Virus record (IMG/VR): IMGVR_UViG_3300014205_000181
Coordinates: 32,001 to 96,000 of that record
Strand: one strand, 5' to 3'
DNA from: a virus
Lineage: Duplodnaviria; Caudoviricetes
DNA length: 64,000 nucleotides
In this document: positions 1-64,000 of the stretch, in pieces
How the letters are laid out: every line of letters begins with the position of its first letter
Position numbering within the stretch: the stretch's first letter is position 1
Position numbers and translations under genes: made by a program
Notes under the pieces: model-generated
What the model saw: the letters and a program-made list of their open reading frames with translations, nothing else
What the model was told of the DNA's origin: nothing
Database searches by the model: none

Positions 1-1
1 A

Positions 2-370
2 GTTTACGATTTTACTTATAGGATTTCACACGGATCGCAGTTTAAAACGGGAGATGCAATCATAGGCAGCGCGGGAAGTATTATCAGAGGAGATATTCGG
101 AAGCGTTCTTCTGCTCGTTCAATGGATGCGGAATATGATGTGCTGTTAATAGGCCATTTTCACCAATCAATGACAATTGCCCAAAGGTGTATTTGTAATG
201 GATCGTTGGTTGGTTATAGTGAATATGCTGCTAAATGCAACTTTCCGTTTGAACCACCTACACAAAATTTCTTTATTACCCATCCAATTCATGGGGTGAC
301 ATTTAACTTACCAATTAGAATAGAGAACAAGGTACAAGAAAAGAAAGAATGGGTTTCCTGGGAGGAATAA
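2..370 (+). CDS. Calcineurin-like metallophosphoesterase, 5'-truncated by the window edge
   Basis: Frame is open from base 2 (…ISHGSQF…); LLIGHFHQ motif followed by NGSLVG. Confidence 0.6.
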   Translation, partial: VYDFTYRISHGSQFKTGDAIIGSAGSIIRGDIRKRSSARSMDAEYDVLLIGHFHQSMTIAQRCICNGSLVGYSEYAAKCNFPFEPPTQNFFITHPIHGVTFNLPIRIENKVQEKKEWVSWEE

Positions 371-371
371 A

Positions 372-551
372 ATGAGAGCTTGTAATTGTACACTACCTTA
401 TATAAATCCAGATGCTTGTAGTAATTGTCAAAACAGATCTACATTTGATGAGTATAAATTTTTAAATGATTTTATAGAGCAGCAAGAGCCATTACCACCC
501 GAATTTCAGAAAGTACTGGATGACAACTTTTGGGAATTACTAGAAGAATGA
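372..551 (+). CDS. Small hypothetical protein (59 aa, MRACNCTLPY…)
   Basis: GGAGG RBS upstream; translated by hand. Confidence 0.45.
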   Translation: MRACNCTLPYINPDACSNCQNRSTFDEYKFLNDFIEQQEPLPPEFQKVLDDNFWELLEE

Positions 552-648
552 ACGCCATAAAATATTATATACTAAAATACCACCATTATATCTTTAATGA
601 ATACCTACAAGTTCTAGGATTCGTAATATTTTTCAAGGTTAAAAACAT

Positions 649-888
649 ATGGCTTTAATTTATCATTTAGTCCGTATAAAGCAGAATACACATGGACAAT
701 TAGAACCTGTAAATAGAGATTATTGCCCTTTATATAAGGATAAAAACGAAATATCAGTATGTCAAGATGGAGATAATTATTGTGTAGGTATTGAACAAGG
801 AAATGTTATAAAACAACTAGACAGTATTACATATTTAATTCAATGTAATTATTTTAATACAAAAAGAAGTAAAGCAATAGATAAATAA
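649..888 (+). CDS. Hypothetical protein
   Basis: ORF track; same strand as neighbours. Confidence 0.4.
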   Translation: MALIYHLVRIKQNTHGQLEPVNRDYCPLYKDKNEISVCQDGDNYCVGIEQGNVIKQLDSITYLIQCNYFNTKRSKAIDK

Positions 889-903
889 GATAGGAGGAAT
901 ATA

Positions 904-3552
904 ATGACTGTAAATAAAGCATTTGCGTATATTAAAAAAGATGATTCTTTGGATTCTGAGCGTAGTATTATTTGCTATGCTTCTACTAATAGCGTTGATC
1001 GTCATGGAGATATGATCTTGCCTACGGCATGGTCCGAAAAAGGCATGAAGAATTACCGTAAGAATCCGGTAATTTTGCTTAATCATGACTACCATAATAC
1101 ATTGCCTGTTGGTAAATCTTTATGGCAGAAGACTGATGATAAAGGGTTAAAATTTAAAATCCAGTTTGCCGATACGGATCTAGGAAGGGAATTATATTAC
1201 CTATATTCTGGTGGCTATATGTCAAGCTTCAGCGTGGGTTTTCGTCCAGTGAAAACGTATGATAATGAAGATACTAAAAAATATAAGGATGAAGATGGTA
1301 ATATTCCCCATACAGTTTATGAAGAATGTGAACTATTAGAATTATCAGCCGTAAATTTGCCTGCAAATGCCGATGCTAACATGATTAGAACCGTAAAAGG
1401 GTTAGTAGAACAAGAAAAAGGTGGGTTTGTAAAATCTAAAGAATTGATTGATTTTATTGGCGGTATCAAGAGTTCAAAAGAATATATTGAATTAATTTCT
1501 GAGGACGAAGCAAAAGAAGCTCCACAAGAAAAAGCGAAAATTGTAGGGCATATCGATTTAGATTTTGACAATAAATATGTGAATGAAGATGAAATGATGA
1601 TTATTCCACTTAAAAAGAAATATGAAGATTGTGAAAATAAATGCGATAGTTGTAAAGATTGTAATAACGAAGAATTAACTGGAATTGTTGAAGAACCCGT
1701 TGAAGAAAAGTCACAAGATGATACTGATATCCAAGAGAAGGCTGAAGAGAAAGCAAAGAAACCATGTAAGAAAGAAGACGGCTGTGATGGTGAGTGCATT
1801 GGCGATGAATGTGATGAGTATGATTCATGTGATGAAGAAATGAAGAAACAATTCGTTGAGGTTTCTATTAATAAAGAAGTTATAGAGGAGATTACCGAAG
1901 AAAAACAAATTGAAGAAGTTGTTGAAACGGAAATCAAATCAGAATTGGATGAAATTATTGAAGATTCAATTAAAGAATTAGAAGAGGAAAATATAGAAAT
2001 AAAAGACACTTCTTACATTCAAAAAACGATTGATTTGTTTAATTCTTTAAATATTAAAAATATTACTCCAGAAATGAAAGAACAAATCAAAAAACAATAC
2101 GGAGAAGAGTTTGATATTTCAAGTGTAAAAGTAGAACCATATGGTTTTGAATATAAAATTTTCTGTAAGTTCCTTGGTTGTAAAGTAAAAGAAATTTTTA
2201 CTAATGACTTTTTTATTCCTACTGTAGAAAGAGGGAATTACCTTTCTGCCATTAAGACTGTGTTAAAAGATGCAACTCTCCTTGATCAAAGGGCATTTAC
2301 TCAAAATGGTTGCGAAGTTCCGCTTAAATATAGCACTATTAAATTAAATTCAAAAAGATCAGATGAATTTTTAATTACCGGGACTCAATTTTATAAATCC
2401 ACTGATGGTGAATCATTCATCCTTCAATTCTACCCTGTCTGGGGAGGAATGATAGCAGATATCTATTGTTCAAAAGACAAAAATAAAATAGCAAAATCAT
2501 TATTTGTTGATTCTGTTAAGTGGGTAGAAAAAAATAATTTTCTTAGAGGTGAAAAATTTTCCGTTAGCGGTGAATTTTTAGAAAGAAAATTATTTGAATG
2601 GGATGATGTAATTTATTCAAGTGATAAAGATAAAGAGACTATCAAGAAGAATGTTGAGAAGTTGTCAGAAACCTCTCCTAGTCGGGGGATGATGCTTGTT
2701 GGCCCTCCAGGAAACGGCAAAACTACCCTCGGCAAAGTTATGATGAATAAAATGGATTCAACATTTATTTGGGCTAGTTCAAAAGATTTTGAATGGGGTG
2801 CGGATTATACATTAGGTATTGGCTTTGAGATGGCTAGAAAATTAGCCCCCGCTGTATTTTTTATTGAGGATATTGATGGTTGGTTAAATGCTTATACTGT
2901 TGATCTTCTCAAGACAGAAATGGATGGTATTAGAGACAATAAAGGCGTTCTTACTATCTTAACAAGTAATTTCCCCGAAAATATGCCAGATGCATTGATT
3001 GATCGCCCAGGCAGATTCCATCATATTATAAATTTTTCTTTACCAAATAAAGAAAATAGAATAAAATTATTAAAGTTTTTTACTGAAAATGCCGATAAGG
3101 AAAGTATAGAAAAATTTGCAGATATGACAGAAGGATATAGTGGTTCACATCTAAGAGAATTAGTAGATTTTGCAAAAATGATTTCCGAAGATGAAGAAAT
3201 TTCAATAGACGAAGCATTAATGAAATCGTTTGAACAAATGAAAGAGCAAAGACAATTAATCCATGATATTAAAAATGAACCGAAGAAGAAAGAATTTATT
3301 GATATCGAAACTGTAGAAGTTAAAGATTCTAGTATTGATTTTGAAATTAAAAATACTGAAGAGGAAACGGTAATTAAAGAAACGATTGATTTTGAGATTA
3401 AAGAAACTAAACAAAGTGTAGATTTTAATATTACTAAAGAAGAGGCTCAAGAGATAATTAAAAATTCAATTATTAATGTAGCACAAGAAATGCAATCGAT
3501 TGAAGACTTAGTTGATGAAAGAATTAAAAGAGCAAAGGGTATTATTTTTTAA
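904..3552 (+). CDS. HK97-family prohead protease fused to a C-terminal AAA+ ATPase
   Basis: N-term: VDRHGD, NPVILLNHD, SFSVGF, LLELSAVNLPANADA. Acidic, Cys-rich linker. C-term: Walker A GPPGNGKT, Walker B FFIEDID, second region of homology ALIDRPGRF. Lies upstream of the MCP. Confidence 0.9.
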   Translation: MTVNKAFAYIKKDDSLDSERSIICYASTNSVDRHGDMILPTAWSEKGMKNYRKNPVILLNHDYHNTLPVGKSLWQKTDDKGLKFKIQFADTDLGRELYYLYSGGYMSSFSVGFRPVKTYDNEDTKKYKDEDGNIPHTVYEECELLELSAVNLPANADANMIRTVKGLVEQEKGGFVKSKELIDFIGGIKSSKEYIELISEDEAKEAPQEKAKIVGHIDLDFDNKYVNEDEMMIIPLKKKYEDCENKCDSCKDCNNEELTGIVEEPVEEKSQDDTDIQEKAEEKAKKPCKKEDGCDGECIGDECDEYDSCDEEMKKQFVEVSINKEVIEEITEEKQIEEVVETEIKSELDEIIEDSIKELEEENIEIKDTSYIQKTIDLFNSLNIKNITPEMKEQIKKQYGEEFDISSVKVEPYGFEYKIFCKFLGCKVKEIFTNDFFIPTVERGNYLSAIKTVLKDATLLDQRAFTQNGCEVPLKYSTIKLNSKRSDEFLITGTQFYKSTDGESFILQFYPVWGGMIADIYCSKDKNKIAKSLFVDSVKWVEKNNFLRGEKFSVSGEFLERKLFEWDDVIYSSDKDKETIKKNVEKLSETSPSRGMMLVGPPGNGKTTLGKVMMNKMDSTFIWASSKDFEWGADYTLGIGFEMARKLAPAVFFIEDIDGWLNAYTVDLLKTEMDGIRDNKGVLTILTSNFPENMPDALIDRPGRFHHIINFSLPNKENRIKLLKFFTENADKESIEKFADMTEGYSGSHLRELVDFAKMISEDEEISIDEALMKSFEQMKEQRQLIHDIKNEPKKKEFIDIETVEVKDSSIDFEIKNTEEETVIKETIDFEIKETKQSVDFNITKEEAQEIIKNSIINVAQEMQSIEDLVDERIKRAKGIIF
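3071..3098 (+). promoter_or_regulatory. Sigma28-like promoter box TAAAGTTT-N12-GCCGATAA, intragenic, upstream of the MCP
   Basis: Both boxes match the FliA consensus; spacer 1 nt longer than canonical. Confidence 0.5.
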
Positions 3553-3561
3553 AGGATATTT

Positions 3562-3837
3562 ATGAATAAATATTATGGTCGTAGATGTATGGGACATTAT
3601 GTAAAATGTGATGATATTCCTAGTTTATTCAAACCAACAACTGTTGGTCGTTCAATTAAAATAGTACATGGCATTCCTGATGATTCGCAATTGATTGATC
3701 TAGTAATTCAAGATGGATATGATGGGAAAGAGTGCATGTTTGTGTTTGAAAGTGAAGAATTCGACGTATTTGAATATGGGGCAAAATCACTTCCTGGTAT
3801 TTCGGTTAGATATAGTTATTATACAATTAAAGAGTGA
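3562..3837 (+). CDS. Hypothetical protein
   Basis: ORF with AAGGA RBS. Confidence 0.6.
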   Translation: MNKYYGRRCMGHYVKCDDIPSLFKPTTVGRSIKIVHGIPDDSQLIDLVIQDGYDGKECMFVFESEEFDVFEYGAKSLPGISVRYSYYTIKE

Positions 3838-3979
3838 TTTTTTAAATAAAACATAAATTATGGTTATACATCCTCAGTATAAAATATACCAAAAATCACT
3901 AAGGATGTCAAGAAAATTGCTGGAGATACTTTAGAGGTATTAGGCGATTATTAAAATAAAATATTTGGAGGAATTAAAT

Positions 3980-5227
3980 ATGGAAAAAAGTGAATTTGAA
4001 GCACTTGTAAAGGACACTACTACTGAAGCCGTTAAGGGTATTATGGATGCTAATAACGAGAAGCTTGCGGACGTTATTGATGCTAAGATCAAGGAAGCGG
4101 TAGTTGATGTAGAGAAGCGGATTGTGGTAGGGAAGGAAGAAATGGAAAAGGATAAGAAAGCTGGGTTTAAATCATTTACTCATTTTTGTGTAGACATCGC
4201 AAAGGCCTCTGCGTCTGGTTTTCGTAAAGTAAGTTCTGAACTCGAGAAATGGGAAACTCATTGCACTAAAGCTGCTGGGTCTCCTTCTCAGAATGTTTCT
4301 GATGGTGAAGCTGGTGGTTATCTTGTTCCTGAAGAGTTTCGTCAGAACCTCCTAGTTGCGACTAGAGAAAAAAATGAGTTCATGTCCCGTTGTACTCAGA
4401 TTCCCATGCAGAGTAATGTAGTTAAAATCCCCTATGTAAATGGCTTCGATAAATCAGGGAATCTTGTATATGGTAATGTAGCTTGGCAGTGGACCCAAGA
4501 AGAAGAAGATTTCACCGCTAAAAACGTGAAGTTCGGTTATATTAACCTTGCTCTTCATAAGGTAACTGGTATGGCTTACGTTTCTGATGAGATTCTTCGG
4601 TTCTCTCCTATGAGTATGGAGAACATCCTTCAAGAAGGATTTATTGATGGATTTAATTATGAAATGAACCGGGTTATTCTTAAAGGAACAGGAGCTGGCC
4701 AACCGCAGGGCATTCTTTCGGCCCCTGCAACTATTAGTATTGCTGCCGAATCTGGGCAAACGTCCACTCAGATTCTTTGGGAAAACGTGATTAAGATGTA
4801 CGCTCGTTGTATCAATCCCGCAAATGCAATTTGGATTGCTAATCCAAATACCCTTCCTCAATTAGCTTCTATGAGCCTTGCTATAGGAACAGGCGGAATT
4901 CCTGTATTTATGCCTGCTGGGGGAGCTGCCGGTCAGCCTTATGCAACTCTATTTGGTCTTCCCCTTGTATTTAGCCATCATGCTAAGTCTTTGGGTACTG
5001 CTGGAGATTTAGTCCTTGCTGATATGAAACAGTATCTCTTGGGTATGCTTGCTGGCGATGAAGGTATGAGATTTGATACTTCTATGCATATTAAATTTGA
5101 AACGGACCAGCAGGCTTTCCGTTTTGCGTTCTATGTGGCCGGACAGAGTTGGATGCCAACATACCTTACTCCTCCTGAAGCTACGTCTGACACTCTTTCT
5201 CCGTTTATTATGATTGCCACTCGGTAA
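3980..5227 (+). CDS. Major capsid protein, HK97 fold
   Basis: GGYLVPEEF, ILKGTGAGQPQGIL, TLFGLPL, FETDQQAFR; GGAGG RBS favours ATG at 3980. Confidence 0.95.
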   Translation: MEKSEFEALVKDTTTEAVKGIMDANNEKLADVIDAKIKEAVVDVEKRIVVGKEEMEKDKKAGFKSFTHFCVDIAKASASGFRKVSSELEKWETHCTKAAGSPSQNVSDGEAGGYLVPEEFRQNLLVATREKNEFMSRCTQIPMQSNVVKIPYVNGFDKSGNLVYGNVAWQWTQEEEDFTAKNVKFGYINLALHKVTGMAYVSDEILRFSPMSMENILQEGFIDGFNYEMNRVILKGTGAGQPQGILSAPATISIAAESGQTSTQILWENVIKMYARCINPANAIWIANPNTLPQLASMSLAIGTGGIPVFMPAGGAAGQPYATLFGLPLVFSHHAKSLGTAGDLVLADMKQYLLGMLAGDEGMRFDTSMHIKFETDQQAFRFAFYVAGQSWMPTYLTPPEATSDTLSPFIMIATR

Positions 5228-5268
5228 TTGATTTATTTGATAAATGATTATAATATAATGCTATGTGT

Positions 5269-5352
5269 TTTGGGATAGGACGGCCATCCGACAAGTTGAG
5301 AATTCTCCCGCTCAATTTCCCAAATTTAAAATTTACGGGAACATATGGGGAT
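5269..5352 (+). ncRNA. Putative structured cis-regulatory RNA upstream of an HNH gene, copy 1
   Basis: P1 TTTGGGA/TCCCAAA; P2 GGA-CGGCCA-TCC; GACAAG; P3 TTGAG/CTCAA; loop TCCCG complementary to CGGGA at 5336. Confidence 0.7.
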
Positions 5353-5358
5353 ATGTAA

Positions 5359-6456
5359 ATGGCAAGAAAAGCAAATAAAGTAGAAGTAAAATGTGAAACG
5401 TGTGGCATCCAAAAGATTATCACTGAAAGAGCATATAACGACAATAAAACAAAGAGGTTTTATTGTAATTCTGAATGTAGAAGTAAAGATAGATTTAAAC
5501 AAATAGATGTTAGTTGTCCTAATTGTGGGAAAGAATTTTGGGTTCCAGAATCGCAATTTAATCGGACAAAATCTAAAAAGTTTTATTGTAGTGTAAAATG
5601 TAGGAGTGAACATTCTAATATTTTATCTATTTGCTCCGGTTGCGGAAAAGAGTTTATAAAGAAATCTTATGACAAAGGCGGTCTATTTTGCAGTAATGAA
5701 TGTTACTTTAAAAGCATAAGAAACAGGGTTAAAACAAATTGCGCTTTTTGTGGGAAAGAAATAGAAAAATCTAGACATCAATTTGATACTCAAGATAATT
5801 GTTTTTGCTCAAGGGAGTGTTTGTTTAGCTGGCAACGTGAAAATTGGCAAGGAGAGAGCCATCCTAATTATTCCCAAATTGAAATATCTTGTGGTTTTTG
5901 TGGTAAACAGATATCGAGAAATAAATGGCAGGTAGAGAATAGAAAATATCTCTTTTGTGATTCTTCTTGTCTTCACGATTTTATGAAAAGTGACAAGTCA
6001 TGGGGAAGAAAAGATAAACATTTAGTACCGTGTTCGAATTGTGGCAAAGAATTACTGGTTTCACCTGCTGAAGTGGATCGATATTGTAAACATTTTTGTG
6101 ATTCTTCTTGTAAGAGTGAATTTAATGTCGGAGAGAATAATCCTAACTGGAGAGGTGGATTATCATTCCAAGATTATGGGATGGAATTCAATGAAACACT
6201 AAAAGGGGTTGTTAGAAACAGGGATAATAGGACTTGTCAGTTATGTGGAGAGGTGGAAACGGATAGAAAGCATGACTGTCACCACATTGATTATTGCAAG
6301 GAAAATAATGTAGAAGAAAATCTTATTTCTTTATGTAGAGCGAATGGATGCCACTCAAAAACAAATGGGAATAGGAAGTATTGGGAAAAATATTTTAAGG
6401 AATTAATAGAACAAAAGTATAATAATCTTTTGGATGCTGCACGTTCAACAACATAA
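5359..6456 (+). CDS. HNH homing endonuclease with tandem CxxC…FCSxxC zinc-finger repeats
   Basis: Six CxxCG…(F/Y)C units; RDNRTCQLCG…CHHIDY…NLISLC…CH. Confidence 0.85.
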   Translation: MARKANKVEVKCETCGIQKIITERAYNDNKTKRFYCNSECRSKDRFKQIDVSCPNCGKEFWVPESQFNRTKSKKFYCSVKCRSEHSNILSICSGCGKEFIKKSYDKGGLFCSNECYFKSIRNRVKTNCAFCGKEIEKSRHQFDTQDNCFCSRECLFSWQRENWQGESHPNYSQIEISCGFCGKQISRNKWQVENRKYLFCDSSCLHDFMKSDKSWGRKDKHLVPCSNCGKELLVSPAEVDRYCKHFCDSSCKSEFNVGENNPNWRGGLSFQDYGMEFNETLKGVVRNRDNRTCQLCGEVETDRKHDCHHIDYCKENNVEENLISLCRANGCHSKTNGNRKYWEKYFKELIEQKYNNLLDAARSTT

Positions 6457-6485
6457 AACGTATAAAAATTTAGGAGGAATAAATT

Positions 6486-6971
6486 ATGAGTGGAAGACTT
6501 TTTCAAGAAGTTCATGTAGTAAATGCTATGCCTGCCGCTAATCAGGCGGCTTATGAAGATATTTTTAATGGTAGCCCAAGTACTGATATCGTTAACCTTG
6601 GTAAATATGAAAAATGTCTTTGGATTCTTCAGAAAGCTGCTGGTGCAACTGGTAGCGCTGTAATCACAGTTGGTTCTTGCGATACTGTTGTCCCAGGTAC
6701 TGCTACCGCAGTTGCCTTCAATTATTGGACTTGTACAAGTGGTGATACTTGGTCTGATATGCAGACCGCGACTTCCGCAGGTTTTACAACCACTGTAGGG
6801 ACTGACCAAGCATATGCGATTGAAATTAATAGTTCTGAACTTTATAGCACCGATAAGTATGCTAGAATGACCATGACAGAATCCGTTAACGATCCTGTAG
6901 ACGGTACTGTAGTCTGTATTATGGGTGGTGGTCGTTCTGTTCACGAAGTTTCTGACACCGCAATCGTTTAA
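6486..6971 (+). CDS. Putative capsid decoration / virion protein
   Basis: Ala/Thr-rich, strong RBS, follows the MCP once the HNH gene is discounted. Confidence 0.55.
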   Translation: MSGRLFQEVHVVNAMPAANQAAYEDIFNGSPSTDIVNLGKYEKCLWILQKAAGATGSAVITVGSCDTVVPGTATAVAFNYWTCTSGDTWSDMQTATSAGFTTTVGTDQAYAIEINSSELYSTDKYARMTMTESVNDPVDGTVVCIMGGGRSVHEVSDTAIV

Positions 6972-6999
6972 ACATAGCGGTAACCAGTAATAATCAACA

Positions 7000-7040
7000 C
7001 CCACTTACCTCTGATTATTTTAAATTGAGAGGTAAGTGGG
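7000..7040 (+). terminator. 13-bp hairpin (terminator or processing signal) after the capsid genes
   Basis: CCCACTTACCTCT/AGAGGTAAGTGGG perfect inverted repeat; weak U tract. Confidence 0.55.
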
Positions 7041-7048
7041 TTAATTGT

Positions 7049-7123
7049 AGCGGGTTGGAGAAGTAGGAACTCGTCAGGCTCATATCCTGAAGATCATAGG
7101 TGCAAATCCTATACCCGCTACCA
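7049..7123 (+). tRNA. tRNA with CAT anticodon (Met/fMet-like)
   Basis: Acceptor AGCGGGT/ACCCGCT, anticodon arm TCAGG-CTCATAT-CCTGA, encoded CCA; atypical T-loop TGCAAAT. Confidence 0.85.
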
Positions 7124-7145
7124 ATATCAATAGAGGATTTAAAAT

Positions 7146-7412
7146 TTGGGAAACGAATACGTTAAAGTCAAATTCCTTTCAGATTGGATGGGTCATCCCG
7201 AAGGTTCCACCCTAACAATCATGAAGGTAAAAGCGAATGAATTAAAGGCGAGGAATATTATTAAACTAGTTGATACAGTTGATTCTAAATCTTTGATTGA
7301 TTTAAATAATAAGATTAAAGAAGAAATTAAAAACCTTGATTCTCCGCCTATGAATAAAATGATAGATTCCCCTCAAATTAAAAAATCTAGTGGTAGACCG
7401 AAAAAGAAGTGA
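7146..7412 (+). CDS. Hypothetical head-module protein
   Basis: TTG start with GAGG RBS; basic GRPKKK tail. Confidence 0.6.
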   Translation: MGNEYVKVKFLSDWMGHPEGSTLTIMKVKANELKARNIIKLVDTVDSKSLIDLNNKIKEEIKNLDSPPMNKMIDSPQIKKSSGRPKKK

Positions 7413-7421
7413 ATTGATTAT

Positions 7422-7499
7422 CTGTGTGTAGCTCAGTCTTAGTAGAGTAACCGCCTTGGACGCGGGAAGTCGGAGGTTCGAATCCTCCCACCCAGACCA
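7422..7499 (+). tRNA. tRNA-Pro(TGG)
   Basis: Acceptor CTGTGTG/CACCCAG (one mismatch), anticodon loop CTTGGAC, GGTTCGAATCC, CCA. Confidence 0.85.
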
Positions 7500-7520
7500 T
7501 AATAGAATAGATTTTTAACG

Positions 7521-7596
7521 GCTGGATTAGCTCAGTTGGTAGAGCATCTGCCTTGTAAGCAGGCGGTCACGGGTTCGATGCCTGTATCCAGCTCCA
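7521..7596 (+). tRNA. tRNA-Thr(TGT)
   Basis: Canonical cloverleaf GCTGGAT…ATCCAGC-T-CCA; anticodon loop CTTGTAA. Confidence 0.95.
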
Positions 7597-7660
7597 CAAA
7601 TAGGCGGAACTGCCGCCAAGAAACGCAATAATATTTGCGTACAGATAGGAGGAATAAATT

Positions 7661-7978
7661 ATGCCTGTAACACTCGTAAAAAGTTCATGGGAAAGTGGGA
7701 ATTTAGTATTTAAGAAAGTAGGTACTTGGGCTACTACTGGGATTACTCTCGGTGAAGATGCAACCGGGTTAGATTTTAAATGTTTTGGCGATACTACTGG
7801 CAAATACATGCTTTGGGACCAGTCAGCCGACAAACTTATCATAATTGGGACAAGTGACTTGGGAACAAGCGCGGAGGCAGATGCATACACAGTCGGGGGC
7901 ACGGCGGGGGTAGATTTTGCTTCTGGCGCAATTACCAGCTTGCAGGTAATCAAGGGAATCGTGACATATGCCGCGTAA
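7661..7978 (+). CDS. Putative virion protein
   Basis: Strong RBS; Gly/Thr-rich; within the head module. Confidence 0.55.
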   Translation: MPVTLVKSSWESGNLVFKKVGTWATTGITLGEDATGLDFKCFGDTTGKYMLWDQSADKLIIIGTSDLGTSAEADAYTVGGTAGVDFASGAITSLQVIKGIVTYAA

Positions 7979-7999
7979 ATAGTTGACCTAATTACATAT

Positions 8000-8078
8000 T
8001 TGGGGATAGGGCTGTACACCTGACAAGAAGACTTAATCCATCTTCTTCCCCAATTTTATTTTAAGGACCATAGGAGGA
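8000..8078 (+). ncRNA. Putative structured cis-regulatory RNA upstream of an HNH gene, copy 2
   Basis: P1 TTGGGGA/TCCCCAA; P2 AGG-gctgtaca-CCT; GACAAG; P3 AAGA/TCTT; loop CTTAA complementary to TTAAG at 8061. Confidence 0.65.
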
Positions 8079-8084
8079 ATAACT

Positions 8085-8786
8085 ATGGAAAATGTATTAG
8101 GTAATAGGTACGGAAGATGGATTGTAATAAACAACAATCCGAGTATCAGGACGAAGAAAAGAAGATCGGTCATTTGTCAATGTTCATGTAAAAAGAAAAC
8201 CGTTAGGGAAGTAACTATTGTAGATTTGAAAATGGGTAAATCTAATTCTTGCGGATGTCTCCAAAGAGAAAGGGCAGCAGAATCGAATAGTACTCATGGG
8301 CTTTATAGGCACCCTTTGTATAATATCTGGGGTTTAATGATGGGAAGATGCTATAACAAAAATGGAGTTCAATATAAGGATTGGGGCGGTAGAGGAATAA
8401 TAGTTTGCGATGAGTGGAAATATAATCCCGAATTATTTATAGAATGGTGTTTAGAAAACGGATGGGTTCAGGGATTAGAAATTGATAGAGAAAACAATGA
8501 CGGGAATTATGAACCAAATAATTGTAGATTTGTAACATCTCAGATAAATATAATAAACATGAGATTAATTCAATCAAACAACACATCTGGATATAGGGGC
8601 GTTTATTATAATAAACGCAAAAGAAGTTATTGTTGCCAAATTGGATATAACAAGAAATATATTTTAAGTGAATCTGGCTTCAAAACACCAGAACAGGCGG
8701 CGAAAGCACGGGATATATTTATTATAAAAAACGATTTGCCTCATAAATTAAATTTCCCAGAACTAGCAATTAACGGGCCGCTATGA
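8085..8786 (+). CDS. HNH-type homing endonuclease with C-terminal AP2 domain
   Basis: SCGC, WGGRGIIVCDEW, IDRENNDGNYEPNNCRF, NTSGYRGV. Confidence 0.85.
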   Translation: MENVLGNRYGRWIVINNNPSIRTKKRRSVICQCSCKKKTVREVTIVDLKMGKSNSCGCLQRERAAESNSTHGLYRHPLYNIWGLMMGRCYNKNGVQYKDWGGRGIIVCDEWKYNPELFIEWCLENGWVQGLEIDRENNDGNYEPNNCRFVTSQINIINMRLIQSNNTSGYRGVYYNKRKRSYCCQIGYNKKYILSESGFKTPEQAAKARDIFIIKNDLPHKLNFPELAINGPL

Positions 8787-9394
8787 AAAATATTAATATA
8801 GCAATCGTTTTGCCTGTAAGCTGGGAATATTTACCAATACAATTTTTCAAATCCTGGATAACTTTAAAGAAACCAGAGCACTCTGTCATTATCCCAACGA
8901 GAGGAAGAATTGATGACATGCGGAATGCAGCAATAAACTCTGTGCTTAAAGATGGTAGTTTTAGCCACATTTTATTTTTAGATACAGACCACTTTCATCA
9001 TCCAGACACAATACCAAAATTGCTTTCTCACAATAAACACATTGTATCTGGATTAAGTTTTAGAAGGTCAGAACCGTATGACCCTATAATGTTCGTTAAG
9101 GATTACAAAAAATTTAAAAACATTACAGAGTGGAAAGATGGTGAGTTATTAGAGGTAGATGTAATAGGAGCGGCCTCATTACTCGTAGATGTAGAAGTTT
9201 TTAATAGAATGAAAGCTCCATATTTTGAAATGAACTACCCATATATGGATGGTGTTATTTCAGAAGATTTTGCGTTTTGTTTAAAAGCACAAGAACTTGG
9301 GTATGAAGTCTATTGTGATACAAGTTGCACGAATGATCATATTGGCACTTTGAATATCAATAAAAAAGTTTGGGAGAAATTTTGTGGAAAATAA
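8783..9394 (+). CDS. GT-A fold (GT2-like) glycosyltransferase, paralog 1
   Basis: LFLDTD (DxD), GAASLLVD, SEDFAFC. Confidence 0.8.
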   Translation: MKNINIAIVLPVSWEYLPIQFFKSWITLKKPEHSVIIPTRGRIDDMRNAAINSVLKDGSFSHILFLDTDHFHHPDTIPKLLSHNKHIVSGLSFRRSEPYDPIMFVKDYKKFKNITEWKDGELLEVDVIGAASLLVDVEVFNRMKAPYFEMNYPYMDGVISEDFAFCLKAQELGYEVYCDTSCTNDHIGTLNINKKVWEKFCGK

Positions 9395-9707
9395 AAAATT
9401 AAGTGTATTTGATAGAATTATACTTTTGAATATTTTACCTAATATTGAAGAAGTAGATAGAACGATGTTTGGACTTTATCATGATTTTTTAAAAGAGCTT
9501 TCGTTTACACAAGAAGAGCATGATAAGTTTCAAATCACCCACGATGAAAATGGACAAGTGAAATGGACAAACAATGAAGAAAAAGAATTTATCATTTGTA
9601 ATAAAGTACAAAATATAATTGTTGGTAGATTAAAAGCTTGCAAAGAAAAAGAATTGCTCCAAGAAGAACATTTGGAATTATATAATAAATTTGTTAATGA
9701 GGATTAA
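9384..9707 (+). CDS. Hypothetical protein
   Basis: ORF overlaps or abuts both neighbours. Confidence 0.6.
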   Translation: MENKKLSVFDRIILLNILPNIEEVDRTMFGLYHDFLKELSFTQEEHDKFQITHDENGQVKWTNNEEKEFIICNKVQNIIVGRLKACKEKELLQEEHLELYNKFVNED

Positions 9708-11276
9708 ATGATAACAATAAATGGGTTAGATAGCGATGTGTTTAATGATCGAACTCCGGTAGATTTTACGAGTTTGCCATCTGCTGCCAGTAATAACGGT
9801 GTAGTCCGTAGGTGCAACCCACTTGTTGCAGGCCAGGAGGATTTCTATGTGGTCAGCAACGGAACATCATGGCTGCCATATCACACTAAAAACCGGCCAT
9901 TTATGGATTTGACGTATGCTCGGAAGGTGCAGGCCGCGCCTGTTACAATCACATCAAATGCCACAAACACCTCTGCGACTGCTCCCCTGCTGTGGCCAGC
10001 AACAAACTTTGCTAGCGGAACAAGCAATGTTTTAACCGGTGGAAATTTTACATACACCAGATGCGGTAAAAATGTCAGACCATACTCTGCAACCGGAACT
10101 ACTCTGGTCACTGCCGATACCATTCAGTGGACTACAACCCCTACATATAACCGCTTGGAATTTGGTGTGAGGTTTTATCACACCGGCAGGTATTTGGACA
10201 TTAAAACTGCGAATGGCTTGATGATGGTTAAAGTTGATGGAGAATATACATCGCTAACGCCAATCGCAATCACTGGCATACTGTATAACTACATCGATTT
10301 TGGGTCTGTAGCCACCAGGCTTGTTGAGGTAGTTCTTACATCTGGGCTGTTCGGCGGCGTGTATACGGGGGCCACCGATACTATTTCATCAGCCCCAGCA
10401 AAGGGGCCGAAAACTGTAATAGTTGGCGATTCGTTTTCTGGTGGAACGGGCACATCAGCCGAGATGGGGCTGCGGGGGGCGTTCCCGGCATGGTTTGCTG
10501 ATCTGATTGGATGGGATGACGTAATCGTTTCAGGCATTGGATCAACCGGATATTTGGCGGATGCGTCAGGCGTTGCAACCACATACCGCCAAAGAGTGCA
10601 ACATGACGTGATTGATAACGCCCCAGACGTGATTGTTTTCACAGGTGGATACAATGACAGAGCACAGACAGGGGCGGCTATTTATGCAGAGGCCTGCTTG
10701 CTTTTTAAACAGGTACGTGATGCCCTCCCGTTTGCTGAAGTAATTGTTTTCTCACCATTCTGGTACAAGGGATGCACGTCGTTTAAATCAGCGGCTGCTG
10801 ACATTATACCAATACGTGATGCCCTGAGAGATGCGGCAGCATTGTATAGCTGCCATTTCTGTGACATGCTCGAAATGGATCTGCCTATAGGTACGCCACT
10901 GGCTGCTGCTGGGTTGCTGACCTCGAATATCACGGCTGGAGCAACCACGTTTGTTGCTGATACACTTTTCGCAGTGCCTGGAACAGTAACCATCGGTACT
11001 GACCGCGTGCGTTATTCATCTGTAAGCGGGACCGGTCCGTTCACCTACACATTACAGAGTGCTGGCACTATTTACCAGGCGCACAGTATCGGCGATGCCG
11101 TGACTCCGGTTGGCAACTCATTTTGGACCGGGACCGGAAATGCCGCTGTGCCTACCGGGATAGGCAACTGCGATCTGATTACCACCTCTGCTGTGGATAT
11201 TCATCCTACCGACACCGGCCACAGGATGATCGGAGAGTATGTGGCGAAGAGGTTGCATGAGATATTGTCACAGTAG
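9708..11276 (+). CDS. SGNH/GDSL hydrolase-domain protein, probably virion-associated
   Basis: Blocks VIVGDSFS, GIGSTGY, GGYND, DIHP; beta-rich N-terminus; visibly higher GC. Confidence 0.8.
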   Translation: MITINGLDSDVFNDRTPVDFTSLPSAASNNGVVRRCNPLVAGQEDFYVVSNGTSWLPYHTKNRPFMDLTYARKVQAAPVTITSNATNTSATAPLLWPATNFASGTSNVLTGGNFTYTRCGKNVRPYSATGTTLVTADTIQWTTTPTYNRLEFGVRFYHTGRYLDIKTANGLMMVKVDGEYTSLTPIAITGILYNYIDFGSVATRLVEVVLTSGLFGGVYTGATDTISSAPAKGPKTVIVGDSFSGGTGTSAEMGLRGAFPAWFADLIGWDDVIVSGIGSTGYLADASGVATTYRQRVQHDVIDNAPDVIVFTGGYNDRAQTGAAIYAEACLLFKQVRDALPFAEVIVFSPFWYKGCTSFKSAAADIIPIRDALRDAAALYSCHFCDMLEMDLPIGTPLAAAGLLTSNITAGATTFVADTLFAVPGTVTIGTDRVRYSSVSGTGPFTYTLQSAGTIYQAHSIGDAVTPVGNSFWTGTGNAAVPTGIGNCDLITTSAVDIHPTDTGHRMIGEYVAKRLHEILSQ

Positions 11277-11405
11277 TTGTGGACGGTATACGAGGATGGC
11301 GACGAGCTACCGTATGTGCCGCAATATATAGACCAAACTATGTGACGGTAGATGATTTATGATATTTTGTCAGATTAAATAATTAAATTATAAGAGGGAC
11401 AATAT

Positions 11406-11729
11406 ATGAGAGTGAGTAGAGAGACAGCAGCATCCGGGGCAATATCACTAACAGTTGATCCTGGTATTCCATTTAGGTTAATAGCCATTAAAGTGCATTT
11501 GAGCGCAGTCGGTGGGGCTGGCAATTTAACCGCAACGACAGATTCAATTATCGGGGCTACTTATGACGCAGTATTAACTCTTCAAGATATGACCGCCGTA
11601 ACAGATTATATTTATGTACCAGACAACCCGATCCCATTTGTAGATGGTGATAAAGTTGTAATTGCATGGGCTAATGCAAGTAATGTTACTTATGGGATAG
11701 AAGCGTTTTGGGTTCCAGACAATATATAA
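11406..11729 (+). CDS. Putative virion protein
   Basis: RBS; beta-rich composition. Confidence 0.55.
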   Translation: MRVSRETAASGAISLTVDPGIPFRLIAIKVHLSAVGGAGNLTATTDSIIGATYDAVLTLQDMTAVTDYIYVPDNPIPFVDGDKVVIAWANASNVTYGIEAFWVPDNI

Positions 11730-11732
11730 TCC

Positions 11733-13523
11733 ATGATACTTGAATCTTCCATAAAAAGATTTTCTGGGATATCTTCTGATTCCAAGCCAGATACCGATGT
11801 TCCATCTGGTTCTGAATTTTTTGAATTAGACACAGGAAATACTTTTAAATTCCATGATTCATCATGGTACCCATTTGGGATATCGATTAATGATGGTAAT
11901 GGATTTAATATTGGTATAAATAGCCCATTGCCTACTAATGGAGATTCTGTTTATTATAAAGATATTGATTTAGATAGGTGTAATATAACTGGATGGACAG
12001 GGACAGTACTTGATTTATTCACTGGTGTTCATTCTGGTATAGAAAATACAGGTTCTAGTAATCCTAAAACAATTATTATTCATTTTGAAAGAACGATTGA
12101 GTTTGGTTCAGTCACCATAGGTAGTGCAGATGGAGGTAATTTTAGTAATGTCAAAGTGACTGTTAGAAATCCAGGTATAATTGAAACGATAGTTGTAGAT
12201 GAGTCTAGCGATTCCACTAATCTAACAAATAAAACGTATAACTTTGAAGATATACACAGGGTAGAATCATTAAAAATAGAATTTTATACCGCTGATATAG
12301 TTGAAGTAACACAAATATTTATTCCAAAAATTAAAACTGTAAAAATTGACCCAAATAATAAAAGTCACCCTATACATTTTATAGATACTGATCATTCTGG
12401 AAGAGCTGCTCAGAATTCAATTTTTGGAGATAGGATAGTAGGATGGAAAAAAACTTCAATGGCATTCCAATTTAATTATGGCTTTAGAACAAGAGATTTT
12501 ACATTAACACAAACAAATGGAGGAACTGTAACTTCTTCTGATAGTGTTATTATATTATCTACAAGTACGAATGTTGGTGGAGTTGCTGCTGCTGAAACAG
12601 TAGATTCTTTAAGGTATGTCCCAGGTAATGAAGCGTACGCATTTTTTACAGCTATATTTTCTACTCCAAAGGTAAATTCATATCAAAGAGCCGGGATATT
12701 TGACTCTAAAAATGGATTTTTTATCGGGTATGAATGTACTGATTTTAAAATTACTAGAAGAATAAATCAAATTGACTACCCACAAACTATTGATGTTTCA
12801 AAAGTTCTACCATTAGAAGCATTTGATCCAACAAAAGGTAATGTATATAAAATAAGTTTCGGATATCTCGGATTTGCAACAATAAATTTTGAAATAATGA
12901 ATCCAGAGGGAGAATGGAATTCAATTGGGCAGATTGAATTCCCAAATGCATATACTGAGACTAGCATTGCAAGTACAAATCTTCCAATGAGGGGAGAAGT
13001 AGGCAATACAGGTAATAATACAGATATTGTAGTTAAAAGTGGAAGCATTACTGCTGGTATTATTGATGGCGGTGATGATGACCCAAGCGCAAGAAGTTAT
13101 ACATATAGCAGGGGAACTGCCACAATATCTGCTGGAGATAACATGTTGGTTGCTTTTAGAAATATAACTACATTTGCAGGTAGAACGAATAGGGTAAAGG
13201 CAATAGCGCAACTATTGACTTCTGCGACGGAAGGAACAAAGCCAGTTAGGTGGAAGATTGTTTTCAATCCAACATTTACAAATACCCCAACATGGGCAGC
13301 AATAAATTCAGACTCAATAATTGAGTATTCAACAAATGCAACTATAACATTTGGGACTGGAGAAATAGGGACAGAATGGAATATGGCAAAAGCAGATTCA
13401 TTTTTTGAAGATGTAGAATCTCTTGGAGGGCATATGTATCCTGGTCAAACTGCTGTAGTTGTCGTCAATTCTGCTGGATCAAACGATACTGAATTTTCTA
13501 TTAGATGGAAGGAGCTATTTTAA
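11733..13523 (+). CDS. Large putative virion appendage / beta-sandwich protein
   Basis: 596 aa, Ser/Thr/Gly-rich, within the head module. Confidence 0.55.
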   Translation: MILESSIKRFSGISSDSKPDTDVPSGSEFFELDTGNTFKFHDSSWYPFGISINDGNGFNIGINSPLPTNGDSVYYKDIDLDRCNITGWTGTVLDLFTGVHSGIENTGSSNPKTIIIHFERTIEFGSVTIGSADGGNFSNVKVTVRNPGIIETIVVDESSDSTNLTNKTYNFEDIHRVESLKIEFYTADIVEVTQIFIPKIKTVKIDPNNKSHPIHFIDTDHSGRAAQNSIFGDRIVGWKKTSMAFQFNYGFRTRDFTLTQTNGGTVTSSDSVIILSTSTNVGGVAAAETVDSLRYVPGNEAYAFFTAIFSTPKVNSYQRAGIFDSKNGFFIGYECTDFKITRRINQIDYPQTIDVSKVLPLEAFDPTKGNVYKISFGYLGFATINFEIMNPEGEWNSIGQIEFPNAYTETSIASTNLPMRGEVGNTGNNTDIVVKSGSITAGIIDGGDDDPSARSYTYSRGTATISAGDNMLVAFRNITTFAGRTNRVKAIAQLLTSATEGTKPVRWKIVFNPTFTNTPTWAAINSDSIIEYSTNATITFGTGEIGTEWNMAKADSFFEDVESLGGHMYPGQTAVVVVNSAGSNDTEFSIRWKELF

Positions 13524-13682
13524 ATGAAATTAGGATATAGAATTTCTGGGTTACACGTAGAAAATGTTATAGGTAGTATAATTAAATTTTCTATATTTTC
13601 TTTACCATTCGCGATTTGGAAAATGTCTGAAGTGTTTATTGTATTTGTTAATATTATAAATTCTTTGAAGTAAGTGAATGAT

Positions 13683-14837
13683 ATGGCGATAACTACACTA
13701 GATGATATTTTAGAGTTTCTGGATCTGGATACGGCATATTTTGTTATTACGCCATCAAATAATGTATTAAATTTTACTTCATCTTCGGGTGGCCCTGTCG
13801 ATATCACATTGACAGATGGTAATTATGATGGGGTAACATTGGCCTCTCATTTACAAACGCAAATGAACGCCAATACGACATTAACTGGGACAGGAACAAT
13901 AACATTTGCTATATCATATAGCACTACAACAAGAAAATTCACAATCAATTCTGGAACTGGCAAAACTGTTGCGTACACTCATACATCTTCTGATGCTGGT
14001 TTAACGTTTGGTTTTACAGCAAATAAAACCGCTGCGCAAACCATAGTATCTGACATAGAAGCTGGAGATCCTAGTCAAATTGTATCTAGTATCAAGGATT
14101 CTACTGAAACACTCGTTTCGGAATATTGTAATAGGATATTTGAAGAAACATCTTATACTTGTGAGAGATATGACGGAAATAATAAAGGTATTTTAACTCT
14201 TAAAAATTTCCCGGTTACAGCGGTAGATAAAGTTTCAATTGGGACTTTAGATGTTATTCAGATTAGCAATTCCAACCAGACTTCTACAGCTTCCGTTTCT
14301 GCTACTACTACGGGTCTCAGGCTTGTTTTAGACGGCACGGCGGATACCAGTATTACTTATGCCGCAAACGCGACTATGACGGCTGTAGTAAACGCTGTGA
14401 ACGCGTTAGGAAATGGATGGGCGGCTAGACTTAATTCTAGTATTTACGGTAATTTTAAATCAACCGAAATTATCCCAAGGTATGGATTGAATGCGATTGA
14501 TACAAATTGGGTAGATCTGTCGATGGTTGATGACCCATTAGATGATATTGATGTTTACCTTGAAAGAGGGCAAATATTAAAATATGGAGGGTGGCCTAAA
14601 GGAACTAGAAATATTTATATAGATTATACTGCTGGATTTACATCTGACAATATGCCGAATGATTTAAAATTAGCTGTAAAAATTCTAGTAAAATTTTTCT
14701 ATAATAAAATGGATGATGATAGCTATGGAGTGGAAGAGTACAGAGCGCATAATTTATGGGCTTCGTTTAACAAAGAAGAAACAATTCCAAAAGAAGCTAA
14801 AATGATATTAATGAGATATAAAAGGTTTCATACATAA
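13683..14837 (+). CDS. Head-tail connector (gp6-like) with long insertions
   Basis: VSEYCNRIF, LKNFPVTAV, IDYTAGF…MPNDLKLAV; lies before the head-closure gene. Confidence 0.7.
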   Translation: MAITTLDDILEFLDLDTAYFVITPSNNVLNFTSSSGGPVDITLTDGNYDGVTLASHLQTQMNANTTLTGTGTITFAISYSTTTRKFTINSGTGKTVAYTHTSSDAGLTFGFTANKTAAQTIVSDIEAGDPSQIVSSIKDSTETLVSEYCNRIFEETSYTCERYDGNNKGILTLKNFPVTAVDKVSIGTLDVIQISNSNQTSTASVSATTTGLRLVLDGTADTSITYAANATMTAVVNAVNALGNGWAARLNSSIYGNFKSTEIIPRYGLNAIDTNWVDLSMVDDPLDDIDVYLERGQILKYGGWPKGTRNIYIDYTAGFTSDNMPNDLKLAVKILVKFFYNKMDDDSYGVEEYRAHNLWASFNKEETIPKEAKMILMRYKRFHT

Positions 14838-15154
14838 TGCCTGGACCAAAAGCTACTTTAGAGTTGCAGAGGAAAACTGATGTTAGTGATGGAATGGGTG
14901 GTTTTACTTCTGTATGGTATGGTAAGGCAAGCCTAAAGGGTACATTTACTTCAGTTGATAAATGGGAAAAATTTATTGCTGATTCTACTAAGGTGAAATC
15001 TACGCATTGGTTCCATGTGAGATACCAGGAAGGAATTGTACCAACTTCAAAAGATAGGTTTAGAAATGGTTCTGAAATTTATGAAATTATTTTAGTTGAT
15101 AATGTTGCTTTAAAAAATAGATTTTGGGAATTCTTTCTAGCTAAGATAGAATAG
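14837..15154 (+). CDS. Head closure protein (SPP1 gp16-like)
   Basis: SDGMGG, THWFHVRY, YEIILVDN. Confidence 0.8.
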   Translation: MPGPKATLELQRKTDVSDGMGGFTSVWYGKASLKGTFTSVDKWEKFIADSTKVKSTHWFHVRYQEGIVPTSKDRFRNGSEIYEIILVDNVALKNRFWEFFLAKIE

Positions 15155-15161
15155 GTGGATA

Positions 15162-15626
15162 ATGGCAAGAGTTACCTGGAATAGTAAACAAGTTATAGAT
15201 TCTATAAAAGCAACTCAATCACAGTCGATGAATGACGCTTGTGAATTTTTAAGTGATAAAATAAAGGATTCCATGAAGCCTGGAACTGGTAGATGGTGGC
15301 CTTCTAAAAAGGGCGATGGCTCTTTACACCAAGCTTCGATCCCTAATACAGCACCAGCCCCAGATACGGAAGAATTGAAAAATTCAATTTCTTGGGCGGC
15401 ATCAACTGGTAGTAGCGGTGGGGGAGAAGGTAGTGAAAAAGTAACCGCACCTTTTTACGGCGCGAATACCAATATCATTGCTGGGAAAATAGGAACAACT
15501 AACGGAAAAGGTATTCTCCATGAGATGGCTTGGACGATTGACGGAGCTAAAAGACCGTTTATAAGACCAGCATTCACTGAAAGCGAAGATGAATTAATCA
15601 GAATACTTGGGAAAAATAAAATATGA
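15162..15626 (+). CDS. HK97 gp10-like tail completion protein
   Basis: HQASIPNTAPAPDT…LKNSI, RPFIRPAF. Confidence 0.75.
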   Translation: MARVTWNSKQVIDSIKATQSQSMNDACEFLSDKIKDSMKPGTGRWWPSKKGDGSLHQASIPNTAPAPDTEELKNSISWAASTGSSGGGEGSEKVTAPFYGANTNIIAGKIGTTNGKGILHEMAWTIDGAKRPFIRPAFTESEDELIRILGKNKI

Positions 15627-16045
15627 GTATAAGCGAATTAGCAACAGGGGTATATAATTATTCACAAGTAGCGAGTAATTTTAAAACGAGTATCAATGGT
15701 AGGGTTTATCAAGTTCGTGCTCCTCAAAATCCTACATATCCATTTGTTATATTCTTCTTCCCTGTCGATACCATTACGCATTTTATGAACGAACAAGCTG
15801 TAGCGGCAAATGCAGTATTAAATATTAGTTTACAGTTTAATATTTATTCTCAAAATCAGTCCACAAGTGAAATTAATACCATAGATGGATATTTAACGGA
15901 TAGATTTGATTTCGCTAACTTAACTGTATCTGGATATTATTGCTTTGATTTGTATAGAACTCATAAAATCCCCCCTATGTGGGTAGAAGACATCCAAGGT
16001 TATATTTCTTCCGTAATTTATCAAGTGCAATTACAAAAAAATTAA
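15623..16045 (+). CDS. Tail terminator protein
   Basis: RVYQVRAPQNPTYPFV, QFNIYS; synteny. Confidence 0.7.
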   Translation: MSISELATGVYNYSQVASNFKTSINGRVYQVRAPQNPTYPFVIFFFPVDTITHFMNEQAVAANAVLNISLQFNIYSQNQSTSEINTIDGYLTDRFDFANLTVSGYYCFDLYRTHKIPPMWVEDIQGYISSVIYQVQLQKN

Positions 16046-16069
16046 AGTTTCTGCAATTTTTACCGATAA
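16043..16069 (+). promoter_or_regulatory. Sigma28-like promoter TAAAGTTT-N11-ACCGATAA at the start of the glycan island
   Basis: One mismatch to the FliA consensus with canonical spacing; fills the intergenic gap. Confidence 0.65.
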
Positions 16070-16076
16070 GCAATTC

Positions 16077-16703
16077 ATGAAAAATATTAAACTTGCAATA
16101 GCAGTCCCATTAAGTCATAACAGCGTTCCATTACAGTTCTTCGAGTCATATGTAGCGATGTTGAAGCCATGTAGACATATGTTCATTCATGCTAGTAGCT
16201 ATCAAGGTGTCGATCATATGCGCAATCAGTTAATTGAAGGAGCAATAGTATACAATTGTTCACATATATTATTCCTTGATGTAGACCATCGGCATCATCC
16301 AGAAACAATTACAAAACTATTATCTCATAAATTGCCCATTGTCTCAGGTCTTTCATATATGCGCAATGCTGATTATGAACCATGTATGTTTCGTGGGATG
16401 ATAAATAAATATGAAACGATTACAGAGTGGGAAGAAAATTCTTTGGTTGAAGTAGATAGTGTTGGCGCTGCCTGTTTATTAGTTGATATGAAAGTATTTA
16501 ACGACATACAAAGGCCATATTTCAAATTTATGGAAAATCCCGACCCAACTGCAAAATATGGAATAGGAGAAGACGTAGTATTCTGCAATAAGGCAAAACA
16601 AGCAGGATATAAAATTTATGTAGACACAAGCTGTACTAATAAACACATTGGACAAATTGAAGTAGATGGAGATATTTATAAAAAATGGAATGGTGCTAAT
16701 TAA
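16077..16703 (+). CDS. GT2-like glycosyltransferase, paralog 2
   Basis: LFLDVD, GEDVVFC; strongly similar to 8783..9394. Confidence 0.8.
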   Translation: MKNIKLAIAVPLSHNSVPLQFFESYVAMLKPCRHMFIHASSYQGVDHMRNQLIEGAIVYNCSHILFLDVDHRHHPETITKLLSHKLPIVSGLSYMRNADYEPCMFRGMINKYETITEWEENSLVEVDSVGAACLLVDMKVFNDIQRPYFKFMENPDPTAKYGIGEDVVFCNKAKQAGYKIYVDTSCTNKHIGQIEVDGDIYKKWNGAN

Positions 16704-17275
16704 TGTTAAACTATAAAGATGTATACAATAAAGTTTATTCTGAAAAAGATGATTATGGAGACATAAAGCATTCAAGGCCAGATTTAAAAGAAAAAGTTAT
16801 TTTGGACTTTATCGATAACAAAGATGGGACGGTATTGGATATCGGTTCTGGTTCTGGTTATTATTTATCCTCATTGATTAATCATGGAATACACGCCTTC
16901 GGTATAGAAGTTAGTGATATTTGCTGTGAAAAATATCTAACAAGCTTACCACATAAATGTACAGATATAATTAAATATTCTAAATTCAATACCACTCCTA
17001 AATTTGATTATGCAATATGCAACGATTTTATTGAACATATTTATATTGAAGATTTAGACAGCGTGTTAAAATCAATTGTTAAATTAAGTGGCGATTGTTT
17101 ATTTGGAATTGCTAATCACAATGAATTTTTGTGCGGTATGCAAATTCACCAGATAGTCCAAGGTGTTAACTTTTGGATTGAAAAACTAAATGAATACTAT
17201 AAAAATGTAGAATTGGTTTCTATTTTAATGGATTCTAGGTTCTTTTTTGTAAAATGTTCTAACAAAAAAAGATGA
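16703..17275 (+). CDS. Class I SAM-dependent methyltransferase
   Basis: VLDIGSGSG, GIEVS, DFIEHI. Confidence 0.85.
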   Translation: MLNYKDVYNKVYSEKDDYGDIKHSRPDLKEKVILDFIDNKDGTVLDIGSGSGYYLSSLINHGIHAFGIEVSDICCEKYLTSLPHKCTDIIKYSKFNTTPKFDYAICNDFIEHIYIEDLDSVLKSIVKLSGDCLFGIANHNEFLCGMQIHQIVQGVNFWIEKLNEYYKNVELVSILMDSRFFFVKCSNKKR

Positions 17276-17362
17276 TATTTCAGAAACTAATGAAGGATTT
17301 TATGACGCTATCAAATCAACTAATACTGATGAGACTAATAATTTATCGGGTGAGTTAATTAA

Positions 17363-18220
17363 ATGAAAATTTTGGTCTTAGGTGCTAGTGGGATGCTTGG
17401 CAGTTCTATGCTAAATGTAATGAGCGAAAATAAAAAATTAGATGTATTCGGAACAGTAAGGGGAAAATCAGATAAGAAATTTTTTACCCAACAAATCCAA
17501 GATAAAGTTCTCCATAACGTAAATATAGAAAATGAAAATACATTAAATGGATTGTTCGTTTCTTTAAAGCCAGACGTAGTTATTAATTGTGTTGGGATAG
17601 TAAAGCAAATTGATGACGCGAATAGTCCGTTAAAATCTATAGCTATAAATTCTTTGTTCCCCCATAAATTGAAATCATTATGCGATTCTTTTGATTCTAG
17701 GTTAATACATATCAGTACAGATTGTGTATTCTCTGGTAAATATGGGATGTATAAAGAAGAAGATGTCTCTGACTGTACAGATTTTTATGGCAAGACTAAA
17801 TATTTAGGAGAGGTTATTTCAGATAGATCGTTAACGATAAGAACCTCTATAATTGGCCCAGAGTTAAAAACGAACCATGGATTACTTAACTGGTTTTTAA
17901 GTCAAGGAAAAGAATGCAATGGGTATAGCAATGCGGTTTTTAGTGGTTTCCCAACTGTAGTATTGTCCCAGATATTAAGAGATATCATTATTCACGATGA
18001 GTCGATTAGTGGGTTATATAACATTGCTTCTGAAAAAATTTCAAAATTTGATTTACTGAGATTAATAGCTGATATTTATAAAAAAGATATTAAAATTAAT
18101 GACTATAAAGATTTTACAATCGATAGGTCTTTAGATGGTTCTAAATTTAATTTAAAGTCTGGGTACATAACTCCTAATTGGGAAAGCATGATTAATACAA
18201 TGAGAGGTATTAATGTTTAG
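17363..18220 (+). CDS. RmlD-like SDR reductase (WbvR/QnlA type)
   Basis: GASGMLG, HISTDCVFSG, YGKTK; 285 aa with no cupin extension. Confidence 0.8.
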   Translation: MKILVLGASGMLGSSMLNVMSENKKLDVFGTVRGKSDKKFFTQQIQDKVLHNVNIENENTLNGLFVSLKPDVVINCVGIVKQIDDANSPLKSIAINSLFPHKLKSLCDSFDSRLIHISTDCVFSGKYGMYKEEDVSDCTDFYGKTKYLGEVISDRSLTIRTSIIGPELKTNHGLLNWFLSQGKECNGYSNAVFSGFPTVVLSQILRDIIIHDESISGLYNIASEKISKFDLLRLIADIYKKDIKINDYKDFTIDRSLDGSKFNLKSGYITPNWESMINTMRGINV

Positions 18221-19223
18221 TAACAAAACGGTATTAATAACAGGTGGAACGGGATCATTTGGGAGCGTTGTCGCGAAACGGTTACTGACTAACAACGTAA
18301 AAGAAGTTCGGATATTTAGCCGCGACGAAAAGAAACAAGAAGATATGAGAATCTCGGTGAACGATGCGAGATTGAAATTCTATATTGGTGATGTCAGAGA
18401 TTACGGTAGTGTTGATTCTGCGATGATAGGGGTCAATTATGTATTCAATGCCGCCGCACTTAAGCAAGTACCTTCATGCGAATTTTTCCCAATGGAGGCG
18501 ATAAAAACCAATGTTATTGGTGCCGATAATGTGATGAGTTCTGCAATAAAGAATAATGTAGAGCGGGTTGTTATTTTAAGTACTGATAAATCTGTTTATC
18601 CAATTAATGCAATGGGCATGACGAAAGCTATTTCTGAAAAGGTAATGGTCTCAAAGGCGATGAAACAACGTGCTGGAGAAACGGTATTATGTGCTACTAG
18701 ATATGGTAATGTAATGGCTTCCCGTGGATCTGTAATTCCCTTGTTTGTATCTCAATTAAAAAATAATGAGGAATTAACGGTAACAGACCCAGATATGACA
18801 AGATTTCTTATGTCCTTAGACGATTCAATAGATTTGGTATTTTATGCTTTGATAAATGGTGGACAAGGTGATATTTTTGTTCAAAAGTCTCCAGCATCGA
18901 CCGTGGGTGTTTTGGCCCAAGCATTAAAAGAAATGTTTGCAAAAGATAATAATATAAAAATTATTGGAACTCGACACGGAGAAAAATTATTTGAATCACT
19001 TATTTCAAGGGAAGAGATGGTAAGAGCCGTTGATCATGGGGATTATTATTGTATTAATCCGGATAATAGGGATTTAAATTATAATAAGTATTTCGATTCA
19101 GGAAATACGAATATTGATAAGATACAAGATTACACTTCACATAATACTACTAGATTGAGCATTGAAGAAACTAAAGAATTGTTGTTTTCATTGGATTATA
19201 TTAAGGAAGAGTTGAATGCTTAA
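18213..19223 (+). CDS. fnlA: UDP-GlcNAc 4,6-dehydratase/5-epimerase (FnlA/WbjB/CapE family)
   Basis: TGGTGSFG, FSRDEKKQ, AALKQVPSCEF, STDK, TRYGNVMASRGSVIP, GTRHGEK. Confidence 0.9.
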   Translation: MFSNKTVLITGGTGSFGSVVAKRLLTNNVKEVRIFSRDEKKQEDMRISVNDARLKFYIGDVRDYGSVDSAMIGVNYVFNAAALKQVPSCEFFPMEAIKTNVIGADNVMSSAIKNNVERVVILSTDKSVYPINAMGMTKAISEKVMVSKAMKQRAGETVLCATRYGNVMASRGSVIPLFVSQLKNNEELTVTDPDMTRFLMSLDDSIDLVFYALINGGQGDIFVQKSPASTVGVLAQALKEMFAKDNNIKIIGTRHGEKLFESLISREEMVRAVDHGDYYCINPDNRDLNYNKYFDSGNTNIDKIQDYTSHNTTRLSIEETKELLFSLDYIKEELNA

Positions 19224-20322
19224 GGTGATGACAATTGTTGGGACTAGGCCCGAATTAATAAAAATGTCTAGGGTTATAGATAAATTAGATAAAAATACAA
19301 ATCATATTTTAGTACATACTGGTCAGAATTATGACTATGAGTTGAATCAGATTTTTTTCGACGAACTTAAAATAAGAAAACCAGATTATTTTTTAGAAGT
19401 TGCTGGTGAAAATACAGCACAAACGATAGCAAACATTATCGAAAGAACAGATAAGGTAATAGAGGCAGAAAGTCCAGATGCTTTTGTAATATACGGAGAT
19501 ACCAATTCGTGTCTTTCTGTAATTTCAGCCAAAAGGAGAAAAGTGCCTGTATTCCATATGGAAGCAGGCAATAGGTGTTTTGATCAAAGAGTTCCAGAAG
19601 AATTAAATAGAAAGATAATAGACCAGTTATCTGATATTAATATTGTTTTATCTGATAGAGCTAGAGAAAATCTTGTACTAGAAGGAATAAGACCAGAAAC
19701 TATATTTAAGTCTGGTTCTCATATGAAAGAAGTTTTAGATTACTACATGTCTGATGTGTATAGGTCAGACGTACTAAATAGATTAAAATTAAAAAGTTCA
19801 AGTTATTTTGTGTTTAGTTTTCATAGGGAAGAAAATATTGACGACATAGATAATTTAAAAACTATAATTAAATCGATAAAGGCAGTATCTGCAACATATA
19901 ACCTCCCTGTTATAGTATCCACTCACCCTAGAACAAAGAAAGCATTAGATGATTTAAATATTAGTACAGATGAAAAGATTATTTTTAGTAAGCCGTTTGG
20001 GTTATTTGATTACATAAAGTTGCAAATCAATGCAAAATGTGTTGTCTCAGATAGCGGTACAATAACAGAAGAGAGTTCTCTACTCGGTTTTCCTGCTGTT
20101 ACTATTAGGAATACTCATGAAAGGCCAGAGGGAATGGATAATGGTGTTTTAATCATGTCTGGTGTAGATACTGGGTCAATAATGGATTCGGTAGATGTTG
20201 CTATAAAATGCGGCAAGCCACATGCGATTGATGAATACAATAAACAAGATGTATCTACCCATATATTAAAATTGATATATAGTCATACTGGATACATTAA
20301 TAGAACCGTATGGCATAAATAA
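19216..20322 (+). CDS. Non-hydrolysing UDP-HexNAc 2-epimerase (FnlC/WbjD/QnlB family)
   Basis: GTRPELIK, HTGQNYD, GDTNS, HMEAGNR, SDSGTITEE, ERPEG. Confidence 0.9.
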   Translation: MLKVMTIVGTRPELIKMSRVIDKLDKNTNHILVHTGQNYDYELNQIFFDELKIRKPDYFLEVAGENTAQTIANIIERTDKVIEAESPDAFVIYGDTNSCLSVISAKRRKVPVFHMEAGNRCFDQRVPEELNRKIIDQLSDINIVLSDRARENLVLEGIRPETIFKSGSHMKEVLDYYMSDVYRSDVLNRLKLKSSSYFVFSFHREENIDDIDNLKTIIKSIKAVSATYNLPVIVSTHPRTKKALDDLNISTDEKIIFSKPFGLFDYIKLQINAKCVVSDSGTITEESSLLGFPAVTIRNTHERPEGMDNGVLIMSGVDTGSIMDSVDVAIKCGKPHAIDEYNKQDVSTHILKLIYSHTGYINRTVWHK

Positions 20323-20353
20323 TGATAACGGTTAATGTGTTATTAGTGAAGCA

Positions 20354-21178
20354 ATGAAAAGAATACCTAAGATAGTTCATATGTATTGGGACGGAACACC
20401 TATGTCTAAACTACAGACTTTTACTGTAACTTCTTTTTGTAGGTTAAATCCAGATTGGAAAGTAATAGTACATCTTGATAAATTAAGGTATCGTGGGAAC
20501 AATAAATATATACCTTCCTATGTACGAGAAGATTATTTCCATATAGTGAAGGATAATAAACAAGTTAATATAGATGAAGTAAATCTTTCTGATTATGGCG
20601 TCAGTGGAGATTTACATCCGATATTAAGATCAGATATATTGAGGTATCATTGGCTATATAATGAGGGAGGTGTTTGGTCAGATTTTGATGTTATTTGGTT
20701 AAAACCTATTCATTATTTAAGCACTATAGCTGGAACTGATTCATTTGGGGTTACTTTATGCATGTACGATGGGAAAAAGAAACATCATAATGTAAGTGTA
20801 TTGGTCAGTTCCAAAGGCCACGAATTTTATAGGTATGCCATATATTTATGCAATGAAATAAAAAATAAAATAACAGAAAACCCGGACCATCAGGAGTTCG
20901 GGAATTCAATTTTTAATAAAGCATTCCCTAAGCCTGAAGACGCCTTGAGTAAATTCCCAGATATGATTAATTTAAAATATGAAACATTTTTCCCGTATTC
21001 TATTTTTAATATGGACGCGCTGTATTTAAGTACGGACTTAACGTATATAACAGACTCGGTTATTGGTGTACATTGGTTTAACGGCCACAAGTATAGTAAG
21101 GACTACGTAAATAACAATGGTTTCAGTAGAGATTGTAGTATGACAGAAATCATTAAAAATGAGGGTTATAATGACTAA
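20354..21178 (+). CDS. GT32-like DxD glycosyltransferase
   Basis: IPKIVHMYW, RSDILRY, GGVWSDFD. Confidence 0.8.
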   Translation: MKRIPKIVHMYWDGTPMSKLQTFTVTSFCRLNPDWKVIVHLDKLRYRGNNKYIPSYVREDYFHIVKDNKQVNIDEVNLSDYGVSGDLHPILRSDILRYHWLYNEGGVWSDFDVIWLKPIHYLSTIAGTDSFGVTLCMYDGKKKHHNVSVLVSSKGHEFYRYAIYLCNEIKNKITENPDHQEFGNSIFNKAFPKPEDALSKFPDMINLKYETFFPYSIFNMDALYLSTDLTYITDSVIGVHWFNGHKYSKDYVNNNGFSRDCSMTEIIKNEGYND

Positions 21179-22004
21179 AAGAAATATTTTTTTATTTAAG
21201 GCAGAAGGAAAAGAAAATTTCGGAGAATACTTATGTAAGAGTGTTATACAAAAGATGGGGTTTGGACTTAATAATTATTCTAATGTTAACCAGATAACAG
21301 AACCAATTGATTATATAATGACTGGGATAGGTGGATTTCTAAACAATGAAATCCATTCTTTATATTTAACTAAAGCCAAGAAGTGGTATGTGTGGGGTAG
21401 CGGAGTTCATTGCATTCCTTTACCTTGGCATAAATTATCGGAAGACATCATAAAGAACAAATGTATTATAACTGCTTTAAGAGGTCCGATGACCAGGGAT
21501 TATTACGGGATCAAAGATGATATTACACTAGGTGATGCTGGCTACTTAGCTTCTTATTTTTTTAAATTCCCAGTAAATGAGAAGAAGAAGAATGTACTCA
21601 TTAATCATCATTATGATAATGTTAAAAAACCGATGAAAGGAATAGATATTCATATATCGTCTTTGATGGACTCAGACATTAATGGTTCTTTTGACAATCA
21701 GTTTAAATACATATTGAATAGTATATGTAACGCAAATATAGTAATGACTAGCTCTATGCACGTAGCTATAGTTGCTTATTCTTATGGTATTCCCTTTGCA
21801 ATGGTAGCCAAGAGAGAGACTGATTTAGTTAAAGAGTGGAAGTGGCATGATACATTATTGAATATGGGCATAACAAAGAAAATAGTATTGTGTGAGAGTA
21901 TAGAAGATGGTTGGGCTTGGTGGAACAGTGTTCAGAAAGATATACGTCCAATTACTAAAGAATATCAGGGAACAATAATAAAGGCATTTCCCGTAATACT
22001 ATGA
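21159..22004 (+). CDS. Polysaccharide pyruvyl-transferase family protein
   Basis: NFGE, VWGSG, LRGPMT, GDAG, TSSMHVAIVAYSYGIP; true start may be the internal MTKRN. Confidence 0.75.
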   Translation: MRVIMTKRNIFLFKAEGKENFGEYLCKSVIQKMGFGLNNYSNVNQITEPIDYIMTGIGGFLNNEIHSLYLTKAKKWYVWGSGVHCIPLPWHKLSEDIIKNKCIITALRGPMTRDYYGIKDDITLGDAGYLASYFFKFPVNEKKKNVLINHHYDNVKKPMKGIDIHISSLMDSDINGSFDNQFKYILNSICNANIVMTSSMHVAIVAYSYGIPFAMVAKRETDLVKEWKWHDTLLNMGITKKIVLCESIEDGWAWWNSVQKDIRPITKEYQGTIIKAFPVIL

Positions 22005-22822
22005 AGTGTTATTTAGCATATTCAGCAAATCCAGATGTAAGACATAAAGCGTCAACTGGGGGATTTTGCAAAGAATTTTTACGTTTTTGCATAGAGGGGA
22101 AAATAATAGATAAGTCAATACTAACAATTCTTGGAGAAGGAGAAGAAGCTTTAATCCCAAGAACTATAATTACTGATGATATAGAGAAGATAATGTCTAC
22201 GAAGAGTAATTCTATATATGATAAAACTAATCCATTATCCATTTTATCTAGTTTGAATAAAAACGAAAGTTATATTTTTGTAGGTTTGCCATGTCATATT
22301 TACTCAGTTAAAAAATATTGCAGCAAACACAATATCCGAATTATAACAATATCTTTATTCTGCAATCATACATCAGACAATAAATATTATAAAAGTGTTT
22401 TAGATAAAGCAAACCTGAGTGAAATAGATGTAAAACATTTCGAATATAGAGGATCTGGATGGCCTGGGTTTGAAAAAATAATTACCAATGAAGACCAGGA
22501 AATTAAGATTGACCATATAGAGGGATGGGATAATTATGTAAAAAAATATATGCAAATGCTACCAAAATGCAAGGTGTGCACCAGAATGATTTCGGAAGAA
22601 GCAGACATATGTGTTGGCGATGCATGGATGCAAAAAGTATTAAATAACGATAGCAATGGAACTAATATGGTTGTGGCGATGACCACAACAGCGGATAAAC
22701 TTGTAATGGATTGTTGTAAAAGTGGATATATTCATATTGAACATTTAGATATATCTGAATTTGAGGCCCAGAATAATAGGTCTGTTAAAATTAAGAAAGA
22801 TAGAAGAGAGGCTTATGAATAG
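22001..22822 (+). CDS. FrhB/FdhB (F420 hydrogenase beta subunit)-like Fe-S protein of the type found in polysaccharide loci
   Basis: STGG, FVGLPCHI, SLFC, YRGSGWPG, CKVC, ADICVGDAW. Confidence 0.8.
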   Translation: MKCYLAYSANPDVRHKASTGGFCKEFLRFCIEGKIIDKSILTILGEGEEALIPRTIITDDIEKIMSTKSNSIYDKTNPLSILSSLNKNESYIFVGLPCHIYSVKKYCSKHNIRIITISLFCNHTSDNKYYKSVLDKANLSEIDVKHFEYRGSGWPGFEKIITNEDQEIKIDHIEGWDNYVKKYMQMLPKCKVCTRMISEEADICVGDAWMQKVLNNDSNGTNMVVAMTTTADKLVMDCCKSGYIHIEHLDISEFEAQNNRSVKIKKDRREAYE

Positions 22823-23675
22823 CTGGAGTATGTCGATCCCTAAGGTTCTCAATTTGTATTGGGGTAAAAATAAACCATTATCTTTTATGAAGTACCTGAC
22901 CGCTTTATCTTTTGTGAAACATAACCCAGATTGGGAGATAATAGTTTATTACCCATCTGTGGTAGAAAGTAAAATATTGTGGGATAGCAATGAACAAAAA
23001 GAATATAATTATGATGACATTGATTATTTTGATAGATTAAGTAATATTAAAAATTTATCTTTAAGGAAAACCGAGTTTGGTGAATTTTCAAACTTATCAG
23101 AAGTACATAAATCAGATCTCATTAGGCTTAAAATATTATCAACATCAGGTGGGGTTTGGTCAGATTTTGATATTTTTTATACAAAATCGATTAATGAATT
23201 CGATCTAAATAATACTGACAATAAATTAAAAGATACATTTGTTTGCTTCACTAGTTATCATAGTATCGGGTTTTTAATGAGTTCTGGGAATAATAAATTC
23301 TTTGAAGAACTATATAAAATGGCAATATATAATATAAAAAATGCTGAAAATCTACAATACCAAAATTTAGGTAGGGATTTATATAATTATTTTTTTAAAT
23401 ATAATGATTATAAAGCGATTAATTATTCAATTAAATTCAATTGTAACATTGCAAACATTACATTTGAAACGGTATATCCACTACAATGGAACCAGATAGA
23501 TTTAATATTTGGCGATAACAAACAGCGATTACCAGAAAATACAGTTGGCGTACATTGGTTTGCTGGATCTCCAATAACATCTAGTGTAGAGAATAAAATT
23601 ACAGAAGAAAATATCCACCTTAATAAAGATAAATTCCTTCTAAAACTAATGTGTGAATTACTTGAAGAAATATAG
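22815..23675 (+). CDS. GT32-like DxD glycosyltransferase, paralog of 20354..21178
   Basis: IPKVLNLYW, KSDLIRL, GGVWSDFD, GVHWF. Confidence 0.8.
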   Translation: MNSWSMSIPKVLNLYWGKNKPLSFMKYLTALSFVKHNPDWEIIVYYPSVVESKILWDSNEQKEYNYDDIDYFDRLSNIKNLSLRKTEFGEFSNLSEVHKSDLIRLKILSTSGGVWSDFDIFYTKSINEFDLNNTDNKLKDTFVCFTSYHSIGFLMSSGNNKFFEELYKMAIYNIKNAENLQYQNLGRDLYNYFFKYNDYKAINYSIKFNCNIANITFETVYPLQWNQIDLIFGDNKQRLPENTVGVHWFAGSPITSSVENKITEENIHLNKDKFLLKLMCELLEEI

Positions 23676-24462
23676 TATTGTGTTTCCTTATTATAAAAGA
23701 TCTAGTCAACTCCATAATTCACTTATTTCGTTCCAACATCACTATAAAGATAGAAATGATTATGAAGTAATTGTCGTTGAAGATATTAAAAACTATAATA
23801 ATGCAGAAGAACACGAAAAACTATTAAAAGTATTAAAGTTTTATACACAAAATGCCGATAAGGTAGTTAATATAAAACTGATAAAATCGAGCTTTGAGAA
23901 TTGTTATAATCCAGCTCCTTTATTTAATTTAGGAGTGAAAAACGCTAGTGGCGAATATTTAATTATAACAAATCCAGAGATATTCCATAAAGATAATATA
24001 TTGAGTGCATGTGATGATATATTGTCTAAATACGATGACCATTATATAGTATTTTCTTGCCTTAATGTTGATGAGTATCCTAAAAGTGTATCTGATTTTG
24101 ATGAATTTACTTTTAAACCAAAAATGTGGTATCAACATTTAAAATATAGAAATGCTTTATTCCATTTCTGTTCCTGCTTGTCGAAGAGACAGTATGAAGA
24201 AATTGGGGGATTTGATGAAATATATTCATTAGGTATTGCATACGATGATGACGATTTCAGAGAAACAATAAATAAAGCAGGGATTCAATTCATAGCAACT
24301 GATTCATTTTTAACATTGCATCAAGATCATGGAAGTGTGTTTGATAAATTGCCTGATTATGAAAAGAGATTGAATAGAAATAAAGCGTTGTATTATTTGA
24401 AGAAGCAAAATAAGTCAAGTGAGTATATTAACCAATTTTTAGGAGAGAATTTTGGTGGATAA
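23653..24462 (+). CDS. GT2-family glycosyltransferase
   Basis: YSIVFPYY, YEVIVVED, NLGVKNASGEY, IGGFDE…AYDDDDF. Confidence 0.8.
   Translation: MNYLKKYSIVFPYYKRSSQLHNSLISFQHHYKDRNDYEVIVVEDIKNYNNAEEHEKLLKVLKFYTQNADKVVNIKLIKSSFENCYNPAPLFNLGVKNASGEYLIITNPEIFHKDNILSACDDILSKYDDHYIVFSCLNVDEYPKSVSDFDEFTFKPKMWYQHLKYRNALFHFCSCLSKRQYEEIGGFDEIYSLGIAYDDDDFRETINKAGIQFIATDSFLTLHQDHGSVFDKLPDYEKRLNRNKALYYLKKQNKSSEYINQFLGENFGG
23834..23861 (+). promoter_or_regulatory. Sigma28-like promoter box TAAAGTTT-N12-GCCGATAA, intragenic, upstream of the tail tube gene
   Basis: Both boxes match the consensus exactly. Confidence 0.5.
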
Positions 24463-25135
24463 AGAGAACATCCGTTTGGGAATTGGGCTTCCATTGGTAG
24501 ACGACAAGGTACACACTGCATTTTTAGATTCCTTTGTGATGATGAAGAAGCCAAATTTCGTATATATTAGGCCAACATTCCCATCAATGCAGATTGATGT
24601 AATTAGAAATCAATTGGTTAAGCAAGCATTAGAATCTGGTTGTACTCATTTGTTGATGCTAGATACGGATCAGGTATACCATGACCCAGATATGATTAGT
24701 AAAATGCTGGAACACGATAAAGATGTTGTATCAGCTATCGTACATAGGCGCTATCCTGGCTTTGATCCCATCACTCTAAGGGGTGAACCTGGGAAGTACT
24801 TAATGGTTCCAGATGAAGAAATTTTAGCAGCAAGAGAATTAGATAACCACCTAATTGAAATAGACGCGACAGGTGGAGGTTGTTTACTTTACAAGACTGA
24901 AGTATTTTTAAAAATCCCGCCAGCTTGGTTTGAATTTTCAAGAACTGAAGGCGGCGATGTCATAGGAGAGGATGTAAATTTTTGTTATAAATTGAAGCAA
25001 AATGGATATAAGATATATTGTGATACGTCTATTGATATTGGGCATTTAAGCAATTTAGAAATAAATTGGGCGACATATCGGCTTTACGGCCACTTAAAGA
25101 AACTACAAAAAGAAGATGAAAATAAGAAATTATAA
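24452..25135 (+). CDS. GT2-like glycosyltransferase, paralog 3
   Basis: LMLDTD, ATGGGCLL, GEDVNFC, IYCDTS. Confidence 0.8.
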   Translation: MVDKENIRLGIGLPLVDDKVHTAFLDSFVMMKKPNFVYIRPTFPSMQIDVIRNQLVKQALESGCTHLLMLDTDQVYHDPDMISKMLEHDKDVVSAIVHRRYPGFDPITLRGEPGKYLMVPDEEILAARELDNHLIEIDATGGGCLLYKTEVFLKIPPAWFEFSRTEGGDVIGEDVNFCYKLKQNGYKIYCDTSIDIGHLSNLEINWATYRLYGHLKKLQKEDENKKL

Positions 25136-25168
25136 ATAAGCAATTATAAATAAGCAGGAGGTATAAAT

Positions 25169-25585
25169 ATGGCACAAGCATATGCTGGACGTGAAACACA
25201 GGTAACATTGAATGGTGGCACAATTAGTCTTTTAGGGTCTTGGACTCTTAATGGGCAGGAAGTTGAGCTTTTGGAGCAAACTGCTTTCGGAGACACCTAT
25301 CGTCAGTTTTTGCCCGGTTTGAAGAGCGGAGGCACTATTTCTTTTAACGGTTTGTACGATGGCACCGATACTGCGGGCCAAACCGCCCTTCGGAATTATA
25401 ACGCTAACAATACTAGCGTGACTGACATTAAGTTATACGTGGATGATACCAGCTATTATACGCCGAGTACCACAAATCCATTATCATATTGCTGGGTGAC
25501 TGGCTTTGATGTTGGCTCTGAGGTCGGTGGCTTAGTCACTGCTACATTTTCACTCGCCGTGTCTGGCAAGATGGTACTCGTATAA
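25169..25585 (+). CDS. Major tail tube protein
   Basis: TAFGDTYRQFLPGLKSGGTISF; strong RBS; upstream of the chaperones and TMP. Confidence 0.8.
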   Translation: MAQAYAGRETQVTLNGGTISLLGSWTLNGQEVELLEQTAFGDTYRQFLPGLKSGGTISFNGLYDGTDTAGQTALRNYNANNTSVTDIKLYVDDTSYYTPSTTNPLSYCWVTGFDVGSEVGGLVTATFSLAVSGKMVLV

Positions 25586-25599
25586 TAAATTAAATAATT

Positions 25600-25680
25600 G
25601 TGGGATAGGACGGCCATCCGATAAGCATAGACCTAGCTATGTTTCCCACTCTTTACAATTTCTAGGTTTCTGCTAGGAGA
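25600..25680 (+). ncRNA. Putative structured cis-regulatory RNA upstream of an HNH gene, copy 3
   Basis: P1 GTGGGA/TCCCAC; P2 GGA-CGGCCA-TCC; GATAAG; P3 CATAG/CTATG; loop ACCTAG complementary to CTAGGT at 25662. Confidence 0.7.
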
Positions 25681-25684
25681 AAAT

Positions 25685-26551
25685 ATGGAAGAATTAAGGT
25701 TTTGTGAATGCAATTGTGGTGAGAGAGTTAAAAATAATAGGTATCGATTTTTATCGGGTCATGCTAAGAATCTAGCTAACCAAGAACCTCCGTTGTGTGC
25801 TTGTAATTGTGGGCAGAGAGTTGAATTTGATCATTGGAAAAATCGGTGGAATAAATTTGTAAATAATCATTACGTCCCTACAGAACAAGCAGTAAAAAAT
25901 ATTTCAAAAGCGAAAATTAAAAGTAACGAAACCAAAAGAATGAATAGGATAAAGGAATTGGGCCATCCTCCTGATTGCGCCTGTGGTTGTGGTGGAAAAG
26001 TATCGATGAATAGGAATCATTCAAAGTGGAACGATTATTTAGTTGGTCATTTCCCAAAGGTTAGAAAAGTATCAGAAATTACTAAACAAAAGTTATCTGA
26101 TATTGGGAAAGAGTTGGTCGGAGAGAAAAATCCATTTTACGGGAAATGTCATTCAAAAGAAACTAAAGAAAAATTAAGTCTATTAGCTATTGCGATGGGA
26201 AAGACAGGAGAAAAAGCTAATAATTGGAAAGGTGGAATACACCCGATCTACCAGACAATAAGAAATTGTGAAAAATATCAATATTGGAGACTTAAAACAT
26301 TCACCAGAGACGGGTTCGCTTGCCAAGAATGTGGAGACACAAAATCCAGGTTTAATGCTCACCACATATATCAATTTAAGCAAATTTTAGATGATTATAA
26401 TATTACCACTCTTGAACAAGCCATAGCATGTGACGCTTTATGGGATATAGATAATGGAATCACACTTTGTAAGGAATGTCATAAAGAATTGCATAAAGCC
26501 ATGAATAAGGCACTACGTAGAAAACAAAAGTTGCTTAAGACTATCAATTAA
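25685..26551 (+). CDS. HNH homing endonuclease with NUMOD3 and CxCxCG repeats
   Basis: CACGCG, NPFYGKCHSKETKEKLS, RDGFACQECG…AHHI…NGITLCKECH. Confidence 0.85.
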   Translation: MEELRFCECNCGERVKNNRYRFLSGHAKNLANQEPPLCACNCGQRVEFDHWKNRWNKFVNNHYVPTEQAVKNISKAKIKSNETKRMNRIKELGHPPDCACGCGGKVSMNRNHSKWNDYLVGHFPKVRKVSEITKQKLSDIGKELVGEKNPFYGKCHSKETKEKLSLLAIAMGKTGEKANNWKGGIHPIYQTIRNCEKYQYWRLKTFTRDGFACQECGDTKSRFNAHHIYQFKQILDDYNITTLEQAIACDALWDIDNGITLCKECHKELHKAMNKALRRKQKLLKTIN

Positions 26552-26655
26552 AAATTTTACCAAGTATTTAAGTATTCAGTTAAGAAACTATCTAACCAAA
26601 TATCTAAACATCGTTAATAAGTACCTAAAGAGTAACCACAACTTAGGAGACCGCC

Positions 26656-26901
26656 TTGCATAATGTAAAAATTACATTAAAAAACGGTTCTAGTACTACT
26701 GGAATCGTAGAAGTAGATGGTAAAATTATGAAATGCAAGAGGGTAGAGTTCAAGGCTGATATTAATGATACTCCTACTGTAATACTAACCATAGTACCAA
26801 ACATTGTTGAAATCAAAGCAGATGCTTTTGTTTTAGAAGACACTACATCTATGGGAGATGAGTGGCGTAGTTTTAAAAAATATGATGGAGGTAATGAATA
26901 A
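26656..26901 (+). CDS. Hypothetical protein
   Basis: TTG start with AGGAG RBS. Confidence 0.5.
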   Translation: MHNVKITLKNGSSTTGIVEVDGKIMKCKRVEFKADINDTPTVILTIVPNIVEIKADAFVLEDTTSMGDEWRSFKKYDGGNE

Positions 26902-27312
26902 ATGACATGGGATCTCGAAAATATTAATCCAAGCGTCAGGCACAACTTCAACGACGATGAGTACGTAGATTTTAGATTGGTTAGTGATGAGAAGATGCAG
27001 GAAATCCGCAAAGAAGTTGGCCTGAAAACAAAGCAGCGTTATATTCCTAATCCGAATACCAAACGCATGGATGTAGTACAGGATATGGACTTCAACGATG
27101 ATCTAATGACTAAGTTCAATGATGCCATTATTTGTTACCAGATTGATAATTGGAATCTTAAACAACCTACTGGATTAGAAATTCCATGTACCGATGAGAA
27201 CAAGAAGAAGTTGTACTATGGCTCTCCGGTTTTCTCTAAATGGGCGAATAATTGTTTAGCTAAGATGCAGTCAAAGGTTGATGAAATTGAGGAAGTAGAA
27301 GTAAAAAACTAA
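26902..27312 (+). CDS. Tail assembly chaperone (gpG-like)
   Basis: Between tail tube and TMP; IDNWNL…EIPCTDENKK; ends in slippery A AAA AAC. Confidence 0.8.
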   Translation: MTWDLENINPSVRHNFNDDEYVDFRLVSDEKMQEIRKEVGLKTKQRYIPNPNTKRMDVVQDMDFNDDLMTKFNDAIICYQIDNWNLKQPTGLEIPCTDENKKKLYYGSPVFSKWANNCLAKMQSKVDEIEEVEVKN

Positions 27313-27656
27313 TCAGCTACATGGAGAGGATTGAGAAAAAGCCTAGATGTAGTACTTGCAGGAAATTGAAACAGCATCGGAACTCTCCTCCACCGTGTAG
27401 CGAATGTGTGCCAGAATTATATGAAAGTAACCGAGACGCAGCTAAGATTTGGAATCTAGTGCAAGATCAACGGATTTGGGTTGGTGGCGGGATGGGGGAA
27501 CCAATTTCTGTAGCTCTTGAGCAAGCAGCGTTGTGGAAACTTTTAGATGAATTCAAAGTACAAGATAGAATAAAAACGTTTATTAAAGTCCTGAAAGTGT
27601 TTGAACATTTTCATGGAATAGAGATGAGGCAAAGAGCTATGAGGAATTCTAAGTAG
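27303..27656 (+). CDS. Tail assembly chaperone gpT-like extension, reached by -1 frameshift
   Basis: The -1 frame after AAAAAAC (27303-27309) runs stop-free into ORF 27321..27656. Confidence 0.75.
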   Translation, partial: KKLISYMERIEKKPRCSTCRKLKQHRNSPPPCSECVPELYESNRDAAKIWNLVQDQRIWVGGGMGEPISVALEQAALWKLLDEFKVQDRIKTFIKVLKVFEHFHGIEMRQRAMRNSK

Positions 27657-27678
27657 TGATTAAGTTTGGTGAGTTTCC

Positions 27679-30600
27679 ATGATTAAATTAGGTGAGATTT
27701 TTGTCTCTCTAAAGCTGGACTATTCTCAGTATGCTTCTGATTTAAAAAAACAGGAGCAAGCGGCGCTGACTTCCGCCCAGAGGATTGAGAAAGCGAATGT
27801 TTCCTCTAATCAAAAAATTGTTCAATCGCAAGTTGATTCCGGCTCTAAACAACTATCGGCATACGATAAATTCATCGCAGATAAAGATAGATTAACTCAA
27901 AGGTCTGCTGCTGCTATGATAGCGACTCAAGACAAAGCTGCCGCTGCAATAATGAGCAATAATGTAAGGCAAGATGCATTGTTGCGAAAGGTGTCAGACG
28001 ATTATACTTCTTATGATGCCAAAGCTCAATATACCAGGACGCAGTTGGCACAAAAAGCTGCTGCTGCACAGCTACAAATAGATGAAAAACTAAATGCTTC
28101 TATTCTGGCTTCAAAAAAAGCATTAAATCAACAGAGATTAAAAGAAGAATCTGCCGCAGCAAAGGGAGACGAAACCAGCTTTTTTGCGAAAAACGTTGAG
28201 GCGTTAACAAAACGTATTCTAGTGACATCTGCCGCATTGACTATTTTTTATGGCTCTATGAGGGCTATTCGTGCTGAGTTTATGGCTGGATTGGCAGCAG
28301 TAGAAGACTATGAATTAAAAGTCGCATCAATGTCTGCTTTCTTGACTACCTTTAGTAAAAATCTCACAAAGACAAATGCATCTGAAGTCTATCGACAATC
28401 TAATGCCGAAGCGCAAAAACTTGTCCAAACTATGGAAATATTGGACGCTAGGACTATTGCATCTGGTAAAGATTTAACCACAATGGCCGAGCAGTTTATT
28501 AAGGGCGGAATCAAGATTGATACCCAAAATAAAGCCGCCATGGACGGATTTGTAAATATTGCTAACGCCTTAAAATTATTAACAAAGGGGCAGAACCAAG
28601 AAATCCAAATGCGCCAAGAAATCAGGGCGCTGTCTCAAGGGCAAGTAAGAGACCAAAATATTCTTGTTCAGACATTGAAAGGGATTGATCCGCAAATTAA
28701 AGAACATATAAAACTGTGGAAACAACAAGGAACCGTTCTGGAAAATGTTGGCATTCTATTGAAGGGTTTCGGCCCTGCTGCAAAAGACTTAGGCAATACT
28801 TGGGCCGTTGTTGGTAGTACGATGGAAACGATCCACAATAGAGTTTTAAGGGATGCTTTTAGACCGACCTACGAATCTCTAATCGAATCCGCCAAGGCAT
28901 GGAATGCTATGTTGATGAATGTAGACGGGACATTGACGAACTTTGCGAAAACACTAAGTTTTGTTATCGGGTTTATTTCAAAGTTCGTGGAGAATTTTGT
29001 CACAATGGTTGCTATAATTACCCCAATAGCTGCAATAGTTGGTCTTATTGCAGCGGCATTCGGAGTGTTGAACTTTGCGATAAGTGCCTTGACTATAACT
29101 ATGTTGGCGAATCCGTTGACTGCTGGTTTGGTTGTGGTGACAATGGCATTAACCGCTAAAACCGTATATGATTTGGCAAAATCACAAGATTCCCTTAATG
29201 ATAAAACAAAAGAGCTTACGAATTCAACTTATGGATTAAACCAAGAAATAAATAAAACTGGATCGTCTAGTAAAAATAATGGACTGCTTGCCTTCTTGGA
29301 TGAAGCGACAAAGAAGGCAAGCACATTATACACTGAACTAAATAAATTGAAAGGCATAGACGTTAGAGGAATTGGAGGTATGGATAAACCACAAGTACCT
29401 CTCATAAGTAGAGACGTAAGTTTGACTTCTGGCACACAAACTGCTCAATTGGCAACAGCTAGGGGCGAAGTGGATAAAGAAGAATTAGACAATGGTATAG
29501 AATCACTCAAAAAATTAAAGTTGCAATTATCAGACCAAAATGCGCTATATGAGAAAAATAATGAATCCTCAATGAAATATAGGTTGTCGCTTGGGGATTT
29601 AGCAAAAACAATTAGGGATTTAGAATCTACGGGGCAAAAAACTACGGCTGATGCATGGAAACGTTCTCTTTTAATGGAGGCAAGGACTAAAGATGAATTA
29701 GAAGCAAGAACTAAAGCCAATAAAGACGCAGTTTCTGCCCAAGAAAAAGCAGACCGAGATAGAATACAATCATTAGAAAGGTATGAAGATTTAAAAAGAA
29801 GTCTTTACAAAGAAGAAAAAGATAGATTAGAAAAATCTTCCAAAACAGCAGACGATTATTTCGGTAAGCTTCAGAATAAATTAGAATCGCTAGAAGCATC
29901 ACCAGGAGAGACCGAACAATTATTAAATTGGGAAGATAAATTTACGGAAGCAATGTTTGCTGCTGGTAATTCTGTTTCAATAACTTCGGAAGAGCTTGAT
30001 AAATTATATGAAAAAATGGCAAAATTTGATGAAACGATGGGCAAAACAAAAGCAAAGTTAGGCCAAAAAGAAGTAAAAGATTCAAATATCAGAACAGATA
30101 AATTAATGGAGCAAATCTTTCCTAATCAAAAGAGAGAATTAAAGGGAGAGACATTAAAAGATAAATTAGATAAAGAAAAAGCGTTATGGAACACATATAC
30201 TGAAGAGCAAAAGAAACTCTCTGAAATGACGGAAGAAGATTGGACAAAAGCATATGATGGTATAGCTGCTCAACAAGATACTTTTTTTAATGGAGCAAGA
30301 GATGGATTCGATAAATATGCAACAAACACAACTTCTGCTTTTAAAACTGCGTCAGATTCTGTTCAACGAGCCTTTAAGGGTATGGAAGACGCATTAGTCG
30401 AATTTGTAAAAACTGGTAAAATTAGCTTTACCGATATGGTTGATAGTATGGTGAATGATCTAATTAGATATCAAGTTCAACAAAGCATTACTACCCCATT
30501 AGCAGAAGGTTCTAGTTCGTTGTTAGGATTGGCAGGAGCCGCGATAGCTAGTTATTTCGGGGGGGGCGGAGGTGGCACGCCAGAAGCATTTTCCCAAGTA

Positions 30601-31050
30601 AGTTCCTATGATTCGATGGTCGGCACTTCACAACCATTTTCTATGGGATCAGCAAATGGCAATATCTTCAACCAAAGTGGATTCCAAAAATTCGCTAATG
30701 GAGGAGCATTTACTAATTCAGTGGTCTCTAAGCCTACCATTTTCCCATTCGCCAATGGAGTAGGCTTAATGGGCGAAGCTGGTCCAGAAGCGATTATGCC
30801 ACTAAAGAGAACCTCCAGTGGGGCGTTAGGTGTAGTCTCTGAAGGTGGTGGAGCTGTTACAAATGTAATTATAAATAATAATACCTCTGCAACAGCAACC
30901 ACTTCTGAAACACAGAATTCTTCCGGGGGAAAAGATATAACAGTAATGATTGATGAAGTAGTTGGCAACTTGATAATGTCTGGAAGGGGTAAGACTAATA
31001 AAGCTATGCGCTCTACATTTGGCGCTAATCCGATATTGGCTGGGAGATAA
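27679..31050 (+). CDS. Tape measure protein with lambda-family C-terminus
   Basis: 1123 aa, helical; MEDALVEFVKTGKISF, FANGG, GEAGPEAIMPL. Confidence 0.92.
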   Translation: MIKLGEIFVSLKLDYSQYASDLKKQEQAALTSAQRIEKANVSSNQKIVQSQVDSGSKQLSAYDKFIADKDRLTQRSAAAMIATQDKAAAAIMSNNVRQDALLRKVSDDYTSYDAKAQYTRTQLAQKAAAAQLQIDEKLNASILASKKALNQQRLKEESAAAKGDETSFFAKNVEALTKRILVTSAALTIFYGSMRAIRAEFMAGLAAVEDYELKVASMSAFLTTFSKNLTKTNASEVYRQSNAEAQKLVQTMEILDARTIASGKDLTTMAEQFIKGGIKIDTQNKAAMDGFVNIANALKLLTKGQNQEIQMRQEIRALSQGQVRDQNILVQTLKGIDPQIKEHIKLWKQQGTVLENVGILLKGFGPAAKDLGNTWAVVGSTMETIHNRVLRDAFRPTYESLIESAKAWNAMLMNVDGTLTNFAKTLSFVIGFISKFVENFVTMVAIITPIAAIVGLIAAAFGVLNFAISALTITMLANPLTAGLVVVTMALTAKTVYDLAKSQDSLNDKTKELTNSTYGLNQEINKTGSSSKNNGLLAFLDEATKKASTLYTELNKLKGIDVRGIGGMDKPQVPLISRDVSLTSGTQTAQLATARGEVDKEELDNGIESLKKLKLQLSDQNALYEKNNESSMKYRLSLGDLAKTIRDLESTGQKTTADAWKRSLLMEARTKDELEARTKANKDAVSAQEKADRDRIQSLERYEDLKRSLYKEEKDRLEKSSKTADDYFGKLQNKLESLEASPGETEQLLNWEDKFTEAMFAAGNSVSITSEELDKLYEKMAKFDETMGKTKAKLGQKEVKDSNIRTDKLMEQIFPNQKRELKGETLKDKLDKEKALWNTYTEEQKKLSEMTEEDWTKAYDGIAAQQDTFFNGARDGFDKYATNTTSAFKTASDSVQRAFKGMEDALVEFVKTGKISFTDMVDSMVNDLIRYQVQQSITTPLAEGSSSLLGLAGAAIASYFGGGGGGTPEAFSQVSSYDSMVGTSQPFSMGSANGNIFNQSGFQKFANGGAFTNSVVSKPTIFPFANGVGLMGEAGPEAIMPLKRTSSGALGVVSEGGGAVTNVIINNNTSATATTSETQNSSGGKDITVMIDEVVGNLIMSGRGKTNKAMRSTFGANPILAGR

Positions 31051-31053
31051 AAT

Positions 31054-31401
31054 ATGGCTACTTGGCCTGCAACATTACCACAATTACCTTTAGAAGCAGG
31101 GTATTCTGAGAGCACAATAGATACGTCCATTAGAACATCTATGGACGTTGGCCCAGCTAAAGTTAGGCGTAGGATTTCTGCCGGGACTAGAGATCACCAA
31201 ATGCAATTTATCATGACATCTGCCCAATTGTCAGATTTTAAAACATTCTACGAAACTACCTTATTATCTGGCTCATTATCTTATACTTGGGATCATCCAA
31301 GATCAGGGACAAATTATTCATGGAGGATAAAAAAAGCGCCTCAATGGTCTAAACAAGGAGCGTATTATATTGTTCCTCTTGAATTAGAGCAGATACCATG
31401 A
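31054..31401 (+). CDS. Distal tail protein
   Basis: IRTSMDVGPAKVRRR; follows the TMP. Confidence 0.7.
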   Translation: MATWPATLPQLPLEAGYSESTIDTSIRTSMDVGPAKVRRRISAGTRDHQMQFIMTSAQLSDFKTFYETTLLSGSLSYTWDHPRSGTNYSWRIKKAPQWSKQGAYYIVPLELEQIP

Positions 31402-31904
31402 GTCGTTCTACATCTGCTACGTTTAGGGACGCTGTATATCGCCCAGAGACTGGTGAGGTTTATGTTTTATTATTAACTGTTAATCACGATGATTTAACAA
31501 CGCCGATTAGAGTTTCTACTGATAATAATGATACATTTACTGTAGATAGCACAACGGTAAGGGGTACTATATCAAATGGAAATAATTTTATTTATCTTCC
31601 AATGGAGATAACATTGCCTGATGATAGTGATGAGTCTATATCACAGGCAAAAATATCTATAGATAATATAGATAGAGATATTTTAAGAAGTATAAGGTCA
31701 CTTGAATCTCCTCCTACTGTTTCAATTCAGGTTGTGTTGGCATCTTCTCCAAATACATACGAAGCTCAATTCAATAACTTTGTTTTGAGAGACGTAACTG
31801 CTGATTCTTTAGTAATAAGCGGAACCCTATCATTGAGTAATTTTCTTAATGAGCCTTTTCCAGGTGGGACAATACTTCCATCAAACTTTCCTGGTATTTT
31901 CTAA
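31398..31904 (+). CDS. Minor tail protein (DUF1833-like)
   Basis: LLLTVNH, ISIDNIDR, EPFP…PSNFPGIF. Confidence 0.7.
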   Translation: MSRSTSATFRDAVYRPETGEVYVLLLTVNHDDLTTPIRVSTDNNDTFTVDSTTVRGTISNGNNFIYLPMEITLPDDSDESISQAKISIDNIDRDILRSIRSLESPPTVSIQVVLASSPNTYEAQFNNFVLRDVTADSLVISGTLSLSNFLNEPFPGGTILPSNFPGIF

Positions 31905-32302
31905 TGATTGAAATAGATGTTAGCGAATATTGTGATGTGCCATTTTTAGAGAAAGGTCGGTCTATAGAAGGTTGGGATTGTTGGGGGCCTGCATATATCA
32001 TTTATAAAAACAGACTAGGGATAGAGCTTCCTTTATATACAGATAGATATAAAAACACTGAAGATGAGAAAGAACTTGGGCGTTTAATAGGAAAAGAAAA
32101 ATTGATGTGGGAGGAGGTTGATAACCCCGAGCCATATGATTTAGTTAATTTGAGACTAAAGAACCAGCCAATGCACGTTGGTGTTTGTATTGGGAATGGT
32201 AAATTTTTGCACTGTATGGAAAACGTAGGAACAACGGTAGAGAAATTAAAATCATTAACTTGGAGAGACAGAATAATTGGATTCTATCGTTACTCAAAAT
32301 AA
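31904..32302 (+). CDS. NlpC/P60 tail-associated peptidase
   Basis: GRSIEGWDCWG, HVGVCIGNGKFLH. Confidence 0.85.
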   Translation: MIEIDVSEYCDVPFLEKGRSIEGWDCWGPAYIIYKNRLGIELPLYTDRYKNTEDEKELGRLIGKEKLMWEEVDNPEPYDLVNLRLKNQPMHVGVCIGNGKFLHCMENVGTTVEKLKSLTWRDRIIGFYRYSK

Positions 32303-35300
32303 AGTATCCGTAATTGCGTGTAAAAATCCGCTTACTATGCAAAAAACTGATTACGTTTTTTGCGAAGGGTTGACTATTGCCCAAATGCTGGAAGTAGTCA
32401 ATATCCCATATTATGTTAGTGTATTGGTTTCTATTGACGGAGTTCCCGCCCCAGCAGATCAGTATAAACATATTATCCCGGCAAAAGGTTCTTTGGTTAC
32501 AATGAGGACTGTTCCTACTGGTGGCGGTGGGAGTAAAAGCCCATTGAGAACGATTTTAACTATTGTTGTTATTGCCTTGGCGACTATAACCCAACAACAT
32601 TGGGTCACTGCTGGATATATAGGTGGTGCTGCCGGGGCCTACGTCGCTGCCGGGGTCGTGATGACGGTAGGCATGTTGATAGTCAACGCCATCGCACCTC
32701 CCCCAATTCCTTCATCTCTTTCAGGTTCTCAACAAACATATAAAGATTCTCCTTCTTATGCTTTGTCTGGTGCAAGAAATACAATATCTCCATATGGTGT
32801 AATCCCTATGTTATTAGGGAGACATAGAATTACACCCCCATATGGTGCATTGCCATATACAGAAAATTTAGGAGATGATCAGTTTCTAAGATGCCTATTT
32901 TGTAACGGATATGGGAGGCTAGTATATTCAGATCATAAACTTGGTGAGACACCAATAGCCTCATTTTCCGATGTGGAGATAGAAACAAGAGATGGTAGCG
33001 ACAGCACGAACACATCATTGTATCCAGGCGATGTTTTTCAGCAGGATTTAGCAGTTACATTGGTACAATCAGAAAGTTGGAGCGTAAGGACAACGCAGCC
33101 GGATACAACGAGAATATCAGTTGACGTAACCTATCCTAGGGGTTTAGTGAGTTTTAATGATGATGGTTCAAGAGCAACTGTTACATCTCAGCTAGAATTT
33201 CAATATGCAGTCAAAGATTCAGGAGTATGGCATGGTAGCGTTAGTGGTGTGTCGTTCGTAAGCCGTAATATATCTGGGTCTTATTATACAGATCCATTAC
33301 AAGAAAGGAAAGATATCCTTATAATGGATAAAATATCTGGGACGTTATCCATTATAAGTGGTCAGGTAGGGTATCCTGGTTCGTATTGGCCAGCTTTGTC
33401 GCCAACAATACCAAGCTGGGCCGAAGGACTTGCAAGCTGGGATGTTGGCGAGTCGGCTATTTCCGCATTTACAGATATAAGAAAGACATCATTTGTAACT
33501 GCGGGGTATTTTGTCCCATCTCATATTTCTGGATTAGCTTTTTCTGTAGGAGCTGGTGTTTTAGTTTCCGATTTCTTTAATATCTCTGGAGCAACAACAT
33601 CAATTATAAGGAGAACTCTGTCTATCCCAGTTTCGGCTGGACAATATGATGTAAGGATGAGAAGGGTTTCTGCCGACACAAGTTCCGATAGGATTTTGGA
33701 TGATGTTCAATGGACAGCTCTAAGATCATTTCAAACTGGTAGTCCGATTCTAGAACAAAATATGGCTAGGACCGCTTTAAGGATAAGGGCTACTGATCAA
33801 TTAAATGGAGCTATTGATAATTATAATTGCATAGCACAGTTGATTTGCCCTGATTATGATGTGACCACAGATACATGGATAACTCGCCCAACATCAAACC
33901 CTGCATCTTTATATAGATATGTATTGCAAGGTCCAGCAAATAAGAGACCATTGGTGGATTCCGAAGTTGATCTGGACATATTGGCGGAATGGCATGGTGT
34001 TTGCGAAAGCAATGGATTTTCTTTCAATCACTATTTCGATTATAGGACAAGTGTTGATGCCGTTTTGCAAATGGTTGCTGCCGCCGGAAGAGCCGCTCCT
34101 GGCTATGTGGACGGGAAATATGCTGTAGTAATGGATAGGATACAATCAAATATTGCACAACATTTTACCCCTAGGAACTCTTGGGGGTATTCTTATAATA
34201 AAGCATTTTTAGACAGACCGCACGCTTTTAGAGTCAAATTTTGGAACAAAGACGCTGATTGGAGAGAAGACGAAAGAATAGTTTATGATGATGGATATTC
34301 TGAGGCTAATGCTACTTTATTTGAAGAAATGTCTCTGCCTGGAATAAATACTTCCGCATTAGCTTGGAAACACGGTAGATATCATATAGCCACTGCTAGG
34401 CTTAGACCAGAAAGACATACATTTAATTCTGATTTCGAATATCTTACATGTACTAGGGGAGACAGAATAAAATTTACAAATGATGTTATTTCTGTCGGTC
34501 TGGGTTACGGGAGAGTAAAAAGCTATACTGATGATGGGACGAATGTAACTACCGTCACGGTTGATGAAGAATTATCAATGGAATCTGGGAAAACATACCA
34601 ATTCAGAATAAGACAACATGATGGTGATTCATTAGAAATACCATTAGTCACTTCAGTCGGAACAAGTGATACATTCACTGTTAATATGACCCTCCCGATT
34701 GCAAATGCTCCTGATATAGGAGCCATTATGATGTATGGAGAAACGGAATCAGAATCAATTGATCTTATAGTAAAAGATATATCTCCCCAATCAGATTATA
34801 CTGCTCAATTAACGTGTTTGTCTTATGCACCAGAAGTTCATAGTTCAGATACTGGGACTATTCCTTCATTTTCTACGAATATAACTATCCCAGTAGACAG
34901 GGCATCTGTTTATATTCCTCAATTCACATTAAGGTCAGATGAATCTACACTAATAATTATCGGGAATACTTTCGTTCCGAGGATAGTGGCGACATTTCAG
35001 AGTCAAGTAGTTCCACCTGGACTTATAGACAGTATAGAAGTCCAGTATAGATTGAAGGGAACTCAAAACCCTTGTATTTCTGTATTTTCTATAAATAATG
35101 ATATTTCTCTTGAAGACGAAATATTCCAGGGGAAAACTTATACTATCCAAGCTAGATATCATATAGACGGGAAGGCTGGACTTTGGAGTCCATGCCAAAC
35201 ACATACGGTTGTGGGGTTGTCCACAAATCCATCAGATGTTGAAAATTTTAATGTAAATATTTTAGGGCAAACTGCTTATTTGTCTTGGGATGCGGTGACA

Positions 35301-36287
35301 GACTCTGATTTGTCGCATTATATTATAAAATTTTCAACCGCTGTGGCTGGCGCTACTTGGGGTAGTTCAGTTTCTTTGGTTGAAAAAATAGGAAAACCAA
35401 ACACAAGTATTTCTGTCCCTGCAATGACTGGGAGTTATTTAATTAAGGCTGTCGATTTTTCTACTCCAGCTATAGAAAGTATTAACGCTACGGTTATTTC
35501 TACAACTGTTCCAGGATTGGAAAATTTAAATGTGGTTAGTACACTTACAGAACACTCTTCATTTTTAGGTACAAAAACTAATTGTGAAGTTGTAGGATCA
35601 AACTTAAGATTATCATCTGTAGATACATTATCTGATTGGACAACACTATCTTCGGTTAGAAATTTGTATTTTGGAGTAAATGGGATTAATACTTCAGGAA
35701 TGTACGAGTTTTATAACTCACAAGACTTAGGAGACGTTTATTCTAGTAGATTATCAGCAACAATGTTAGTAAGTGGAAATAATATAGCAAATTTTATGTC
35801 TGGTTGGCTAGCTCTTTCTTCTGTCGAGAGTTTGTCTGGGACAGATCCTTCAATGTGGGCTGCTTATTTAGAATTGAGGACTACTAATGATGACCCATCC
35901 GCCACTCCTACGTGGAGTGGGTGGCAACCATTTATAGTAGGAGACTATTTAGCTAGGGCGTATGAATTTAGGTTGAATTTAATTTCTACGTCTTCATCAA
36001 TAACGCCAGACGTGTCATCATTATCGGTCAGAATAGATATGCCAGACAGGGTATATGGAGATGATGATGTTGTTTGTCTGAACACTGGACTTTCTGTATT
36101 ATTCTCTCCGGCATTTAAAGAAAAACCAGCCATCGCTGTTTCTGGGCAAAATATGGGAACAGGTGATTATTATGTTATATCAAATCAGTCTGCTTCTGGA
36201 TTTGATATAACTTTTTATAATTCTTCGGCAGTTGGGATAGAAAAAACATTTGATTTTGTTGCTAAGGGTTTTGGGTACGTTAATTAA
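32277..36287 (+). CDS. Central tail tip / host-specificity protein (gpI-gpJ-like fusion with FN3 domains)
   Basis: PYGVIPMLLGRHR, GQYDVRMRR, TSNPA, RGDRI; 1336 aa. Confidence 0.85.
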   Translation: MDSIVTQNKVSVIACKNPLTMQKTDYVFCEGLTIAQMLEVVNIPYYVSVLVSIDGVPAPADQYKHIIPAKGSLVTMRTVPTGGGGSKSPLRTILTIVVIALATITQQHWVTAGYIGGAAGAYVAAGVVMTVGMLIVNAIAPPPIPSSLSGSQQTYKDSPSYALSGARNTISPYGVIPMLLGRHRITPPYGALPYTENLGDDQFLRCLFCNGYGRLVYSDHKLGETPIASFSDVEIETRDGSDSTNTSLYPGDVFQQDLAVTLVQSESWSVRTTQPDTTRISVDVTYPRGLVSFNDDGSRATVTSQLEFQYAVKDSGVWHGSVSGVSFVSRNISGSYYTDPLQERKDILIMDKISGTLSIISGQVGYPGSYWPALSPTIPSWAEGLASWDVGESAISAFTDIRKTSFVTAGYFVPSHISGLAFSVGAGVLVSDFFNISGATTSIIRRTLSIPVSAGQYDVRMRRVSADTSSDRILDDVQWTALRSFQTGSPILEQNMARTALRIRATDQLNGAIDNYNCIAQLICPDYDVTTDTWITRPTSNPASLYRYVLQGPANKRPLVDSEVDLDILAEWHGVCESNGFSFNHYFDYRTSVDAVLQMVAAAGRAAPGYVDGKYAVVMDRIQSNIAQHFTPRNSWGYSYNKAFLDRPHAFRVKFWNKDADWREDERIVYDDGYSEANATLFEEMSLPGINTSALAWKHGRYHIATARLRPERHTFNSDFEYLTCTRGDRIKFTNDVISVGLGYGRVKSYTDDGTNVTTVTVDEELSMESGKTYQFRIRQHDGDSLEIPLVTSVGTSDTFTVNMTLPIANAPDIGAIMMYGETESESIDLIVKDISPQSDYTAQLTCLSYAPEVHSSDTGTIPSFSTNITIPVDRASVYIPQFTLRSDESTLIIIGNTFVPRIVATFQSQVVPPGLIDSIEVQYRLKGTQNPCISVFSINNDISLEDEIFQGKTYTIQARYHIDGKAGLWSPCQTHTVVGLSTNPSDVENFNVNILGQTAYLSWDAVTDSDLSHYIIKFSTAVAGATWGSSVSLVEKIGKPNTSISVPAMTGSYLIKAVDFSTPAIESINATVISTTVPGLENLNVVSTLTEHSSFLGTKTNCEVVGSNLRLSSVDTLSDWTTLSSVRNLYFGVNGINTSGMYEFYNSQDLGDVYSSRLSATMLVSGNNIANFMSGWLALSSVESLSGTDPSMWAAYLELRTTNDDPSATPTWSGWQPFIVGDYLARAYEFRLNLISTSSSITPDVSSLSVRIDMPDRVYGDDDVVCLNTGLSVLFSPAFKEKPAIAVSGQNMGTGDYYVISNQSASGFDITFYNSSAVGIEKTFDFVAKGFGYVN

Positions 36288-36299
36288 AGGAGGTTTTGA

Positions 36300-37199
36300 A
36301 TGAGTCAATTCACACATGGGGTAATCAATCCAGATACAGAGACTGGGACCCAATTAGCACTTGATTTAGCAAGTGAAGAGTCGTCGCAAAATACAAATCA
36401 TAGTGGTGCTTCTAGGCCATCTTATGCTGTAACAGGTATGATTTGGATTAAGACAGTTTCGGGAACGCTGCATGAAATATACTATTTTGATGGGACTGAT
36501 GATATACTTGTTGGGTCAATAAATCCTACGACTAATACGTGGGGGCAAACATTTACAGGCCTCGTTAATTTAGCTGCTGGGGCAGACATAGCCTCCGCTG
36601 CCACTATTGACCTCACGGCTGCCACCGGCAACTCCCCACGGATCACCGGGACAACGCCTACAAGTGCCGTGACAATGAACACCGGCCAACAGATGGTTGT
36701 CGTGGCCGATGGAGCATGGCCATTGACTTATCATGCGACAATGAATAAACTTAACACCGGGTCGGATTACACTTGCACCGCTGGCGATATAATTTCTTAC
36801 TCAAAGGATTTATCCGGCGTTATTCACGGGATAATTCATAGGGTGACGTGGGCCGAAAGCATTCACTTCACGCGAGACTTAGCGGCGGCATCGGGAAATG
36901 TTAGTTATACCGGTTTTACTTTTACTCCGAAAAGTATACTAATCACAGGAATCAAAGCTGGGGCCACACTAAGCTCTAGGGGTATTGGCAAGGTTGGGAC
37001 TAATTATTGCGATTACCACGACGGAACAAATTGGTGGTCAGGAACAAATTATGCCGTAATAGTATCTACCGACAGCGGAGTTACTAATGCCCAAGCTGGT
37101 GTTGTGGCGTCTAGTAGCCCAGGAGAAGTGACTATTGCCTGGACCAAATCTGGTACGCCGACCGGCACAATAAATTTGCAAATAACTGCATTTGCATAA
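36300..37199 (+). CDS. Tail fiber / receptor-binding protein
   Basis: NHSGASRPSYAVTGMIW attachment-type N-terminus; GC-richer C-terminal part. Confidence 0.65.
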   Translation: MSQFTHGVINPDTETGTQLALDLASEESSQNTNHSGASRPSYAVTGMIWIKTVSGTLHEIYYFDGTDDILVGSINPTTNTWGQTFTGLVNLAAGADIASAATIDLTAATGNSPRITGTTPTSAVTMNTGQQMVVVADGAWPLTYHATMNKLNTGSDYTCTAGDIISYSKDLSGVIHGIIHRVTWAESIHFTRDLAAASGNVSYTGFTFTPKSILITGIKAGATLSSRGIGKVGTNYCDYHDGTNWWSGTNYAVIVSTDSGVTNAQAGVVASSSPGEVTIAWTKSGTPTGTINLQITAFA

Positions 37200-37211
37200 T
37201 AGGGGGAACAC

Positions 37212-37754
37212 GTGAAAATATATCGGAGAACCTCAGATGGACTGGAAATTCAGGATGCACTTGACCGCGACTTGGCGTGGGTTACGCTGACGTATGGGGT
37301 GGGGTTTGTAGAAATTATCCCTCCAACCCCCACGGCGGCGGAACTATGCTCTACTGCTTGTTTATCAAGATGCAAAGAAGTAGACATGCTTTACTCCTCT
37401 AAGATATTCACGGATGTCGCGGTGACATTTCCGGCTGGTGATAAAGTAATCCAGTTCCGGGATAATACCGACAGATCAAACTTGGAGAGTGTCTGCGCCG
37501 GTGCCACTGCTCTTGTTGCGTTGGGTCAAGGTGAAACGCAAATGGTATATCGCACCATTGATGATGTGAATCAGGCTGTAACAGCGGCGCAAATGGCCGC
37601 TATAGGGCTTTCGGTGTTGTCTATGAAACAGGCCATTACAAATCAGCGGTGGGCGCACAAAGATGCGATATGTGCGATTTATGAGGACTTGCTAAAGTCT
37701 GATGAGCAGAAATTAATCGACCTTGCTGGATATGATATTCAGGTTGGATGGTAA
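37212..37754 (+). CDS. Tail fiber assembly protein (DUF4376-like)
   Basis: QFRDNTDRSNL, YRTIDD, DIQVGW ending; follows the fiber gene. Confidence 0.6.
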   Translation: MKIYRRTSDGLEIQDALDRDLAWVTLTYGVGFVEIIPPTPTAAELCSTACLSRCKEVDMLYSSKIFTDVAVTFPAGDKVIQFRDNTDRSNLESVCAGATALVALGQGETQMVYRTIDDVNQAVTAAQMAAIGLSVLSMKQAITNQRWAHKDAICAIYEDLLKSDEQKLIDLAGYDIQVGW

Positions 37755-37865
37755 ACTCATAACAAAAGGAGGAAGTCATGCCTGGATCACCAAAGCCGAA
37801 AGGCAAGCCGCAGAGCAGAGACCCGAGGACAAGGCGTTCCAATAGACGTTCTGCAAATTAATCTT

Positions 37866-38078
37866 ATGAGACTAAAGTACTTAATGCCAATAATAAAAAG
37901 AAATACTAAATTATGTGTTGGTTGCGGAAATTGTGAATATATTTTAGGAAAAGATATAATAAAAAGATTAGAAATCAATAAATTAGAATTAAATAAAGAG
38001 GAATATGATTTAAATAAAGGTAAAATATTAAAAGCCCTAGACAAATGTTATTTGGAGGCGTTAACAATGGAGGAATAA
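37866..38078 (+). CDS. Hypothetical protein
   Basis: ORF track. Confidence 0.4.
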   Translation: MRLKYLMPIIKRNTKLCVGCGNCEYILGKDIIKRLEINKLELNKEEYDLNKGKILKALDKCYLEALTMEE

Positions 38079-38080
38079 AA

Positions 38081-38380
38081 ATGGTAATAACACCGGAAAT
38101 TGTATCAACCGTAATCGTTTTAATGAAGATATTTGGAACTGTAATTGTATTTTTGTTATCTGTAATTTGTGTATTGGGCGGTGTTATTTGGAAGGATTTA
38201 AGGGCTGAAATAAAAATGATAAAAAACGATTCTTTAAATTTATTGAATAATTTTAAAATAGAAGATGAAAAGAAATGCAACTCATGTTCCTCAAGGATTA
38301 AAGACGAACGTGATTCTTTAATAAAAGAATGTGACGATTTATGGAGTGCCATTGAAGTTTGTTGCCCCAGAGTAAAATAA
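38081..38380 (+). CDS. Holin-like membrane protein
   Basis: N-terminal hydrophobic helix; immediately precedes the endolysin; GGAGG RBS. Confidence 0.5.
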   Translation: MVITPEIVSTVIVLMKIFGTVIVFLLSVICVLGGVIWKDLRAEIKMIKNDSLNLLNNFKIEDEKKCNSCSSRIKDERDSLIKECDDLWSAIEVCCPRVK

Positions 38381-38934
38381 TGGCTGATTTTAAAGATTCG
38401 ATAAAAATACTGATGGAATTAGAGTTCAATAATCCAGGAAATGCACTACATAAAAACAAGACAGAATCTGGGTATACTTATATGGGAATATATCAGAAAG
38501 CTCATCCTAAATGGGAAGGGTGGAAGATTGTTTTAGAGTATTTAGAAAAATATAAAAATATTAAAATTGCTTCTAAAAATTTATATATAAATGAACCATT
38601 AACCTTCTTGGTTAATTTGTTTTATAAAAAGACGTTTTGGGATAAAGCAAATCTTGATTTAATTAACTCTCAAAAAATATCAAATGAGATTTTTATATTT
38701 GGGGTTAACTCAGGGATGCCAGTGGCTATTAAAACAGCACAAAAATTAGTAGGAATTAGTCCAGATGGTGACGTAAGAGCAAAGACAATAAAGACATTGA
38801 ATAATTTTGATGAGAAAGTATTTGATGCAGAATATGATTTACTCGAACAAAAACATTATGCTATGTTAATTGAAAGGAATCCAAAATTAAAGATTTACGC
38901 GAATGGTTGGAGAAATAGAAGTATAGCTGTGTAG
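38380..38934 (+). CDS. Endolysin, glycoside hydrolase 108-like, with peptidoglycan-binding C-terminus
   Basis: LEF…GYTYMGIY…HPKW, FYKKTFWD, FGVNSG, GWRNR. Confidence 0.8.
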   Translation: MADFKDSIKILMELEFNNPGNALHKNKTESGYTYMGIYQKAHPKWEGWKIVLEYLEKYKNIKIASKNLYINEPLTFLVNLFYKKTFWDKANLDLINSQKISNEIFIFGVNSGMPVAIKTAQKLVGISPDGDVRAKTIKTLNNFDEKVFDAEYDLLEQKHYAMLIERNPKLKIYANGWRNRSIAV

Positions 38935-38955
38935 AGTATAATATGGAGGGTTGAT

Positions 38956-39114
38956 ATGAATAAAAATATTTGTTTAATTTACTTAGTTATGTTCCTATTT
39001 TGCACAAGCTGCACAGTTAATTATGTTTGCCAGTCATCAAATGTAGATATAGATGCTAGAAAAGATATACAGGTAACTGATCCTTCTACCACTATAGGAT
39101 TACCTGTATTATGA
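38956..39114 (+). CDS. Small predicted lipoprotein (52 aa)
   Basis: MNKNICLIYLVMFLFCTSC lipobox-like signal; GGAGG RBS; follows the endolysin. Confidence 0.5.
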   Translation: MNKNICLIYLVMFLFCTSCTVNYVCQSSNVDIDARKDIQVTDPSTTIGLPVL

Positions 39115-39515
39115 TACAATATAAAAGTGGCTTTAAGTACCAACTACACAATACTTATACTATAAACTTTCCATGGTTGACGGAACATCTTAATTACGAA
39201 GCAGACTTTCTTAAAATAAGTGGGGCAATGCTTATTATAGAAGCTGGATATGCTTGGGATGGGCCTAGCGGTCCAACTTGGGATAGTAAAAGTTCTATGA
39301 GGGCAAGCCTCATTCATGATGCACTATATCAATTAATGCGTATAGGTATTTTACCAGAAAAATGCAGAGAACAAGCAGATGATGTTTTGTATGATATTTG
39401 CATTGAAGATGGGATGTTCAAGCCTAGGGCCTGGATTTGGTATAAGGCTGTTAGACTGATGGCAAGTGATATGGCTAAGAATGGTACGGAAAGAGAAATT
39501 CATATAGCACCATAG
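39111..39515 (+). CDS. DUF1353-like protein
   Basis: GYAWDGPS, ASLIHDALY, AD, AVR. Confidence 0.7.
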   Translation: MIQYKSGFKYQLHNTYTINFPWLTEHLNYEADFLKISGAMLIIEAGYAWDGPSGPTWDSKSSMRASLIHDALYQLMRIGILPEKCREQADDVLYDICIEDGMFKPRAWIWYKAVRLMASDMAKNGTEREIHIAP

Positions 39516-39530
39516 AAACACATTAATTTA

Positions 39531-39575
39531 TAAAAATACCCCTATTAATTACTTAAATTAATAGGGGTATTTTTA
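39531..39575. terminator. Bidirectional intrinsic terminator between the convergent arms
   Basis: AAAAATACCCCTATTAATT / AATTAATAGGGGTATTTTT perfect inverted repeat. Confidence 0.9.
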
Positions 39576-39836
39576 TTCTTCGACTATTGCTACTCCATTA
39601 ACATGTTCATCTATCTCAATCGGGATGTCTCCCCATAGTGGTAATTTGTTTTCATCGTATTTAATAGGAACTTGCTTCCCCCAAATATATGCCTCCCTAT
39701 TTTTAATTATTCCCTTATTTTCTTCTAATATTTCAAGATACATTTGCGGAGATAAAAATATCTTCTTTACTCCTCCGTCTTCTCTATATCTTTCAATAAT
39801 TTTACGAATCCATTGTGTGTTATTTTCTTCCCGCAT
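39573..39836 (-). CDS. Hypothetical protein
   Basis: Translated product reads from the - strand and ends at the terminator. Confidence 0.5.
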   Translation of the reverse strand: MREENNTQWIRKIIERYREDGGVKKIFLSPQMYLEILEENKGIIKNREAYIWGKQVPIKYDENKLPLWGDIPIEIDEHVNGVAIVEE

Positions 39837-40435
39837 TCTTTAAAACTCGCTCTCATTATACATCTAATTATAAAAGAAACATCATTAGATTTTATTTTTA
39901 ATTTCTTACACTTTCTGATTGTCTTTATAAATAATTCTCTTGCCTCTGGGTCTTGAAAATCATAGATCCTATCTACAGAGAAGATTATTTTCTTAATTTC
40001 CCTGTCTCTATCTGCTACTCTTGTCTTCTCCTTTTTTAATTTTCTATATAATTGAACTTTTGTAATCTTCTTTCTTATTTTATTTGCTTTCTTTTCAGAA
40101 TCCCTCCTTATGGACTCTAAATTTCTTGGTCTGTTTTTAATTGTTGGCCTTGTAAAATCGATAATATCAGCAAGAATTTCCTTATTCACCAGTGCTTGAA
40201 TCCAATCATCAATGTCTTCCTGCGAAGAGAGGATGATCACTCCAGCATATACAACAGGAAACCCGTATATTGTTATTAGCCTTTTTCTTTGGTTCATCTG
40301 GTTGAAATGAATTGAATATTTTTCAACCAAGTATTCGTGTATTTGTTTAATTCCTTTTAATATATGTTTTCTAGGTTTTTCTATTACTTCTTCCGTTTGT
40401 TCTTGCATTTTGTTACCCACATTTAGAAATGCCAC
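39767..40435 (-). CDS. Basic hypothetical protein, possibly DNA-binding
   Basis: Lys/Arg-rich ORF. Confidence 0.5.
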   Translation of the reverse strand: MAFLNVGNKMQEQTEEVIEKPRKHILKGIKQIHEYLVEKYSIHFNQMNQRKRLITIYGFPVVYAGVIILSSQEDIDDWIQALVNKEILADIIDFTRPTIKNRPRNLESIRRDSEKKANKIRKKITKVQLYRKLKKEKTRVADRDREIKKIIFSVDRIYDFQDPEARELFIKTIRKCKKLKIKSNDVSFIIRCIMRASFKECGKKITHNGFVKLLKDIEKTEE

Positions 40436-43400
40436 AAGAAGAACACTTTTCGCACCCTTCTACCTTGATTATTTTACCACCGCACTCATGGCAAGGTTTT
40501 TCATGTTCATATAGATATTGTTTAATATAAGTTTTCAACACTCTATTCACAACTGCTGCAAAATCTGTAATATCCCCGCTTGACTTTTTTAATTGCTTAA
40601 CAATAAATTCGTAATGAACTCCATGGCGCAATGCTAACGAAACCATTCTAGTCAAAGCCCGTTGATCCGAATCCATTAATGTGTGGGCTATATCGTCAAA
40701 TTTAACCTTAGAATTCCTGATTTGAATAGTTAAGGAATATAAACCATTCTTTTCCTTTGCGATCACCCCAGACTTGCAAGTTTTGGGAATGTATAGATCG
40801 TTCAATTCCCCAGCAAATAATTCATATGGCATGTTGTTAAACAATCCTACAGCGACAACCCATGGGACTCCCTTAATTGTACAATGATGGATATCTGCTT
40901 CTAATTCTTTTGGTCTTTTCGGAGAAAGGTTAAATTTTACCCCATCTGGTCTTTCTTCATTCATTTTTGTTTTTGCCGCTGAATTGTAGAGAACCTGTTC
41001 GTCTCTTGATCCGTCACGATAAACAGTAACACCCTTACAACCTAATTCCCATGCCATGCGATAAACACGGTCTACATCTTCCACTGTTGCTGTAGACGGC
41101 ATATTAATCGTCTTTGAGATAGACGAGTCCACATATTTTTGCATTTCTGCTTGCATTAAAATATGGTCTTCTGGGGAAATATCATTAGCCCCTTTGAAGA
41201 TGTTTTTTAAGCTATCCGGTACTTCTGGGATATTGATTGTTCCGGCTTCTTTCACTTTATTAATGATTGCAGATGCTTCTTCTGTGGTATAAGATTCCAA
41301 TAGTTTTTTCTCAAACCATTTATTTACTAATACAAGTTTTTTGCCATCTAATACATGTTTCATTGTGATAACTGAGTAGTAAGGTTCGACCCCACTGGAA
41401 CAGTCGCATATCATTGATAGAGTGTTGTGGCTAATGAATGAATTTGCGACATATGTGTTATTTTGTGGAACTTCTATATCTAATGTCATAGATGCGGAAT
41501 CTTCTATGGACATTATTTCGTCAAAAAACAAATCCATCCCTATTGTATCACAAAATTCCTTTTTAAGTCTGTCATTCCCCTTGATGTATCTATATTTATC
41601 TTTTCCAAAGCCCACCGACCCAAACCCCTTTTTATACACCCTATACATTATTCTGTCGCCAAAACTGGAAGGATCAGATTCCTTATCATAAGGTTTAATA
41701 TATGTATTAGTTCCCAATGCCCTCAGGCATATTGCTAAATCGAGAGCCATATTCTTTGAACAAGTATCTATGTATTCTGTATTTCCAGTTTTTGATCCGT
41801 CTCCTAACCAATATCCATGGATAAACGATTCAATGCTTTTAACAGAAGACATTCTCACTTTTAAAGGTATTGATACTAAATGGGCCTTGGGTTTCAGAAT
41901 TTCATTCATCTCTAAAAACTTAACAAATGGGATAGAATTAATGCATATACTCATGCAAGTTCCAGAATCATCATCTGTAGCATCAATGTTTATCGTATTC
42001 TTTATCAGCAGTTTGATTTCTGAAATTAGTTTTGATTCTTTTCTATCAATGTGTATCCTTATCCCCTTACCATGGACACTTCCATCGGCATAGATCAACC
42101 CTAGAAGGGTGGCGAATTCAGGAGTTATCTCATTGGGGAAAGATATCTCTTTATTCGCGCTAGTGTTGAATTTAATCCCATCACTCGTAAGTTGCTCGTT
42201 GGCTGTTTTGGCATACCCCCCTATTTTTGAGGCTAAAAAGTCTCCGGCCTTTAAATTATCTGCTCTTTCCCAATAGTATGTCTTTTCCTCAAAGTCATAT
42301 ATCCTATATTGATGATTAAATGTGCTTTCAAGTTCCATGCCCGTTTTTGTTAATATTTTTTTTGTCGGTTGCTCTCCATTGACATACCCCTTTGTTGCTT
42401 TAGTTTTTATATTTTCTTGGGGTACTTCATATTCTATTGGTTGCCATTTTTCTCCTTTTTCATTTACAATTTCGCCTAATTTAAGAATCCCTTTGTCTGT
42501 TATCACTAATGTAGATGGAGATTGGCAACCAGTAGGCGCAATTGTAGTAAGGTTGGCGTTTCTCCGCTTGGGACATCCTTCAACCCATCCTTTGTAAACA
42601 CCTTCTTTTTCACCTAATTCAACGCTCATTTCATTGCTTTTTTCTGCAATGAATCTCATAACGCCCCCAGCGAATTCTCTCCCGTCTTCTGAATCATAAC
42701 ATAAACCCATTTGGATAAGAAGGTCATGCAATCCCATAAGCCCGATGCCGATTTTTCTGGTTCTTTCTAACGCTTCTTGGCATTCAGGGATGGGCATTAA
42801 TGTCATGTCTAATACTCTATTCTTGAACAAAGTTGCAATTTTTATAACTTTTTCAAGCCTATCCAAATCTACTTTCCCATTTTTTATAAAATTTCCGACA
42901 TTAATCGAACCTAAAGAACACGATTCGTAAAATAAAAGCCACTGTTCGCCGCAAGGATTTGTTGTCTTTAATCTGCCAAGGTGTGGGACTGTATTTGCTC
43001 TTTCTGCTGTATCTCCAAATAAAACTCCAGGTTCCGCACTTTTCCATGCTTTCTGGCACAACAAATCCCATAGTTCTTTTTCCTTCCCGTCTTCGTCAAT
43101 CTTATTCATGAAATCATCTGATAGCAGAACGGATAAATTGTAATTGGTCAGCTTGTCTTTTTGTTCTTTGTAACGAATAAAATCAAGGATGTCTGCATGG
43201 GAAGCATCCAAAATCCCCATATTCGCACCCTTGCGCCTCCCGCCTTGTTTGATGGTATTAGTGCTGGTATCTTGCACCTCCATAAAGGACAATGGCCCAG
43301 AAGCCACTCCTTTAGTTGAATTTACGCTTGCGTTCTTCGCTCTGAGATTTGAGTAGTTAGCCCCTACCCCCCCACCACTTTTAGAAATCTTAGCAGCATC

Positions 43401-43670
43401 AGCATAGAACTTGTAGATTGAATCAATAGAGTCTTCAATAGGCAAAACAAAACAGGCAGAGAATGAATTAATCGATGTGCCTGCATTCATCAACGCTGGT
43501 GAATTGGGGAGAAAATCGCCATTGAACATTACATCAAAAAATGATTTCTTTTCTTCTTCTGTTTTTCCAAAGAAATTAGATACCCGATTACATAAATCAC
43601 TCCATGTGTTTTCGTCTGGTAGGTAGTATCTTTTTTTAAGCACAACTTCTGCCGTTCCAGTTAATTCCAT
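40413..43670 (-). CDS. nrdJ: Class II (B12-dependent) ribonucleotide reductase containing an intein
   Basis: FLPNSPALMNAG, SACFV, QGGRRKGANM, TTNPCGE, TIAPTG|TLS, KGVTVYRDGSR, C-terminal CxxC pairs. Confidence 0.92.
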   Translation of the reverse strand: MELTGTAEVVLKKRYYLPDENTWSDLCNRVSNFFGKTEEEKKSFFDVMFNGDFLPNSPALMNAGTSINSFSACFVLPIEDSIDSIYKFYADAAKISKSGGGVGANYSNLRAKNASVNSTKGVASGPLSFMEVQDTSTNTIKQGGRRKGANMGILDASHADILDFIRYKEQKDKLTNYNLSVLLSDDFMNKIDEDGKEKELWDLLCQKAWKSAEPGVLFGDTAERANTVPHLGRLKTTNPCGEQWLLFYESCSLGSINVGNFIKNGKVDLDRLEKVIKIATLFKNRVLDMTLMPIPECQEALERTRKIGIGLMGLHDLLIQMGLCYDSEDGREFAGGVMRFIAEKSNEMSVELGEKEGVYKGWVEGCPKRRNANLTTIAPTGCQSPSTLVITDKGILKLGEIVNEKGEKWQPIEYEVPQENIKTKATKGYVNGEQPTKKILTKTGMELESTFNHQYRIYDFEEKTYYWERADNLKAGDFLASKIGGYAKTANEQLTSDGIKFNTSANKEISFPNEITPEFATLLGLIYADGSVHGKGIRIHIDRKESKLISEIKLLIKNTINIDATDDDSGTCMSICINSIPFVKFLEMNEILKPKAHLVSIPLKVRMSSVKSIESFIHGYWLGDGSKTGNTEYIDTCSKNMALDLAICLRALGTNTYIKPYDKESDPSSFGDRIMYRVYKKGFGSVGFGKDKYRYIKGNDRLKKEFCDTIGMDLFFDEIMSIEDSASMTLDIEVPQNNTYVANSFISHNTLSMICDCSSGVEPYYSVITMKHVLDGKKLVLVNKWFEKKLLESYTTEEASAIINKVKEAGTINIPEVPDSLKNIFKGANDISPEDHILMQAEMQKYVDSSISKTINMPSTATVEDVDRVYRMAWELGCKGVTVYRDGSRDEQVLYNSAAKTKMNEERPDGVKFNLSPKRPKELEADIHHCTIKGVPWVVAVGLFNNMPYELFAGELNDLYIPKTCKSGVIAKEKNGLYSLTIQIRNSKVKFDDIAHTLMDSDQRALTRMVSLALRHGVHYEFIVKQLKKSSGDITDFAAVVNRVLKTYIKQYLYEHEKPCHECGGKIIKVEGCEKCSSCGISKCG
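41424..42527 (-). mobile_element. Intein with LAGLIDADG endonuclease (368 aa) inside nrdJ
   Basis: Starts CQSPSTLV after APTG; ends YVANSFISHN before Thr; LLGLIYADGS and FIHGYWLGDGS. Confidence 0.92.
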
Positions 43671-43691
43671 CTCTTCTCCTACTGTAGAGTT

Positions 43692-43724
43692 AATAAAAGG
43701 GAGGTAGCTTGCGCCGACTCCCTT
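43692..43724 (-). terminator. Terminator/attenuator-like hairpin between dut and nrdJ
   Basis: AAGGGAG…GCAA loop…CTCCCTT followed by TTATT on the - strand. Confidence 0.5.
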
Positions 43725-43754
43725 GGTGATTGCTGATTATTTTAGACTAAACGA

Positions 43755-44192
43755 TTACTTTACTCCTGTGCTCCCAATACCATTCTCTCCTCTATCTGTA
43801 GACTTAATTTCATCAACTTCTTCTAACACTACATGAGGTTTCATAGAAATTTTACCTTGTGCAATCCTATCACCCTTAGAAATTTCAAATGGGTAAATCC
43901 CGGTATTCGATAAAATTACTTTAATTTCTCCGATAAAACCGGCGTCCGCACACCCAGGACTGTTTGTTACAAAGACACCATGCTTTGCCGCTAACCCAGA
44001 CCTCGATCTAATTTGTAATTCATATCCTACAGGAATATCAAAAATCATACCAGTAGGGACAATTACTGGTGGTTTATTCGGGTAAATAGTTTCATCAATA
44101 GCTGATACGAAATCAAAACAACAATCAGTTTCGTAGTTGTATTTTAAATCAGGGAGTGTTTTATCTAGTTTTTTATAATGAAGAAAGACCAC
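43755..44192 (-). CDS. dut: Trimeric dUTPase
   Basis: QIRSRSGLA, NSPG, GDRIAQ, RGENGIGSTG. Confidence 0.92.
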   Translation of the reverse strand: MVFLHYKKLDKTLPDLKYNYETDCCFDFVSAIDETIYPNKPPVIVPTGMIFDIPVGYELQIRSRSGLAAKHGVFVTNSPGCADAGFIGEIKVILSNTGIYPFEISKGDRIAQGKISMKPHVVLEEVDEIKSTDRGENGIGSTGVK

Positions 44193-44205
44193 CTTTATTA
44201 TCTCC

Positions 44206-44232
44206 TTATCGGTATTTTGTTTAAAATCTTTA
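44206..44232 (-). promoter_or_regulatory. Sigma28-like promoter TAAAGATT-N11-ACCGATAA upstream of dut
   Basis: Intergenic, canonical spacing, coding strand. Confidence 0.6.
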
Positions 44233-44253
44233 AATATTTCTTACTAATTCAGA

Positions 44254-44793
44254 TTAAATTGAAACAATATTAAACGGCCCTCTTACTCCACCAGAAAAAT
44301 ATTCTGCTGATTTTAATGCCTGAATTACTCTTACTTCTGGATCAATTATATCTTCTTTCGTTGCATAAAGAGCACCTAATGCAAAACTTTCACCACATCC
44401 ACAAGCATTAAATTTATCAATTATTTTACCTACCTGGAAATCAGATTCTATTTTATATAGATTTTTATTATAGCCTAATAGAAATACCCCTCCTTGAACT
44501 TCGTTGTTATTGATTGTTGCGTAACCGTTATCCTTAAAACATTTAATTAACTCATCAATAAAGTTTGAACAAAGGTATTCGTAATCATCAATTCTTGGAT
44601 CATGGTCTGGAATTTTTAGTTTATAACGGATTAACTGCCCCATTCTGAAAGAAGACGTAAACCCAAAAATCATATTATTTTTCTTAAATACTTTCTCATC
44701 TGTTCTAATGCACACATCAAATCCAGTTACTCCTGCTGAATCTCCACCAATATATACTTTGCCTTTATCAACCAGGCCTGCGATACATGTCAT
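44254..44793 (-). CDS. Ntn-hydrolase (HslV / proteasome beta-like) protein
   Basis: M-T-CIAG N-terminal Thr, GGDS, KVF, GCGESFALGAL. Confidence 0.75.
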   Translation of the reverse strand: MTCIAGLVDKGKVYIGGDSAGVTGFDVCIRTDEKVFKKNNMIFGFTSSFRMGQLIRYKLKIPDHDPRIDDYEYLCSNFIDELIKCFKDNGYATINNNEVQGGVFLLGYNKNLYKIESDFQVGKIIDKFNACGCGESFALGALYATKEDIIDPEVRVIQALKSAEYFSGGVRGPFNIVSI

Positions 44794-44801
44794 GCTTTCT
44801 C

Positions 44802-45377
44802 CTATCTCTTTAAAAAGTCTAAAATTTCAGTATAGTTTCTTTTAAATCTAATGTATTTTGATACATTGTTGATATCGTCTTTAATTATTTCAATACTTGA
44901 CCAAGAATTTAGATTGTTATTCGTGAATACAATCCCATATTGGTAATTAGATTCACAATGCTTTACAATAGTATGTGGATTATCATCAATTAATATTCCG
45001 TCTCTAGTGACTTTGTGCTTTTCTGATTCATGGATGACATTGATATCACCAAAGAACCTTTTAATATTATCATCTTTCGCTTCTTCTGTTCCGGGCCAGG
45101 AATGCGTTATGATGGATACATTGTATTGTTCTCTTAGTTCAGTTACAAAGTCAATTGCTCCTTCTAATGGTTTGATATTTGAATAAATATCTGGGTTCTT
45201 CCAGAAATCGTTGGCTTCTTTACCAAATGTTTCTTCTATCCAATCCCAATGCTTAATATGTTGTACCGTGATATTTGCTTGGTATCGGGTGTTGATGTAC
45301 TTTACCCATTCATGTGCTAGATTGTTTAAAGTACTATCAAAGTCAAGATAAATCATTAGATAATCTTCATTATTCAT
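44802..45377 (-). CDS. HAD-family 5'(3')-deoxyribonucleotidase
   Basis: IYLDFDSTL, ILIDDNP; start trimmed to remove the overlap with the GIY-YIG gene. Confidence 0.8.
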   Translation of the reverse strand: MNNEDYLMIYLDFDSTLNNLAHEWVKYINTRYQANITVQHIKHWDWIEETFGKEANDFWKNPDIYSNIKPLEGAIDFVTELREQYNVSIITHSWPGTEEAKDDNIKRFFGDINVIHESEKHKVTRDGILIDDNPHTIVKHCESNYQYGIVFTNNNLNSWSSIEIIKDDINNVSKYIRFKRNYTEILDFLKR

Positions 45378-46128
45378 ACCAAAAGACAAGGCCTTTTGTT
45401 GTCTTCTTTCTCTCATGTAAAACATCACAAATCCCATGAGAAGTAGTATTTGTATCAATATTTGCTTCATAAATACTCAAATAAGTTTTCCCATTATCGC
45501 ATCCGATCTTTCTTCCTTTCATTTTGCTTCTTCCAGATTTCTTTTTAGTCTCTTCTGAATGTGTTCTCCCGTAAAAACCGTTATTGCCTCCGCTTAATGC
45601 TTCGCTTATTTTCTTTTTAGTCTCTTCTGATAATGTTTTGCCATACATGGGATTGTTTTCACCACTTAGAGAAATAGACTGTTTTCTTTTTGTTTCTTCA
45701 GATACTATTTTATTCTTAGAGGATAAAGAAAGCCTTTCACGATGTTGTTCAGAGAAAATTTTGCCATACATGGGATTGTTTTCTCCACTTAATGCTTCTC
45801 TTATTTTCTCCTTTGTCTCCTCACTTCGGAAATGCCCTTGCCCACCACCGGAAGTAAGATTATATCCGTTTGGGACCATTGTTTTTAATTCTTGAATCCA
45901 AGATATTTCTCTTTCATCCAGCTCCACAATTTCACATTCTTCTAAAATAGAAAAGTCAAAGTTTTCTATTCCGTATTTGTTGATCGAGTTATAGATTGGA
46001 TAATTTTTATTCTTTACGGTTGTTATATGTCTTTTCCATCTTCTTTTAACATTTGTACTTTGGCCAACATATAACTTGTTGTTTATTTTATTTTTTATTA
46101 AGTATATCCCAATTATTTCCCTCTTCAT
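45370..46128 (-). CDS. GIY-YIG homing endonuclease with NUMOD3 repeats
   Basis: GIYLIKN…YVGQS, GYNLTSGG, repeated SGENNPMYGK..SEETKKKIS. Confidence 0.9.
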   Translation of the reverse strand: MKREIIGIYLIKNKINNKLYVGQSTNVKRRWKRHITTVKNKNYPIYNSINKYGIENFDFSILEECEIVELDEREISWIQELKTMVPNGYNLTSGGGQGHFRSEETKEKIREALSGENNPMYGKIFSEQHRERLSLSSKNKIVSEETKRKQSISLSGENNPMYGKTLSEETKKKISEALSGGNNGFYGRTHSEETKKKSGRSKMKGRKIGCDNGKTYLSIYEANIDTNTTSHGICDVLHERKKTTKGLVFWYE

Positions 46129-46148
46129 TTAATCTCCTTAAATAATCT

Positions 46149-46697
46149 TTATCTTTTAATTTTTGCAATTTCTTCGTCCTCAATTCCTTTAAATCTCCTC
46201 ACTTTGTAATTGCCGCAAGGTTTGGGTTCTGGGCAGATAAATCCCCTATATATGCAATTTGGAACCATATAATATGCAAGGTCAGGATCAATCGATTTCA
46301 TTTCTTCACGTAAAGCTAATACAACATCCCGAGTCTCTTTGCTTGCTTTATAGCATAATCTCTTCCTGGCGATATGAAGGATTGATTCAGCATTCGCAAT
46401 AAGTCTATGATTTACTGGAGTGAACCGATCCTCTGTCCCATCTCCACCACGATCAATTCTCTTAGACCTTACGAATGGTGTAGTAGTAACATGCCTGACT
46501 AAATGGACGCTTACGAATGTTGGAATATTAATTAATTGGACTGAAAATATTTGGCTCCTCGTAATTGAATGTTCCCATGAATATATTTGTTTCAATGTTG
46601 ATTTAGCTACAAATTCAGCCCCCATTGTAGATTCTATACAAGAATGAGCCTCTTCAATATCAGTATGCTTAGTGATAATTACCTTAAAGTCATCCAT
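46149..46697 (-). CDS. thyX: ThyX-like flavin-dependent thymidylate synthase
   Basis: EHS, VHLVRH, KRLC, VPNCIYRG; nucleotide-metabolism context; short and divergent. Confidence 0.6.
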   Translation of the reverse strand: MDDFKVIITKHTDIEEAHSCIESTMGAEFVAKSTLKQIYSWEHSITRSQIFSVQLINIPTFVSVHLVRHVTTTPFVRSKRIDRGGDGTEDRFTPVNHRLIANAESILHIARKRLCYKASKETRDVVLALREEMKSIDPDLAYYMVPNCIYRGFICPEPKPCGNYKVRRFKGIEDEEIAKIKR

Positions 46698-46932
46698 TGT
46701 TATTTCCTAATTTACTTTTAATATCGTCTAATTCTTCCCATGTGAAAAGAAGTTCATCATTAAAATACATACCACTTTCTTTAAACCCAATTTCTTGGTA
46801 ATTATGAATTATTTCCTCGTAGTCGTACCATACGCCAAACTCATTTATAATTTGTTCTCCTTTACTCATTTCAATAAACTCCTCATGGCAAGCTGGAATC
46901 CACTCCAAGATTTTATTAATAGCAAATGCCAT
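46690..46932 (-). CDS. Hypothetical protein
   Basis: Coupled ORF. Confidence 0.45.
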   Translation of the reverse strand: MAFAINKILEWIPACHEEFIEMSKGEQIINEFGVWYDYEEIIHNYQEIGFKESGMYFNDELLFTWEELDDIKSKLGNNNG

Positions 46933-46941
46933 TTTACAAAA

Positions 46942-47145
46942 TTACTTTCCATATTGTGTACTCTTAAAAGCCGCTCCTTTCTTATTCTTAAACTTCGACG
47001 CTTGACGTTTCGTAACAGGTACTTCCGCTTTCGAACAAGCATTCTTAAATTTGTCGGACTCAAACACATTTTTATTCTCCGCTTGTTTTTCTTTTGCTGT
47101 AGTATCAAGATTTGGTCCAGTTACTCTTACCCATGATTTACTCAT
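46942..47145 (-). CDS. Small basic hypothetical protein
   Basis: GGAG RBS; TKRQASKF. Confidence 0.55.
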   Translation of the reverse strand: MSKSWVRVTGPNLDTTAKEKQAENKNVFESDKFKNACSKAEVPVTKRQASKFKNKKGAAFKSTQYGK

Positions 47146-47146
47146 T

Positions 47147-47695
47147 TTATTCTCCTTTGTTAAATAAATTATGTACTAATTGTTTAGCACTTTCTTCTAA
47201 TTGTTCTAAAGTTCTATTATTTTCAACTCGTAAATCATAATTAAAATCGTTTACATTTTGGTCTGCATGGTTATTTGCTGTTTCGTGTTGATCCCTCTCT
47301 ATAAAGATTGTTATTGTTTCTGGGTAGCGTTCTTTAAATCTAGAAATTTCATTTGGCTCTCTAATCATATAGATAATTGCTTCTTCTGGTTTTAATGAAT
47401 CGGCATTATCGCACATCATCTTAAAGGGATGATCTAGCCACTCAGAACTCCAATCCTTCAGCGAGGATAACATGTCCCTATTATATTCTGTCTTATTTCC
47501 GTCCCATCCCATAAGAGTAGCGCATTCCTTAACGACCTCTACGCTTGAAACTAAAGCGCCACAAATATTATAATTATCTAAGTGCTTAATTAAAAAATTA
47601 GCAAACGTATCTTTTCCACTTCTGGGGTATGAATTTATGATTATGAGATTTTTCTTTGTGTTTATCACTTCTCTATATCCTATAAAATTATCCAT
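47147..47695 (-). CDS. dNMP kinase-like P-loop protein
   Basis: YPRSGKDT, IREPNEI, YDLRVENN. Confidence 0.65.
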   Translation of the reverse strand: MDNFIGYREVINTKKNLIIINSYPRSGKDTFANFLIKHLDNYNICGALVSSVEVVKECATLMGWDGNKTEYNRDMLSSLKDWSSEWLDHPFKMMCDNADSLKPEEAIIYMIREPNEISRFKERYPETITIFIERDQHETANNHADQNVNDFNYDLRVENNRTLEQLEESAKQLVHNLFNKGE

Positions 47696-47698
47696 TCA

Positions 47699-48546
47699 TT
47701 AACATCCTTTATGTTCGTGGTGTTCTACACAGCAAAGTAATTGATGACTCATGTCGTCTGCCATTCCAGGATCTAAGCTCACCATAATATTGTGGTGTAA
47801 TGCTAAATCTTTTGAATCGAATCGCTTCCCGCACTTTTCACAATAATTATAACCGAATTCATCTATTTGAAGGTCTAGTAATGCTTTTCTATTAATATGT
47901 TGATTACATCTAGCCCGCCTCCTAACATTTCTTAACAATTTAGGGGTTGTTTGTGCCCTATAAGTGTCGCAACTATATTTACATCCATTGGAGCAATAAA
48001 AGTTTAGTTCTGTGCCTGGGGATTTTTTATTAAGTTTTTCAATTGCGGCTATCCTCCCAGATAATTGATCTCTTGTTGGCTTCATCCACCCATGACATTC
48101 GGAATATTTACAACGTACCAAAATACCCAATCCGTTGGGGTCGTCCATTATATCTTCAACTTGACAGAATATAGGATGTCTTTCTTGGTAGTCTTTAACT
48201 TGCATCGTCTGCCTTTCTATCGTAGTCTCTGTTTTATAGCAACCACAAGATGTTGTCTTCCCTCCCCTTAGGCTCGCTAAAGTATATTCTCTAATTGTTT
48301 TATTAGGGCAAGAGCATTGATCCAGCATTTTCCTATCTTCGCTCTTCCATCTTTCAACTTCGGACAATACAGTCAGCCTACCAAATATATGCCCAGTATA
48401 ATCAATGCCGGAGTTGAAATTTGTTTCTATTACTCTTTCTTTATTATAGCAACCACAAGATTGAGAACGCCCTCTTTTCAAGTCACCGTGCCAGACTTCC
48501 CTCCTCGTTTTATTTGTTAATCAGCAAATATAATTTTAGCTGGCAC
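47699..48546 (-). pseudogene. HNH endonuclease with a disrupted N-terminus
   Basis: RBS plus GTG at 48546 stops after 9 codons; repeat-unit homology (NKTRREV…LKRGRSQSCGC) continues in another frame upstream of the TTG at 48481. Confidence 0.6.
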
Positions 48547-48731
48547 TATTCCTCCTTCGGTCTATATCCATCCATGTAAGCTGTAATTAATTTTGCTATT
48601 GGTTTGGGAATGATAACCTCGTTTCTAATATAACCATGAATGGTCCTTTCTCCGATTCCTAATCTATTTGCCAATTCCCTCTTATTCCATCCTATTTTCT
48701 TCCTAACGTTCTCAAATTCTTGGTAATCCAT
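48546..48731 (-). CDS. XRE-type HTH protein
   Basis: RKKIGWNKRELANRLGIGERTI. Confidence 0.8.
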   Translation of the reverse strand: MDYQEFENVRKKIGWNKRELANRLGIGERTIHGYIRNEVIIPKPIAKLITAYMDGYRPKEE

Positions 48732-48743
48732 ATTACCTCCTTA

Positions 48744-48778
48744 ATATACCTTATCGGCATAATGTATGCAATACTTTA
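48744..48778 (-). promoter_or_regulatory. Overlapping sigma28-like (TAAAGTAT-N12-GCCGATAA) and sigma70-like (TTGCAT-N17-TATATT) promoters
   Basis: Intergenic, upstream of the HTH gene RBS. Confidence 0.55.
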
Positions 48779-48819
48779 ACATTATTTTGCTTGTACTGCA
48801 ATTTAATTTATTAAACGTA

Positions 48820-49422
48820 TTAATTAATCACCTTTACTTGTCCATTTTCAACCCTAAATAACCGATCCCCTTCAATATCAATTTGATCAGTCACAATTAA
48901 AAACTGAATACCCATTCTTGTACTAATCTCTTTTAATGTGTCGGAAATCCTTTGCTGATATTCTGAAGAATTTAATGCACTAAACGGCTCATCTAAAATC
49001 ATCAGTTTTCGTGTTTTTCTTTCTAATACAAGGAATGCTAGGCGGCAACCGATACTTATGATATTCGCCAATCCTCCGCCGCTTGAACCAAATATACTAG
49101 CTTCATTCCCATCTTTCAGGATAAATGCCTCACATTCGGTGCCGCCTCTTTTCTGAACGAAGCGAAGGCAAAATCTCCTGTCGTCTTGCCAAATATTTTG
49201 AATAAGCGGCGTAATTAAATTTTCAAAATAGCCAATCATATGTTGTTGTGTTTTCTCGGCAACCGACTGAATTACAGCTCTTGCTTCGAGAGAATCGGTT
49301 GAAAAAATCTTAATCGCTTCTAATTCTTTTACCTTAGTATCTAATTGAGAACTAAGTACTTTCTTTTCGGCTTTAATTGAATTAACTTTATCTCTAAAAT
49401 TTAGGAGTTCTTGTTTATTCAC
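48820..49422 (-). CDS. SbcC/Rad50-like ATPase, C-terminal half
   Basis: Coiled coil, SSGGG signature, LMILDEPF Walker B; GTG start at 49422. Confidence 0.8.
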   Translation of the reverse strand: MNKQELLNFRDKVNSIKAEKKVLSSQLDTKVKELEAIKIFSTDSLEARAVIQSVAEKTQQHMIGYFENLITPLIQNIWQDDRRFCLRFVQKRGGTECEAFILKDGNEASIFGSSGGGLANIISIGCRLAFLVLERKTRKLMILDEPFSALNSSEYQQRISDTLKEISTRMGIQFLIVTDQIDIEGDRLFRVENGQVKVIN

Positions 49423-49621
49423 TCTTATCACCGTCAAAAGTAATAACGGAGAAAACCATCGGGCTATGATATAGGTCAATATCATATTTGTAGGCTGTCT
49501 TGAATCCTAAGTAAAATCCGAACCCCAACCAAAAAGACAATCCAGCTACAATTAATATAATCTTTGTTCCGCCCCATAATGAAAGGAAGAAAAATTTTGT
49601 AGATTCTTTAATTTTATTCAT
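49415..49621 (-). CDS. Small membrane protein
   Basis: One hydrophobic helix. Confidence 0.5.
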   Translation of the reverse strand: MNKIKESTKFFFLSLWGGTKIILIVAGLSFWLGFGFYLGFKTAYKYDIDLYHSPMVFSVITFDGDKSE

Positions 49622-49979
49622 TATTTTGTCCCAATAATCTGGCTATTAATTCTTTATCTCTCAATCTCATTAATAGTGCTATATGAAGAAGGTAAAAGAT
49701 AGAAAGCACAAAATGTCCATAGTATGTAAAAGCACACAATACCACAAAATCAAACGATTGATCTAATAACTGAGGTACTAACTTGGCGCCCCTTTTAAAA
49801 TGCTCTATTAGTACTTTATCAATTGAGAATGCCCATGCAGTAATTGCAGTTGACCATCCCATAAACAATGCTATATTTTTAAACCCTTCAATCTCATTGA
49901 CGAATCCAAGGAAGATACAAATGGCAAATATTCCATTTGACAACAGCCATTTTAAATAATGCATTAATCGTCTCCCCAA
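49614..49979 (-). CDS. Membrane protein
   Basis: Several hydrophobic segments. Confidence 0.55.
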   Translation of the reverse strand: MGRRLMHYLKWLLSNGIFAICIFLGFVNEIEGFKNIALFMGWSTAITAWAFSIDKVLIEHFKRGAKLVPQLLDQSFDFVVLCAFTYYGHFVLSIFYLLHIALLMRLRDKELIARLLGQNNE

Positions 49980-50218
49980 GAATACTCATTTTTCAATTTT
50001 GTGTACTTAGTTTCAATCTGTTCTTTATAATCTCGTAACATTTTCTCGTTATCTTGGATCATTTTCTTGGCGTCATTGGTATTCTTAACCCCAAGATTAA
50101 CACCCTGCTTGGTTAACAAATCCATTTGAGCCTGTGCAGTGTTCAGTTCCTTTTCGGCCTGAATTATCTCGCTTTCTAATTCGTTTAAATCATCGTAGAT
50201 TTCATTAACTGTTGGCAT
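49964..50218 (-). CDS. Small coiled-coil protein
   Basis: Heptad-rich; lies between sbcD and the sbcC C-half. Confidence 0.55.
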   Translation of the reverse strand: MPTVNEIYDDLNELESEIIQAEKELNTAQAQMDLLTKQGVNLGVKNTNDAKKMIQDNEKMLRDYKEQIETKYTKLKNEYSWGDD

Positions 50219-50444
50219 TCTCTTTCTCCTGTAATTTGTTTTTCTTTTTTAATATAATAGATTCTATTTCATCATACATATTATAATTACATACAGTTAC
50301 ATTCAGGTTTGTCCACATTTTAACTGCCGAGTTATAGTGCTCCACAGTTTCACAAGATTCTATAACCATAATTAATTTTACTAACGCTCTATACGGCTTA
50401 TCCATTTGGCAACTCCTCATCGTCGATATGTCCAAAATTACCAA
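50205..50444 (-). CDS. Hypothetical protein
   Basis: ORF track. Confidence 0.4.
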   Translation of the reverse strand: MVILDISTMRSCQMDKPYRALVKLIMVIESCETVEHYNSAVKMWTNLNVTVCNYNMYDEIESIILKKKNKLQEKENANS

Positions 50445-50561
50445 ATTCGTCTATTGGCTCTAGGAGACACCCGCAACTAGCACAGTACGAATAAGGTTCT
50501 GCTAGGGTTTCTAAACCACAATTGTAATTAGTACAAGAACAGGAGCAACAATTTAATTGAT

Positions 50562-50765
50562 TCATTTCTTATTGGCCTTTGGTTTATTCCCCATATAATC
50601 GTTGGCTTCTGAATAGCCGTGTATTACAAAATTCGCGAAAGTCGGAATTCTAACGGCAGTCGATCCGCAATTAGTACATTCTATTTCTTTTATATCTTTA
50701 AACATTAATTTATCTAGTATCTCAAATTTACAATGTTTACACTTATAGGAGTATATTGGACTCAT
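50562..50765 (-). CDS. FmdB-type zinc-ribbon protein
   Basis: PIYSYKCKHC…CTNCGS. Confidence 0.75.
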   Translation of the reverse strand: MSPIYSYKCKHCKFEILDKLMFKDIKEIECTNCGSTAVRIPTFANFVIHGYSEANDYMGNKPKANKK

Positions 50766-50953
50766 TCATACACCTTTATCAGTTTGTTTGTAATCGCCCC
50801 ATCCATGAATGTTTCAAGAATTTCAATTGCATTCTCAACTTTATCAATATCTTTTTGTTCTAGTAACAAATCTTCTGGACCTATTGTACCATTAAACAGA
50901 TCATAATACAAGTCATTTGTGACAATTATATTCGCTTCTTTATCAAACTGCAT
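50762..50953 (-). CDS. Hypothetical protein
   Basis: Coupled ORF. Confidence 0.5.
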   Translation of the reverse strand: MQFDKEANIIVTNDLYYDLFNGTIGPEDLLLEQKDIDKVENAIEILETFMDGAITNKLIKVYE

Positions 50954-50956
50954 TTA

Positions 50957-51874
50957 TTATTTTACCTCCAATGTAGATTTAATAATATCTTGAACAGATT
51001 GTCTTATTTCATTTTTAAGTATAAAATTATTAAGATTATCAACAAAGCTAAATTCCTTTGCTCCTGAATCAGCACTTAAAATATCTATGTACTCTTTAAT
51101 TTGTTCTGAAGTTTCTTTTTTATCTTTATTTTTTAGGACTTCTTCGAGGTTGAACGAAATTGAAGAGTGTTCACAAGGTATTTCAAATAACTCATAGGTT
51201 TTAGTATCTGTATCAAATACAGCAATTTTAGGGATGTAATCTATTTGGGATATATTCAATCTAGTTAGAGACCCCATATTCAATAACGTTTTGCCATTAT
51301 ACTCGTGAACGAAGTATTTATGATTGTCCGCACTTAGAATTACGTCAAACTTGTTCTTAGACAATAATACACGAGCTGTAATATGTCCAGTCTGTCCGCA
51401 CCAAATTTTTTCGTCTTCGTCCCGAATAACCATTTTATGAATTACCAAGATATTAAATTTATTTTTATCTATAATCTCAGGGATTGTATCTCCCCAATGG
51501 CACCCATAAATATCCACATTTTCATAAGAAGAAGGGATTGCCTCTAACAGTTTAATTACGTCTGCTGATTCTACCACCTTTATAGGTGTATTAACTAAAC
51601 TCCTATCTAAATGTCTTTGATCATGGTTCCCACTTACAGCTAAAATATTTAATTTTGATTTTTTGAATAAATTAATGGTGTCACTGATAAGCCAGTTGCT
51701 TGCCCTGACAGAATCAAACAAATCTCCTGCTTGTAACATTAAGTCACATTTTTTTTCTACACCTAATTTTAAACACCATTCTAATTTCTTGAATTGGGTT
51801 TCTCTATAATTATCGATTCTAAATCTACTTCCAGAATCGCGCAGATGGATATCAGAGATCATCAATATTTTCAT
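50957..51874 (-). CDS. SbcD/Mre11-like nuclease
   Basis: SDIHL, AGDLFD, SGNHD, ADNH, NMGSLTR. Confidence 0.88.
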   Translation of the reverse strand: MKILMISDIHLRDSGSRFRIDNYRETQFKKLEWCLKLGVEKKCDLMLQAGDLFDSVRASNWLISDTINLFKKSKLNILAVSGNHDQRHLDRSLVNTPIKVVESADVIKLLEAIPSSYENVDIYGCHWGDTIPEIIDKNKFNILVIHKMVIRDEDEKIWCGQTGHITARVLLSKNKFDVILSADNHKYFVHEYNGKTLLNMGSLTRLNISQIDYIPKIAVFDTDTKTYELFEIPCEHSSISFNLEEVLKNKDKKETSEQIKEYIDILSADSGAKEFSFVDNLNNFILKNEIRQSVQDIIKSTLEVK

Positions 51875-53013
51875 TTAATTATTTCCTTTATCGCATACCT
51901 TATAAGCCAACTTCCCAGAGCCACATATTCCGTTATGCCCGTCACTAAAAGACAGTCTCTGCAAAAGATAATGCCATTTTCAGGATCAAGGGCAAAGAAT
52001 GGCTCAGTTTTCTTCGGGTCGATATGATGCGCGGCTAAATTCTCTATTGACTGACATTTAGTACAGAAATTGTACCCGTATTCTTGGAATTGACGGAAGA
52101 AAACTTCATCAGACCAGATACTTAATTCATGTTTAGAAGGGGTATTGTCATCTATTTCACCCCTTATTCGCGTTTTCCTTGCTCTATACAAAGGGCATAA
52201 AGTTTTACATTTATCAGAACAATAAAAATTATTTTCAATGGCAGCAAGATCATCCTCAACCGCTTTTATTCTATTCCATAATTGGTCTGTAGTCGGTTTA
52301 AACCATTCGCTACAATACTTACACTGGACTAAAATCCCATACCCATTCGGATCGTCCATAATTTCTTCTATTCGGCAGAAAAATGGATACTTTTCTTCGT
52401 AATCTTTCTTGCGATAAGTATGGGATTCCTTAATCCTTTCTTTAGCGTAACACCCACAAGAATTAGTTATTCCTCTTTTTAGGCTGCTTAATCTATATCC
52501 CTTGATATTGCCATTGCAAGAACATCTTCCTAAAACAATTCTTCTCCGTCCATTAGTATCTAAATCAGAAACAACAGTTATTCTCCCATATATTTTGCCA
52601 ACGGCATTCTCTCGCCTATTTTTTAACTTCTCTATTTGATAACACCCACATGATGTTGTGTGCCCGCTTTTTAATTGGTATAAATTGTAGTCCTTGATAT
52701 TGCCATTGCAAGAGCATTTACCAATAATTCTTCTACAGTCATTCTTCCCCTTTGGATATTCTGAAATAATGGTCACTCTACCATATACACGCCCAATAAC
52801 ATCTTCCATCCTACTCAATATTTCTATTTTTAAACAGCCACAAGATTTAGATGTCTCATTTTTTAACCCACTTAGAATAACGTCCCTCCTTGTTTTCTTT
52901 TCACACGAACATTCGCAAAGAAAGTATCGTCTCCATTTCTTTTTCTCGACTTCTTTAATAACTGTCCATCTTCCGAATTTATTTCCCGGCTTGATTTCTA
53001 ATTTTCTTCCCAT
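51871..53013 (-). pseudogene. HNH endonuclease, probably inactivated by a 1-bp deletion in the last His codon
   Basis: Three SCGC repeats, AHHID…NGIIFCRDC; adding one A restores CH…GHNGICG and a stop abutting sbcD. Confidence 0.65.
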
Positions 53014-53015
53014 AA

Positions 53016-54239
53016 TTACTGTACCTTATTCCCGCATAACGGACACTCGCCCATATCAATCATAAATTGCTTTCTTTTCTCTTTAGCTTCTTGTACTTTA
53101 GTATTTAAGCATTTAATTAATTTATTGTTTTCTTCAACACCATCAATATACTCATTTAGCTCTTTATTTTCGCACTCTTTTATCCCATGTGCCGTAATTA
53201 GCTCGTATAAGGACCGTACAGACGTTTTACATTCCAACCATACGGATGTATTACTTATCACTGAATCAACGTCTGTGAGTTCTATAACAAACTTTTTAAG
53301 GGTGTTGTGATTAGTTTCTAATTCATTATGTTTCTTAATAAGAGAAATTATTTCGGTATATAGTTCTTTGCATTTCAAAAATTCGGTATTACTTTGTATT
53401 ACTTCTTGAACATTATTGATATTCGCAACGTATTCATTTAGGGATTTCTGTTTTGTTTCTAATTCATTATGTTTTTTGATTAATTCTTGTAGTTCTTGCA
53501 ATTCTTTCTTGTGTTTTAGGACTTTATTGTATTCAAGTATCTTGGATTCAATTTCCTGTATTTCTTGGATATAGGTATTTAGATTGTTGTTCATTAATTC
53601 TAGGAGTTCACAATTAATGAACAACTCTTCTATCTGAACAAGTAATTTATCTGCTTCATCAATGAATTTAATTTTATCAATCTCAGAGGATAAAGATTTG
53701 ATAGTATCTTCTACTTGTTTTTGTTTTGAATTATTCTCTCTAATTAATGAATTGACATTGGATAGAGATTGGTCGATAATCCCGAGGCCCGAAATTTCGT
53801 TTAGCATCTGAGCACGATGGGCGGGTGACTCGCTGATGAAGAAGTGCCTCCCTTCTTCTTGGTCTTGGAAATTGTAATCAGCAAGGTTTAAAAAATCTTT
53901 GATTTCGTCGGGTACGGTGCGATTAAGTGATTTGAATTCTTTTACTTCATCTCCGATGGTTAGAATATATTCATCTATTGTTTCAGACTTCCTACGCTCA
54001 ACAGTGCCGTCAGAGAATTCCAATTTGCATTCAGTAACATCCTTCTTTTTTGCGGACCAGGGCTTAAATCCAAATCCCGTGGGACGATTGGACAAAACTA
54101 GATTAACAGCCCTGAGCAAGGATGATTTTCCGCTGTCGGAATTGCCGCTGATGATCGAAACCCCAGAATGCAATGGTAATTCTGAGTTACAATGCGTTTG
54201 AAAATTTTTGACTGTAACTTTATCTAGTGTGTTTTGCAT
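53016..54239 (-). CDS. SbcC/Rad50-like ATPase, N-terminal half
   Basis: KNFQTH, Walker A GNSDSGKS, Q-loop NFQDQ, coiled coil, ends at zinc hook CPLCG. Confidence 0.85.
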   Translation of the reverse strand: MQNTLDKVTVKNFQTHCNSELPLHSGVSIISGNSDSGKSSLLRAVNLVLSNRPTGFGFKPWSAKKKDVTECKLEFSDGTVERRKSETIDEYILTIGDEVKEFKSLNRTVPDEIKDFLNLADYNFQDQEEGRHFFISESPAHRAQMLNEISGLGIIDQSLSNVNSLIRENNSKQKQVEDTIKSLSSEIDKIKFIDEADKLLVQIEELFINCELLELMNNNLNTYIQEIQEIESKILEYNKVLKHKKELQELQELIKKHNELETKQKSLNEYVANINNVQEVIQSNTEFLKCKELYTEIISLIKKHNELETNHNTLKKFVIELTDVDSVISNTSVWLECKTSVRSLYELITAHGIKECENKELNEYIDGVEENNKLIKCLNTKVQEAKEKRKQFMIDMGECPLCGNKVQ

Positions 54240-54246
54240 ATTATTT

Positions 54247-54765
54247 CTATTTATAATATTTAACTTCTATTTTATACTTCCTAAACAACTCGCCAAATTT
54301 CTTCGTTAGCTTACCGCTTTTCGGGTAATCTGGGATTTTTTCTTTCCGGTTCTTTTTCTTTATTTCTTTAACTAAATTATTATATGAAACTTTTGTGAAC
54401 TTAGGAACTTTTGGGCGTTCGGTAGGATGAATAAAATTAGTCCTAGCATTTTCTAAATAATCAGCTAGGTTTCTTAATACATCCCAAATATCTACTCCAA
54501 ATTTATGTAACCCATAACGAATAAAAGAATTAGTTACCTTCCCCTCCCAAGAGTTACTTTGGGCTGAAATGGCACCCCGGCAACAGGAACTTCCATTTTC
54601 TCCTATTTCTTTCCCCTTAGAACCGTGCATATGGTCAATTACGAAACTTTCTAGTGGGAACTTTACTTTAAGGATAGGGCAAATTCCATTCTGCTCTTCA
54701 TACATCTTCTTTTTGAGAATAGGTAAATCAGAATGCTTGAGTTGTATTAATTCTTTATCGGACAT
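54247..54765 (-). CDS. Recombination endonuclease VII-like resolvase
   Basis: QNGICPI, VIDHMH, CRG…NSWEGK, LRNLADYLE, IHP. Confidence 0.8.
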   Translation of the reverse strand: MSDKELIQLKHSDLPILKKKMYEEQNGICPILKVKFPLESFVIDHMHGSKGKEIGENGSSCCRGAISAQSNSWEGKVTNSFIRYGLHKFGVDIWDVLRNLADYLENARTNFIHPTERPKVPKFTKVSYNNLVKEIKKKNRKEKIPDYPKSGKLTKKFGELFRKYKIEVKYYK

Positions 54766-54965
54766 TATAACTTCATCTCAATGAAAACATTTGACAATAT
54801 CCTTTCTCTTCTCTCCCCCATTCCAAATACGCTAACAAAATTAAGATCTATATCGTCAACACTAATCCCTGTAGCACTTTTTAGATTGTTGATTTCCGAA
54901 GAGATAAACTTTAAAATATTAATTTCAGCCTGTTCTCTCAATTCAATAGCTTATTTGATATTCAT
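54765..54965 (-). pseudogene. Small gene with an in-frame TAA at codon 5
   Basis: MNIK*AIELREQAE…EMKL*; start and stop overlap both neighbours (ATGA, TAATG). Confidence 0.5.
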
Positions 54966-55234
54966 TTCTCAACCTCACATTCATCAACGGGTTCGTCGTC
55001 TTCTAAATCCATGTCCATTTCGAACTCAAGGTCACTAGGTTTAGTATCTTCAATTTCTGATTCGTTGCAAAGATTTTCGTATTCAGCCTCTGTGGTTCTG
55101 TACCATTTCCCCTCTGGGATTAAGAACAACTGAAATTCTTTCTTTTTTAAGTTTCTTTTAAATAATATGTAATCGAATGATTTGATTGATATTTCATAGA
55201 ACCCTTCATCGTCTTTACAGAAGATATTTATCAT
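54962..55234 (-). CDS. Acidic hypothetical protein
   Basis: Coupled ORF. Confidence 0.5.
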   Translation of the reverse strand: MINIFCKDDEGFYEISIKSFDYILFKRNLKKKEFQLFLIPEGKWYRTTEAEYENLCNESEIEDTKPSDLEFEMDMDLEDDEPVDECEVEK

Positions 55235-56118
55235 TTATTATTTCCTTTCACGAAGACGGTTCCCCACGTAGAAATCCCCTCGCCATTTAACAATGACCGA
55301 AATTCCAATTCTTCACATAAACAAATAAACGAGCTTAATTTAAATTTTTCTGTGAAATCAATCTCAAATTCTTTAGTTCCTTCAAGTGGCAATTTTACTA
55401 AAGGTAGATTTCTTTCATAAATTTTCTTGCCTTCTTCAGAAACGATAGCTTGGTACTTTTTAGAGGTACTTTTCAATTGCCCGAGTAGATATTTACAGGC
55501 TGTCTTCTCCGCTACCCCAGCGACTCCTGGAACCTCGTCAGTTCGGCAACCACTTATTGCTTTTGCATCTGCCCATTGTTCTGGGACAATGCCATATTCA
55601 TTTAGCAAATCTTGTTTAGTATAAAATTCTTGAGTTTTGATATTATACATAGAACAATGATCGAGGAGTTGCAGAAAATCTTCGTCTTTACTAATTAAGA
55701 TAAATTCACAATCATCACTATACGCCTGTACAATATCCGTAATAATATCATCACTCTCGAATCCTGGATCAACGAAACAATTCTTAAACCCCAAAGCGGG
55801 GAGAATTTCATGTTGTAAGAGGTTGAATTGTCGGAATGCTTCCTTAAATAATTCAATTTCTTCTACTGTTCGTTCCTGTTTTTTGCTATTCCTCTTCTTT
55901 TTATAATCAGGGAACATCTGCTTGCGTTTACTTTCTTTAGTATCAAAACAAAAAACAAATTTATTTGTGTTGAATTTCTTAGCAAGTGCTAGGATATCTT
56001 TGACAAATCCAAAGAGGATATGCGTTTGTGCGTCTTCTGAGTTGAGTTCTGGCATACTGAAAACAAGCCTGTAGAACAAACTAGAGGTGTCAATTATCAG
56101 GATTTTGTGTTTGGTCAT
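55231..56118 (-). CDS. 5'-3' exonuclease / flap endonuclease (T4 RNase H / PolI N-terminal family)
   Basis: IID, FCFD, YKKKR, FESDD, SKDEDFLQ, DEVPGVAGVAEKTA. Confidence 0.88.
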   Translation of the reverse strand: MTKHKILIIDTSSLFYRLVFSMPELNSEDAQTHILFGFVKDILALAKKFNTNKFVFCFDTKESKRKQMFPDYKKKRNSKKQERTVEEIELFKEAFRQFNLLQHEILPALGFKNCFVDPGFESDDIITDIVQAYSDDCEFILISKDEDFLQLLDHCSMYNIKTQEFYTKQDLLNEYGIVPEQWADAKAISGCRTDEVPGVAGVAEKTACKYLLGQLKSTSKKYQAIVSEEGKKIYERNLPLVKLPLEGTKEFEIDFTEKFKLSSFICLCEELEFRSLLNGEGISTWGTVFVKGNNK

Positions 56119-56119
56119 A

Positions 56120-56311
56120 TTAAATTCGTTTAGTAATTGTAGCCTTAAACGCGGCGGATTCCCATTCGGAACGGTAATTTTGTTTTGATTTAGTCAAAAT
56201 GCTAACATCACTTTCCTCAATATTTATGTTCGGCATAATATCAGATAGGTAATCTAGCACAAGTTCCTTTAGTTTCTTTTCGTCAATCTCTACGTTAATT
56301 TCTCCGCTCAT
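56120..56311 (-). CDS. Hypothetical protein
   Basis: RBS; KSKQNYRSEWE. Confidence 0.55.
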   Translation of the reverse strand: MSGEINVEIDEKKLKELVLDYLSDIMPNINIEESDVSILTKSKQNYRSEWESAAFKATITKRI

Positions 56312-56324
56312 TGCCTATCTCCTA

Positions 56325-57026
56325 TTATAATGTTCCGTTAATTGCCAGTTCTGGAAAGTTAAGTGGATGTTTTAATCTGTTTTGTACAATAAATTTATCC
56401 CTATAGATTGCAGCTTCTTTCGCAATCTTGAACCCAGATTTATTTAAAATTAATTTTCCTTTATATCTAACTGTTGCACAATATGCAGTTCCCTCCTCTC
56501 TCCAATAAATACCTCTAAATCCTGTTTTGTTCCTGACGGTCAAAGTTCTTTGGTTTAGATTATTTACTTCACTAGTGACAAAACGACAATTACTAGGTTC
56601 GTAATTACCATCATTATCTTTTCTATCGATCTCCAATCCATCTTCCCATCCGTTATTCATACACCAATCCATAAATAACCTTGGATTATGTAACCACTCA
56701 TCGCACATAATAATGCCACGACCACCCCAATCCTTATATCTTTTATAATTTTTGTTATAACATCTATTTTTTATATATCCCCATAGTGAATACAGCGGAT
56801 ACTTTGCTAATCCATGTGTCCCGTTTCGTTCAATAAGAAGTTCTAGATTATAGCATCCGCATGAACTTGACCTACCCGCCTTTAAACTCCCCAGATGAAT
56901 TTCTTTAATAGTCTTCTTTTTACAAGAACAACGGCACAAAACGTACCTTGCCCCATTTCGAGAATCAGAATTGCCTATTACCTCCCATCTGCCATATATA
57001 TTCCCAATTACTTCTTCCTTTGCCAT
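56325..57026 (-). CDS. HNH/AP2 homing endonuclease, paralog of 8085..8786
   Basis: WGGRGIIMCDEW, IDRKDNDGNYEPSNCRF, LNFPELAING. Confidence 0.85.
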   Translation of the reverse strand: MAKEEVIGNIYGRWEVIGNSDSRNGARYVLCRCSCKKKTIKEIHLGSLKAGRSSSCGCYNLELLIERNGTHGLAKYPLYSLWGYIKNRCYNKNYKRYKDWGGRGIIMCDEWLHNPRLFMDWCMNNGWEDGLEIDRKDNDGNYEPSNCRFVTSEVNNLNQRTLTVRNKTGFRGIYWREEGTAYCATVRYKGKLILNKSGFKIAKEAAIYRDKFIVQNRLKHPLNFPELAINGTL

Positions 57027-57027
57027 T

Positions 57028-58080
57028 TCACCTCCGCTTCATAACCCTTTCTTCCGTGACAAATGATGCTTGAATTTCTTCCCAACGATCAATCACCTTC
57101 TCTTTAATTTCGTTTTGAGAATCATTCTGCTCTGCATATATAATAGCCTTTTCAACAGAAGAGAATTCTTGGTCCCCCACAACGTACTTAGATTCTCCGT
57201 TAACTTCTTTTAAGTATTGTAGGTTCTCGCGCATGTCATCGAGTCCATAACCGAATACAATACTATAAGGACACTCTCCATGGGGGTCTCCAATACTGCT
57301 CTTTTTAATCTGCGCTTTAGACCTGATACCCTTCTTCTTCTCGATAGTTTGAGAGCCTACTTTCTTGGTGGACTTAATGTACTTATTAGACATTTGTGGG
57401 GAGACGCGAATTCTAAGAGAAGCATAGTATGGGATTGCTTTCCCACCAGGAGTAGTAACACCAGTTGGACTTTCTCTTTCTTGGTTAGTCAATACAACAA
57501 TGGTGTTACTACCTGCAATCTTCCTGCAAGTCTTCCTCATCCATTCCGAAAATTCCTTTGCCCTTCGCATCCCCATCTTGTCGCCAGTATCATCTTCTAA
57601 TTCCATAGAGGTAGAAAGAGCGGCAAGGGAATCACCAGCGAACACTGAGATTGCGCCTTGCTTTTCTGGTTTCGGTTCCCAGTCCCATACTGCACTAAAC
57701 ATCTCTGGAACCGTATCTGGGCGGAAATAACGGGTCTTATCAATCTTAAGACCATAAATTTTAGCGTACTCGGCATCTAGTCTCGCTTCTGGATCTGCGA
57801 TTTTAAAATCACCACCCTTTGCTTTAGCATTAGCACAAATCTCCGCAAGGATACTCGTTTTCCCAGCACCAGACGGTCCAAATATTTCCACAATTACCCC
57901 GCTTGGAATTCCTCCGCCCCTAATACGAGAGCCTGAAATTTCAAGATCAAGTAATGTAGACCCAGTAGAAATTGTTCCGTTATCAAAAATACTTTCTACA
58001 TCCACCTCCACAGGAGCATCAATATTATCCTTAATCTCACCCGCCAAAGCACTTAACTTATCTTTCTTTTTAGGAGGCAT
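57028..58080 (-). CDS. recA: RecA/UvsX-like recombinase
   Basis: ISTGSTLLD, EIFGPSGAGKT, DSLAAL, TNQ, TPGGKAIPYYASLRI. Confidence 0.9.
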   Translation of the reverse strand: MPPKKKDKLSALAGEIKDNIDAPVEVDVESIFDNGTISTGSTLLDLEISGSRIRGGGIPSGVIVEIFGPSGAGKTSILAEICANAKAKGGDFKIADPEARLDAEYAKIYGLKIDKTRYFRPDTVPEMFSAVWDWEPKPEKQGAISVFAGDSLAALSTSMELEDDTGDKMGMRRAKEFSEWMRKTCRKIAGSNTIVVLTNQERESPTGVTTPGGKAIPYYASLRIRVSPQMSNKYIKSTKKVGSQTIEKKKGIRSKAQIKKSSIGDPHGECPYSIVFGYGLDDMRENLQYLKEVNGESKYVVGDQEFSSVEKAIIYAEQNDSQNEIKEKVIDRWEEIQASFVTEERVMKRR

Positions 58081-58181
58081 ATTAAAATACCTTATTTAGA
58101 AATTCACGAACCATTGGACTACACAACCACCCTAGAGCAAAACATGCCGCATATAAAACACCCCATATCCCCCCTTTCATA

Positions 58182-58370
58182 TTATTGATTAACCCTCCGT
58201 GTTCCCTTCGCTAATTTGGCAAAAGCCTTTGTCTTATCTATATAAGTTCCTTTAGTCGAAGAAGTCCAAACTACTTTCCCCTTCAAATAATTACTGAGTT
58301 TAAATTCATCCATCGCAAGGTTCATTTGGTATTCTTCATACGTTTCATTTTCGTTTCTTGGTCTATTCAT
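58182..58370 (-). CDS. Hypothetical protein
   Basis: RPRNENETYEEY; RBS. Confidence 0.5.
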   Translation of the reverse strand: MNRPRNENETYEEYQMNLAMDEFKLSNYLKGKVVWTSSTKGTYIDKTKAFAKLAKGTRRVNQ

Positions 58371-58571
58371 TGTTACTCCTTATCCATCATGGAATCAATC
58401 CAACATTCATAACAAAATTGGATTGTTTGACTATATGCGTATTTGCCAAATTGTTCTGCAAGAAATTCGTTGAATAAGGCATCTTCGGTCCAGACATTCT
58501 GAATTGAAACTCCGACAACTGATTTGGCTCCATTGTACGTCATGCTTTTCCCACAATTACTGCAATGCAAA

Positions 58572-58859
58572 TCACTCATTCCCACCACCCAAGTCAGGGC
58601 TAACAACACCCAGTGCTTGTTCAAGGATCATACTTGTTAGTTCATTCTCTTCATTCAAATCCCCAATTTTATTAGCAACGATACTTTTAGCAATTTTGGT
58701 AAACACCTTTTTATCAATGTCGTGTGCTTTTACCATTTGACTCTTTTCTAGCATAGTGTCATAAGCAGCATCTACACGAATTTTCATGTCTTCTTTAGCG
58801 TTTTCAAATTCAGTAAACGCATCTACCATTTCTTTAAGACCAGTTTTAATAAATTCCAT
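58572..58859 (-). CDS. Possible dsDNA-binding protein (T4 DsbA-like)
   Basis: Size and IDKKVFTKIAK pattern; weak resemblance only. Confidence 0.35.
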   Translation of the reverse strand: MEFIKTGLKEMVDAFTEFENAKEDMKIRVDAAYDTMLEKSQMVKAHDIDKKVFTKIAKSIVANKIGDLNEENELTSMILEQALGVVSPDLGGGNE

Positions 58860-59048
58860 TATTTCCCCTTATTTATTTTTAAGATCGTCTTCAATATCCT
58901 CAATACCTTCCATCGTATTCTCCAGAAGGCCATCTTCTCCGTTCATAATCTTTGCTGGCATCTTTACTACATCAACCGCTAACCTAATAGGCATAGATGT
59001 AGCATCCATAAGTGCATCTAAAAGTTTCATCTTTTACTCCCTTTAATT

Positions 59049-59171
59049 GAAATTGGGCAGGATTCAAACCTGCATTAGCTTTATTCACTTTAAGTGGTCT
59101 TCTATGGCCACACTATTCTACCAAGCCTCGCATAAACTATGTAGAGCGTCTACCTTTTCCGCCACCAATTT
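59049..59171 (-). ncRNA. tRNA-like RNA with enlarged anticodon and variable regions
   Basis: Acceptor AAATTGG/CCAATTT, D arm TGGCGGAAAAGGTAGACGC, T arm GCAGG-TTTGAAT-CCTGC; 19-nt loop in the anticodon arm; no CCA. Confidence 0.7.
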
Positions 59172-59181
59172 CAAATTTAAA

Positions 59182-60276
59182 TTAACTCTTCAAAGTACGC
59201 TTACGCCGAACAGGAGTTGGTTCAGGTTCTGGTTCCTGTACAGGAGGCTCGTTAGCAATCTTACACTCCATATTGATTGCGCACTTATCGCATTCCTCAT
59301 AATTGTCAAAATCAATTCCAAATTCTGCTTCAATAGGGCACTTCATTTCTCCGGTTTCTGTATTTACGCCGTTATCAGCATAGAGTGGAATATCATCACC
59401 CATTGAAGATTCCTGCTTCGCTTCTTGGACAGGAGGTTTAAGTTCTCTGCGATTAACAACAGGCTTATCGTCATCGGCACTACCACCAGTATTTTCCGTC
59501 TTACCCTTGGCAATGCTCATGATCTGTACGATCTTATCATAATCATGAAGAACGAGAAGATTGTCAAGAGCGTGAGCTGCTTCAATTTCTTCATCAGTAA
59601 TAATGTACTTCCGATCCTCAAAAACAGGAGGGGTTACTTCCCAATTGTCCCCAACCTTCTTTAGATTCATCCATACAGTCTTACCTTCATCTGGATCAGG
59701 GTACGGAATAAGACCACCACCACGGGGGCGCTTTGCTACTTCCTGCATCTTCTTCTCAAAGAAGAAGTGAGAATTTTCAAGAATCTGAATACCCTTCTTT
59801 TCTTCCTTTTCATCATTGCGGATGATTACATTATAAAGAACCCGGCGAGAAGGCCAAAGTTCAGCGTGATCTTTCTTGAAATCTTGGAATTCCTTCTTCT
59901 CCATTTGCCCTTGCTTGTACATCAGTTCAACACGCTTCTCACAAATCGGACAAGGGAGGTCATAGTTCTTCAACGGGCACACTACGGGCTTGTTAGAAGC
60001 ACCTACATTACGGTGAATCCAAACATCAAGAATATAAGTCAAGTCTCCTTCATTGATATTATAATCCTTAGTAGGGTAATTTGAGCCAGCCATAAATGGG
60101 ATAATATCAAACCCTAATTCTAGCCCTGCTTCAGTTGGCTTAACCATATATGAGAAAACCCCTTCAGGTACGTTGAAATAAGATTCATAATCGTTTACGC
60201 CACGATCCTTCGCCTTGTTCTGTTCCTCAATTCGCTTCTTGAGTTGTCCTTGCATCTGTTTCCGATCAATTGCCAT
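59182..60276 (-). CDS. Single-stranded DNA-binding protein (gp32-like)
   Basis: IIPF, VWIH, VVCP…PCPICE, YNVI, DPDEGK; recombination context. Confidence 0.75.
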   Translation of the reverse strand: MAIDRKQMQGQLKKRIEEQNKAKDRGVNDYESYFNVPEGVFSYMVKPTEAGLELGFDIIPFMAGSNYPTKDYNINEGDLTYILDVWIHRNVGASNKPVVCPLKNYDLPCPICEKRVELMYKQGQMEKKEFQDFKKDHAELWPSRRVLYNVIIRNDEKEEKKGIQILENSHFFFEKKMQEVAKRPRGGGLIPYPDPDEGKTVWMNLKKVGDNWEVTPPVFEDRKYIITDEEIEAAHALDNLLVLHDYDKIVQIMSIAKGKTENTGGSADDDKPVVNRRELKPPVQEAKQESSMGDDIPLYADNGVNTETGEMKCPIEAEFGIDFDNYEECDKCAINMECKIANEPPVQEPEPEPTPVRRKRTLKS

Positions 60277-60377
60277 TGTTCTTAATTCTCCCTTTTAATT
60301 ATGATAAAAAATTTTATGTAATTTCCACTTCATTCAGATTACCGGATGTTTTCAAAAACAAACATTTGTCGCGCACA

Positions 60378-60596
60378 TTATTTGTTTTCCTCTCCAATCG
60401 TCATATACCCTGTAATTGCACCAATCATAGGGACTAGACTAACCGTTCTAATTACCTCTGTTTTATACGGTGACTCAAAATCACAATCAATGAGTTTAGA
60501 GATATTTTGGCACCATCCAATAAAACCAATAACGATAATTGCGATAATGAGAATAATCCCACCAATACTGAATTTCTCTTCGAATGATAGTCCCAT
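60378..60596 (-). CDS. Small membrane protein
   Basis: TM helix; GWCQNI.KL..CDF. Confidence 0.55.
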   Translation of the reverse strand: MGLSFEEKFSIGGIILIIAIIVIGFIGWCQNISKLIDCDFESPYKTEVIRTVSLVPMIGAITGYMTIGEENK

Positions 60597-60600
60597 GATT

Positions 60601-60783
60601 TTAATCCTTCTTTACAGATTCAGCACGCCAATCCTTCATTAGCTTCGCAATTGCTGAACTTGCCTTCCGGCTACGCATACCAGCAGCAGCGTTTCCTTTC
60701 TCTACACGCTTCTGCGCTTGCTCGTTAAACTCCTGCATCATTTCGTTGATCTGTTCCAGTAGTGCCTTAAGATTACTTTCCAT
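60601..60783 (-). CDS. Hc1 / histone-H1-like small DNA-binding protein
   Basis: EKGNAAAGMRSRKAS…MKDWRAESV. Confidence 0.7.
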   Translation of the reverse strand: MESNLKALLEQINEMMQEFNEQAQKRVEKGNAAAGMRSRKASSAIAKLMKDWRAESVKKD

Positions 60784-61027
60784 TTTGTTGCTCCTTTTCT
60801 TTTGTTGTTTTTAAGTTCTTTATTGAACTTTCTTTAAAATCTTGTAATGCTAAATAATAACTTAGTTTTTGCTGATAATAATTAAAATATTTAACATTAT
60901 AGAATGTTCCAATTACCTCCTTATAGATTTTTGGTATAATATGAAGAATAACGATCCCCAAAATTATACCCGCCAATACCCATATCCAAGGGTTTGAAAT
61001 TAGGAATTTATTGATTAGTTCTTGCAT
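60773..61027 (-). CDS. Small membrane protein
   Basis: N-terminal TM helix. Confidence 0.45.
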   Translation of the reverse strand: MQELINKFLISNPWIWVLAGIILGIVILHIIPKIYKEVIGTFYNVKYFNYYQQKLSYYLALQDFKESSIKNLKTTKEKEQQNGK

Positions 61028-61028
61028 A

Positions 61029-61280
61029 TTAAAAAGGACAAGTATTATAAATTTCGTCTAGTTTTGAATCTGCCCAATGGAACAAATCTTCTGTAATATC
61101 TTTACTGCTGTCCCACTTCTTGGTATCTACTCCATCATGACTTTCCGCAGCATCTTCCATAGCTACCCAAGAACACCCTACGGCACCATAAAACATTTCT
61201 AATTCTTGTACTGTTTCAAATACGATGCTTAATTCAATTGGCTTAAATCCTTCTTGCGCTTCTTTAGAATTAATTTTCAC
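61029..61280 (-). CDS. Hypothetical protein, paralog of 61792..62031
   Basis: F.PI.L.I.FET..ELE.FYG…F.WA..KL shared. Confidence 0.6.
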   Translation of the reverse strand: MKINSKEAQEGFKPIELSIVFETVQELEMFYGAVGCSWVAMEDAAESHDGVDTKKWDSSKDITEDLFHWADSKLDEIYNTCPF

Positions 61281-61792
61281 TTTTCTCTCCTTTTAAGTGT
61301 TCTGTTTGGTTGTTTTGTTGGACTTGTTGTTTCTTGTTTAATCGGTTGCTCGTTTGAACCTCCAGCACGGTCAGTGGAAAAATATTGTGCGCTCCACATT
61401 TTGAACAATAAGTCGATCTGTTTTGACTTGTCCAAAAGAGAATAGTGAAAATTTTGGAACAAGTCAGCATTCGTTTTAGCATCTGCATATTCTAATCGTT
61501 TATGGACTAATTGTTCAAACATTTCAATATATTCTGGATTATTGTAAGCTGTTGCATCAGCAGCTTTGTCAGTAACCTTTTCTTGCTCTTGTTTTGCTTT
61601 CACAAACAACTGGAGTCGTAAAACTTTGAGGGAGTCTTCGATATTCTTTATCTGTGCTTCTAGCTTATTGGATGCCTTATTATATTCATGCCACTCATGA
61701 TCATATAGTGTAATTGTATGGGAAATATTCTGTGATTCAATGTGAAGATTATAAAGGTCGATTTTTGAATCCACTTCCGGTTTTAGTTCCAT
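61277..61792 (-). CDS. UvsY-like recombination mediator (tentative)
   Basis: Helical; IDLYNL..E, KVTDKA…NPEY, QYFS; context. Confidence 0.45.
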   Translation of the reverse strand: MELKPEVDSKIDLYNLHIESQNISHTITLYDHEWHEYNKASNKLEAQIKNIEDSLKVLRLQLFVKAKQEQEKVTDKAADATAYNNPEYIEMFEQLVHKRLEYADAKTNADLFQNFHYSLLDKSKQIDLLFKMWSAQYFSTDRAGGSNEQPIKQETTSPTKQPNRTLKRREK

Positions 61793-62031
61793 TATTTTAG
61801 CCCTTCCAACTTATTATTCGCCCACCAAAACATCTGCATTTGGAACACTTCTAGCCGATTATCATCCCACTTATTAACTTGACATTTACATATTGACCAT
61901 TCTTTAATGGTAGCAATTGATGCGTTTGTCATTCCATAAAAATATTCCAATTCTTCTCTTGTTTCAAACGTAATGTTAAGTGTAATTGGCTCAAACTGTT
62001 TAGTATCTACTTTCGTTTCTGAAATTTTCAT
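61792..62031 (-). CDS. Hypothetical protein, paralog of 61029..61280
   Basis: Shared motifs. Confidence 0.6.
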   Translation of the reverse strand: MKISETKVDTKQFEPITLNITFETREELEYFYGMTNASIATIKEWSICKCQVNKWDDNRLEVFQMQMFWWANNKLEGLK

Positions 62032-63338
62032 ACCAACTCCTCCAATGAGTTTGCGGTTGATTTATCAAGTCTAACTGTTTTATAAATAGGCAAAAACAAA
62101 CTTTTAATATTACTATTCTCTTTCTCAATTATTTCATTATACTTCACCTCAACCACTTTGTCAATGAAGTATTCTTTAGGCTTTAACCTATCCTTATCTG
62201 TCAACCCTGATCCACAACCACATTCCAATTTACCACACGATGTTTGTAGAATTAAACTTCCTATCATATCCGGGTTTTTGGAATGTGGCTCAACCCCTAC
62301 ACACAGCAGGTCAGCAGATTTCTCAGCTTTGAGTTTAATGTGATTCTTTAATCGCTTGTTATCCCAAATAGAACTCTTTTCTTTAACAATACAACCTTCT
62401 AGTCCCTCTGATAAATATTCTTGAAAAATTACTTCTGCTTCATTCCAAGAATTAATTACTTGGGTATTAATCAATTCTATTTTGCAGAATTTTAATGGAT
62501 GATCCCAAATAGAATTAATCAATCCTATCCTATCTTCCAGCTCAGATAGTCTATAGTTGTATGGAGCGGTACATTTCTCATTCCAAAAATCATCTAGTGG
62601 AATCATATCCCACAATACAATGTGGATAAGTTCAGCTTCCTCTAAAGCAATCGTCCCTTTTATCGATTTGTTAATAAGGCCATTACTCTCTTTCCTCGGT
62701 AAAAGCTCTCCATCTCTATAACAAATAGCTTCTCCATCAAACATGAAATTACCAACACCCGCCATGCTAATAAATTCTTTTTCTAGACACCCTTTTAAGT
62801 CAATTAATTTCCCGTTCCTTGATCTAAAAGAAACATTCCCATTTTCTACAATGACACAAACTCTTAACCCATCCATTTTGGTTTGGATAAATGCCGGAAA
62901 TGAGATATTTTTTCTAGTCTTTTCATTATTCCTTTCGCACAATGCGACTGGGAATACTTTAATTAAGTTCGGCCAGATTTTATTAACTGTCTTGTAATCA
63001 ACCCCACAATCTGGATCTTTTCGGATGATTCGCTCGATAAGATTAGCGTTTTCTGGAATTATGCAAGATAAAATTCGGCATAGATAATTAATACCCATAT
63101 CTCCAGTATATTCCCTACTAGACAAACTATAAAGAGAATTCATTCCCCATGACAAAGATAAATTATCTTCATTAAAATACTTAGGGATTTTCTTAATATA
63201 AAATATTTCCTCTGGCGAAAGAGCTAAGTAAAAGAATACACGTAGTTCTTCATTATCTTTATGTTCTCTAAGTATTTCTAATTTAGCATTAGTAGAAGAT
63301 GTCTGTTCTAGTAATTTAATAATATCGTATACTTGCAT
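62028..63338 (-). CDS. ATP-dependent DNA ligase (T4 gp30-like)
   Basis: QTKMDGLR, FDGE, EGCIVK, KLK, GSG, LFLP. Confidence 0.92.
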   Translation of the reverse strand: MQVYDIIKLLEQTSSTNAKLEILREHKDNEELRVFFYLALSPEEIFYIKKIPKYFNEDNLSLSWGMNSLYSLSSREYTGDMGINYLCRILSCIIPENANLIERIIRKDPDCGVDYKTVNKIWPNLIKVFPVALCERNNEKTRKNISFPAFIQTKMDGLRVCVIVENGNVSFRSRNGKLIDLKGCLEKEFISMAGVGNFMFDGEAICYRDGELLPRKESNGLINKSIKGTIALEEAELIHIVLWDMIPLDDFWNEKCTAPYNYRLSELEDRIGLINSIWDHPLKFCKIELINTQVINSWNEAEVIFQEYLSEGLEGCIVKEKSSIWDNKRLKNHIKLKAEKSADLLCVGVEPHSKNPDMIGSLILQTSCGKLECGCGSGLTDKDRLKPKEYFIDKVVEVKYNEIIEKENSNIKSLFLPIYKTVRLDKSTANSLEELV

Positions 63339-63413
63339 TTTGCCGATCCTGTTGCCGATGTTTATTGAGTGATTCTATATACTTATTTTGTAAAGTAATG
63401 ATATTTTTGCCGA

Positions 63414-63803
63414 TTAATCAACAATCTCAATTCCGGGACAATATTTACCCTTAAATGATTTGAACTTAGTTTTAAAGAATCCGTCTTTATTTTCTTTGGG
63501 GTTATTCTTGTCAAATACCTTTCTCTTTAAAGAAATGGCAGCATGGCACAAACCCATAATAGCGAGTACAAAAATAAAAACAGATAAGTGAAGATAAAAA
63601 TCAACGAAGAGGTTTATGATGAAATTTACGATGAAACCGGTTCCAATAATTGGGAGGGCGATTTCCCAGAAATAATCACAAAAGTTTCTGGGAACTTTGT
63701 AGTTAAAGAAATTATAAATCTTCCAATGCCAACTACGCTTACTAACTTTAAAACAATCCATTTGCTTCTCCTTAAAATTGATCTTTAAATTCAACGAACT
63801 CAT
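63414..63803 (-). CDS. Membrane protein
   Basis: SWHWK…NFCDYFW, two TM segments, KYCP. Confidence 0.55.
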   Translation of the reverse strand: MSSLNLKINFKEKQMDCFKVSKRSWHWKIYNFFNYKVPRNFCDYFWEIALPIIGTGFIVNFIINLFVDFYLHLSVFIFVLAIMGLCHAAISLKRKVFDKNNPKENKDGFFKTKFKSFKGKYCPGIEIVD

Positions 63804-64000
63804 TTAACGTATTCAATTCAAATCTAGTATTTATTTCATCTAATATAAAGTAAACATATTTTGACTTACTATCCCCTGTCTTTATAAGATTCCTTATAAT
63901 AGAAATTATATCCTCTTTCTTAATTGACGTTTGTGGCTTCTTCCTTGTTCTTTGTTTCTTTTTAGGATGATTACTGCATAAATTCCTGTACCATTCAGGA

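Follow-up and report, generated by a model that had tools for sequence, protein, structure and literature searches.

Why does the protease that matures a phage head carry an ATPase in the same polypeptide chain? The question is raised by a gene in a 64,000-nucleotide stretch of DNA, the window analysed here, from an uncultured phage with a genome of at least 145 kb. We know of no ATP-using module in prohead proteases of the HK97 gp4 type.

The gene, its protease domain and the linker

The ORF at 904–3552 on the + strand is uninterrupted over 882 codons and encodes one 882-aa protein (P0001) that contains both a protease and an AAA unit, as a preliminary description of this DNA had proposed. 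A Shine–Dalgarno sequence (AGGAGG, 892–897, + strand) lies six bases before the ATG, and the GC content of the ORF (26–37%) is even along the whole length. The gene order is TerL, portal, two nucleases, a small ORF, protease–AAA, ORF91 and major capsid protein (MCP), so that the gene belongs to the head module and sits between the portal and major capsid genes. Among 80 loci from IMG/VR contigs, most have the MCP gene directly 3′ of the protease–AAA gene, whose place is invariably in the head module, next to the capsid gene. In the window the MCP gene spans 3980–5227 (+ strand; phrog_10, 3e-45) and probably starts with the ATG at 3980, which GGAGG precedes. In its product of 415 residues the HK97 fold begins at residue 112 (PF05065), and ahead of this lies a helical N-terminal scaffold-like region of about 65–110 aa.

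The N-terminus of P0001 is an HK97-type prohead serine protease domain (aa 12–161; 937–1386, + strand), in agreement with the preliminary description. The Peptidase_S78 profile matches with 62.7 bits against a cut-off of 21 (PF04586, 6e-17), and the domain is predicted with a pLDDT of about 90. The domain contains the catalytic residues His61 and Ser110, which align with His65 and Ser114 of HK97 gp4, and also Glu146; among 62 relatives Ser110 is invariant and His61 is at least 90% conserved. No other protein of the 3.7-Mb assembly matches PF04586, and P0001 is the only prohead maturation protease of the phage. It shares the fold family, the catalytic His and Ser and the gene position between portal and capsid with HK97 gp4 and the other S78 proteases, which also have a C-terminal extension with a short end tail, as do the sisters of P0001 that lack the AAA module. 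HK97 gp4 (225 aa) and the T5-like Kamaji protease (199 aa) are much shorter, whereas the extension of P0001 holds an inserted ATPase cassette of 390 aa. Long forms of HK97 gp4-type proteases (MEROPS S78) that combine protease and scaffold include Mu gpI and P2 gpO.

The protease is followed by an acidic and mostly disordered linker (aa 162–399; 1387–2100, + strand), with 70 Asp/Glu versus 35 Lys/Arg residues over aa 159–400 and one long predicted helix (aa 334–364). Both of the Cys clusters noted earlier are present in the translation, at aa 243–253 (1630–1662, + strand) and aa 288–309 (1765–1830, + strand), but the linker is about 240 aa long and not 200. The clusters are not a family-wide feature, being found in only 58 of 203 members. 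Linker length across the family ranges from 38 to 525 aa when taken from HMM domain bounds; by family alignment the linkers of P0067 and P0068 have 19 aa.

The ATPase cassette and its structural relatives

The cassette consists of a middle domain (aa 400–572; 2101–2619, + strand) and an AAA module of the classical clade with its lid (aa 574–790; 2623–3273, + strand). Pfam detects AAA (PF00004) at aa 596–712 with 65.2 bits against a cut-off of 21.2, while the match to AAA_lid_3 is weak. Motifs were read on the + strand as Walker A (GPPGNGKT, aa 600–607; 2701–2724), Walker B (2854–2877), the sensor-1 residue Asn689 (2968–2970) and the RPGRF arginine-finger region (aa 701–705; 3004–3018). The description of a classical AAA module thus holds for Walker A and the arginine-finger region, both of which are intact at the places claimed, but the Walker B motif has the form hhhhED instead of the classical DE. 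It does so wherever it was detected (111 of the 120 listed proteins). Among the relatives, conservation of the arginine fingers and of sensor 1 reaches 90% or more, and that of the fingers suggests that the ATPase forms a ring. In P0054 and P0090 inteins are located exactly within the P-loop, as is expected where a catalytic motif is indispensable. The aromatic residue of pore loop 1, on the other hand, shows no conservation in the family alignment: Trp, Tyr, Arg, His, Glu or Lys occurs there and only the Gly is common. A second AAA gene of this phage (C1:13262–14752) was considered as a paralogue of the cassette and rejected, because its Walker B motif reads DE and a middle domain is missing.

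The middle domain had been left as an unassigned domain of 170 aa. It is indeed present and is predicted to be well folded (pLDDT of 90.7 when modelled alone), and when it is aligned together with the AAA module it matches the N-terminal domain of YjoB and Bcs1. The top structural match of the two domains, and the sole one spanning both, is YjoB (Foldseek E of 9e-19 over 383 columns); superposition on PDB entry 7w42, chain B, gives a Z-score of 18.8 and an r.m.s.d. of 7.4 for 343 aligned residues (408–781 of the model versus 19–404 of the chain). Bcs1 comes next, with chains aligned over 365–394 columns. YjoB is also the best single-domain AAA sequence match in the PDB (86.5 bits). The middle domain taken alone is less distinctive. 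Against residues 29–163 of mBcs1 (PDB entry 6ukp, chain A) it gives a Z-score of 5.6 and an r.m.s.d. of 5.3 for 113 aligned residues, and unrelated KA1 domains score higher (Z of 6.9). Foldseek gives a probability of 0.99 with a TMq of 0.36 for Bcs1 (PDB entry 9gs2), weak matches to viral structures recur in ATPases annotated as BCS1, and no sequence match of the middle domain to any solved structure was found. A Start-type, Bet v 1-like fold was discarded, the Foldseek TM-score being about 0.25 with an r.m.s.d. of 11–12 Å. In terms of its modelled structure, the cassette is of the rare Bcs1/YjoB type, in which a dedicated N-terminal domain precedes an 'ED' AAA module.

The ED form of Walker B is exceptional to YjoB and Bcs1, both of which are active and form a chamber (PMC9565160). 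AAA proteins of this type handle folded proteins in that chamber, and YjoB is a substrate-specific anti-aggregation chaperone that is soluble and has no membrane anchor (PMC9565160). Bacillus subtilis YjoB (PDB entry 7W42) shares with the cassette of P0001 the two-domain layout, the ED motif and the absence of a membrane anchor. Sequence identity is about 20%, however, with no detectable similarity between the N-terminal domains, and YjoB is a cellular, non-viral protein of Bacillales that stands alone, with no protease fused to it. Mitochondrial Bcs1 (PDB entries 6UKP, 6SH3 and 9GS2) likewise has an ED Walker B and a specific N-terminal domain before the AAA module. It is heptameric and has an N-terminal membrane helix, whereas in P0001 such an anchor is absent and the middle domain is preceded by the protease and the acidic disordered linker. 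[quoted passage not shown] These are stand-alone genes for which no protease fusion is mentioned, unlike the fused ATPase of P0001.

The C-terminal tail and the distribution of the cassette

The AAA module is followed by a disordered acidic region (3274–3435, + strand) with four repeats of the type (I/V)D(F/I)(E/N)(I/T), located at aa 798–843, and by a predicted helix–turn–helix (3436–3549, + strand) that ends in RAKGIIF (aa 876–882). Repeats and terminus are where the preliminary description had put them. The repeats are related to a K-x-G-R-V-L-S element of the relatives, which follows the AAA module in 81 of 203 relatives, compared with 1.6 expected from shuffled sequences, and forms a conserved positional segment. 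The two tail helices (aa 845–862 and 866–877) are predicted with a pLDDT of 57–69. About 40% of the family proteins (91 of 238) end in G-x-[IVL], and the tail is still C-terminal where the domains are permuted or the protease is absent. The post-AAA region and the linker of AAA-less proteins have no credible match among PHROG families. According to work by Duda and colleagues in 2013, the C-terminal part of HK97 gp4 reportedly targets fused cargo to the capsid interior. By its position and by analogy with HK97, the tail is a candidate capsid-targeting element.

As in T4 internal proteins and Alt, and in fusions to the C-terminal part of HK97 gp4, a passenger that varies among relatives would here be joined to a short element that targets the capsid interior. 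T4 relies on an N-terminal signal that is cleaved by an S77 protease, whereas the putative signal of P0001 lies at the C-terminus, and the search for flanking cut sites gave none. The preliminary description had envisaged release of the AAA unit by self-cleavage. Each protease–AAA protein was scanned with the junction motif of its own capsid protein (K-G-G-F-K-S-L, by analogy with HK97 FNK↓SLGS), and the best matches are not significant, either at ten loci (p of 0.17–0.48) or in the window (p of about 0.9), and thus lend no support to such release. Neither K-x-G-R-V-L-S, the IDFEI repeats, the terminal A-K-G-I-I-F nor EKGGFVKS just after the protease of P0001 qualifies as a significant copy of the motif.

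A single ORF combines protease and AAA module in 203 of the 238 family proteins retrieved and in most of 80 independent IMG/VR contigs. With so many relatives carrying it, the fusion is not a misassembly, which had been named as one way in which the idea could fail. The domain order is permuted in two family proteins. In a minority clade the protease and the ATPase are encoded by separate adjacent genes, still beside the capsid gene, which demonstrates functional linkage and not misassembly; the ATPase of this clade stops directly behind the lid, without a tail. One apparent natural split (L036) is instead due to a frameshift caused by an 11-nt tandem duplication. No triple fusion of protease, AAA and capsid protein was found among members of 1300–1500 aa. 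The middle domain is widespread, forming 358 clusters (50% identity) in a set of 1.84 billion proteins, and its mean column identity is 55% across very diverse phages.

In L085, L090, P0092, P0093 and P0099 the protease, linker, repeats and tail are kept and the cassette is absent, which bears out the earlier view of the AAA unit as a passenger. L085 has the IDFEI repeats and a tail 84% identical to that of P0001, and no AAA match in its 81-kb record exceeds the Pfam cut-off, whereas such matches are obtained in control records. The two closest capsid relatives have the same protease, linker and tail but lack the cassette; their MCPs are about 80% identical over the best segment, and one is 72% identical over its full length. 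Identity profiles between relatives are mosaic, from which the modules are seen to recombine between lineages. By these comparisons the cassette is an optional and exchangeable unit, inserted between the protease–linker part and the conserved tail.

The search for Peptidase_S78 plus AAA architectures suggested earlier shows the fusion to be common in metagenomes and uncharacterised in the literature searched, in which no paper on it was found. No cultured phage carrying it was found among 50,697 phage records, and the middle domain gave no tblastn match in cultured phages. The closest AAA homologues in these records, XMQ95136.1 of Stenotrophomonas phage ANB28 and AWN06241.1 of Erwinia phage phiEaP8, are 26–27% identical. 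Both are stand-alone proteins of about 480 aa that also have an ED Walker B, but the profile of the middle domain finds no match in their N-terminal parts, and their genes are located in early or replication regions and not, as for P0001, in the head module.

Possible roles of the cassette

The reading that we favour, and which we consider plausible but hold tentatively, is that of a maturation protease with a mobile Bcs1/YjoB-type chaperone cassette that is incorporated into the capsid as an optional helper or timer of maturation. The basic C-terminal tail would bind the acidic N-terminal scaffold-like region of the MCP, in the manner of the C-terminal part of HK97 gp4. The whole 882-aa chain would be built into the procapsid, in some tens of copies if HK97, with about 60 protease copies, and D3, with about 90, are a guide (PMC12749128). 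The ATPase parts may then assemble into six- or seven-membered rings with a chamber, which would use ATP diffusing in to bind and release folded head-interior proteins without threading them. The MCP scaffold region or the protease itself would be the likeliest client. Protease and ATPase both keep their catalytic residues. The dispensability of the cassette in close relatives argues against a core role in assembly, and the tail-less ATPases of the split clade imply that capsid entry is not universal or takes another route. Of the roles that had been suggested earlier, that of an unfoldase for scaffold clearance is weakened, because the nearest relatives are chamber-type chaperones of folded proteins and the pore-loop aromatic is not conserved. 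A stronger version, in which such rings within the procapsid scaffold spend ATP, so that maturation becomes energy-dependent and chaperone-assisted across a large uncultured clade (an 'active scaffold'), seems rather unlikely to us.

The ATPase could instead be a pre-loaded effector, comparable to the internal proteins of T4 and to Alt. Delivered into the procapsid in the same manner, it would remain inside the head after packaging, leave together with the DNA and act in the next host cell, for instance by remodelling a host or defence protein. Close relatives can do without the cassette and lineages exchange it by recombination, a pattern shared with accessory internal proteins, and the retention of the tail in permuted and protease-less arrangements also agrees with this idea. 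Nevertheless, the middle domain and AAA module are highly conserved across diverse phages, unlike fast-evolving internal proteins, a folded ring-former of 45 kDa or larger would need to unfold on its way through the phage tail, no significant cut-site copies flank the module and the split-clade ATPase lacks the C-terminal tail. We regard an effector as unlikely. A cytoplasmic ring, active while the shell nucleates or beforehand, that keeps hold of capsid or portal subunits or brings together six or seven capsid-binding tails without becoming a lasting internal part, is in line with the chaperone activity of YjoB, with the tail-less split-clade ATPases that still adjoin protease and capsid genes, and with a scaffold-like region of the MCP that is short for a genome of this size. 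The absence of the cassette beside a 72%-identical capsid protein argues against this role, which we regard as improbable.

That protease and AAA share one chain, with both catalytic centres conserved and with a very short linker in P0067 and P0068, recalls Lon or FtsH: the AAA ring would unfold scaffold or delta-domain substrates and feed them to the fused S78 domains. In Lon and FtsH, however, the AAA module comes before a tightly coupled S16 or M41 protease, whereas the S78 domain of P0001 is N-terminal, so that the order is reversed, and in some lineages it is permuted or split. The disordered linker ranges in length between 38 and 525 aa, the aromatic residue of the pore loop is not maintained, the nearest structures are chamber chaperones and not threading motors, and capsids of the same type mature in sister phages that have no cassette. 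An ATP-dependent protease of this kind is therefore very improbable. That the contig is a chimeric assembly, or the domain an inactive relic retained by chance, can practically be dismissed: the duplication that splits L036 is the one observation in its favour, and against it stand the in-frame fusion in more than 200 independent assemblies, the conservation of all ATPase and protease motifs, the even composition along the ORF and the inteins in the P-loop.

To our knowledge, the prohead proteases and scaffolds of well-studied tailed phages work without ATP, which only DNA packaging uses. Sister phages with and without the cassette are natural pairs that can be used experimentally, and the question is testable with the co-expression system used for HK97 and D3. 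If the tail is a targeting signal, it would also be a candidate for use in loading HK97-fold shells with proteins. In hundreds of uncultured phage lineages an intact Bcs1/YjoB-type ATPase is tied, physically or genetically, to the head protease. This provides a first concrete context for the unexplained BCS1-like genes of phages, and the fusion hints at an energy-using step that is linked to capsid assembly.

The protease–ATPase gene and its predicted product

The gene for P0001, the 882-aa protease–AAA protein, occupies window positions 904–3552(+) as one open frame of 882 codons, with AGGAGG six bases 5′ of its start and an even base composition across the ORF. Together with the Pfam matches to Peptidase_S78 (aa 12–161, 62.7 bits) and AAA (aa 596–712, 65.2 bits), this confirms that protease and ATPase lie in a single ORF, as the preliminary description had read from the sequence; the Cys clusters, Walker A, RPGRF region, IDFEI-type repeats and RAKGIIF end that it listed are likewise all in place. 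P0001 matches 'head maturation protease' in PHROGs (8e-29) and is the sole S78 match in the binned 3.7-Mb assembly that holds contig C1 (144,548 bp), whose positions 32,001–96,000 make up the window.

The genes around it make up a standard head module. Large terminase, portal, EndoVII/HNH gene, exonuclease and a small ORF precede the P0001 gene; after it come a 91-aa ORF, the major capsid gene, HNH genes, and genes for a virion structural protein and for connector proteins. The 91-aa ORF (window 3562–3837(+)) separates the P0001 gene from the capsid gene. Pfam gives nothing for it and PHROGs a single marginal match (E about 1e-3); the related phage loci L001, L085 and L090 lack an ORF at this place. 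Nuclease genes within the module (G000:C1:30046–32370, ending at window 370, and window 5359–6456 and 8085–8786) look like homing-type insertions: the EndoVII/HNH gene and the exonuclease stand between the portal and protease genes, and two genes for HNH endonucleases lie 3′ of the capsid gene. For the capsid gene itself the ORF caller picks TTG 3965 as the start; ATG 3980, which is preceded by GGAGG and gives 415 aa, is more likely.

In an AlphaFold2 model of P0001 (mean pLDDT 72), built from an alignment of 62 family sequences, the protease domain (aa about 20–158), an alpha/beta domain (aa 414–570) and the AAA module with its lid (aa 574–790) are confidently predicted. Disorder is predicted for aa 159–340 and for aa 795–842, which span the repeats, while aa 334–364 form a single long helix and the chain ends in two helices (aa 845–862 and 866–877). 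His61 and Ser110 align to the catalytic His65 and Ser114 of HK97 gp4; Ser110 is invariant in the family and His61 is conserved in at least 90%. Conservation is likewise at least 90% for Walker A, for sensor-1 Asn689 and for the two arginines of RPGRF; in the 111 of the 120 listed proteins where Walker B was detected, its sequence is always hhhhED. At pore-loop 1 the residue varies (W, Y, R, H, E or K), the glycine after it alone being common. Two relatives carry inteins of about 325–390 aa exactly in the P-loop (GPPG/C..., with the extein restarting at GKT): P0054, at about residue 539, and P0090, at about residue 478. Inteins occupy sites of this kind in indispensable enzymes. The protease looks active, and the ATPase appears to be an active ring type of the chamber kind.

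Assignment of the ATPase cassette

Sequence comparison puts the AAA part at about 30% identity to Cdc48/p97, VAT and AFG2, and its top single-domain match is Bacillus subtilis YjoB (86.5 bits). YjoB also leads the Foldseek results (E = 9e-19, 383 columns), with heptameric Bcs1 next (365–394 columns), and on re-alignment YjoB is the only chain that spans the middle domain and AAA together (model residues 408–781 versus chain residues 19–404; Z = 18.8, rmsd 7.4, 343 residues). YjoB and Bcs1 have ED in Walker B, an exception within the classical AAA group; their N-terminal domains adopt one fold although the sequences are not similar, and both form rings with an internal chamber, their substrates being folded proteins (PMC9565160).

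The middle domain (aa 400–572) had been described as an unassigned domain. It is confidently predicted in isolation (pLDDT 90.7) and, when aligned together with AAA, is collinear with the YjoB N-terminal domain. Structural matches to the middle domain alone are middling: the best are KA1 domains (Z = 6.9), the longest alignment (113 residues, Z = 5.6) is to the N-terminal domain of mouse Bcs1, and Foldseek relates it to Bcs1 with a probability of 0.99 and a TMq of 0.36. No sequence match to solved structures was found. In a viral structure library, the AAA-free query recurrently matched ATPases annotated as BCS1 or mitochondrial chaperones. Collinearity in the joint alignment with AAA supports its putative identification as the YjoB/Bcs1 N-terminal domain, an identity for which the domain alone gives no clear answer. 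On these results, we file the cassette (middle domain plus AAA) as one that works like and is built like YjoB/Bcs1.

Spread, arrangement and exchange of the fusion

The protease–AAA fusion is a real, conserved and widespread architecture, and an artefact is hardly credible. The protease–middle–AAA order is present in 203 of 238 proteins retrieved from the middle-domain family; 26 are middle–AAA (some fragments, others beginning with Met and keeping the tail motif at their end), two are permuted to middle–AAA–protease and three have no cassette. A search of a large protein collection gave 405 relatives; among the 120 listed, most have both Pfam domains, and their contigs reach 273 kb. Among 80 fetched IMG/VR loci (of 204), about 65 have protease, middle domain and AAA in one ORF, and in most of the 80 the capsid gene lies directly 3′. 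An exhaustive search of 1.84 billion representatives with the middle-domain profile gave 358 clusters at 50% identity, the domain nearly always starting 200–500 residues into proteins of 700–1400 aa. In a minority clade (L047, L052, L073) a separate middle–AAA gene immediately precedes a long S78 protease gene. These split-clade ATPases stop right after the lid; two of them (L047:2695–3700 and L073:4196–5250) have an extra N-terminal region of about 330–360 aa with no family match. L036 was rejected as a natural split, as it carries an 11-nt duplication frameshift.

A conserved K-x-G-[RK]-[VI]-[LI]-S element soon after AAA occurs 81 times in the 203 proteins (1.6 expected from shuffles) and is about 20 times as dense there as anywhere else in the chain. 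Relatives bearing it end in A-R-G-R-V-D or K-A-K-G-K-I-F style, and the repeats and RAKGIIF end of the P0001 lineage appear to be variants of it. The chain ends in G-x-[IVL] in about 40% of the family and in Lys/Arg-rich tails in other members; the tail motif also ends the permuted forms and is absent from split-clade ATPases. One subclade (L025, L031, L034, L038, L045, L071) has a four-Cys zinc-ribbon-like insert after AAA (C-x-C-x2-C ... C-x2-C-x2-C-G-G); the P0001 lineage instead has Cys clusters in the linker before the cassette (window 1630–1662 and 1765–1830). Cys clusters occur in 58 of the 203 members.

The cassette is dispensable and exchanged among lineages. L085, an 81-kb IMG/VR record rated 86% complete, has a capsid protein 72% identical to that of the window and the same flanking small genes; its 468-aa protease product (62–73% identical to P0001 per 42-residue bin of the protease domain) has an acidic linker that includes a comparable Cys cluster, directly adjoined by IDFEI-type repeats and a tail 84% identical to that of P0001. 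Nothing in the whole record matched middle–AAA, and no AAA exceeded the Pfam cut-off, two control records being positive. L090, with a capsid protein about 80% identical in its best segment, likewise encodes a cassette-free protease (550 aa) with a tail of the same kind; the next-closest capsid relatives (about 74%) have the cassette. Sliding identity to P0001 is 88–99% in the middle domain and AAA of P0002, 90% in its tail, 55% in its repeats and only 28–48% in its protease; P0005 shows the opposite pattern, and with P0003 the closest similarity is confined to the C-terminal half of AAA and the tail. These mosaic profiles indicate that the modules recombine between lineages; most likely, the phage of the window acquired the cassette recently. 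The cassette-free L085 genome (81 kb, 86% complete) seems to be much smaller than C1 (144.5 kb) despite the 72% identity of their capsid proteins; a link between cassette and capsid size is possible from this one pair.

A possible role in the procapsid

The protease–AAA gene has a fixed place in the head module, and a tail comes after the cassette in its several arrangements, the split-clade ATPases apart. The HK97 fold of the capsid protein begins at residue 112, preceded by a helical acidic region and a conserved K-G-G-F-K-S-L motif, which by comparison with FNK/SLGS of HK97 is the probable maturation site. In one subclade (L025, L028, L030, L033, L034, L041, L044, L048, L061, L062, L071) tandem capsid paralogues of about 440 and 350 aa lie downstream of the protease–AAA gene, the shorter starting at the motif, K(T)GGFKS, and thus without the N-terminal scaffold-like region.

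We tentatively favour a mechanism in which the basic helix-turn-helix tail would dock on the acidic N-terminal region of the capsid protein. In HK97 the C-terminal part of gp4 docks on this region of the capsid protein, and the P22 scaffolding protein docks on coat protein through a C-terminal helix-turn-helix. The whole protease–ATPase chain would then be built into the procapsid, where protease copies number about 60 in HK97 and about 90 in D3 (PMC12749128), and ATPase rings inside could use ATP to bind and release folded interior proteins. That the ATPase is instead a pre-loaded effector used after ejection is rather unlikely; release of the cassette by self-cleavage, as once proposed, is not supported because the scan for capsid junction-motif copies in cognate protease–AAA proteins was not significant. 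A cytoplasmic chaperone or hub is less probable again. Least probable of these is a Lon-like coupled protease, close to the unfoldase of the preliminary description, which is likewise weakened: the pore loop is variable, the linker is disordered and 38–525 aa long, the domain orders are reversed, permuted or split, and the relatives are chamber-type.

[quoted passage not shown] 2021; PMC7824862). Cultured phages such as ANB28 and phiEaP8 also encode stand-alone proteins (about 480 aa) with an ED Walker B; unlike P0001, these lie in early regions and have no middle domain. A second AAA protein of the window's phage (G000:C1:13262–14752(−), outside the window, 496 aa) is 24–26% identical to them, but has a classical DE Walker B; it too has no middle domain. 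Among 50,697 phage genomes no record covers the fusion or matches the middle domain, and literature searches found no paper on an S78–AAA fusion. The architecture is so far undescribed: a prohead protease with a C-terminal extension, here bearing an optional Bcs1/YjoB-type ATPase.

Follow-up and report, generated by a model that had tools for sequence, protein, structure and literature searches.

The window analysed here, 64,000 nucleotides of a virus contig, contains three nuclease genes on its plus strand, each of which follows a gene of the structural module. The gene for the HK97-type major capsid protein (3965–5227, +) is followed by nuclease gene 1 (5359–6456, +; phrog_1271), which encodes an HNH endonuclease with zf-FCS/TRASH zinc fingers. 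A gene for a 105-aa protein (7661–7978, +), which has no family match and shares 54% identity with its positional counterpart in the syntenic viral contig L038, is followed by nuclease gene 2 (8085–8786, +; phrog_374), encoding an HNH endonuclease with a weak AP2 match. The third, encoding a NUMOD3 and HNH endonuclease (25685–26551, +), is found after the tail tube gene (25169–25585, +; weak Pfam Phage_tail_2 match). Between the members of each pair lies an element of about 57 nt (5267–5326, 7998–8055 and 25597–25651, all +) with a common three-way junction that reads P1, UA, P2, GAYA, P3, P1'. A first-pass annotation of this DNA had reported three copies of a structured RNA in front of these nuclease genes, and all of them lie where it had put them.

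Fold of the leaders and their relatives

RNAfold predicts the same three-way junction for each of the window copies. The thermodynamic z-scores are ordinary or weak (−0.55 to −1.85), so that support for the fold comes from covariation and not from energy. Leaders 1, 2 and 3 score 69.9, 52.1 and 62.5 bits, respectively, with R2, a covariance model built from window-type copies only, and the pattern GGGATAGG-N5-14-GAYAAG has three matches in the window versus none in 100 shuffles. Weak matches of our first model at 62595, 38634, 34850 and 63648 fall inside coding sequence, have neither P2 nor P3, and were dismissed as chance. In leader 1, the stems are UUUGGGA/UCCCAAA (P1), GGA..UCC with the loop CGGCCA (P2) and AGUUGAG/CUCAAUU with the loop AAUUCUCCCG (P3), and J2/3 is GACA. 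Leader 2 carries the palindrome UGUACA in its P2 loop and has CUUAAUCCA as its P3 loop, while leader 3 is identical to leader 1 in its 5' half and has the P3 stem AGCAUAG/CUAUGUU closed by the loop ACCUAG. The stretch of 21 nt in which copies 1 and 3 are identical reads as first described, as do the P3 stems, which differ in sequence in all three copies and stay paired. The limits of the P3 hairpin had to be redrawn, since the AG of GAYAAG pairs with YU and hence belongs to P3, which therefore stacks directly on P1.

Our first two pattern scans of IMG/VR were too loose, with approximately 17 real elements among about 230 loci. A pattern scan of genome_contigs gave 120 loci, of which 36 passed a structural filter; none of the archaeal matches in that scan did so. 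A single narrow sequence subtype already accounts for more than 118 viral contigs, and prophage-like copies are present in several bacterial phyla. Window positions 5000–9000 had no megablast match among named phages and the leader of a GC-rich relative had no blastn match among them; hence no cultured-phage example was identified. The covariation that the first-pass annotation had proposed as a check is extensive: in 85 distinct phage sequences, 98.3% of cells are paired, compared to 39–58% in slid controls, and compensatory change is heavy, with 307 double-sided changes versus 85 ± 7 in shuffles.

Relationship to int-alpA and gene context

A fourth copy lies after the portal gene at contig position 29891–29950, about 2 kb before the window, so that the earlier count of three is right inside the window and misses one copy just outside it. 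A default whole-genome search with both of our own models overlooked this copy, which appeared only once filters were turned off and when the Rfam model was used. The Rfam int-alpA model (RF02996) matches it at 29893–29961 with 38.1 bits (gathering threshold 35.8), and R2 detects it with 34.9 bits (E 5e-8), so that detection between the window-type elements and int-alpA is reciprocal. The int-alpA threshold is also passed by four close relatives of the GGGAUAGG type (L294, L313, L308 and L328; 36.5–39.8 bits), while others (L051, L302, L286, L283, L323, L109 and L272) score 29–35.4 bits. Scores of GC-rich relatives range from 29 to 40 bits. The three window copies themselves gave no match to the int-alpA model, not even at E<=10, and a search of the whole window at Rfam gathering thresholds returned three tRNAs only. 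The first-pass annotation did not recognise a named family, and held that a match to an existing Rfam family would remove the novelty. With a paralog in the same contig and four close relatives above the int-alpA threshold, the first of these statements no longer stands, and by the second most of the novelty at the family level is gone. Judged from sequence, the window elements are a diverged form of int-alpA.

The int-alpA consensus and the window copies have in common J1/2 UA, J2/3 GAnAA, a P3 whose first base is G, and (C/U)U preceding P1'; in the consensus, as in the leaders described here, the tail after P1' ends in a GG-rich segment. The window copies differ in being AT-rich and sub-threshold and in having P1 fixed as GGGA/UCCC. 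In the Rfam model the 3' tail is unpaired, and the two-site platform, the hairpin P4 and the promoter described below are outside the catalogued family. L160, a clear int-alpA member (43.9 bits), has the same arrangement of site A, P4 and site B before a GIY-YIG nuclease gene. The int-alpA motif, which reportedly originates from a 2017 comparative-genomics survey by Weinberg et al., is named after neighbouring integrase or alpA genes. The window copies are found instead in late structural operons with homing endonucleases, and the genes downstream encode HNH proteins in the window and nucleases, tail chaperones and glycosyltransferases in the relatives. We found no functional study of int-alpA in the literature searched.

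All four copies in the contig lie within the plus-strand structural module. The minus-strand nuclease genes, coding for an HNH protein (56325–57026) that is a paralog of the nuclease gene 2 product and for a GIY-YIG protein (45370–46128), have no copy before them even with filters off, in agreement with the first-pass annotation. That annotation had also proposed a tabulation of downstream genes, in which nucleases prove to be enriched: approximately 34 of 65 genes 3' of leaders encode HNH, GIY-YIG or EndoVII-like nucleases, nine encode tail assembly chaperones and three encode glycosyltransferases. The genes 5' of the leaders encode major tail, capsid, portal, terminase and sheath proteins and others of this kind. 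A candidate −10 box, consisting of two overlapping exact TATAAT hexamers (5249–5259, +), ends 17 and 12 nt before the GGGA of leader 1, and another exact TATAAT (25581–25586, +), which overlaps the end of the tail tube gene, ends 15 nt before that of leader 3. An exact TATAAT ending 6–17 nt before GGGA is present at 17 of 34 nuclease leaders and at none of nine chaperone leaders (control position, 1 of 72). With this spacing, transcripts from the predicted promoter would start at P1 and carry the whole leader.

Two sites downstream of the junction

The P3 loop of each leader is complementary to two sites, site A about 8 nt past P1' and site B, which is the Shine-Dalgarno sequence. The loop complements that had been noted at 5336, 8061 and 25662 are present, and the placing of the Shine-Dalgarno sequence can be refined, as it falls within the loop of an additional hairpin, P4 (5341–5356, 8068–8088 and 25667–25682). 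The leader 1 platform (5336–5361, +) comprises site A, CGGGAA (5336–5341), site B, GGGGAU (5347–5352), a P4 with the loop GGGG, and the start codon (5359–5361). In leader 2 (8061–8088, +), site A is UUAAG (8061–8065), and P4, with the stem CCAUAG/CUAUGG, encloses both the Shine-Dalgarno sequence AGGAGG (8072–8077) and the start codon (8085–8087). In leader 3 (25662–25687, +), site A is CUAGGU (25662–25667), the P4 stem is UUUCU/AGAAA with site B, GCUAGG (25672–25677), in its loop, and the start codon is at 25685–25687. The suggestion that the Shine-Dalgarno sequence is a second partner of the loop in every leader is borne out by covariation of loop and Shine-Dalgarno sequence across relatives, but fits copy 2 poorly, where the match is just 3–4 nt (UCC/GGA); in this leader, the task may fall to the P4 hairpin over the start codon instead of loop pairing.

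At least two separate sites of at least 5 nt complementary to the leader's own P3 loop were found in 59 of 72 non-redundant leaders versus 23% of loop-swapped pairs, with about 18% of leaders lacking two clear sites, and the mean duplex energy was −9.55 kcal/mol with the own loop versus −6.25 kcal/mol with a swapped one (Wilcoxon p ~1e-11). Site B contains GGA, GAG or AGG in 54 of these 59 leaders and ends a median of 6 nt from the start codon. A hairpin of at least 4 bp surrounds it in 41 of the 59 (mean 4.6 bp versus 3.4 in shuffles, p 1e-6), with stems of varied sequence. P1' and the start codon are separated by a narrow range of distances, with a median of 39 nt and ORF starts at 30–49 nt. 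These results support the earlier description of a portable structured leader, with covariation between its loop and both the downstream leader and the Shine-Dalgarno sequence.

Sites A and B draw on the same bases of the loop (overlap 0.92), which makes the two pairings mutually exclusive. Their stabilities are nearly equal (−8.0 kcal/mol for A and −7.7 kcal/mol for B), such that the net effect, whether brake, neutral or switch, is not readable from sequence. In nuclease leaders, site B is more often the stronger (16 versus 8). In the chaperone leaders, which belong to one lineage and count as a single observation, site A is much stronger (−11.4 versus −7.7), as would be predicted for a site that raises output.

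A proposed model for translational control

From what we observed, namely the fold and its covariation, the complementarity of the loop to two sites, the location of these sites and the neighbouring genes, we consider it fairly probable that the three elements are cis-acting 5' leaders of the int-alpA family that exert two-state control over translation initiation of the next gene. The junction, with P3 stacked on P1', would present the P3 loop outward. This loop, which resembles the 3' tail of 16S rRNA (UCC, CUCC, CACC and similar), could make a kissing contact with site B and hide the ribosome-binding site, giving an OFF state, while a pseudoknot with site A would free the ribosome-binding site, giving an ON state with A as a decoy. 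We infer a repressive effect of the pairing on translation, a decoy role for A and some factor that shifts the balance between the two. This balance would give low or conditional translation in strongly expressed late operons, and the genes controlled would mainly be selfish HNH and GIY-YIG nucleases, often with a −10 promoter of their own whose transcript begins at P1. The translation-limiting role that had been suggested fits the late structural operons and the enrichment of nucleases; the leader probably sets the amount of nuclease that is made.

A precedent exists in T-even phages, where RNA structures that sequester the ribosome-binding site hold down the expression of homing endonuclease genes such as I-TevI, I-TevII, I-TevIII, segB and Aeh1 mobE (reviewed in PMC2988022). 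There, a late promoter inside the structure allows late transcripts to escape (PMC2988022), whereas in the leaders described here the candidate −10 box, TATAAT 6–17 nt upstream of P1, lies not inside the putative inhibitory structure but ahead of the whole fold. Common to both systems, here as predicted features, are an RNA structure over the Shine-Dalgarno sequence of a selfish nuclease gene in a phage operon, a promoter borne by the cassette, and low or timed synthesis as the outcome. Pairing of the Shine-Dalgarno sequence by an upstream segment, as in the T-even genes, is predicted here, and the complementarity and covariation are strong. The T-even hairpins are simple, local and without sequence homology, while here a conserved three-way junction provides an anti-Shine-Dalgarno loop from about 40 nt away and a putative decoy would compete with the Shine-Dalgarno sequence.

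A refinement that is compatible with the two-state explanation is that the junction is a sensor, which binds a small molecule, an ion, a host protein (for example a ribosomal one) or another molecule of the same RNA, and thereby chooses A or B. Approximately 24 junction-proximal bases are nearly invariant in hosts spanning 28% to 71% GC, which seems more than a passive scaffold would need and so counts against the plain two-state explanation, and two equally stable, mutually exclusive pairings resemble an expression platform. In riboswitches of the SAM-II and preQ1-II types the Shine-Dalgarno sequence is hidden in a pseudoknot, and the leaders share with such platforms a conserved folded core and an alternative pairing that involves the Shine-Dalgarno sequence. 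However, the genes downstream of the leaders are functionally mixed, with no common pathway or metabolic theme that would suggest a ligand, and no Rfam riboswitch model matched the window copies at the gathering threshold or at E<=10. Contact between two RNA copies could occur through the P2 loops, which are self-complementary over at least 4 nt in 55 of 72 leaders (34.5 ± 3.8 in shuffles) and over at least 6 nt in 33 of 72 (10.4 in shuffles); between the window (UGUACA) and the syntenic relative L038 (UUCGAA), paired substitutions have kept the palindrome. Against this, about one quarter of P2 loops are non-palindromic (GGCA and CGACGG types), including that of the fourth copy of the same phage, and copies in one genome usually differ in this loop, for which reason heterodimers between them were rejected. 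On balance we regard a sensor as rather unlikely.

A released small RNA acting on other transcripts would agree with the Rfam type label of RF02996 ("Gene; sRNA") and with the −10 box at many copies, but a terminator scan called no intrinsic terminator after P1 at the window copies, where an ORF starts 30–49 nt on instead, and the loop covaries with the Shine-Dalgarno sequence of the directly following ORF; this makes such a role highly improbable. Action at the DNA level with the RNA fold incidental is very unlikely, whether as promoter, operator, nuclease target or a site of recombination through which the cassette moves. The hairpins are imperfect DNA palindromes and the cassettes are mobile, but G-U pairing, which is strand-specific, is frequent (the second P3 pair is G-U in 41 of 85 sequences and the first P2 pair in 27 of 85), and the long-range covariation of loop and Shine-Dalgarno sequence has no rationale in DNA. 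J2/3 CCGAUAA does resemble the −10 box of sigma28-type sites, which are enriched in the same phage; as such a box it was rejected, there being no TAAA at the right spacing upstream of the leaders. A self-cleaving ribozyme or processing signal that detaches the nuclease mRNA from the transcript of the late structural genes, an idea also raised by the first-pass annotation, would suit the location between a structural and a mobile gene and the compact junction with its conserved core, and a RAGATH-18 RNA lies close by in one relative contig. Yet no window copy matched any Rfam ribozyme at E<=10 (hammerhead, twister, twister-sister, pistol, hatchet or HDV-like), and at leaders with a promoter the transcript would already begin at P1 and cleavage would gain nothing, so that we give this idea almost no credence. 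A likeness to the cores of the hammerhead, guanidine-III and glutamine riboswitch RNAs was considered and likewise dropped for want of an Rfam match. The same annotation had considered a ribonucleoprotein partner of the cognate HNH protein, which is unlikely given that the genes of unrelated HNH, GIY-YIG and EndoVII-like nucleases, of tail assembly chaperones and of glycosyltransferases all have this leader in front of them.

Two-state control of translation by the leader therefore remains our preferred explanation. A bolder and more tentative form of it, which is possible but which we would not expect to hold, is that int-alpA-type leaders are a widespread, genuinely bistable phage switch in which the junction or dimerisation of the P2 loops senses a signal, for instance an ion, a host factor or the concentration of the transcript. 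If so, the signal would shift the anti-Shine-Dalgarno loop between the decoy and the ribosome-binding site, and the expression of the nucleases and of some structural genes would be conditional and not merely damped. Int-alpA has been a catalogued orphan with no assigned function, for which our data suggest translational control by an anti-Shine-Dalgarno loop and a competing decoy, in a family that proves to be much wider than the Rfam model detects. Free-standing homing endonuclease cassettes commonly carry such a leader, which would extend the idea from T4 that selfish nucleases need a translational leash to a conserved, portable RNA device of about 95 nt including the platform, possibly reusable as a tunable regulator of translation.

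The leaders and their relation to int-alpA

Inspection of the sequence confirmed the positions of the three elements described in the first-pass annotation. Leaders 1, 2 and 3 lie on the + strand at 5267-5326, 7998-8055 and 25597-25651, ahead of HNH genes at 5359-6456, 8085-8786 and 25685-26551. Three matches to the pattern GGGATAGG-N5-14-GAYAAG exist in the window, against 0 in 100 shuffles. RNAfold predicts the same three-way junction for each leader, in which P1/P1' closes two inner hairpins, P2 and P3, with GAYA between them; folding energies are ordinary (z-scores -0.55 to -1.85). In the preferred drawing, the AG of GAYAAG pairs with YU to open P3, which then stacks directly on P1. A covariance model of the three copies matches only those three in the window, weaker matches having been dismissed as lying inside coding sequence and lacking P2 and P3.

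Pattern scans of IMG/VR with a structural filter yielded at least 72 non-redundant relatives of the GGGAUAGG type, on contigs of 28% to 71% GC, several of which carry two or three copies each. In a model-based alignment, 85 distinct sequences are 98.3% paired, versus 39-58% in slid controls, and show 307 double-sided changes versus 85 +/- 7 in shuffles, which upholds the covarying three-stem structure proposed earlier. In bacterial genomes and MAGs, 36 more loci pass the filter, mainly in Alphaproteobacteria, with some in Planctomycetota, Bacteroidota and others; none of the archaeal matches of the genome pattern scan did so.

Leaders 1-3 gave no Rfam match at the gathering threshold or at E<=10. 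The first-pass annotation had assigned them to no named family, but the element is already catalogued as int-alpA (RF02996). GC-rich relatives of the GGGAUAGG type reach 29.3-39.8 bits with RF02996, four of them exceeding the cut-off of 35.8, and the leaders share with its consensus the order P1, UA, P2, GAAAA, P3, CU, P1' and a tail ending AgGG. A search of the phage's own genome with RF02996 yields a single match that passes the cut-off, at 29893-29961 of the contig (38.1 bits), some 2 kb ahead of the window; our model also matches this element (34.9 bits, filters off). This copy (29891-30050 of the contig, L454:1392-1551, +) is located after the portal gene, ahead of an EndoVII/HNH-like ORF. 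The 144.5-kb contig thus holds four copies, all on the + strand of the structural module, downstream of the genes for the portal, the major capsid, the 105-aa protein and the tail tube, and none elsewhere. By sequence comparison, the window elements are diverged int-alpA. We found no paper describing a two-site platform, a nuclease association or an AT-rich subtype of this motif.

At the fourth copy, an ATG with a perfect Shine-Dalgarno (SD) sequence (L454:1485) opens a frame of only 21 codons, while the EndoVII/HNH-like ORF (L454:1547-2551) extends upstream in the -1 frame with a CxxC zinc-finger sequence and no start codon. The two frames join at an A6 run right after the ATG; misassembly, gene decay or programmed slippage could account for this.

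The downstream platform and the P2 loop

Two separate complements to the P3 loop of at least 5 nt lie downstream in 59 of the 72 leaders, versus 23% with loops swapped between leaders, among the relatives listed. Among these leaders, site A, the proposed decoy, starts a median of 8 nt past P1'. Site B ends a median of 6 nt upstream of the start codon and contains GGA, GAG or AGG in nearly all, which identifies it as the SD; the gap between P1' and the start codon varies little (median 39 nt). Since sites A and B pair with the same bases of the loop (overlap 0.92) and with about equal stability (-8.0 kcal/mol for A, -7.7 for B, leaders listed), they would compete. In 41/59 of the leaders listed, a small hairpin, P4, carries site B in its loop, and P4 stems vary in sequence with pairing kept. 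In leader 1, site A (CGGGAA) precedes a hairpin whose loop contains GGGG(AU), and in leader 3 CUAGGU precedes one whose loop contains GCUAGG; in leader 2 site A is UUAAG, the SD match is limited to UCC/GGA, and P4 spans the start codon. The same arrangement precedes a GIY-YIG nuclease in a clear int-alpA member on another contig (L160, 43.9 bits).

The P2 loop (5281-5290, 8012-8022 and 25611-25620 in the window) is self-complementary in 55 of the 72 leaders listed, versus about 35 expected, and about a quarter are not. Types in the window and relatives include GGCC, UGUACA, AGCU, CUGCAG, GCGGCCGC and others, usually differing between copies of one genome. A syntenic viral contig, L038, whose flanking-gene and HNH proteins are 54% and 49% identical to those of the window, also has leader 2: there the P3 loop is unchanged, site A differs, and the P2 loop is different yet palindromic (UGUACA to UUCGAA, by paired substitutions). 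P2 may therefore, from its self-complementarity, take part in RNA-RNA kissing, possibly as a kissing-dimer interface, and the strong conservation of bases in the junction would be compatible with binding of some factor.

Genes and promoters around the leaders

Among the relatives listed, 65 non-redundant downstream ORFs were classed: about 34 are nucleases (HNH, GIY-YIG or EndoVII-type), nine tail assembly chaperones, of a single GC-rich lineage and one other, three glycosyltransferases, and 19 are without assignment. Upstream genes are mostly virion or packaging genes, their stop codons a median of 12 nt before P1. Among the leaders listed, 17/34 of those ahead of nucleases have an exact TATAAT, in many cases with TGn in front of it, that ends 6-17 nt upstream of GGGA (8-9 nt in most); the counts are 0/9 for chaperone leaders, 3/29 for others and 1/72 at a control position. 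Leaders 1 and 3 have the hexamer and leader 2 does not. Its frequency and spacing suggest that many nuclease cassettes carry their own putative promoter, with a transcript starting at P1.

The window also contains nine occurrences, versus about one expected, of a sigma28/FliA-type pattern, TAAA-N14-17-(G)CCGATA, among them 1148, 3071, 16043, 18502 and 23834 (+) and 44207 and 48752 (-); these sites, apart from the leaders, are probably the phage's own promoter class. Three tRNA genes (Met-CAT, 7049-7123; Pro-TGG, 7422-7499; Thr-TGT, 7521-7596; all +) lie inside the head-gene module, between the first nuclease and the 105-aa gene. Two other viral contigs with leaders carry further RNAs: the related L143 has a RAGATH-18 RNA at 2344-2415 (69.5 bits, above threshold), 2 kb from an int-alpA-type leader, and L272 a group I intron at 5483-5814 (88 bits). 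No capsid protein of a named phage exceeds 37% identity to the one here, which makes this an uncharacterised large tailed phage. Its contig belongs to a MAG of 3.7 Mb in 301 contigs, with which it was either binned or in which it is integrated.

Predicted control of nuclease translation

The most economical reading of the comparative evidence is that the leaders act in cis as a brake or switch on translation. The junction would hold the anti-SD loop in position; in the OFF state this loop would kiss the SD in the P4 loop, and in the ON state it would pair with the decoy. The translational control proposed in the first-pass annotation thus gains comparative support as a prediction, though for a member of int-alpA and not a new family. 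Of the two pairings, that with the SD is more often the stronger among the nuclease leaders listed (16 vs 8). For the chaperone lineage, pairing with the decoy is by far the stronger, which fits a tuning role, the lineage counting as a single observation. The closest tested precedent is sequestration of the ribosome binding site in homing endonuclease genes of T-even phages, shown experimentally (PMC2988022); unlike the window leaders, those genes use a plain hairpin with a promoter inside it (PMC2988022).

Three nuclease genes of the minus-strand replication module are leaderless: an HNH paralog of gene 8085-8786 (56325-57026), starting 1 nt after the preceding ORF, a GIY-YIG homing endonuclease (45370-46128), and a nuclease-type ORF (47699-48481) whose sole match is HNH-family and N-terminal. 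The first-pass annotation had seen no copy before the four minus-strand endonucleases, including the paralog at 56325, and this absence was confirmed for the first two genes. This distribution fits a leader that would be required when a nuclease gene lies within a strongly expressed late operon.
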